32,261 nucleotides of DNA from positions 1 through 32,261 of IMG/VR virus record IMGVR_UViG_3300049200_000026; one strand, 5' to 3'. Below the pieces are notes generated by a model that worked only from the letters and a program-made list of their open reading frames with translations, made no database searches and had not been told where the DNA came from. The stretch comes from a virus. Its lineage: Duplodnaviria > Caudoviricetes. The translations under genes were made by a program, and so were the position numbers. This document shows positions 1-32,261 of the stretch, piece after piece. Positions within the stretch are counted from its first letter, which is position 1. Each line of letters opens with the position of its first letter.

Positions 1-84
1 TCCCATTAGCGGTATTGGCTGACTGATAATTCGAGGAGGGGTTATTGGAAGGCTGATACCGCTAATTCTGAGCGGAGCGAAGAT

Positions 85-615
85 ATGCCAGAATACGATT
101 TTGAATGCGATGATCCCAAATGCGGCCATACGTTCACCGAGTATTACGGTTGGCGAGTAGCTGATGGTATGAATGTTGTGGATGATCCTGACCAGCAGAA
201 TTGTCCGAAATGCGAGGCTCATGCTACTCAGCTATTTTCGCTAACCGTAATGCGTCCTGATAGCCATTGGAACGGTGTATACTTCGAGACTACAGATTAT
301 TATTCTACTTCAAAAGCCAAGTATGATAGATGGTGTAAACATCATTGGGAGAATGATTTTGAGAGAAGTTTTATAGAAGTAGGTGATAGGACGGATAAAG
401 AAGGTTTAGCTAAAGATAGAGAATCTGCTGGAAGAAGCAAAGACAGAAGGCATGAGAAGGAGTTGGAAAGATTTCTTATACAGGAATATGCAGGGGTTGA
501 CATAGAACAAGACAATTGCACAACAATAAAAGAAAAGCGGAAGAAGGAACAGAAGAGAAAAGAGATGGAAAGCGCGTGTCCAGATGATATTTTCATAGAC
601 CCGGCGTTTACTTAA
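85..615 (+). CDS. FmdB-like zinc-ribbon protein
   Basis: Starts MPEYDFECDDPKCGHTF...CPKC, the MPxY-C..C-CPxC pattern of FmdB-type Zn ribbons often found in phage head modules. Confidence 0.65.
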   Translation: MPEYDFECDDPKCGHTFTEYYGWRVADGMNVVDDPDQQNCPKCEAHATQLFSLTVMRPDSHWNGVYFETTDYYSTSKAKYDRWCKHHWENDFERSFIEVGDRTDKEGLAKDRESAGRSKDRRHEKELERFLIQEYAGVDIEQDNCTTIKEKRKKEQKRKEMESACPDDIFIDPAFT

Positions 616-654
616 ATTTAACCGGGTTAAAATTTAAAACGTAAAGGAGTAATT

Positions 655-1494
655 ATGCCTAAAGCAAAAACAGTAGACGATTTGGATTTTGAGATGGATG
701 ATGATGGTGAACTCAACCTAAGTGGATTTGAAGAAGGAGACGAATTTGACTTCGATAACGTGGAAGAGGATTCTGAGGAGGATGTTGAAGAAGATTCGGA
801 TAAGGAGGACGAAGGAGAAGAAGAGGATGATGAGGAAGAAGTAGAAGACGACGAAGAAGAATCTTCTGATCTAACTGTTGAAAGTCTCAAGGAAGAATTT
901 ACCACATTTCAAAAGAATCTTCCCAATGTTATTGCTCAATCGGTTGCAATGTCTCTTGCTGCAATTGGGTTGACAGGCAAGAAGAAAAAAGACGATGACG
1001 ACGAAGAGGATGAAGAAGAGGAAGAGGGCGAAATCAGTACTAAAACTCTTCTGAAACGTCTTGAGAAAAAGATTGACACTTCTGTAGAATCTGCTGTCAA
1101 CGGTAAGATGAGTAAATATCAGGCTGCGATGGATGAAGCTGATATTACCAGACAATTCAGGACGGGTGCTGGCAAGTATGGGGCTGCTTTCGTTAAAGCT
1201 ATGCCTCAATTGGCTGTCATTATGAGAGATGCCGAACTTCGTGGACAAGACGCCGCTGAGAAAGCATGGAAGATTTATCGTAGATTGAATCCTCAGCAGC
1301 GTGATAAACTGAAGGTTGATATTCAAAAGAAGCAAAAATCTATTGCTCGTAAGAAACCTGATGCTGATTCTGCCGATGTAGTGACTAAAGCGCCTGAAAG
1401 AACTCCATTTAAGAAGTTCAAAGGCAACGATAGCGATGTATTCGATAAGTCGTTCGATTCGTCTATCGTTTCTCACATGAAGAGACGAAAGTAA
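655..1494 (+). CDS. Putative capsid scaffolding protein
   Basis: AAGGAG RBS; very acidic N-terminus with helical, basic C-terminus; lies directly before the major capsid gene. Confidence 0.6.
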   Translation: MPKAKTVDDLDFEMDDDGELNLSGFEEGDEFDFDNVEEDSEEDVEEDSDKEDEGEEEDDEEEVEDDEEESSDLTVESLKEEFTTFQKNLPNVIAQSVAMSLAAIGLTGKKKKDDDDEEDEEEEEGEISTKTLLKRLEKKIDTSVESAVNGKMSKYQAAMDEADITRQFRTGAGKYGAAFVKAMPQLAVIMRDAELRGQDAAEKAWKIYRRLNPQQRDKLKVDIQKKQKSIARKKPDADSADVVTKAPERTPFKKFKGNDSDVFDKSFDSSIVSHMKRRK

Positions 1495-1504
1495 AAAAGT
1501 AATT

Positions 1505-1565
1505 CCCTCCTCAAAAAAATTAACCCTCCTAGAACACCCTCCTAACCCTCCTAAATAACCCTCCT
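1505..1565. repeat. Five CCCTCCT heptamers (AGGAGGG on - strand) in the scaffold-capsid intergenic region
   Basis: Copies at 1505, 1524, 1537, 1546, 1559. Confidence 0.9.
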
Positions 1566-1610
1566 ATCACATTTTAACCGGGTTAAATTTCTCAAGGAGG
1601 AAATTACTTC

Positions 1611-2660
1611 ATGCCCAATCCGAATTTTGACCAAATCGCTACTACGACTTTACAGCGTTATCGCCCACGCTTTGCTGACGCGGTAACTGATAAGTCGGCA
1701 GTAATGTTCAATATAAAGAAGAGAGGCGGTGTTGAAGAACAAGCCGGAGGCAGAACATTGGTAGAGCCGGTGATCTTCGGTGAAAACACCACTGTCGGTA
1801 GCTATCGAGACTTCGATAAGTTGCCGACAGACCCACAAGAAGGTATGACATCCTCGGAATATCCGTGGGCGTCACTGTCGGGATCTCTTGTCATTTCAGG
1901 TAGACAAGAGTTTATCAACGCTGAAAACAAAACTCGCGTATTGTCTCTCCTCAAGGGTAAGACAATGCAACTTCAAATGACGGTTACTAACGAGTTTAAT
2001 CGTCAATCACATTCTGACGGTTCTGGTAATGGTGGTAAAGATATTACAGGTTTTGCCGCATCTATCGAGAATGGCGCGGCTTGGAACGTTTACGGTGGTA
2101 TTGATTCAAACATTGATTTGTGGTGGAGAAATCAATGGATTGGGTTTGACGCCTTTGCTTCAGCTAGACTCGCTAATGGTAACTTTCTTCAAGAACTAGA
2201 CCAAGATTACAGAGTATTCAGACAAGTCCTGACCACATTCTACAACTCCTGTATGCGTAATACAGATAAACTCAAACTCATGCTTACTGGTCAAAGGGTG
2301 CATGAATACTTTGAATCGTCTGTCGTAGTCAACGAGCGTTATGTCAAGCAAGGTAATATGTCGGATGCTAACCTTGCTAATGCTAACTTTGAAAACTTGC
2401 TCTTCAAATCCGTCCCAATTGTGATGGATAATCTTGTGCCTAACACAAGTATTGCCGCTGGCGCCACTAATCAAGAGTTGATCGGTCTGAATACAGACTT
2501 TATCAAGTTGATTATTGGTTCTGGTCGTAATTTCGTTATGACTGAGTTTGTTCGTCCTCCCGATCAAGACGCTAAAGTTGCACAGATGATCCTGTTCGCT
2601 CAATACACTGAACAGCTTCGTGATCTTCATGGTCGTATGGACGATATTGACTTTGCATAA
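1611..2660 (+). CDS. Major capsid protein
   Basis: 349 aa, AAGGAGG RBS. N-terminus NPNFDQIATTTLQRY..ADAV, then GGRTLVEPV, DGSGNGGKDITG, YGGID and NFENLLFK, as in a widespread phage MCP family; follows the scaffold. Confidence 0.85.
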   Translation: MPNPNFDQIATTTLQRYRPRFADAVTDKSAVMFNIKKRGGVEEQAGGRTLVEPVIFGENTTVGSYRDFDKLPTDPQEGMTSSEYPWASLSGSLVISGRQEFINAENKTRVLSLLKGKTMQLQMTVTNEFNRQSHSDGSGNGGKDITGFAASIENGAAWNVYGGIDSNIDLWWRNQWIGFDAFASARLANGNFLQELDQDYRVFRQVLTTFYNSCMRNTDKLKLMLTGQRVHEYFESSVVVNERYVKQGNMSDANLANANFENLLFKSVPIVMDNLVPNTSIAAGATNQELIGLNTDFIKLIIGSGRNFVMTEFVRPPDQDAKVAQMILFAQYTEQLRDLHGRMDDIDFA

Positions 2661-2672
2661 GGAGTTATCATC

Positions 2673-2996
2673 ATGCCTGCCGGAGATGTTAGACAAGGTA
2701 CTTTTACCAGAGTACAGACTGACGGTAGAACTACAATAGCCGCTTTGATTGGTGGTGGTACTTACCTACTCCTTAAAATCAAAGCAGGCGGTTGTATCTT
2801 AATTGGTGATGCTACGATTGATCCTGCCGGTAGTGATACTGCAAAAGGTTACAGGCTAACTCCCGGCGAAGAGTTCTACATAGATGATGGTGGCAACACT
2901 GTCGCTAATCTTATTGATGGGGCAAAGATAAACATCTACGCTGCTGAGGGAGCTAGACCAGTCTCTATTAGCATATTTGCTATAGACGACGCTTAA
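2673..2996 (+). CDS. Hypothetical virion protein
   Basis: AAGGAG RBS; small beta-rich protein in the head module. Confidence 0.6.
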   Translation: MPAGDVRQGTFTRVQTDGRTTIAALIGGGTYLLLKIKAGGCILIGDATIDPAGSDTAKGYRLTPGEEFYIDDGGNTVANLIDGAKINIYAAEGARPVSISIFAIDDA

Positions 2997-3020
2997 TTTA
3001 ACCCGGTTAAAGGAGAAAAA

Positions 3021-3665
3021 ATGGCTGACAAACTTTTGTATGATGTTACTAAGTTCGGAACAGTAATTGAAAACGAACTTGGTATTGAAGTTGACGACTC
3101 AAGAGGTCGTCAAGGGGATAAGATAATCACTAGATTACATCCCACTTCTGCTGGTGGTGGTGGTCAATCTTCCCAAATTATCATAATGAATCGTTACCGA
3201 CCCGGTAATCGTTACCGATATGTAAGGGCTAACGGCACAATCACACAATTTAACTCAGTTAAAGCGGATATTGCATTTGCTACTGAAGCAGATAGGGATG
3301 CTAATATTATCAATACTGATGCTAATGATACATTGGGCAATGTAGTTGACGGTATTGCTGAACAAGGTCTTGGTGGGCCATTAACAACTGATCCGGCTTT
3401 GACTTCTCATCTGGCAGGAACATTTATGTTCATTACGGTTAGAGGCAAGGCTATTGCTAATGTGAACGCTGCTGTTGTTGCTGCCGATGTGTTAGGCCCT
3501 GATCCAGCAACAGCCGGTAGGCTGTCTACTTTGGCTGTAACTACTCCAACCGCTGCTGAGACTCGAAGAATTACTAATGCAGCTAGTGGGTTAGGTATTA
3601 GAGCATTGGTTAATGAGCCACCAACAGGATTTAAAGCCAATCTTACGTGGGTTAAATTGACATAA
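3021..3665 (+). CDS. Putative capsid decoration/cement protein
   Basis: AAGGAG RBS; Gly/Ala/Thr-rich; GNRYRYVRA and FITVRG segments resemble phage decoration proteins; near the MCP. Confidence 0.5.
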   Translation: MADKLLYDVTKFGTVIENELGIEVDDSRGRQGDKIITRLHPTSAGGGGQSSQIIIMNRYRPGNRYRYVRANGTITQFNSVKADIAFATEADRDANIINTDANDTLGNVVDGIAEQGLGGPLTTDPALTSHLAGTFMFITVRGKAIANVNAAVVAADVLGPDPATAGRLSTLAVTTPTAAETRRITNAASGLGIRALVNEPPTGFKANLTWVKLT

Positions 3666-3676
3666 ATGGAGGAAAT

Positions 3677-3973
3677 ATGGCTAAAAAGAAAAAAATAGAC
3701 GTAGAGGAAGAAACCATCTCCTCTATTGCAGAGTTTTCAGAAGAGATAGAAGAAACTGAAGAAGAGTTGTTTTTGGATGAAAACGCTGAAGAAAAGTTGG
3801 AGGAATATCTTGAAGGCGCTCCTGCAATTATTAGTTCTGATCTTCCTCCCGTTGAAGTAAGCGAAGATTATCCAAGCAACAATCACGTTTACTGTAGAAC
3901 TAAAGCCAGCAAAACACACAGGGAAATTACCCCAGAGTACAACCATACTCTGATAATTAGAGAGAAGAAATAA
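3677..3973 (+). CDS. Acidic hypothetical protein
   Basis: GGAGG RBS; Glu-rich 98 aa. Confidence 0.65.
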   Translation: MAKKKKIDVEEETISSIAEFSEEIEETEEELFLDENAEEKLEEYLEGAPAIISSDLPPVEVSEDYPSNNHVYCRTKASKTHREITPEYNHTLIIREKK

Positions 3974-4005
3974 ATAATTTAACCGGGTTAAACCGAGCGA
4001 AAGGA

Positions 4006-4653
4006 TTGAGTGAGATGGCAAAGAGAATTAGAACAGATTACAAAGAATTTATCGCGGCTATGGAAACGGACGATGATTTAAACCAAACGTTTTCATCAGA
4101 CGTTGATTATCCCGATGATATGCCTCTTATTGAGGAAATCGAAGATGACGACGAACAAAGCCTTGAGGAAGTAGAGTTTAGTTTTGACGAAGATGAAGAA
4201 CCAGCTAGTTCTTTAGAATCTCTTGATCTTTCTATGGGGCAGATAGAAGAAGAAGAACAAGAGGAGTACACAGAAGGTGAAATAGAATCTCTACTTTCAA
4301 GAATTGATCTTGCTAATAGCGATAACAATAAACTTTCTTTTGACGATCTAATGCCTAAGAAGAAAAAGAAAACAGGCATTGGCGTACAGAGGAAAGAAAA
4401 AAAGGTACACCATCTTTTGGTTATTCGTGATCTTGTAGTGATGCACCCTTCAGTCTGTAAGCTACAACATTGCAAGTTTGATGCTGCTAAAGCTATTGGC
4501 TATAAAAAAAGGGGTTGGCCAGATGTTCCAGCTAGTAAACATAAGCTAGTTATGAGGATACTAGAGGAGCATGTCCAGACTCAACACCAACACATTGATG
4601 ATACGTTTATGGATTTAGCCGATGTTCCACAGGCTTGGTTGACTCCGAGTTAA
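4006..4653 (+). CDS. Acidic hypothetical protein with C-terminal Cys/His cluster (start may be 4009 or 4015)
   Basis: Fills the operon between neighbours; CKLQHC...HVQTQH may bind metal. Confidence 0.6.
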   Translation: MSEMAKRIRTDYKEFIAAMETDDDLNQTFSSDVDYPDDMPLIEEIEDDDEQSLEEVEFSFDEDEEPASSLESLDLSMGQIEEEEQEEYTEGEIESLLSRIDLANSDNNKLSFDDLMPKKKKKTGIGVQRKEKKVHHLLVIRDLVVMHPSVCKLQHCKFDAAKAIGYKKRGWPDVPASKHKLVMRILEEHVQTQHQHIDDTFMDLADVPQAWLTPS

Positions 4654-4665
4654 GGAGGATAATAA

Positions 4666-5355
4666 ATGACACTCAACGCTTTAGCCTTAGAAGTAGCTTT
4701 AGAGCATGGTGAGCGTCAGGGAGACACAGGCTTCATAACTCAACTTGAAACTTGGATTAAGAACGATTTGGTGAGAATCGCTCTTAAGACCAAGTTCAAG
4801 TTTTTATGGAAAGACCTAACAATTAACACTGTAAATGGTACGGCTGAATACGATCTCCCCAATGATTTCAAGGATTTTAAATACCTTCGTTTTGTAGACG
4901 ATGATGATAATATCACATATTTAAATCCTAGAAGATTGTCTAGGTACAACTTAGACTTTGAACAACCGGGTAGACCTAAGTTTGCTTGGATAACTAATGC
5001 CACTATCGTGGCTAATAATATTGTCGGTAAACTTAGGTTTCAACCAGTACCGAATGCAGTATTTCAAATAAGCGCGCCTTATTACTATTACCCAAAAGGT
5101 TTAACCAGTAATAGTGATATTCCTGTTAATGATGAGTTGATTCTCTTATTGAAGTCTCGTTTATCTATGCACATTGCTAGGATAGATTTGGATTGGGATT
5201 TGCATAATGCTCATAGGGCTGACTTCAACGAAGACTTAAATCTCATAGTCAAGCAAGATAATAAATCTTCTGCTAGAGATTTAGTTAGAGGGCAAACAGA
5301 TTTACCGCGCAATTCTGGTAGACCTTACAAGAGATTCAGGTATCCATTCGAGTAA
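4666..5355 (+). CDS. Head-tail adaptor (tail tubular protein A-like)
   Basis: AAGGAGG RBS; TVNGTAEYDLPNDF, GRP and LRFQPVPN patterns typical of podovirus adaptors; synteny. Confidence 0.75.
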   Translation: MTLNALALEVALEHGERQGDTGFITQLETWIKNDLVRIALKTKFKFLWKDLTINTVNGTAEYDLPNDFKDFKYLRFVDDDDNITYLNPRRLSRYNLDFEQPGRPKFAWITNATIVANNIVGKLRFQPVPNAVFQISAPYYYYPKGLTSNSDIPVNDELILLLKSRLSMHIARIDLDWDLHNAHRADFNEDLNLIVKQDNKSSARDLVRGQTDLPRNSGRPYKRFRYPFE

Positions 5356-5373
5356 TTTAACTGGGTTAAAATC

Positions 5374-7032
5374 ATGGGTGAGAGAACAGGTACAGAAAAA
5401 ACTCCAATAAGAAAAATATCCATTGATGCTTTTTTTGGTGGAGTGAATACTTCTGCCGGCCCTACTGAAATCGAAGACAATGAAGCCGTCGAGATACTCA
5501 ATTTTGAATATGATGACCTTAACAATTTAGTTACTAGAAATGGAGTGACTAAATCAGGAGATGTTTATAGTAACAAAATTACTAGCATCTTTAGTTTTAA
5601 TACTGACTCAGGTTTTATAGGTATTCTGTATACTCAAGGAACTCAGTTGTTATCAAGGCCATTAGTTTTGGGTAGTATTACTAACCTTACAGGGGCATTG
5701 AGTTTGCCCAATGGGGCTAGATGGTACTGGAAAGCATTAAACAATGTTGCTGTCGGAGTAAACGGCGCAACAGGGGCAGGTAATCCGATTCAAGTTGTCG
5801 GGCCTGCCCCCGGTACTGCTTCTCATTTAGCGGCTGCTCCTGATGGTAGATATATCGAGGAACATGATAACAGACTTTGGATAGTACATGCATCTAGTCC
5901 TAATAGACTTCAATGTTCTGATTTAGGAAGTGCTACAGCATGGAATACGGGGGGTCTTACTAATCCAGTTCAAGGAATAACCATAGACATTGCCCCCGGT
6001 GATGGAGATATAATAACTGGATTGTATGCTACCAAAGAGAGACTGTTTATCTTTAAAAGGAGAAGGATATATGTTCTAAGAGCAACAGCAGTACCTAATA
6101 CTGATCCTAGTACTTGGGAAGTCGTAGAGTATTCTAAAAACATAGGATGTATCGCCCAAACTACCATAAGAGAAACCTTTGATGATGTGTTGTTCTTAAC
6201 AGAAGAGGGTACTGTAGCCTCTCTTGCTGCTGCTGAGCAAACAGGAGATTTTAAAAACTCTTCTGTTAGTGAGAAAGTAGCTGAAATTAGTCAAATATCT
6301 AAAACAATAACAGATTTAGATGTATTCGGATATACTCTTAATGATGTTAGTCAGTATTGGTTATGCGTAGCTGCATCTTTTTCTAGCTTTAATAAGAATA
6401 CTACTTTTGTATTAGACTACAGCAAGGTTACGCAAGGTGTGGCTAGATGGGTTTTCTTTGATGGTTACGCTTTTGGTACTTCTATTGAGCAACACGTCAT
6501 AGGGACTGCCCAGACTACTTATTTATTAGGTGTTGATGTTCCTACAAGTGGAGATTTTTTTATAGGGTTATACGTTCCTGGGACTTTAACAAAGATGTTT
6601 GCTGACGATACTGCGCCCATTTTTCAATCCATATTAACAAAGTCGTATGATTATGAATTACAAGATTTGAGAAAGCTATTTAAAGACTGGTTTCTTGTAT
6701 TCATAATACTTTCAGAATTTCTTTCTTTATTAATTACATATATCATTAATGATGGAGAATCTGAAGGTCAATATAATTTTGGATTAGTCAGGGGTGACTT
6801 ATCATTTGGTGGAGTGTATGGGACTGCTTTATATGGAACTGGTTTATACGGATTCAATATTTCTCCGCGTACTAGGAGAATAAGAAGGGCGCCATTATTT
6901 GATAAACAAAGGAAATTTGTAACCATACAGTTTCTAATAACTTGTCAGACTATAAATCAGGGTTTCATTATAAATAATTTTGGTATTAGATCGGCAATTC
7001 TTAGTACGTCTAAAGCACAAGATACAGTTTAA
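5374..7032 (+). CDS. Tail nozzle / stabilization protein (tail tubular protein B or P22 gp10-like)
   Basis: FFGGVNT...NF...LVTRNG start; beta-propeller-like repeats (GDIITGL...LFIFK, IGCIAQTTI); follows the adaptor. Confidence 0.7.
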   Translation: MGERTGTEKTPIRKISIDAFFGGVNTSAGPTEIEDNEAVEILNFEYDDLNNLVTRNGVTKSGDVYSNKITSIFSFNTDSGFIGILYTQGTQLLSRPLVLGSITNLTGALSLPNGARWYWKALNNVAVGVNGATGAGNPIQVVGPAPGTASHLAAAPDGRYIEEHDNRLWIVHASSPNRLQCSDLGSATAWNTGGLTNPVQGITIDIAPGDGDIITGLYATKERLFIFKRRRIYVLRATAVPNTDPSTWEVVEYSKNIGCIAQTTIRETFDDVLFLTEEGTVASLAAAEQTGDFKNSSVSEKVAEISQISKTITDLDVFGYTLNDVSQYWLCVAASFSSFNKNTTFVLDYSKVTQGVARWVFFDGYAFGTSIEQHVIGTAQTTYLLGVDVPTSGDFFIGLYVPGTLTKMFADDTAPIFQSILTKSYDYELQDLRKLFKDWFLVFIILSEFLSLLITYIINDGESEGQYNFGLVRGDLSFGGVYGTALYGTGLYGFNISPRTRRIRRAPLFDKQRKFVTIQFLITCQTINQGFIINNFGIRSAILSTSKAQDTV

Positions 7033-7051
7033 CCCGGTTAAAGGAGAACGG

Positions 7052-7687
7052 ATGTCACTATTAGTTTTATTGAAAAACAGAGTAACAGGACAACCTGTAG
7101 TTGCCGATGATGATGATAATGAATTTTTAAATATACTTGATTGCTTGTCTGGTGTTTCTGTAAATAAATCTATTAGAGTTAGAAGTAATGATAATGGTTT
7201 TGCTGTTGCTAGATTCGATCAGTTAGGGGCTAATAAGATAGTAGAGTTTTTTGCTGACGGAGTGGAGATTGCCTCAATGGAAAAGACTGGCAAACTTGTC
7301 AGTCAAACTGTGGTAACTATTACTAAAAGTTGGCTCTATACAGTGTTACCAGCAGCGGTTGAGACGGTAGAGAGTCAGCCTAGATTTATTGTGCCTTCTG
7401 TCGGTCTGAATACTATTACTCGTATATATGCAGTATGGGCCGCTGGTTCTGATAGTGGAGCAAGTAATATTTTTACTATTAAACGTAGAAACTCTGCCGG
7501 TGTTGCCCAAGCTGATGTAGGGACTGTAGATGTGAATACCCCAGCTCAAAATAACATACTGAATAGCGATATAGCCGACGTTCCATTAACTGCTGGCGAT
7601 CAAATCTATCCACTGTTTACCACTAGAAATACAGCTAGTGAACAAATGGTAACAATTTCTATCGAGATTGCTGTAAAACTCAGTTGA
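7052..7687 (+). CDS. Tail-associated structural protein (start revised to ATG 7052)
   Basis: AAGGAG RBS at 7041; beta-rich; follows the nozzle. Confidence 0.55.
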   Translation: MSLLVLLKNRVTGQPVVADDDDNEFLNILDCLSGVSVNKSIRVRSNDNGFAVARFDQLGANKIVEFFADGVEIASMEKTGKLVSQTVVTITKSWLYTVLPAAVETVESQPRFIVPSVGLNTITRIYAVWAAGSDSGASNIFTIKRRNSAGVAQADVGTVDVNTPAQNNILNSDIADVPLTAGDQIYPLFTTRNTASEQMVTISIEIAVKLS

Positions 7688-7692
7688 TTATT

Positions 7693-8223
7693 ATGAGTGT
7701 AATAACTAGAATACCGACAACTAATGAGACTCCCGATACTGGTAACGGTATTGGTGGAGATGTTGCAGTTACCACCCCGTCTAATACTGGGCACGCATCT
7801 ACTACTTCATCATTTGGTGGAGGTTCAGGACAACAAGTAAAATCGTGTAGATGGTTTACTTTTCAGGATTTGTTTGGTGGAATTAGAACTTCAGTTAAAC
7901 TGAAAGTCACACATACCAGTAGCGGCAATGATGTTAGCGACCCTCCATTTTCAGGAGGTAATACCAACAGATTTCAGTTACAATATTCTCTAAATGGTGG
8001 TTCGAGTTGGAATAATATTGTTGATCGTATAGATTTTGAATCATCTCAAGGGCCAACTGAGGCAGAAATAAATTTATCCCTAACGCAAGACTTATCCCAA
8101 GTTCAAGTTAGAGATATAATTACTGCTGGTGGTATTGCGAGTGTTGATCCGGTTAGTGCGACAGCTACAATAAGTGATATTAAAATCGAAGTAACTGTTG
8201 CTGATCCGTCTTTTCTGGATTAA
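7693..8223 (+). CDS. Putative structural protein, beta-sandwich-like
   Basis: Thr/Ser/Gly-rich; QYSLNGGSSW Asp-box-like segment; tail module. Confidence 0.55.
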   Translation: MSVITRIPTTNETPDTGNGIGGDVAVTTPSNTGHASTTSSFGGGSGQQVKSCRWFTFQDLFGGIRTSVKLKVTHTSSGNDVSDPPFSGGNTNRFQLQYSLNGGSSWNNIVDRIDFESSQGPTEAEINLSLTQDLSQVQVRDIITAGGIASVDPVSATATISDIKIEVTVADPSFLD

Positions 8224-8233
8224 AGGAGTAAAT

Positions 8234-8344
8234 ATGCCAAAAGGAATAGGCTACCCAAAAAAGAAATTGAAAACTAAAGGTAAGAAAATGAGTTTCTCTA
8301 GCCAGATGGCTAAAGTCAATAAGATAATGAGCAAGAAGAAGTAG
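8234..8344 (+). CDS. Small basic peptide, 36 aa (MPKGIGYPKKKLKTKGKKMSFSSQMAKVNKIMSKKK)
   Basis: Not in the ORF track; AAGGAG RBS 8223-8228; fills the gap between 8223 and the palindrome at 8347. Confidence 0.7.
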   Translation: MPKGIGYPKKKLKTKGKKMSFSSQMAKVNKIMSKKK

Positions 8345-8402
8345 ATTTTAACCGGGTTAATTTCCGAAGTTAAACCGAGGATTATGAGCGAAAGCGAAGA
8401 TT

Positions 8403-8999
8403 ATGCCACTCCCTTATCGCAGAGGCGCAGAAAGGATAATCAGATACCTGACTGGTAAATTCCAGTTAGGCGGTGTTTTTCCAAGTGATGGTTATATTAC
8501 AGGTGTTGCAAAAGTAATTCACAAGAATTATGATTTAGTTCAAAGTGCTGCTGGCGCTCCTGGCGCGGTTACGAGTTTAGATGAATTTACTATTGTAGCC
8601 GGAGCGTTAAAACCAGGCGATTTATTAGAAGTATGTTACGGCGGATTTAATACACCGAATGATAATGATAAAAATTTAGTTGTTGATTTCGGCACAGCTA
8701 ATGTAGAAACCACGGGACTAAAGGATGTAGACGATTTGGGATGGCAATTTTTTATTAGCTATGGGGTTGTGAATGCAACAACTGTTAGATATGTAATGAG
8801 TTTGATTACAGGTATGGCTGAATCTACAAGCGCACCTGTTTTTAGTGGTGGTTTTGGAACTAGAATTATATCTAGGGGCGGTACACTGACTCCGGCAAAT
8901 ATGGATTCCAACAACCAACTACTTAGAGTCAGGGGGCAAGGAACTGCTCTAGGAGATATAACTAAGGCTATAGCTTATATTAAATTAACAAGATTTTAA
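8403..8999 (+). CDS. Putative tail-associated structural protein
   Basis: 198 aa beta-rich protein in the virion operon. Confidence 0.55.
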   Translation: MPLPYRRGAERIIRYLTGKFQLGGVFPSDGYITGVAKVIHKNYDLVQSAAGAPGAVTSLDEFTIVAGALKPGDLLEVCYGGFNTPNDNDKNLVVDFGTANVETTGLKDVDDLGWQFFISYGVVNATTVRYVMSLITGMAESTSAPVFSGGFGTRIISRGGTLTPANMDSNNQLLRVRGQGTALGDITKAIAYIKLTRF

Positions 9000-9018
9000 C
9001 CGGGTTAAAGGAGTAAAG

Positions 9019-10071
9019 ATGGCATTAAATGCTTTTCAAAGAGAAGTCCAAGCCTTAGCTAAAAGACTTGGGTTAAAAGGAGATGCCGAACGTCAAGTTT
9101 ATTCTCGCCCAGAATATCAAGATTTGCTTAGGAATTTCTTTGGAGACATACAATTACCTGCCGGTGTTGATCCTTCTCAAATAATTTCAAGAGATGCGGG
9201 CGCATTAACCTATAGGGATGCAGAAGGGTATACCCATAGACTTGAAAGGAATTTAAACGGCACTTCTTCTGATATAGGCAGAGTAACAGAAACCAGCACA
9301 GATAGACCTGCGGTATTACCTGTAACTAAACAAATACCCGGTACTGAGAATGCTATTCAACAAGCGTTAGGCGTATTATCTGGTACATTTGGAGGAGTAG
9401 CTAATACAGGAGAAGGGCAGTTTTTTGGATTACCTAATCCAGCTGTTAGTGGTAATCAGACTCAAGGATTTCAAGGAACAGGAGCATTAGGTAACCTTAG
9501 TCCAGCAGATAAAGCATTACTGGATCAAATAACTAAAGCCACTCTTGAGCAACTAGATCAACAATTCACTAGGCAAGGTGGTGATTTAGTGGCTCAGTTA
9601 TATTCTAGAGGAATGAATGAAAGTACTCTAGCCAATGATGCCGTTACTAGACTACAGCAAGGACAAGGTTTAGTTAGAAATCAAGCCTTATCAGATGCCG
9701 CCGGTAGAGAATTAGGTATACGTCAATTCCTGACGGATCTTAGTACTAAATCAGCACTCGATTTGTTTAATTCTATCACAGGTAATGAAACTACTCGTGG
9801 TGTAGCATCCGGTCAAATAGGCTTAGGCAGAGAAGAATTAGGACAAAGAAGGATAGATTCAGATAGACAGTTTCAGATAGAACAGCAAAAATTGGAGTTA
9901 CAACGTCAGAATCAATCACCCTGGAAGAGTATACTTTCTGCCGTAGCTACACTTGGAGCGGCGGCTATTCCTGGCATTGGGGCTTTTCTTGGGCCTGCTG
10001 TAGGGGCAGCAACAGGTGGATTTGGTAAAGCCGGAAGACCTCCTGTAGGAGGGGATGGTGGTTATGGTTAA
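9019..10071 (+). CDS. Putative internal virion / DNA ejection (pilot) protein
   Basis: AAGGAG RBS; Gln-rich helical body with hydrophobic Gly/Ala C-terminus (ILSAVATLGAAAIPGIGAFLG); first of three large genes after the tail genes. Confidence 0.6.
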   Translation: MALNAFQREVQALAKRLGLKGDAERQVYSRPEYQDLLRNFFGDIQLPAGVDPSQIISRDAGALTYRDAEGYTHRLERNLNGTSSDIGRVTETSTDRPAVLPVTKQIPGTENAIQQALGVLSGTFGGVANTGEGQFFGLPNPAVSGNQTQGFQGTGALGNLSPADKALLDQITKATLEQLDQQFTRQGGDLVAQLYSRGMNESTLANDAVTRLQQGQGLVRNQALSDAAGRELGIRQFLTDLSTKSALDLFNSITGNETTRGVASGQIGLGREELGQRRIDSDRQFQIEQQKLELQRQNQSPWKSILSAVATLGAAAIPGIGAFLGPAVGAATGGFGKAGRPPVGGDGGYG

Positions 10072-10108
10072 GTTACAAGTAGTAAAATAAATAAAGGAGT
10101 AAATAAAT

Positions 10109-10324
10109 ATGCATATACCAGTTTTAAAAATAGTAGTACACAAGGCAGAGCAGGGAGACACTGTGTTCATTTTTACCTCAGTTAAATATCCAGATAAATT
10201 GGGGTACATACAGTTACAGATACCTTGCCCAATAGGTGAGGGAGAAAGGTGGGTACAGAAAGAACTTGGTACACCAAATTACGAAGTAGTGCCTGAAGGA
10301 TTTGAGGTAGTTGCACCACTTTAA
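10109..10324 (+). CDS. Hypothetical protein, 71 aa
   Basis: AAGGAG RBS; its stop codon lies inside the palindrome at 10320. Confidence 0.6.
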   Translation: MHIPVLKIVVHKAEQGDTVFIFTSVKYPDKLGYIQLQIPCPIGEGERWVQKELGTPNYEVVPEGFEVVAPL

Positions 10325-10345
10325 CCGGGTTAAAATGGAGGTAGT

Positions 10346-11812
10346 ATGGCCGAAGAACAGGATAGAATAAAACAAATACTTGCTGGAATATCTCAACCAG
10401 AACCACAGCAAGGTTTCTGGATGCGATTACTCCAAGCAGTACCTCAAGCATTAGCCGTAGGTGTATCTCAAGACCCCGGTGCTGCATTGCAGGACGTAAT
10501 AAAAACTAAATTCCAACAAGTCCAGATAGAGAAACAGAGAAGGCAGAGACTTAAAGAGTTAGGAGCTACTCTTGAGATAGAGGATTTATTGGAAAGAAGT
10601 AGAGAAAGTAGGAGAGAGGCTGCTGAAGGTAGAAGGTTTGAGAGAGAGACTACCCAAAGAGAAAAAGAGTTTAAAGCTGCCAGTAAAGAGCAAAGAAGTC
10701 AATTGATACTAAATAACAGGTTTCAGAAATCACGGGATCAGTTTCAAGCCAATGAAACTAGATTGCGTGATATAAGGCAGAATCAAGCTAGTAAAGATTT
10801 AACACAGTTACAAGCTAATGCCACAAGAGAGAATCAGTTTTTTGCTGAAGTAGCGAAAAATTCTATGGAAGCTATTATGAGCGGTGAGATGGATGCTGGT
10901 ACGGCAGTTGATTTGTATAGTCGTTTGGCTAACAAAGAACTACCTACCAAAGAAGATATAACAAAGATGAATAAAGCCATCAAATCACAGCAAGATAAGA
11001 TTCAAAGAATGGCTTTACAAAGAATAGGAGCGGAAGCACAAGCGAGGTTAAGTGCTAGCGGTAAGTCTCCAATGCAAGCAGCACAAGAGTTTGCATTTGA
11101 GTTTTCCCAAAAGACCCCTATGATATGGATTACAGATGTAGACGGTCAACAGAAACTTGTTAAAAGAGATGTTGATCCTCTTACTCAACAACCTGCGCTT
11201 ATTTCTGGCCAGAAGTTTGTACGTGAAGCTACTCCTTTGGAAGTTCAACAATATGCATTACAGACGTTTTCTCAGATGCAAGGATTTACTCAACAATCAG
11301 GCATGAATATACCGAATAGTCAAAATAAACTAGGTCATGCTGAAGGACTGGTAAGAGAAGCAGCAAAGACAAGACCGTTTGAACAAGTAAAGACTGATTT
11401 CTTAAAACCTGAAATATATCAAAAACTTCAACTTACTAAAGGTGAAGCTGATACTATCATTCAAAGAGTGCAAAGTGAGATGAAGGTTGAGCCAACAGTT
11501 ACACCTGAAGAAGGTTTGAGGACTAAACTTTCAGATATAGATGAAGAATTAAAATTTGCTGGCTCAAAGAGAAGACCGGAATTACAGAAACAAAGAGAAG
11601 AGATAAGAAAGCAATTAGAGCCATTTGCTGCAGAAGAAAAGAAAAGAGAAGACGTGAGGAAACTTGAGAAGATAGTTATAGGTCTTAGAAATCAAATCTC
11701 AGAAGCATTGACCGCCCCTATGGGTGGTGGAAAAAGAGTCAAGGCACTTCAAGATAAACTTGACGATGCCCTTGATCGTCTTGAGTTTGCTAAAAGCCAA
11801 TTAAAAAAATAG
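10346..11812 (+). CDS. Putative internal virion / ejection protein
   Basis: GGAGG RBS; coiled-coil-like Q/E/K/R-rich 488 aa; synteny. Confidence 0.6.
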   Translation: MAEEQDRIKQILAGISQPEPQQGFWMRLLQAVPQALAVGVSQDPGAALQDVIKTKFQQVQIEKQRRQRLKELGATLEIEDLLERSRESRREAAEGRRFERETTQREKEFKAASKEQRSQLILNNRFQKSRDQFQANETRLRDIRQNQASKDLTQLQANATRENQFFAEVAKNSMEAIMSGEMDAGTAVDLYSRLANKELPTKEDITKMNKAIKSQQDKIQRMALQRIGAEAQARLSASGKSPMQAAQEFAFEFSQKTPMIWITDVDGQQKLVKRDVDPLTQQPALISGQKFVREATPLEVQQYALQTFSQMQGFTQQSGMNIPNSQNKLGHAEGLVREAAKTRPFEQVKTDFLKPEIYQKLQLTKGEADTIIQRVQSEMKVEPTVTPEEGLRTKLSDIDEELKFAGSKRRPELQKQREEIRKQLEPFAAEEKKREDVRKLEKIVIGLRNQISEALTAPMGGGKRVKALQDKLDDALDRLEFAKSQLKK

Positions 11813-11830
11813 TTTTAACCGGGTTAAATT

Positions 11831-14800
11831 ATGCCAGATAATATCTTTGATGAACTCGTAAGGAGAAATCCGCCTCCTTCATCCGCTCCTATTGAGTCAG
11901 GTAATGTGTTTGAAGGGTTGCTAGCGAATAATCCTCCACCTATTACTACACCGACTCCCGGATTTGGTGGATCAATCGTGTCCTCACTCTCTCCTATCTT
12001 GGAGTTTATATCGCGTCCTCAATTTGCCTCAGCCGCTTTCTTTGACGGATTAGCGGATGAATCAAAAAGTATATTCGATGCTATATCTGACTCGTTCGGG
12101 GAGTTAGTTGATCCCAAACGAAAGTTGTCATTCTCTGATGTAATCAAGAGACGCGCCCCAGAGTTTGCAAAGAACAATCCTAAAGCTACTGCTGTATTGG
12201 GTTTTGCTTTAGATGTCGGTCTTGATCCTACATCCTATTTAGGAATAGGATTCGCTGGTAAAGGTGTAAAGATAGGGACACAGGTATTAACCAAGTACGG
12301 AACTACACTTAGAGCCGGAATGATAGCAAATGAAATAGCTAGCGCAAGAAGTGTTATTTCTGCCATTGGCAAGAACGTACAGAGAGATGCTCTTAGAGCC
12401 ACACAGAGAGGCATTTCTGCCACTGTTCAAGACCTATCACCGTTTAGGATAGGCAAAGAAGTGATTGCTTTATCGAAACAATATGCCGATGAATTGACTC
12501 AATTGGGAATACCTTTTGATAAGCAGTCTATCAGAAAATTAGCTTTCGATGAGTTAGGTATTAATGAAATACCATTGCCCAAGACATTAGGAACAAGACC
12601 ATTGAGAGCTAAAAAAGTAGCAGGAATGGTTAATAGTATTGTTGATGATATATCTTCTGAATTGAAACAAGCCGTTAAGATAGGTAAAGATTTACCACCA
12701 CCACTGCCTTTAGTAGCAGGGGCAGAAGTACCGGGAGCAGCAAAAGCCGTGAGAACCCCTGTATTCGGTACTAGAAGTCCATTGCCTAAGACTAGGAAGG
12801 GGCAGGATGTAACCAGAAAATCACAAATTCCAGAAAGAGGCTTTGAAAGTAGCACAGGGATAGTTGAGCAAAGATTTCCCGACCTTGAAGAGGTTCAATT
12901 ATTCGCCAAGTCTAAAGTTCTTAGTTCGTTGAGCAAATTTAAACCCGGTAAAAATGCATCTAAAGAGCAAATAGATAATCTTAATGCTCTTGTGGGCCAG
13001 ACTGTAAATTCATACGTTGAGACTGCAACTAATTTGGTTAGAAATGGACAATCTATAAGTAAGTTTACTAAAGAGTTTAAGAGTAGTTTACTGAATAGAC
13101 TCCAAAAAGAAACTACAGATAAGACTATTGAACGTCTACCTAAGACCAAGTTTGCTAAAGACTTCGAGGAAGAATTGCCTTTTGAAGCAGGGATGGATGA
13201 AGCTCTATTAACACCTGTTAAGACAGGTGGAATATCCGTTAAGGGAGCATTAGCAGCACGACCGCAAACTGTAATGCCACAAGGCGTTATACGCAAGTTG
13301 ACGATTGATGAGGTATACGAACACGTAGAGAAACGTATTCAAAGGATAGCTAATTTTGATCCAGCATTAGCTAAGAAGATATTCAAGGAACCAAAAACCA
13401 CTTTACAGTTAAGTGTCCCTTTTACTAAGGCTAGAGCGGATATACTGAATCTCACTGCCCTTGCCCCATTGAAACGTAGTATTGATTTCGTCACTAAACT
13501 TAATGATGCGGTAATTGGTAGTAACATACCTGTTATTTCCCAGACTGCTAAGTTTGCTAAGACAGCCGGAGAATTTACAGGAACGACTTTAACCGGGTTA
13601 AAAGAGACTGCTAAAGGTTTGTTTGTTAGACCATTAGATGGGCCTTTTGGTACTGTAATCAAGGAGTTTCAGAATCAATACGATTACATAGAAGGGCAGG
13701 TAATAAGAGAAACTAAAAAACTGTTTGACACTATCAGCAAGAACCCTCAAGCTAGAGAACGCATTACTAATCTTATGCGTGAGGTAGACGACAGGACACG
13801 TAAGATCGAGTTTATAGAAGACAGAACAATTACTCAAGCTGAAGCTGATAAGATATTCTACGAAGCTATGGAAAAAGCTAGAATATCGAAAGGTGGTAAG
13901 TTTAAAGATCGTGATCCTTACGGATTAACCAAAGAAGAAGTTTCTATCATTGCTGGTTTAAAACAGGAATATGCAAACATAGCTTCCCTAGAAATAGAAA
14001 GTAGTTTGCTGAAAACAGAAATAAAAAATTACCATCCCAGATACTATGATGCTTTAGAAGATGGTAAAGACATGATAGCTGTAAGCAAATACAAGTACGG
14101 ACTATCAACACAGCTTACATCGTCGCAACGACGGAAATACCTAACTATGGCTGAAGCGGAGTCTGCTGGTTTAATTCCTGAGATGGATGCGGCATTGATC
14201 TATGCTACAAGAGTCTCTTCAAGTCGTAGAGCATTAGCCAAGAAGCAATTCTTTGAGAGTTTATCTGAGGCATTAGGTGTTCAAATAAAAAATCAGAATG
14301 ATCTCCCCAAACTTTTAGGTCTTAAAGAAGGGAAGCGTTATCTTAATGATATAAAATTATTGGGAGAGTCTGTTTATCCAACTGGAATGAATACCAATGT
14401 CCAGAATTTAGTTAAGGCTATAGATCATATGAATGCTTTCTTTAGGAAAGGAGCAACGATTGCTAAGCCATCATTTGCTCCTAAGCAGTTAATCTCTAAC
14501 GCTGCACAAGCTATGTTAGAGCTAGGGCCGAAGGCTGCTAATACGTTTAATCCGATGGTATTAGTTGATGCTGCTGGATTATTGTTTGACTTTTATAGAG
14601 GTAAATCTTTAACTCAGGTTCCTAAGGCAGTGAACAATTACTTTGCTAAGCATCTTGGCGGCAATGCTGCCTTAGCTTCGAGAATGGTACTAAGTAACAT
14701 AGTAGGCGAGCAACAACTACTAGACTTTGCCAAAGACTTCAAGAGAATAACTGTCAATGGTACTGAATGGACTGGCACCGATCTAGTTAGAGTAATGCAG

Positions 14801-15988
14801 GAATTAAATGTGGTTCGCGGTGTTGATGCTGTAGGTAATACTTTCAAGAAAAATCTGGAACAAGCATTAAAGTTTGATCCAGATAATGCTAAGCAAGTAA
14901 CTCTAGAATTGGGTAAATACTGGAAACATCCTTCGATGGTGGAGGATTACAGCAGAGCTACTCAATTCATAAACTTCATTACTCAAGGCTACTCCCCAAA
15001 GCAAGCCACTGATAAAGTAAATGAAGTATTGTTCGATTACCAGCATGGTCTTGCATTCTTTGAAAGAAAGTTTGTTAGAAGGATACTTCCATTCTACACA
15101 TTTCCCAGATTTGCCATACCTTTTGTTTTACAAAAAACAATGGAAGTTCCAGGTAGAACTGCTATGTTTAATAAAGCAATAGGTCTAATGGAAAAGTTAC
15201 TAGTATCTTCAGAAGATACTTTGAATCCATCAGAAAGGGAAGTATTTGGAGATTCGTTTTATGTGGAACAACCTAGACTTTTTACAGGTTTCGATAAAGA
15301 TGGGGCAGCAAAGTTTAACATACTAAACAACATGACTCCGCTCGATGCGTTGTCTCTATTGGTCTATGACACTAAGACTAATAAGTTAGATGTTAAGAGA
15401 ACTGCTGAAAAAACTATATTAGCAGCGCTAACTCCTTATCTTAAAGTACCAATCGAAGTAGCATTCGACAAGAATTTCTTTACAGAACAGGTAGTGTCTG
15501 AAGGGCAGAAGTTTGGAAATCTTAGCAGAATACCACTACCTGAATGGGTAAAGGATGCTATTGGTTGGGAAGATAGGACTAATCTGAGGACTGGCAAGAC
15601 TTCAACCTATATCAATAGTTACTTCGGGTACTTCATGACATCTGTTATACCGGCTCTCAGGCAGTTCATTAACTTCGGAGATGTAGACAGATCGCTATTA
15701 GATAAATCAATGGAGATAGTTACAGGTGTTGTGCCTAGAGGGATAGACTTAAAAGAGACTAGACAATGGCAGGCATTATCAGACAGGAAGCAAGTAAGGG
15801 AGTTTGTAGGGAAGATCAGAACAGCTAGATTGAAGGGAGCGGATACGCTATTTGAACAATACATGTCTGAATACAAAGAATATCTTGAAGTAATTAAGCA
15901 AGGTAATGCCGCTAAGAACCAGAATGAAATTCGTGGATTAGGTATAGGTGGTCAAAGAACACAACAACTTGAACAAGAACAAAGGTAA
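11831..15988 (+). CDS. Large internal virion / ejection protein
   Basis: 1385 aa helical protein; LGFALDVGLDPTSY near the N-terminus and LFDY...RRILPFYTF C-terminal region typical of large podovirus internal proteins; last large virion gene. Confidence 0.65.
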   Translation: MPDNIFDELVRRNPPPSSAPIESGNVFEGLLANNPPPITTPTPGFGGSIVSSLSPILEFISRPQFASAAFFDGLADESKSIFDAISDSFGELVDPKRKLSFSDVIKRRAPEFAKNNPKATAVLGFALDVGLDPTSYLGIGFAGKGVKIGTQVLTKYGTTLRAGMIANEIASARSVISAIGKNVQRDALRATQRGISATVQDLSPFRIGKEVIALSKQYADELTQLGIPFDKQSIRKLAFDELGINEIPLPKTLGTRPLRAKKVAGMVNSIVDDISSELKQAVKIGKDLPPPLPLVAGAEVPGAAKAVRTPVFGTRSPLPKTRKGQDVTRKSQIPERGFESSTGIVEQRFPDLEEVQLFAKSKVLSSLSKFKPGKNASKEQIDNLNALVGQTVNSYVETATNLVRNGQSISKFTKEFKSSLLNRLQKETTDKTIERLPKTKFAKDFEEELPFEAGMDEALLTPVKTGGISVKGALAARPQTVMPQGVIRKLTIDEVYEHVEKRIQRIANFDPALAKKIFKEPKTTLQLSVPFTKARADILNLTALAPLKRSIDFVTKLNDAVIGSNIPVISQTAKFAKTAGEFTGTTLTGLKETAKGLFVRPLDGPFGTVIKEFQNQYDYIEGQVIRETKKLFDTISKNPQARERITNLMREVDDRTRKIEFIEDRTITQAEADKIFYEAMEKARISKGGKFKDRDPYGLTKEEVSIIAGLKQEYANIASLEIESSLLKTEIKNYHPRYYDALEDGKDMIAVSKYKYGLSTQLTSSQRRKYLTMAEAESAGLIPEMDAALIYATRVSSSRRALAKKQFFESLSEALGVQIKNQNDLPKLLGLKEGKRYLNDIKLLGESVYPTGMNTNVQNLVKAIDHMNAFFRKGATIAKPSFAPKQLISNAAQAMLELGPKAANTFNPMVLVDAAGLLFDFYRGKSLTQVPKAVNNYFAKHLGGNAALASRMVLSNIVGEQQLLDFAKDFKRITVNGTEWTGTDLVRVMQELNVVRGVDAVGNTFKKNLEQALKFDPDNAKQVTLELGKYWKHPSMVEDYSRATQFINFITQGYSPKQATDKVNEVLFDYQHGLAFFERKFVRRILPFYTFPRFAIPFVLQKTMEVPGRTAMFNKAIGLMEKLLVSSEDTLNPSEREVFGDSFYVEQPRLFTGFDKDGAAKFNILNNMTPLDALSLLVYDTKTNKLDVKRTAEKTILAALTPYLKVPIEVAFDKNFFTEQVVSEGQKFGNLSRIPLPEWVKDAIGWEDRTNLRTGKTSTYINSYFGYFMTSVIPALRQFINFGDVDRSLLDKSMEIVTGVVPRGIDLKETRQWQALSDRKQVREFVGKIRTARLKGADTLFEQYMSEYKEYLEVIKQGNAAKNQNEIRGLGIGGQRTQQLEQEQR

Positions 15989-16040
15989 TTTAACCCGGTT
16001 AAATAAGGATAAAAAAATATCTCCCCCAGAGGAGCTATAG

Positions 16041-16142
16041 ATGGATAGGCAGAAAAAAGAATCACTCAGCATAATATTAGGGATTTTGCTTTGTCTTATT
16101 TTTATCTTACTGGGAATATATCTCAGATTTCTAGACCAATAA
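16041..16142 (+). CDS. Small single-TM peptide, 33 aa (MDRQKKESLSIILGILLCLIFILLGIYLRFLDQ)
   Basis: Not in the ORF track; GAGGAG RBS at 16029; one hydrophobic helix. Confidence 0.65.
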   Translation: MDRQKKESLSIILGILLCLIFILLGIYLRFLDQ

Positions 16143-16161
16143 AGGAGCTATCCTGAAAAAT

Positions 16162-16401
16162 ATGGAATATAAGATAAATTTTACTCAAATTATTGGGGCT
16201 ATTTTACAAACTATAGGTTACATTGGTTCGCTCATTGTATTTGCTTGGGTAGTAGCAAGGCATGTTACTAAAATTGAGAGTAGAGTAGACAAGGCTTTAG
16301 ATAAAATAACTGAAACAAATATTAGAATGGAAAAAACTTTTGATAAGATAGACAGGACATTTGAAAGAATAGATGAGAAAATAGATAGAAGGGGTAGTTG
16401 A
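16162..16401 (+). CDS. Putative holin-like protein (TM plus coiled coil)
   Basis: AAGGAG RBS; N-terminal hydrophobic helix then KIESRVDK...ERIDEKIDR heptads; end of the late operon. Confidence 0.55.
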   Translation: MEYKINFTQIIGAILQTIGYIGSLIVFAWVVARHVTKIESRVDKALDKITETNIRMEKTFDKIDRTFERIDEKIDRRGS

Positions 16402-16426
16402 TCCACCCCTCCTATTTTTATTTTTT
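16385..16426 (+). terminator. Possible intrinsic terminator of the late operon
   Basis: AGGGGT...ACCCCT stem followed by T-rich tract at the convergence of the two arms. Confidence 0.4.
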
Positions 16427-16531
16427 ATTATTGGCCTTGATTCTTCATCCGTATTCCTATTGCAATAAGAATAGCAGAGATGGTTACACAGACTATTCCA
16501 ATATACAACAGACATTCAGGATTGAACTTGT

Positions 16532-16909
16532 CTAGTAATCCCATCCTTTAATACCCTCCTTTGCTTCTTTCTCTTCTTCAGTTTTATCGAATAGAGCGTC
16601 AACCATCTCTTCGTTACCACCAGTAACTTCTAATGCTAATGCTCTACCTTCTCTTTTGTACCACTCATTTGATTCTTCTTCTGTTGCATCGAATTCTCCA
16701 TCCTTAGCCATCTCTACTAAAGACGTTGCCCCGATTTCAGTTAAGTCTTTGATTAACTGAATGCATGGTGTAGGGAGAGGAGAATCATAATCAGAATAGT
16801 ATCCATCCTCGGCCTTCTTAATCATATCGTCTATTTTGTTTACGTCTTTGGGAGAAAATACTTTCCTATATTTCAGTAATGCTTGTGCTAATTTTTCTTT
16901 GCTGTTCAT
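16532..16909 (-). CDS. Hypothetical protein (start probably MNSKEK at 16909)
   Basis: Long ORF directly after the MazG-like gene and the palindrome at 16913. Confidence 0.6.
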   Translation of the reverse strand: MNSKEKLAQALLKYRKVFSPKDVNKIDDMIKKAEDGYYSDYDSPLPTPCIQLIKDLTEIGATSLVEMAKDGEFDATEEESNEWYKREGRALALEVTGGNEEMVDALFDKTEEEKEAKEGIKGWDY

Positions 16910-16922
16910 TGTTTTAACCTGG

Positions 16923-17378
16923 TTAAAGTTTGATGTTTGAGCCTCTCTTATCAGAGACTTCATTAAATTTGAGTATAACTTCTCGAGCTAAATCAATTTC
17001 AAGACTAGCGGCTAGTAAATCGAGGTATATTTGGATGTCGGCTATCTCCTTAGCCAAGTCTTTAATAGGTATATCTTCTCCCCTTCTTACTTTCTTGAGC
17101 AAGTTACACATTTCACCAACCTCTCCGGTTAGAGCAACTGCCCAATCAGCATGTGACCAATCTTCAAACTTGTGAAATACATCATTACATCTGGCAACGT
17201 TTGCTTCTCTTAATTCAGCAAAGGTTAAACTCAAATTTCTAATCATTGGATTTCTTGTTCGTTCAGTCAATTTTTCCATTCGTTTTCTCAATTCTGACTT
17301 TTTTAGGTCTGACATTGGATCACAATTAGGTTCTGTTTTCGGATCAAATAGTTCATCTAAGTTCGGATATTCAGGCAT
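16923..17378 (-). CDS. mazG: MazG-like nucleotide pyrophosphohydrolase
   Basis: GEVGEMCNLLKK...LAKEIADIQIYLDLLA matches the ExxE...ExxD all-alpha NTP-PPase motif. Confidence 0.85.
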   Translation of the reverse strand: MPEYPNLDELFDPKTEPNCDPMSDLKKSELRKRMEKLTERTRNPMIRNLSLTFAELREANVARCNDVFHKFEDWSHADWAVALTGEVGEMCNLLKKVRRGEDIPIKDLAKEIADIQIYLDLLAASLEIDLAREVILKFNEVSDKRGSNIKL

Positions 17379-17703
17379 AATGTTCCTTTCGCTGTTTAAA
17401 TGCTCTGTTCAATTGTTTGATAAACGAGCCATCGTCTATCGTTTTAGGATTGACTAGGATAACTAGCCAACCCTTTAACTGCGCTTCATTGATCTTCTTA
17501 CAATCACGGGTTTGCCCGGTTATACTATTATGACCGGACTTACCCATGAATGTGCCACCTTGATACTCAATGGCAATCTTATATTCAGGCCATGCATAAT
17601 CAAAGCGATAGTTCTTCATCATGAATGGATGTTCTATCATCGGGCTTCCCAGACCTTTGTTTAATATCTGGGATATCATTATCTCTTTGTAATCTTTCTT
17701 CAT
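17371..17703 (-). CDS. DUF559/Vsr-like PD-(D/E)XK endonuclease
   Basis: EHPF..YRFDYAWPEYKIAIEYQGG...GH...RDCKKINEAQLKGWLVI. Confidence 0.8.
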   Translation of the reverse strand: MKKDYKEIMISQILNKGLGSPMIEHPFMMKNYRFDYAWPEYKIAIEYQGGTFMGKSGHNSITGQTRDCKKINEAQLKGWLVILVNPKTIDDGSFIKQLNRAFKQRKEHYA

Positions 17704-17884
17704 CTTTTACTTCTCTATATAGTTGGGGAATAGGTTCGTTAGGTATATCCTCCATTTGTTTGCAGTTGAGTTTATATTCAAGATATGCATTGAACATTGG
17801 TAGCAATACGTGATAAGTAATCAGCCATGCTGTTATGCATATAGCTATTGTTACTGTTGCCCAATCTATTTTCATCTCACTCAT
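17600..17884 (-). CDS. Small membrane protein (start revised to 17884)
   Basis: MSEMKIDWATVTIAICITAWLITYHVLL TM helix; follows the palindrome at 17900; the 3' end overlaps the nuclease gene. Confidence 0.45.
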   Translation of the reverse strand: MSEMKIDWATVTIAICITAWLITYHVLLPMFNAYLEYKLNCKQMEDIPNEPIPQLYREVKDEERLQRDNDIPDIKQRSGKPDDRTSIHDEELSL

Positions 17885-17915
17885 TCCTTTCGTTCGGTTT
17901 TTAACCGGGTTAAAT

Positions 17916-18824
17916 TTACTTAGCTCCCCAACACCGTTCTTTGTAATCACAGAAACGACATTCAGAAGCGCCTTTAGTTTCATGTTCTTTCTCAATGTTA
18001 TACTTCTCAGGATCATCTTCCACAATAGCTCGATGTATCCTATAAAGAACATTGAGACGCCTATTGATATACTTGTCATTCCTGACAATTCTTATTGGTC
18101 TATGTATATCAGAACTATGTCTACTCTTTACTATGATGTAGAATACATCTAACATAGTAAATGTTCCCCAACACATATAGGCTTGAGTTTGACCGTACCA
18201 TATATCAGAGATTTCAGAGGTCTTGGCAATCTTTTTATATGTGTAATCCTTAACTGATTTAGTTTCAATCCCATATACTTTTTCAGCATTCATTTGAGGA
18301 TTAGCCACATATAATCCATCAAGATGGAGAATCATATTGAATACATGTTGGTATTCTTTCTTTTCATTTCCTTTCAATTCTCCATCTTTTCCAAATCTGA
18401 AATCATATTGCTCTACCTTTTCTCCCTTCTTTGGTTTCTTGTAGTAGACTTGTATCTCTTTCTGGTTTTGATCTTCATTGGCAAATGGTATTACCTCACA
18501 GTTACCACAAGCCAAGTTAGTAAAGATTTCTTTTTCATGAGCATGACCGTCAGATAAACCAGCGGCGGAATAACCTTTGATTATCTCTTCGCTGACACCG
18601 TTTATCATATTTAGGTATGTCTTTAACATACACGCCCCAAACTCTGAACCATGAAAGTGTATTCGTATTCCTTCAACACCTTCTTTCTTAGCCTTACGAC
18701 AAAGTGTGCATGGTTGGGAATTATTCTTCCTCCAATTAGCTCCGCGAGCATACCCTTTAAAGAGAGCATACGAAACTTCATCTTCTAAATCATTAAACTT
18801 TATTTTCATTATATACCTCCCCAT
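17916..18824 (-). CDS. Cas4-like / PD-(D/E)XK exonuclease (start may be 18809)
   Basis: HGSEFGAC, G..HE, HLDGL, GIETKS, YGQTQAYM and C-terminal CRFCDYKERCW Fe-S-type cluster. Confidence 0.8.
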   Translation of the reverse strand: MGRYIMKIKFNDLEDEVSYALFKGYARGANWRKNNSQPCTLCRKAKKEGVEGIRIHFHGSEFGACMLKTYLNMINGVSEEIIKGYSAAGLSDGHAHEKEIFTNLACGNCEVIPFANEDQNQKEIQVYYKKPKKGEKVEQYDFRFGKDGELKGNEKKEYQHVFNMILHLDGLYVANPQMNAEKVYGIETKSVKDYTYKKIAKTSEISDIWYGQTQAYMCWGTFTMLDVFYIIVKSRHSSDIHRPIRIVRNDKYINRRLNVLYRIHRAIVEDDPEKYNIEKEHETKGASECRFCDYKERCWGAK

Positions 18825-19371
18825 ATGCTTCGGTGTAGTATTCTTCGTAATGGTTAAGAATATCTTTTAGTTTACCTAGTCTTTCTTGCTGCTCATTTAT
18901 TTCTTTCTGTATCAACTTTTGTCTACTTACAACAGTATCCGTCTGCCTGCAATGGTGTCCATGTAGGTGTCTTAATGCCTGAAAGAACTCTATGAAATCT
19001 TTCTTCCTGACAGCCATGTATTGTTCACCCTTCCACATGGCTTCAAGAAAAACTTCCCAAGCATTTTGATCGTTAAACTCAAATTGATAGACACGTGTGT
19101 CCTCTATACCAAATGCCGAGTGAGGCACTTCGAGATTTATCTTATGGTCTTTTGTAACTATGATTCTACAATTATTTTTATCTCTTTCAGAAATGTAGAT
19201 TGCTTCCCTTGTCACATCTTCGTCTGTCATATAATCACCTTCCACGTAATAGCCTAAGTCATCAATGCTTATTCCTAGATCGTCTGTTCTTTTCATAGGG
19301 ATAATTCCTTTTTGGGAGTAGCCAATCTGAAAAAGTAAACCTATACTTCCCCAGATTGGCTTGTCTTTCAA
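18793..19371 (-). CDS. Hypothetical protein with C-terminal coiled coil (start uncertain)
   Basis: Long ORF in the replication operon. Confidence 0.55.
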   Translation of the reverse strand: MKDKPIWGSIGLLFQIGYSQKGIIPMKRTDDLGISIDDLGYYVEGDYMTDEDVTREAIYISERDKNNCRIIVTKDHKINLEVPHSAFGIEDTRVYQFEFNDQNAWEVFLEAMWKGEQYMAVRKKDFIEFFQALRHLHGHHCRQTDTVVSRQKLIQKEINEQQERLGKLKDILNHYEEYYTEAYGEVYNENKV

Positions 19372-19419
19372 TTAAACGTTTAGTTATTTTCTCTTTTAAC
19401 CGGGTTAAATTGTCTCTCG

Positions 19420-20976
19420 TTAGTAGAATTTCTTTTGCTGCTTTTTCTTTGGGCGTACCTCTTCTTCTTCCTCTTCTTCATCCTCGCTATCGCTCGGTGG
19501 CACAGCTTTTCTGAATTTAGCATCAGCAGCTTTCTTTCTCTTTTGAGCAGGAGTTTCTTCTTCCTCCTCCTCATCTTCTTCTTCCAGTTCTTCGTCTTCT
19601 TCTATCTCTTCAATCTCTTCAATCAAGCCCTCTTCCTCTTCATCTATCGTTTCATAATCATCTTCCTCTATTTCTTCCTCTTCTTCATCTACCACTTTGT
19701 TTTTCCCTGCCTTAGAAGACTGAATTGGAGGAATATCTCGAACAGGTCTTGAAGTTCCTTGTTTACTTTTGGATTTTGGAGTCTCTTCCTCCTCATTGTC
19801 ATCTTCTTCAGTAGATAAAGTTTTTCCTGTTACTTTAGCTTTATTTTTCCTAGTCGGAGGAGTTTCGTCATCATCCCATCTTTCCTCTTCTTCCTCTTTC
19901 TGTTTTTGTTTAGCCCTAGCTTTCTCAGCATGAACATTTTTAACCGGGTTAATTCCTAGAGTCTTTTTCTTTGCTTCTCCTAATACCTTGTCAGCAAAAC
20001 TCTGTGAGTAGTTATCGTCCAATGGATTATCACTAGCTTCAAAGCCGGGTATCTCATAACCCACTTGTTGAATTATCTTCCCCAACTCAGTCAACTTACC
20101 GTCACCAAGAAACAACATCTTGTTTGCCATCTGCTGATAGGTAAGGAACTTCTCAGCTTCAATCTTATGGAGTTCATGGACACCGTAAGAACTAGGATCA
20201 AAGGTTAATAGCTCTGTCTTATCTTTCCCATACGGCATATTTCTATACTGCAATGGGCCTTGCTTACCTTTAAACTCGAAGGTATATTCCCTGCTATTCT
20301 TTCCAACACCTTCACCCTCTGCCCCTACTGCAATATTTAACCCGGTTTCAAGCTCAAAGTACTTCAATAATTCCTCCTCCTCTATCTCATCATCACCTAT
20401 CTCAAGTTTAACAAATCGTTCCAATGATTGAAGTATTTTCTTTAAACCAGAGGGAGACATTTCCCAGACATACAAGCCACTTGGAACAACACCCTCTTTT
20501 ACCTTACCTTTGTCATCAAGTGGCTCAGGCAACGCTTGTCTGAGATAAAAGAATGGAGCAATGATTCTAGTTTTGCTACGCAATATGTTGTTTAATTCTT
20601 TGCGATCTAATCCATATTCTTTTTCCAATGCTTCAAGAGCGACACAGGCTACACAACCATTGGTTTTGATCTTTTCTCCCTCTGCTTTATTCAACTTCTT
20701 GGTTTGAATCAAATACTTTCTAATACCTTGCTTGTTATCCATTACATAATCAAGACACAGACCAGACCAGAAGGTTGATTTTTGTCCCATATCATGTACT
20801 CGAAAAGACCTAAAGAATCTATCAATGTCATTATCATACTCTGGATCATGACCGACATTCAGTATTCTTCCTACGTGAACTCCTTCTGAAAACTTAATAA
20901 ATATATTTTTGAAGTCAGATTTAGAGTTTTCGTTAGCCCACGACATCATATCACTGAAGCTCATTTTATTAGCCAT
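19420..20976 (-). CDS. Putative ssDNA-binding protein (gp32-like) with long charged tail
   Basis: AAGGAG RBS; FIKFSEGVHVGRIL start, H..C..CVAC possible Zn site, YVWEM, REYTF, acidic tail; between polymerase and nuclease. Confidence 0.55.
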   Translation of the reverse strand: MANKMSFSDMMSWANENSKSDFKNIFIKFSEGVHVGRILNVGHDPEYDNDIDRFFRSFRVHDMGQKSTFWSGLCLDYVMDNKQGIRKYLIQTKKLNKAEGEKIKTNGCVACVALEALEKEYGLDRKELNNILRSKTRIIAPFFYLRQALPEPLDDKGKVKEGVVPSGLYVWEMSPSGLKKILQSLERFVKLEIGDDEIEEEELLKYFELETGLNIAVGAEGEGVGKNSREYTFEFKGKQGPLQYRNMPYGKDKTELLTFDPSSYGVHELHKIEAEKFLTYQQMANKMLFLGDGKLTELGKIIQQVGYEIPGFEASDNPLDDNYSQSFADKVLGEAKKKTLGINPVKNVHAEKARAKQKQKEEEEERWDDDETPPTRKNKAKVTGKTLSTEEDDNEEEETPKSKSKQGTSRPVRDIPPIQSSKAGKNKVVDEEEEEIEEDDYETIDEEEEGLIEEIEEIEEDEELEEEDEEEEEETPAQKRKKAADAKFRKAVPPSDSEDEEEEEEEVRPKKKQQKKFY

Positions 20977-21011
20977 ATCAAGTAATCTCCTTTATTCCAT
21001 TGTTACAAGTA

Positions 21012-21326
21012 CTAATCTTCTTCTGTGTGGAAAGTTTTACTAAAATGTTTTCTGTTATACTCCAAATGTATCGGAGTAAGAATTTCGATTAGTCTTTTAC
21101 GTTCGTCCTCATACTTTTTTATTTGTTCTGGGGACATTGCTTGCCAAGTATCATCCTCGCCAGTATAACCCAATATCTTATTAAGGTGTTGGAGTTTATA
21201 CGCCATCCCTATCATTGGATTCGATGTACCCTTTTTCCTTTTAAGATAGTAGGTACGTTTATAATTCTCCGGGTTATTTTTTTTCTCCTGTTTTTTAACC
21301 CGGTTAAATTTATTCCTTCTCTTCAT
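21012..21326 (-). CDS. Hypothetical basic protein
   Basis: GAGG RBS; tightly packed ORF. Confidence 0.55.
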   Translation of the reverse strand: MKRRNKFNRVKKQEKKNNPENYKRTYYLKRKKGTSNPMIGMAYKLQHLNKILGYTGEDDTWQAMSPEQIKKYEDERKRLIEILTPIHLEYNRKHFSKTFHTEED

Positions 21327-21507
21327 ACTTACCTCTGATAATCAAGGTTTGTACTTGTTTACGGTATATTTTCCTGTGCTTCTTCATCTCCTTCTCGGTT
21401 GGCGGTCTAAGTCTTACATTGTTTTCTAAAGGTTGCCTAAGATATGCTTTACCTTCAGAATAAACTCGCTCAAGTTTAACTTTGGTTATATTTACTTTTT
21501 GGCTCAT
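21310..21507 (-). CDS. Hypothetical basic protein
   Basis: Overlap-coupled small ORF. Confidence 0.5.
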   Translation of the reverse strand: MSQKVNITKVKLERVYSEGKAYLRQPLENNVRLRPPTEKEMKKHRKIYRKQVQTLIIRGKYEEKE

Positions 21508-21694
21508 ATTCTTGTATCTCTCTTTCTTCTGTTAGCCCTATACCCTGCATGTCTATAGTTTCTTCATCATTGAAATCATAGACAAATACATGGTTGTATC
21601 CTGCGGCTAATAATTTTTCTTTTATTTCTTTATAAGCCTCTTGGCTTATAGCTAATGTCACAAACGTATGTGTTCTTCTAAGACCTCTTGGCAT
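21476..21694 (-). CDS. Hypothetical protein (start probably MPRGLRR at 21694)
   Basis: GGAG RBS; start adjacent to the polymerase stop. Confidence 0.55.
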   Translation of the reverse strand: MPRGLRRTHTFVTLAISQEAYKEIKEKLLAAGYNHVFVYDFNDEETIDMQGIGLTEEREIQEYEPKSKYNQS

Positions 21695-21695
21695 A

Positions 21696-23618
21696 TCATC
21701 TCCATCTTGAAAGATAGTCACATTTAAATTCCAACGGCACTGTAATATCAACTCCAAACACTTCCAGGATGTATTCCTTAATATCTACCTCCATAATCCT
21801 TTGCATATCCTTTTTGAGTTTAGCCATACTACCACGATTATAGTTATTCTTGACTTCACAAAGAATTGAATCATGGACTTGTAGCAAAATACATCCATCC
21901 CATTCAGGATTCTGTTGAAAGTATTTATCAAGCAATATCATCCCAATAATAGGTAGCCAACCGGAAGCGGTTGATTGGATGATAAAGTTTATCCCTTGCC
22001 TGATAGCTCTCTTTGAGTCTTGATCTTTCCAGTTTTCATTTGCATTGGGTAGTCTCCTTATCTGGCCTAACGGCATCCTCACGTATTTGTGAGTGATGAT
22101 GAATTGTTCTACTTGTTTTTTCCATCTAACTATATTGGGATATAGTTTCTTTCTATCATTGCAAAGCTGAATACACTCCTCTAATTCCCAATATATTCCA
22201 TTCTTTACCATCTCTCTTTGCAATCTCTCAGGTGATGCCCCATATATCTCCCCAAAGTTGATATTTTTTATACCTACTCTCAAGTTTTTTACATCTTGAT
22301 ACTCTCTAGCTGTCGGAGTATCTAGTAACTTCAGAGTATCTTCGTAGTCTCTGCCTGTCATCTCGCATAGAGTAGCAGTATGAATGTCTTTTCCTTCCTC
22401 AAACATCCTTAACATTCGTTTCTCTTTAGCTAACCATGCTGCTATGCGTAGCTCTATTTGGGAGAAATCGCCTTCAAGGAATATATAACCGGGGCGTGGT
22501 ATGTATACTCCCCTAAATTCAGAACCACGTTTTTGATTCTGCATATTAGGATTACTACTACTTAACCTACCTGTAGCAGTAACACCTATGTTGAAAGAAG
22601 TGTGGACGCAACCATCGGCTTGAATCCATTTGGGAAGTTTTCCATAGTACTTTTCATTCAATCCTACTAACTTGTTATACTCAAGTAACTTCTCTATAAA
22701 TACTGTACCTCTTTCACTTCTAGTGCCGCATTGTTCCTGTCTTATCCTGATAATTGATTCTGAATCTGTACTACCTGCGCCTGTATTAGTCCATTTAACC
22801 GGGTTAAAATCAAACTTATTAAACAGAATACTGGCTAATTGCTTTGGGCTATCTGGATTAAATGGACTCATAGCCAATTCTTTTAACTCTTGCCGTATGT
22901 CTATGAGATGTTCATACAACTTCATTTGCTCACGCTTGGCGTATTCTTGGTCTACCAGCACCCCTCTTGTTTCCATCTTAGACAGAACAGGTATAGCCTG
23001 ACAACCTATGCCCATGATTTTAGTTAGTCCATGTTCTTCTAATGCTGGATCAAGATACCCGTCTTTTATAAGTCTAGTCGCCTTAGTATCTCTCATGTTG
23101 TAGAGCAATTCATCATCGGGGTGCATCTCTCTTAGTTTACGCCTATTGATCTTAGTTTTATACTGATTCATCACTTCGTATCTGTCGCACAATTCTTCGA
23201 GAGACACGTATATATCATTCTCATTGAGGAAATATGCGCCAAGCATAGTATCATAGGCAAGACATCTCATCTTCCATTTGAACTTATAGCACAGAAAGTT
23301 CAAATCAAACTTGATATTGTGACCACAGACCATTACTTCGGGTGATTCAATAATCCTTTGAACTAACTTTAACCCGGTTAAACTGTATTCTCCATCTAGT
23401 CTAAATCCATATTGCTTCCCATTAACACTTAAAGCAATGGAGAGTATTTCTGTTTTAGGATCATATGGATTTAAACCGTTATCCTCTGGCCCGATAGTCT
23501 CTATATCAAGGTTGACAACTTTACCTATTACTTCTCGAAAGAGTAATGCCCCAATGCCGAAGTAATTCTTAGGCCACTTCTCAAGTTTAGGATATTGCAT
23601 AGGGAGAATCTGTTGCAT
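21696..23618 (-). CDS. polA: Family A DNA polymerase with 3'-5' exonuclease
   Basis: Exo motifs LDIET, GHNIKFD, YNMRD; pol motifs TATGRLSSSNPNMQN, DFSQIELR, KNINFGEIYG, QVHDSI. Confidence 0.97.
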   Translation of the reverse strand: MQQILPMQYPKLEKWPKNYFGIGALLFREVIGKVVNLDIETIGPEDNGLNPYDPKTEILSIALSVNGKQYGFRLDGEYSLTGLKLVQRIIESPEVMVCGHNIKFDLNFLCYKFKWKMRCLAYDTMLGAYFLNENDIYVSLEELCDRYEVMNQYKTKINRRKLREMHPDDELLYNMRDTKATRLIKDGYLDPALEEHGLTKIMGIGCQAIPVLSKMETRGVLVDQEYAKREQMKLYEHLIDIRQELKELAMSPFNPDSPKQLASILFNKFDFNPVKWTNTGAGSTDSESIIRIRQEQCGTRSERGTVFIEKLLEYNKLVGLNEKYYGKLPKWIQADGCVHTSFNIGVTATGRLSSSNPNMQNQKRGSEFRGVYIPRPGYIFLEGDFSQIELRIAAWLAKEKRMLRMFEEGKDIHTATLCEMTGRDYEDTLKLLDTPTAREYQDVKNLRVGIKNINFGEIYGASPERLQREMVKNGIYWELEECIQLCNDRKKLYPNIVRWKKQVEQFIITHKYVRMPLGQIRRLPNANENWKDQDSKRAIRQGINFIIQSTASGWLPIIGMILLDKYFQQNPEWDGCILLQVHDSILCEVKNNYNRGSMAKLKKDMQRIMEVDIKEYILEVFGVDITVPLEFKCDYLSRWR

Positions 23619-23623
23619 ATCAT

Positions 23624-23842
23624 TTAATCCTCATTCCTAGACCAACCTTTGATTGCTCTAGCTACATCTAAAGCGTTCATCAATTCATTCAATTTGTTTT
23701 CTGATAGCAGAATTTTTGTACCTATTCCATCTCTGTCATTAGCATTTTGAACGAATAATACTACATGCTCTACTCCTGTATAAACTTCTATACTATGGTC
23801 AAAGATACCTTCTGTTACTGTCTTACCTATTGTTGTACTCAT
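23624..23842 (-). CDS. Hypothetical protein
   Basis: AAGGAG RBS fused to the palindrome at 23855. Confidence 0.6.
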   Translation of the reverse strand: MSTTIGKTVTEGIFDHSIEVYTGVEHVVLFVQNANDRDGIGTKILLSENKLNELMNALDVARAIKGWSRNED

Positions 23843-23869
23843 TTTGTTTCTCCTTTTAACCCGGTTAAA

Positions 23870-23995
23870 TTACTTATGGATAGTCCTTACCAATCCTCTG
23901 ATCCCTTCTACTATCACTTCAAGTAACAGCAAAGTACCCAACCATATCCAAAAACTGCTAAAAATAAACTTTAGTATTTCTAAAAACGTACACAT
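23870..23995 (-). CDS. Small membrane peptide, 41 aa (MCTFLEILKFIFSSFWIWLGTLLLLEVIVEGIRGLVRTIHK)
   Basis: Not in the ORF track; GGAG RBS; stop abuts the palindrome 23855-23869. Confidence 0.6.
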   Translation of the reverse strand: MCTFLEILKFIFSSFWIWLGTLLLLEVIVEGIRGLVRTIHK

Positions 23996-23999
23996 ATAT

Positions 24000-25664
24000 T
24001 TACTCCAAGTCTAATTTGTTTAAGTCAATATCCTTCATCATTTGTTTAAAGGATGTTTCCTTTATTCTTTGATGTGGATAATTAGTTTTAAAGAACGTTG
24101 TACCAGTAGGCCCGCGTGTATTCTTTCTGAGGTTACACCTAATCTCTTCTTTTGATGTAACATCCAAGACAATTGCGCCTTGCGCTGAAGAAAGTATTGC
24201 GGCTGAGCCAGAAAACAAGTGTCCGTCTTGTTTTCCATAGTTAATTGCAGGCATTCTGGATGCACATATGATTGTTTTACCATCATGTTTAGCTAAGTTT
24301 ATCAATCCTTTTAGGTTTGTTTCTATAGCCAACCTTTGATCTGATATAAGAGATGGCATATCTTGTAACAAATCAACAATAACCACGTCGAATATGTCTT
24401 TAGCATGGGTGATTTCCTCTATTGTTAGATCGTTCATGATTCTAGTTTTACTTAGTACATACTTCAACCATTCCTCTGTTTTTGGCTCTACTATATTGTA
24501 GTCTTCTTCAATGGCAGGCCACTTGTGCTTAGACTTCCTGCTAGCTAGCCTAGCTATTATTTGGTCTTTGGGAAGTTCATTTTCTACGCATAGTATTCTA
24601 GCCCCTTGCTCGACCAAGCAATCAATAGCGTCAATAGTAACAGTAGTCTTACCCACCCCCGGCTCACCACCTATCACATATAAACCTTGTGTAAACTTGA
24701 GTAGAGAGATACTTGTATTCCAGTACCTAAGTCTAGTTTTCTTCTTCAATTCCTCTAGGTAATTGCTATCGTATGTTTCATACTTGCTTGTTTGCTCTTT
24801 AAGCCAATGTTTCAGTGTCTCTTCATCTTCCCCATACAGATAGTTGATGTCTATCTTTATCTTGTGGTCGTGATCTTTGGGTACATATAATTCAAGTATA
24901 ATAGGGATGGCTCCCCATTCTTTTAATCTCTCTGCGGCTTGCTTAGCTCCCTTATTTCCACCAAAATCTCTATCGTAAATTATAAAGACCGTCTTGCCAC
25001 GCAATAGATAGGCTTGTTCCTCTGATAACTCTGCGCCAAATGAGAGTAACACATTCATTATTCCCATTTGGATCATAGCAAGGTAGTCTGTCAACCCTTC
25101 CACTAGAAAGAAGAATTTGAATTGGGAGATTCTCTCTTCACCAAATAATCCCTTCTCTTTTGCTCCACTTTCGTTGATGAATCTAGGTCGCTCTTGATTG
25201 ACCTCTCCCATATTACGACCGACCCACTTACCTTTGAAACCGTATCTGAAACATAGATAATCATCAACGATGGTGCCGCCCAATGAATTAACTGTCTTGA
25301 TTCTAATGTGCTTCTCCTCTTCAAATCTTTCCAGTATTTCGATGTCATGGCTATGTCCATTACCGTTGTTTAACCCGGTTAAATTATCTTCTTCGTCTTT
25401 AGCTTTAGGCATATCATCTTTTATCTGTATAGTTCTAGTGTATACTTGGATTGGGGAGTGATTGCCTTTCTCTTCCCATAAATTGCGTAGTCCAATAGAT
25501 TTATGACAACCTTTACACCTAAACCACCCCCCGTTGTTATCAAATATAACAGCGGCAGAAGGGTGTTTATCGTTGTGATAGATACACCGAACACCTATCC
25601 ATTTATGTTCGGTGTATCTTCTCACACCTAAGAGATTGCATATTTTCTCTTGGAGTTTGTTCAT
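24000..25664 (-). CDS. DNA primase-helicase
   Basis: Zn finger CIYH...CKGC; TOPRIM LVEGLTD...YDRD; Walker A GEPGVGKT; Walker B VVIVD. Confidence 0.93.
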   Translation of the reverse strand: MNKLQEKICNLLGVRRYTEHKWIGVRCIYHNDKHPSAAVIFDNNGGWFRCKGCHKSIGLRNLWEEKGNHSPIQVYTRTIQIKDDMPKAKDEEDNLTGLNNGNGHSHDIEILERFEEEKHIRIKTVNSLGGTIVDDYLCFRYGFKGKWVGRNMGEVNQERPRFINESGAKEKGLFGEERISQFKFFFLVEGLTDYLAMIQMGIMNVLLSFGAELSEEQAYLLRGKTVFIIYDRDFGGNKGAKQAAERLKEWGAIPIILELYVPKDHDHKIKIDINYLYGEDEETLKHWLKEQTSKYETYDSNYLEELKKKTRLRYWNTSISLLKFTQGLYVIGGEPGVGKTTVTIDAIDCLVEQGARILCVENELPKDQIIARLASRKSKHKWPAIEEDYNIVEPKTEEWLKYVLSKTRIMNDLTIEEITHAKDIFDVVIVDLLQDMPSLISDQRLAIETNLKGLINLAKHDGKTIICASRMPAINYGKQDGHLFSGSAAILSSAQGAIVLDVTSKEEIRCNLRKNTRGPTGTTFFKTNYPHQRIKETSFKQMMKDIDLNKLDLE

Positions 25665-25879
25665 AGGCTTTCAAACTCTTCATTGAGAGCAATGTTTAGT
25701 TCGCAAATGGCAATACCGTGATGGCAATTATCTACAATAATTTCATCTATCTTATTTTTATCCTGGATATATTGACCGTTTTTTACACCGTGCTTTTCAG
25801 CTATGCTCTCAAAAATAGAAATTCCTACTGGAAAATTTCTATCTGTGGCGTCATAAATATCTATAGTTTTTTCAATCAT
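25661..25879 (-). CDS. Hypothetical protein
   Basis: GAGG RBS; ATGA overlap with the primase start. Confidence 0.6.
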   Translation of the reverse strand: MIEKTIDIYDATDRNFPVGISIFESIAEKHGVKNGQYIQDKNKIDEIIVDNCHHGIAICELNIALNEEFESL

Positions 25880-26105
25880 ATTTCCTCACAAGTTTAATAG
25901 TTATTTCTTAACAGTGTAGTCTTCAAATTCCACGCCAATCATTTTTAGTGTAGTTGCATTAGCCTCGGTAATTTTTATGAGTGACCAGTTCACTGTGTGA
26001 CCGCAATCTACCTGTACTTTTAGGCTATATTTATCTTTATCATCCTTAATCACTTTAACTTTGGCACTTGTCATTTCTTTACTCATATTTCCTCACAAGT
26101 TTAAT
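25876..26105. repeat. 23-bp direct repeat TCATATTTCCTCACAAGTTTAAT flanking a 61-aa gene
   Basis: Identical copies at 25876-25898 and 26083-26105. Confidence 0.9.
25901..26086 (-). CDS. Hypothetical protein, 61 aa
   Basis: GAGG RBS within the direct repeat. Confidence 0.6.
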   Translation of the reverse strand: MSKEMTSAKVKVIKDDKDKYSLKVQVDCGHTVNWSLIKITEANATTLKMIGVEFEDYTVKK

Positions 26106-26453
26106 GATCGTTGGTAGATACTTCTTCCATTCATTCAGCGGTAGAAGTTTGCCCTTAGAAGTCTTCTTTAACCTCTCTTTTTTAACCCCGTTAAATTCCT
26201 CTGCTTCTTTTTTAAATATCCTGATGTCAAGATACTTTCTATCCTCCACTTTGTTTCTGAGAATACGAATGACTATCCATTCATCGTCTCTCTTATTCCT
26301 GCTTTGTATGGGAATTACCCTTTCGAGCAATTCCCATACCGTTGATTCTTGTTTAAGTTTACGGCTTACATTATCACTATGAGATAAGTAAACCAATTCA
26401 TCCCAATCATCTAGAAATTGGGATACATAGAGATTGCCAGAATGCCATCTCAT
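26079..26453 (-). CDS. PC4/YdbC-like ssDNA-binding protein
   Basis: YLDIRIF...TSKGKLLPLNEW matches the PC4-fold signature (Y.DIR...T.KG..L...W). Confidence 0.7.
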   Translation of the reverse strand: MRWHSGNLYVSQFLDDWDELVYLSHSDNVSRKLKQESTVWELLERVIPIQSRNKRDDEWIVIRILRNKVEDRKYLDIRIFKKEAEEFNGVKKERLKKTSKGKLLPLNEWKKYLPTIIKLVRKYE

Positions 26454-26703
26454 TAAGTGACGCCTGAATATGGCTAATTTTCTCCATCCCTTTAGTTTTC
26501 TGAGCCACGTTACGAAATTTCTTTTCCGTAAGGAAATTACCTCCTTCGATGTATTCGTCTACTTCTGTGATGACTTTCTGGACTGATACGGGTATGCGCT
26601 CTCTAGGTTTTCTTTGTTTTGGCTTAGGTGTTTGTCGTTGAATGTTGTCTATGTCGTCCCAATTCTCATCATATTGATTTAACCGTGTTAAATTATTCTG
26701 CAT
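26407..26703 (-). CDS. Hypothetical protein
   Basis: AAGGAG RBS. Confidence 0.6.
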   Translation of the reverse strand: MQNNLTRLNQYDENWDDIDNIQRQTPKPKQRKPRERIPVSVQKVITEVDEYIEGGNFLTEKKFRNVAQKTKGMEKISHIQASLNEMAFWQSLCIPISR

Positions 26704-26806
26704 ATTGTCTCCTTAGTGAATTTGACAATAGGAGGGTAATGTAATAACATACACTTACCTTCCTAGATTGACCATTTTCTACGTTGCAAATTAGCTTTAC
26801 TTACAC

Positions 26807-27085
26807 TTACAAACTCTCAGCCATTTTCTTTCCTTCAGATTCAACCCTGCCATAGTTGAATACGTCAGAATACATCTCAATCCTTTTGATATAGGATTGT
26901 ATTTCTTCTGGGGTCATGGTCTGTTGTTCTTCTTCTTTATGTTCTTTTTCCCATTCCATCAAATTGTCCATATCTATATCAACATCAGACCAGTATTTAA
27001 TCCATTTCTTTAACGCGTTGATTTGCTTTTCAAGTTCTTTAGTTTTTCTTTCAATTTCTAAGTACTGTTCTAGTGTTAAATGCAT
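26807..27085 (-). CDS. Hypothetical coiled-coil protein
   Basis: AAGGAG RBS. Confidence 0.6.
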   Translation of the reverse strand: MHLTLEQYLEIERKTKELEKQINALKKWIKYWSDVDIDMDNLMEWEKEHKEEEQQTMTPEEIQSYIKRIEMYSDVFNYGRVESEGKKMAESL

Positions 27086-27087
27086 AT

Positions 27088-27453
27088 CTACTCCTTTGGT
27101 GGTGTATATTGACTGTAAATTCTCCCTTTATACGGTCTAAATGTCCCTAGAGAGGGGTCTTTTCCATCAGAGACAAGCATATCTAAATCATCGCCTCTGA
27201 GTTCCATATCAATATATTCTTTCAAAACATTGTTTAGAATAAACTCCCTTGAAAGATTATATTCTAAAAGCGATTGAAATCTTTTATGTGTCAATTTGAT
27301 AATCTTGAATTGCCTATCCATTGGCAATTCAAGCAATCTTTCTTTTGCTCCTTCATCAATAGTTTTGTTATGGTTCGGCAAATTTAAACGATTGCAGTTT
27401 TCACAAACTATAGTAATATCTGCATTGTTTCGGAGGCATATTACGCATAACAT
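27088..27453 (-). CDS. Hypothetical protein with N-terminal CxxC..CxxC Zn finger
   Basis: CVIC...CENC; AAGGAGG RBS. Confidence 0.6.
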   Translation of the reverse strand: MLCVICLRNNADITIVCENCNRLNLPNHNKTIDEGAKERLLELPMDRQFKIIKLTHKRFQSLLEYNLSREFILNNVLKEYIDMELRGDDLDMLVSDGKDPSLGTFRPYKGRIYSQYTPPKE

Positions 27454-27914
27454 AATTTTTCCTCCTTCTTCCTTCTGATACTTCTCCTTTCAGTGGCTAT
27501 TTCTACAGTTTCAGAAATGTTTAGCTTACATGCTCCTTTTCTTTCTTGTATCAGGATTAAACAACTGTCTGGCTGAGCTACGTTGTTAGTTTGTGGGTAG
27601 CTATCAATCAATTTCCATCTAGCCTCTTGTAGAGTTATTGGAAATTCTACTTTCCATGTTCTGTATTCCAGCTCTGCCGCATACATGAGCATGGGGTTTT
27701 TTAACACAGTTAAAGGTTTGACTATTTGTGTAATGTGACAACGGACAAGATCATCTATTTTATCTAGGACTTTGATTTTGAGGTCTTTATTGTGGAAGGC
27801 TTTCTTGAGTTGAATTTGGTCTAGGTATTTGGTATATTCCGTTGTTCTGTTTTGGCAGTAAATCCTAACGAAGTGAGGTACTTCTATTTCTACTTCAGGC
27901 ATATTGTCTAACAT
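27441..27914 (-). CDS. Hypothetical protein
   Basis: 157 aa ORF coupled to the downstream gene. Confidence 0.6.
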   Translation of the reverse strand: MLDNMPEVEIEVPHFVRIYCQNRTTEYTKYLDQIQLKKAFHNKDLKIKVLDKIDDLVRCHITQIVKPLTVLKNPMLMYAAELEYRTWKVEFPITLQEARWKLIDSYPQTNNVAQPDSCLILIQERKGACKLNISETVEIATERRSIRRKKEEKLCYA

Positions 27915-28004
27915 GTGTAACCTACTTTCTTATTTAAGGAGCATAACGCATTCTGCTGTGTGTTATGCTCCGGGAGATGTAGTGGGAGTAAGAATTTAAC
28001 CGTG

Positions 28005-28547
28005 TTAAACTGTCAATGGGCCTTCTGGTTCTTCTTCCCAATCATGTATAACTATTGTAGGATTTATTTCACAAGCCAATTCTTTAATCCACCCTCTATG
28101 GATGGCAATTTGCTCTGCCATGAGTATACGTGGATATACTTCTGGATTATCTTTCCAATGTTCTTTGGCTTGTTCAAGGCTGAAGTTTCTACAACCTGCT
28201 AGGATACGAATGCAATGGGATTCTGGATAATCGTTTGTATTTCTAATTGCAATGAATGCCCAACCTCTATCATCTATTCCTAATTCTATGTTTGATTTGT
28301 GTGGTGGACACGCAAAATCAGTATCGTGTCTTTGTTCCCATTGCTTGTCAATAAAATATATTTGACCGCCTTCGGATGCATGTAAAACCTTAGCTACTAA
28401 TTTTCCTCCATGCATCAATCTGTATTCTGTTGACCATCCATTAAATCTACAAGGTTCTGTTATATCAGAATGCACCAAAGTTTCGGTAGTGACATCAACC
28501 AAAATTCGCAGCATATTGGTGAAACGCTGTCTATCAACTAATTCCAT
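28005..28547 (-). CDS. Hypothetical early protein
   Basis: AAGGAG RBS; first gene after the promoter at 28660; stop lies inside the palindrome at 27995. Confidence 0.65.
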   Translation of the reverse strand: MELVDRQRFTNMLRILVDVTTETLVHSDITEPCRFNGWSTEYRLMHGGKLVAKVLHASEGGQIYFIDKQWEQRHDTDFACPPHKSNIELGIDDRGWAFIAIRNTNDYPESHCIRILAGCRNFSLEQAKEHWKDNPEVYPRILMAEQIAIHRGWIKELACEINPTIVIHDWEEEPEGPLTV

Positions 28548-28631
28548 GATTGTATCTCCTTAATTTTCTACGTTACGTTTTAACCCAGTTAAATTTCCAA
28601 TCTAATCGGGCATACTTTTACTTACGGAACT

Positions 28632-28660
28632 ATTGTAACATAAGTTAGAACTAATGTCAA
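28632..28660 (-). promoter_or_regulatory. Sigma70-type promoter
   Basis: TTGACA-N17-TACAAT with extended -10 TG, read on the - strand. Confidence 0.8.
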
Positions 28661-28794
28661 GGGAAAAGTTTTGTTAAATTGTTGCAAATAAAGGAGTTAT
28701 AGAACTTAAAATCTGCGCCAACCTTTGGACTCTAATAACCGATATTCTATTTAACACAGTTAAATCAGACATTTTAACCCCGAATTTTGGTTTA

Positions 28795-28854
28795 GTTAAT
28801 TGGTCATACCATTATTAGTCAGACCAATTAACCAAACTGGTCAGACCAATTAAC
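28795..28854. repeat. Three tandem AATTGGTCnnACCAATT-like boxes
   Basis: 28798 AATTGGTCATACCATTA, 28813 TATTAGTCAGACCAATT, 28835 AACTGGTCAGACCAATT; exact 15-bp direct repeat at 28818 and 28840. Confidence 0.8.
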
Positions 28855-29057
28855 TTTCGTCACAATTGACCGCTATTGAATTTTTATTGGGCAGGCTATA
28901 CCTTACCATAGGCAAGGCAATAAAAATTGATTGTAGGGCATCCTAAGCAAAATACAGATATTCTATTGACAGGCTATAGGGCGTTATGCTCTTATTCACT
29001 CGGCGGCAATAAGGCTGCCACAATGTTTGTTTGACAATGAAATAAGAGAGATGAATC

Positions 29058-29264
29058 ATGAAGATTGAAAAGCTAGAATTAGTATTAGGTAGCAATCTAC
29101 ACTTTGAGACCGACAAGATTTTGATTTTAGGTTATGAGTCACATGAGGCAATGAGGAATGCAGAATGGAAACCAGATAGTTTAGAATGGAGATTACAAAC
29201 AACGATTACATTTATCTATGGCGAAGTAATTGTTGTTTATGACAAGCGAGAATTTTGTATCTAA
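29058..29264 (+). CDS. Hypothetical protein, lone + strand gene in the early arm
   Basis: 68 aa ORF ending just before a bidirectional terminator. Confidence 0.5.
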   Translation: MKIEKLELVLGSNLHFETDKILILGYESHEAMRNAEWKPDSLEWRLQTTITFIYGEVIVVYDKREFCI

Positions 29265-29282
29265 TAGATAAACTTATAAAAC

Positions 29283-29316
29283 AAAAGGCAGGCTATTTAT
29301 TTAGCCTGCCTTTTTT
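29283..29316. terminator. Bidirectional intrinsic terminator
   Basis: AAAAGGCAGGCTA-tttatt-TAGCCTGCCTTTTTT between convergent ORFs. Confidence 0.85.
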
Positions 29317-29337
29317 ATTACCTATTTGATCTTACCA

Positions 29338-29742
29338 CTAATGCTTCTGATGGTAGCAAGTCGTAATAGATACCATCCAATTACTATCAGGTAGTATCTC
29401 GCCCGCTACTACTGACTTGCAAAACTTATATGCGTCTGAAAATCCAGCCCATTCTATAGGCTCTCTCCCATGCGATAGGTAGGCTATCTGATAAGCGTAT
29501 AGCTGGATTATTGGGTGATGGTTAACAAAGTATGTGCCTATGCCGTACTTCTTATCACAATTCCATATACGCTCTATCATGTCATTCAATGAGCGTATCA
29601 ATCCGCTAACATTGCAAGCTGATTGGGAGTCAATAGCGTTTCGATAATCGTCTATAGTCGGTAGCTTATGGCTTTCTGCAATGTGATTACACATTTCACT
29701 AGAAAATGTGGATTCTATTCCGCAGTATTCGCATTTATACAT
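29338..29742 (-). CDS. Hypothetical protein with N-terminal C2H2-like Zn finger
   Basis: YKCEYCG..F.....NHIAESH; GGAG RBS. Confidence 0.65.
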   Translation of the reverse strand: MYKCEYCGIESTFSSEMCNHIAESHKLPTIDDYRNAIDSQSACNVSGLIRSLNDMIERIWNCDKKYGIGTYFVNHHPIIQLYAYQIAYLSHGREPIEWAGFSDAYKFCKSVVAGEILPDSNWMVSITTCYHQKH

Positions 29743-29744
29743 GA

Positions 29745-30011
29745 TTATTTACTCTCCTTTGTATTGTTCTCAACATTATCTGCGTCTACTACCCACGCTA
29801 TATAGTTCTTTCTTTTCGCAACATAGATTGGCTTGTGAGTAGCAAATAGCTTAGGAAAGCGCCTAGCAAATTCGTCCAGATTCATGCATCTACGCGCGCC
29901 GGCTTTCAGCTTACAAATAGCCCTAGCTTGCACTATTGAATGTGTAACATCTTCCTTGATTATGCCCTTAGTTGTTTTGACTTTGTGGTAAGAGTAGATT
30001 GTGTATCTCAT
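29745..30011 (-). CDS. Hypothetical basic protein
   Basis: GAGG RBS; 88 aa. Confidence 0.6.
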   Translation of the reverse strand: MRYTIYSYHKVKTTKGIIKEDVTHSIVQARAICKLKAGARRCMNLDEFARRFPKLFATHKPIYVAKRKNYIAWVVDADNVENNTKESK

Positions 30012-30038
30012 TTTGCTATCCTCACTTTGTTTCTGGTT

Positions 30039-30070
30039 AAAAAAAGTGAGAAGCTATTTCTAGCTTCTCA
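30039..30070 (-). terminator. Intrinsic terminator downstream of the ParB-like gene
   Basis: TGAGAAGCTA-GAAA-TAGCTTCTCA then CTTTTTTT on the - strand. Confidence 0.8.
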
Positions 30071-30092
30071 TAGTCACCACACGGTTAAATTG

Positions 30093-31181
30093 TTATTCGT
30101 CTGTATCTTCGTATTCCGACGAATCCATCTCATCGTCTTCCTCATCTGCCATAGGATTCTTTTTAACCGCTTTAGTAGCCTTCTTAGCGGCTTTCTTAGC
30201 GGCTTTCTTTTCCTTTGGTGAAGAGAAATCAACATCACTGAGCCAAGCCAAATCAATCTTATCTCGCTTAGCGATCTTAATGGTGTCGGTAATTGTACGC
30301 TTCATAAAGAAGCAATCCAGCACAAGCCTGATTTCAAGCGGCACATTCTCCGAATCATCAGCAAGGGATTTGAGCCAAGCTATACCTTGATTCTTGCGCC
30401 CTTCGCCTGTGATCTTACGTGCGCCAGCTACTCCGCTAACGTCGGCAGTCTTAACTTTAGTTCTGCCTGATTCATTGGCTTTTTTGATTGTTTCGGCCAA
30501 AGCTGATTTGATTTTATCCTCATCATAAACCTTTTGACCGTCTTTCTTGAGTGGCTTATTATCCTTGCCAGTCTTTTGAAATTTAGAGCTGACAAAGGCC
30601 GATGCCTCCTTAACTCCAATCTTACCAGCTTTAACCGCATCATAGAGCGGTTTTACAGCAGTCACGTCTAACACCTGACTCACGTACACATGGGAAAATC
30701 CCGTCTGTGCGCCAATCTGTTCAAGTGTACACCCCAAGTCCCGCAATGTCCTAAATGACTGCGCTCTAGTTTGTACGTCGTCCTCATAACGCCAAGTATT
30801 GCGAGCCACACTCTGGGCTAGGATGTCCCTGATTTCCTCATCCGTAGTAGGTTTATCGCAGAGGATAACTGGAATGAGAAGTAATTTGCCATTCTCAGCC
30901 TTAGTCAGACCTTGCCTTGCTAGTTCTTGAATGGCTGTCATGCGTTGTCTACCTGAAACTAGTTTGAATTTATTACCCTCTGGATAGCCAATGGTGGCAT
31001 CAAGTATACCGACTTGCTTAATTGAAGCGGTCAATTCATCAATCTTCTCAAGACTCCACTGCTCTCTAGCTCTATTAAGCTGTGGAATGTCGGTAAATTC
31101 GCAAGACGATGGTTTGACGAATACCACTTTGCCAACCAATGATTTGCCGTCACTCGATTTAACAGTCTTAAATGTGTTCAT
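30093..31181 (-). CDS. parB: ParB/Spo0J-family DNA-binding protein (ParB N-domain plus HTH, histone-like and acidic tail)
   Basis: IDELTASIKQVGIL (box I), LVSGRQRMTA (GxxRxxA), RNTWR (ENxxR position), HTH TLEQIGAQTGFSHVYVSQVL, LYDAVKAGKIG; GAGG RBS. Confidence 0.85.
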   Translation of the reverse strand: MNTFKTVKSSDGKSLVGKVVFVKPSSCEFTDIPQLNRAREQWSLEKIDELTASIKQVGILDATIGYPEGNKFKLVSGRQRMTAIQELARQGLTKAENGKLLLIPVILCDKPTTDEEIRDILAQSVARNTWRYEDDVQTRAQSFRTLRDLGCTLEQIGAQTGFSHVYVSQVLDVTAVKPLYDAVKAGKIGVKEASAFVSSKFQKTGKDNKPLKKDGQKVYDEDKIKSALAETIKKANESGRTKVKTADVSGVAGARKITGEGRKNQGIAWLKSLADDSENVPLEIRLVLDCFFMKRTITDTIKIAKRDKIDLAWLSDVDFSSPKEKKAAKKAAKKATKAVKKNPMADEEDDEMDSSEYEDTDE

Positions 31182-31292
31182 ATTTTTCCTCGTTTTTTAA
31201 CTACGTTAAATTTTTTGCTACTAAGTAGCAGTTATAGAGTAAAGTCTACTCAAGAAAGAGCTAGTAATTACTAGCTCGATCTTCAAAAGACT

Positions 31293-31523
31293 TTAGCAAT
31301 AGATTGGAAGTTTACCGCTATCTAGTTTATCTTCCTTAGTAAAGACAAGATAGGTTTTGTTAGTGTCCATTTCATAGCAAGCGGCGTAATTCCATCCCTT
31401 GTTGCTGTGAGCTATTCTCTCTTCATTAATCACCGCCTGACGCTGATAATTCCAGCTATAGCCAGTGATGGTAACTAACGCCATATTCTCGAAATCATCT
31501 CTAAAGATTAGTATGTGTGACAT
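31293..31523 (-). CDS. Hypothetical early protein (start revised to ATG 31523)
   Basis: GAGGAG RBS; first gene after the promoter at 31626. Confidence 0.6.
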   Translation of the reverse strand: MSHILIFRDDFENMALVTITGYSWNYQRQAVINEERIAHSNKGWNYAACYEMDTNKTYLVFTKEDKLDSGKLPIYC

Positions 31524-31597
31524 GTGTTGACTCCTCACTTTGTTTAACCGTGTTAAATTTCTGCCTAATTCAAACTACACTTGTAGAATGAATCGCA

Positions 31598-31626
31598 AGT
31601 CTATCCTTATATAGAGCAAAAGTCAA
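31598..31626 (-). promoter_or_regulatory. Sigma70-type promoter for the ParB-containing early operon
   Basis: TTGACT-N17-TAGACT on the - strand. Confidence 0.7.
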
Positions 31627-31749
31627 ACGATTCGAGAAAATAATAAGTCCTTTAGAATCAACAGGTTACAGACTATGCTTGTAAAGATAATCGCCTATTT
31701 TGGCTAACAAGGCTACTAGGTTGGTCAAAAACGTAATGGTCTTATAAAT

Positions 31750-31937
31750 TTGAACGTGTTCAATTATTTTTGAACGTGTTCAAAAAGTACTTTGTGTCAT
31801 AAAGTAGTGAGCAAAATACAGTATTTTAGCCATAAAAACACGTATTTTAATAGATTGTTCACTGGGAAACAATCCATGAAATGACTGATTTAACCGTGTT
31901 AAACTGCTACTTTTGATATATTGTTCACTGGGAAACA
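31750..31937. repeat. Paired repeats in the non-coding end
   Basis: TTGAACGTGTTCAA at 31750 and 31770; ATTGTTCACTGGGAAACA at 31854 and 31920. Confidence 0.9.
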
Positions 31938-32176
31938 TTCTTTATAAAGTACTTTATAGCATAAAGCAATTAGCAATTTACAGCATTTTCTTCCTATGGC
32001 TTTGCAATAGGAGAGAGCAATTCTCATTGGGAAGATGTACATCTTGAGCAATAGAAAATATAGAATTGCGGTAATAGTTATTTATGGCCTTTGGCCTGAA
32101 AGGCCATTGGCCTTATTCTATATTCCTTATTTTTATTTTTTTTTATTTTTTAGTATAAGTTTAACTAATAGTAAAA

Positions 32177-32205
32177 TTGACTTGTATTAGTTATGCTTAT
32201 ATACT
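32177..32205 (+). promoter_or_regulatory. Sigma70-type promoter pointing out of the window
   Basis: TTGACT-N17-TATACT. Confidence 0.7.
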
Positions 32206-32261
32206 TAAAGGGTGGAAGGGTGGGAATGCAAATCCTATAGATTTATAGATAGCCTCAGCAT

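Follow-up and report, generated by a model that had tools for sequence, protein, structure and literature searches.

The 32,261-nt stretch of DNA analysed here (the window) is a podovirus fragment, about 73% of its genome, and carries a genome-wide, evenly spread array of the palindrome TTTAAC-N3-GTTAAA together with a gene for an orphan ParB-family protein. To judge from the sequences compared below, this ParB is probably the binder of the sites, and on balance we favour a reading in which it would also clamp and coat the genome.

The palindrome array

Twenty-nine perfect copies lie between 617 and 31903, against a mean of 0.00 and a maximum of 0 in 100 dinucleotide shuffles, and 34 copies occur at up to one mismatch, against 0.22 expected. 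A preliminary description had claimed 28 perfect copies and three near-copies at a pitch of about 1.1 kb with no gap above about 2.45 kb, and had proposed the shuffle scan; the array is real, with one perfect copy and two near-copies more, and its gaps average 1117 nt and reach 2446 nt. With 6-bp arms, a spacer of 3 was the only one occurring in a scan from 0 to 11; the commonest form is TTTAACC-S-GGTTAAA, and 17/29 sites have a CGG or CCG centre. The spacing is more even than random (CV 0.57, P 0.001), and this holds under a stricter null that randomises only the sites away from stops (P 0.015). The GC content of the window is 38.4%, where 37% had been assumed.

The sites (perfect unless marked), with the best promoter match and the ParB-family gene, are:

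617..631, between a zinc-ribbon ORF (stop 615) and a scaffold-like ORF (655)
1573..1587, upstream of the major capsid gene (1611)
2997..3011, between stop 2996 and the RBS of ORF 3021
3249..3263, intragenic, ORF 3021-3665 (FNSVK); absent from locus L001 at that position
3978..3992, directly past stop 3973
5356..5370, between the adaptor stop (5355) and the tail gene ATG (5374)
7028..7042, contains the TAA stop of ORF 5374-7032
8347..8361, one mismatch, intergenic
8995..9009, contains the TAA stop of ORF 8403-8999
starting 10172 and 10798, one mismatch each, from the mismatch scan
10320..10334, contains the TAA stop of ORF 10109-10324
11814..11828, between stop 11812 and ATG 11831
13588..13602, intragenic, 1385-aa gene (LTGLK); arms 12/12 kept in locus L064
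15989..16003, directly past stop 15988
16913..16927, contains the stop of MazG-like ORF 16923-17378
17900..17914, directly past the stop (17916) of a Cas4-like exonuclease gene
19395..19409, past stop 19420
19939..19953, one mismatch, intragenic, ORF 19420-20976 (INPVK)
21294..21308, directly past stop 21310; within the first codons of ORF 21012-21326
22794..22808, intragenic, DNA polymerase A (FNPVK); G002 has a site at the homologous position
23368..23382, intragenic, DNA polymerase A (LTGLK); G001 and G007 have sites at the homologous position
23855..23869, immediately before the RBS of ORF 23624-23842
25369..25383, intragenic, primase-helicase (LTGLN); shares an alignment column with a G001 site
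26181..26195, intragenic, ORF 26079-26453 (FNGVK)
26678..26692, first codons of ORF 26407-26703
27700..27714, intragenic, ORF 27441-27914 (LTVLK)
27995..28009, contains the stop of ORF 28005-28547
28579..28593, downstream of the best sigma-70-like promoter match, about 40 nt from its -10
28632..28660, minus strand, that promoter match (11/12 consensus, extended -10)
28750..28764, about 90 nt upstream of the promoter match
30093..31181, minus strand, orphan ParB-family gene (362 aa)
31158..31172, one mismatch, first codons of the ParB-like gene
31196..31210, ends 14 nt before the ATG of the ParB-like gene
31543..31557, upstream of ORF 31293-31538
31889..31903, the last, near the early end

Gene junctions and non-coding DNA account for about two thirds of the sites and intragenic positions for about one third; a stop codon lies within 60 nt of 15/29 and a start within 50 nt of 13/29. 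The conserved 124-aa ORF at 26079-26453 has a weak PC4 match (E 0.34).

Junction positions, and a 6-bp stem with a 3-nt loop that can be drawn, would suit RNA or single-strand hairpins acting as processing or termination signals, but the folding energy of the sites is 0 to -2.9 kcal/mol, an Rfam search gave no match and the sequence is invariant, not covarying. Moreover, the bases flanking a 1-nt centre could not pair in a loop and yet are kept: they are complementary in 41/42, 67/68 and 38/38 sites of the relatives G001, G002 and G007 (below), as would suit binding to the duplex but not a hairpin, a reading that we find hardly credible. Recombination or cassette boundaries for gene shuffling are also very improbable. 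A TAA stop lies within or abuts many sites, and their TAAC...GTTA ends presumably resemble attC, a resemblance that fails for the relatives' words. Deletions in Cluster O mycobacteriophages, in the accessible text of PMC4351075, arose by recombination between repeats; however, no tyrosine recombinase was found here, gene order is kept across the clade, and sites lie within polymerase, primase, terminase and portal genes. The hairpin and attC-like readings were rejected on folding energy, invariance, the failure to find a tyrosine recombinase, and conserved gene order.

The orphan ParB-family protein

The protein encoded at 30093..31181 has a ParB fold with an HTH, and is laid out as a ParB N-terminal domain, the HTH (about 153-175), a helical C-terminal region that is conserved in the model and the family alignment, a Lys/Ala-rich tail and an acidic tip. 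It matches Pfam ParB_N at E 6.7e-5, under the cut-off, and the PHROG ParB-like family at 4.7e-8; ParB, Noc and KorB head both the Foldseek matches of its predicted structure (E 1e-7 to ParB/Noc) and the PDB matches of its profile (E 1e-11). The HTH helices of the model (153-160 and 164-175) align to the ParB/Noc HTH, and Atlas neighbours carry HTH_ParB/KorB. The GxxRxxA motif is present as G77-RQ-R80-MT-A83, and among 19 family members G77 and R80 never vary while N128 is kept in at least 90%. The available text of PMC11790492 describes KorB as a sliding CTP clamp that can repress from a distance and whose closure needs R117 and N146; R80 and N128 are the likely equivalents, through alignment to ParB/Noc. 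CTP hydrolysis is uncertain because the canonical acidic residues of GERR and EN are not kept (GRQR here, and the residue preceding N128 is variable); the ParB/Srx-type fold can also take ATP or GTP (PMC12704722, accessible text).

As first described, one site lies 14 bp upstream of the ParB-like start and a near-copy in its first codons. A site before every parB, stops or starts near about half of the sites (the counts above) and the repressor role of KorB (PMC11790492, available text) would fit a ParB that stays where it binds, as a repressor or roadblock in the manner of stoperators and with no spreading coat, and keeps a genome in the carrier or plasmid-like state silent. We consider this unlikely. 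The sites are symmetric, their centre base in sense orientation being G16/C11, in contrast to the asymmetric, oriented stoperators (PMC4351075, accessible text), and one third of the sites lie deep within genes. The best promoter match is flanked, not overlapped, by sites, and is a consensus match only, of a kind no more frequent overall than in shuffles. The further points against static repression, lack of a tyrosine integrase or ParA and of any relative in the genome-contig collection, come from searches. That for ParA gave 0/5 over the cut-off, three weak matches falling in the primase-helicase frames; that for integrases, of the tyrosine type and with no dedicated profile for serine integrases, gave none in the window or in relatives at least 96% complete. 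The claimed absence of ParA and integrase from the window is thus upheld for ParA and tyrosine integrases. ParB-seeded locus searches of the viral-contig and genome-contig collections returned nothing, and neither did the terminase profile in the genome-contig collection, so that no host or prophage was found; a polymerase-seeded scan gave one clade member among the 80 loci listed.

The small terminase is absent from the window and present in L001, where the array runs on through terminase and portal (15 sites in 12 kb); with the L001 stretch the count rises from 29 to 40. Its N-terminus, as judged by eye, is HTH-like too, a correction to the earlier statement that the only clear HTH protein recognised is ParB-like. 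A packaging or virion protein (the small terminase through its HTH, the large terminase or an ejected core protein) might read the sites while the DNA is packaged or enters the cell; a processive step would go well with even cover, and the best matches of the large terminases (window with G001, G002 with G006, G007 with G008) mirror the word classes. However, those margins are about 0.01 of normalised score and the small terminase lacks the pattern. Terminases form ring oligomers that initiate at a single pac or cos region rather than reading dispersed dyads, and we consider this explanation improbable.

Relatives with their own words

Each of five divergent relatives has an array of its own across the genome, built on a different but related palindrome in 20-67 copies against 0-0.75 expected, the word being in each case the top spaced palindrome, picked after the fact:

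G001, TAAACA-S-TGTTTA, 41 copies
G002, TAAAGT-W-ACTTTA, 67 copies
G006, TAAAG-N3-CTTTA, 29 copies
G007, TTAAAT-W-ATTTAA, 38 copies
G008, TAAAT-N-ATTTA, 20 copies

Sites fill all ten tenths of each genome and are not clustered as in a centromere, on which ground a parS-centromere reading was rejected; with no cognate ParA found, the system does not fit ParABS partition. Under the stricter null, evenness is not significant in G001, G006 and G007, and G001 has a 4-kb gap. An orthologous ParB-fold/HTH protein is present in all four relatives at least 96% complete (G002, G006, G007 and G008), and the searches for ParA and tyrosine integrases gave nothing in any of them; array and orphan ParB, whose co-occurrence had been put forward as a test, are therefore found together in 4/4. 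The G002 orthologue was missed by a profile from the window's close ParB relatives and found by hhalign (96.6%, E 5.7e-10), matches of profile A9 to five clade proteins are partly by construction because A9 contains those five, and a G001 ParB could not be seen because G001 lacks its early end. A site stands 14-30 nt upstream of the start in 5/5 parB genes (with one mismatch in G008), as against a perfect site within 50 nt of the start in about 12-44% of genes. Distant capsid/terminase relatives (G003, L100, L101, L201 and L204) have no array; G003 and G005 gave no ParB match, and L101 has a weak one (E 1e-6) yet no array.

Among close relatives the site arms are identical at 305/312 positions, compared with 920/1040 in the flanks. 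Between phages of different word, intragenic sites coincide in 12 pairs against 1.8-3.1 expected (P at most 0.0007), homologous protein positions hosting sites despite the differing words. Of 18 shared proteins, ParB has diverged most; the proposed covariation of word and ParB HTH stood only in part: G007 and G008 fit, and G002 and G006 do not, having nearly the same word yet HTHs among the least alike (5% identity). That pair, which also shares the most similar tail tubular protein, would suit a host nucleoid or transcription factor as binder, with the word following the host and ParB doing another job. We give this little credence, since the word shifts by 1-3 bases between phages whose capsid proteins are 40-66% identical, as private operators would, and since in IMG/VR the exact 15-mer pattern occurs in several copies per locus in close relatives only.

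Proposed mechanism

In the ParB-coat reading, ParB would load at each palindrome as a nucleotide-closed dimer and slide over the gaps of about 1 kb until the whole genome is coated, as KorB and Noc do on a smaller scale, clamping and spreading presumably with CTP. The purpose may be whole-genome cover (organising, shielding or keeping the DNA readable) and not single-promoter control, with parB autoregulation on the side, and sites might be rewritten in place as ParB specificity drifts. More tentatively, and with rather more doubt than belief, we suggest that in this soil-podovirus clade the ParB clamp is a private genome coat with 20-67 self-specific loading sites, its array rewritten in place even in essential genes, which would also explain Cluster O repeats open since 2015. 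If true, this would show what phage orphan ParB-HTH proteins bind and what they do, namely coat a whole replicon as a clamp with no ParA, and the rewriting of dozens of sites within essential genes would be unusual in operator-array evolution. The clade offers five natural protein-word pairs for testing cross-specificity.

Comparison with known systems

Noc with its NBS sites, like the window protein, is an orphan ParB with many dispersed palindromes; it acts through DNA cover and differs in being chromosomal. Noc carries a membrane-binding N-terminal helix, whereas the window ParB model, of low N-terminal confidence, shows none. KorB of plasmid RK2 works with the ParA-type IncC at about 12 sites on 60 kb, and the repressor of Cluster A stoperators is not known to be a ParB. 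Noc has been named as an orphan ParB (PMC12704722, accessible text). KorB resembles the window protein as a ParB-family protein with dispersed palindromic OB sites, and also works with KorA (available text of PMC11790492), whereas the phage clade has about 40-67 sites on 40-48 kb and no ParA. VirB/virS of Shigella, likewise with an orphan ParB-type protein and there a CTP switch on AT-rich mobile DNA, offers a model for anti-silencing and differs in acting at selected promoters with no tiling of the replicon (accessible texts of PMC10770331 and PMC10653881). Cluster A stoperators are also many repressor sites near gene junctions, but are asymmetric, oriented with transcription and found in temperate phages (accessible text of PMC4351075), unlike the palindromic window sites. 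Microbacterium phages of Cluster EG have 8-10 intergenic inverted repeats, unlinked to ParB in the available text of PMC7302621. In the mainly open-access literature searched, no paper demonstrated binding of a phage ParB to an array of this kind.

The array layout has a published precedent, one not named in the preliminary description: 34 unexplained 17-bp dyad repeats and the ParB-like gp90 of Corndog (Cluster O) were reported in 2015 (PMC4351075); its accessible text names three candidate binders, gp90 among them, and deems a genome-stability role unlikely. Our recount gives 35 copies, and gp90 carries a ParB_N domain and an HTH-like stretch. Corndog was the only one of 12 cultured ParB-carrying phages tested with a dense array; the ParB-like protein of Gordonia phage Kiko is 32% identical to gp90, and Kiko has no array. 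Possession of a ParB-like gene is therefore no predictor of an array. As far as the available text of that paper goes, Cluster O shares with the window (40 sites with L001) more than 30 invariant, odd-centred palindromes genome-wide, inter- and intragenic, without clear orientation and mostly off promoters, an orphan ParB-like gene, and no integrase or parAB. It differs as an unrelated siphovirus with an unrelated word, a concentration of sites in one arm (23 within the final 25 kb), and a single word shared by near-identical genomes, lineage-specific rewriting not being described in that text. The old question of what binds the Corndog repeats thereby becomes testable in a cultured phage.

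Array and genome context

The array of TTTAAC-N3-GTTAAA palindromes in the window is genuine and no artefact: 29 perfect copies were counted, one more than the 28 of the preliminary description, where 100 shuffles gave 0.00 on average, and 34 copies with at most one mismatch against 0.22 expected. Among the arm spacers scanned (0-11), only 3 occurs. Site-to-site gaps average 1117 nt with a maximum of 2446, in agreement with the earlier limit of about 2.45 kb between perfect copies, and are more even than under uniform placement (CV 0.57, P 0.0012), also under a stricter null in which near-stop sites were fixed and the others randomised (P 0.015). Fifteen of the 29 sites lie within 60 nt of a stop codon, several providing the TAA itself, and 10 lie deep within ORFs of the automatic gene model, three of which (16913, 17900 and 31889) have flanks that, when read, look junctional or non-coding. 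Orientation is not strong (centre base G16/C11).

The window is a podovirus fragment, about 73% complete, with the following gene arrangement.

Plus strand: capsid, adaptor and tail genes
Minus strand: exonuclease, DNA polymerase A, primase-helicase and ParB-like genes

Scanning IMG/VR for exact matches to the word recovered 106 stretches; three or more copies per locus occurred only in L001 (with its overlaps), L016, L064, L076 and L089, all close to the window by DNA identity. In these relatives, identity is 305/312 in site arms versus 920/1040 in flanks. L001, whose capsid is 99% identical to the window's, adds terminase and portal and carries 15 sites in its 12 kb, 11 of them upstream of the window start; it lacks the intragenic site 3249, and the mismatch at 3978 is probably due to a shifted alignment, given the perfect site that L001 carries there. 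An outer-membrane beta-barrel-like gene (L001 6820-7383, and orthologues) sits between portal and a zinc-ribbon gene; its product is a possible superinfection exclusion protein and hints at a Gram-negative host. All 20 holder runs listed are soil metagenomes, and a search of genome_contigs with ParB and terminase profiles returned no relative.

The word changes by lineage

Divergent syntenic phages were obtained, among the matches listed, by capsid, terminase and polymerase searches, and each carries a word of its own.

Words of the divergent relatives and of the further relative L200
G001: TAAACA-S-TGTTTA, 41 copies
G002: TAAAGT-W-ACTTTA, 67 copies
G006: TAAAG-N3-CTTTA, 29 copies
G007: TTAAAT-W-ATTTAA, 38 copies
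G008: TAAAT-N-ATTTA, 20 copies
L200: TCAAA-N3-TTTGA, 5 copies in 6 kb

For the first five, 0-0.75 copies were expected by chance (8 Markov simulations per genome), the words having been picked post hoc as the top spaced palindrome of each genome. Evenness under the stricter null was significant in G002 and G008, as in the window, and not in G001, G006 or G007. Intragenic words use one or two reading frames in each phage, those avoiding TAA, and leave peptide stamps (FNPVK/LTGLK in the window, KVTL in 22 of 22 G002 cases, FKQCL in G001). The ORF 26079-26453 of the window, with a faint likeness to PC4 single-strand binding protein (E 0.34), is kept in all six phages.

Across ten orthologue families, 32 of 38 perfect intragenic sites fall in the half of the protein where conservation is lower. 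In 12 cases, intragenic sites of different phages share a position to within 6 columns, versus 1.8 cases expected at random and 3.1 with the null limited to the most variable third (P<=0.0007), which suggests that sites were inherited in place while their word was rewritten. A less probable account, to which we still give some weight, is that the same tolerant loops were used repeatedly.

No array was found in five distant relatives (G003, L100, L101, L201 and L204; 27-29% identity). Among 169 loci of at least 3 kb, duplicates included, one clear array lay outside the clade, in an unrelated group with at most 10 clustered copies. This group (G009 (L190), L154, L158, L172 and L180) carries ACTTAACACGTGTTAAG; G009, 86% complete, has 10 copies within 8 kb, most ahead of RBS-like sequences, and gave no ParB match.

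ParB as the candidate reader

Invariant dyads with a free centre, a weak folding energy and a complementary pair flanking a 1-nt centre suggest that the reader is a dimeric protein acting on duplex DNA. The even spread, and the presence of sites within long genes, suggest a function through coverage of the genome. Among the conserved genes, ParB best fits such a binder. Its structure model (pLDDT 70, pTM 0.51) resembles the solved structures of ParB, Noc, Spo0J and KorB, and in the clade profile the N-terminal domain and HTH align to those of ParB, Noc and KorB. In 19 family members, G77 and R80 never vary and N128 does so rarely; conservation does not extend to the canonical acidic residues. 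ParB diverges most among 18 shared proteins, and a profile from close relatives missed the G002 protein, an orthologue at the syntenic place. Orthologues also occur in G006, G007 and G008; in these and G002 the array and ParB co-occur, in line with the pairing proposed in the preliminary description. The G001 record ends before that region. A site lies 14-30 nt upstream of all five parB genes (with one mismatch in G008), which gives modest support to the pairing, because such placement of a perfect site is seen at about 12-44% of genes overall. Neither ParA over the cut-off nor a tyrosine integrase was found in any of the five records, extending the absence noted earlier.

Several results count against ParB as the binder. 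The proposed covariation of word and HTH held in part: G007 and G008 have a common word and the most similar recognition helix, yet G002 and G006 have nearly the same word with 5% HTH identity. The best matches of the large terminase also follow word classes, with margins of about 0.01. Of 12 cultured phages that carry a ParB-like gene (Corndog, OLIVR4 and 10 chosen from 358 tblastn records), Corndog alone shows a dense array; in the other 11 no spaced palindrome exceeds 8 copies. ParA is present in one of the 12. Agrobacterium phage OLIVR4 has eight TACAAA-N3-TTTGTA copies in a single 11-kb region (L217 28366-39127), and its gp32, an unannotated orphan ParB-HTH gene, is the top cultured-phage match to the window ParB. 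Three small winged-helix-like ORFs, recognised by eye in the G002 early region (L104 54-557, L106 9437-9682) and unseen in the window, are candidate alternative binders in that phage only.

On balance, ParB probably binds the sites, and we lean slightly towards the full reading that it clamps and coats the genome. Such a coat might organise the DNA, shield it or keep AT-rich DNA readable, the last as VirB counters H-NS in the excerpted accounts (PMC10770331, PMC10653881).

Other repeats were also seen. A second, TTGGTCAGACCAA-like palindrome resembles GntR/FadR-type operators and possibly serves a host regulator.

Window 28797-28853: two clear TTGGTCAGACCAA-like copies
G001, reverse-complement positions 1975, 38579 and 38617: three TTGGTCAGACCAA-like copies, near both ends
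Window 31750-31783 and 31855-31937, at the early end: a pair of TTGAACGTGTTCAA copies separated by 20 nt and a 17-nt direct repeat present twice, which may be operator or origin elements

Comparison with known systems

A ParABS partition system was rejected, with no ParA over the cut-off and sites not clustered as a centromere, as was a stoperator system, the sites being palindromic, without strong orientation or a tyrosine integrase. According to the excerpted text of a recent survey (PMC12704722), phage ParB folds are mostly fusions, or orphans without a known role, and our literature search found no publication demonstrating that a ParB from a phage occupies an array of this kind. Beyond the first reading, the analysis adds a word that is lineage-specific across the clade, site positions that are conserved and a test case in culture. 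Like the window clade, Cluster O mycobacteriophages such as Corndog combine many genome dyads, 34 in the excerpted account (PMC4351075), with a ParB-like gene; they lack integrase and parAB, and their gp90 is named there only as one of three candidate binders. The mechanistic model for the window ParB is KorB, as excerpted from PMC11790492, and by inference the array and ParB may work like KorB and Noc.
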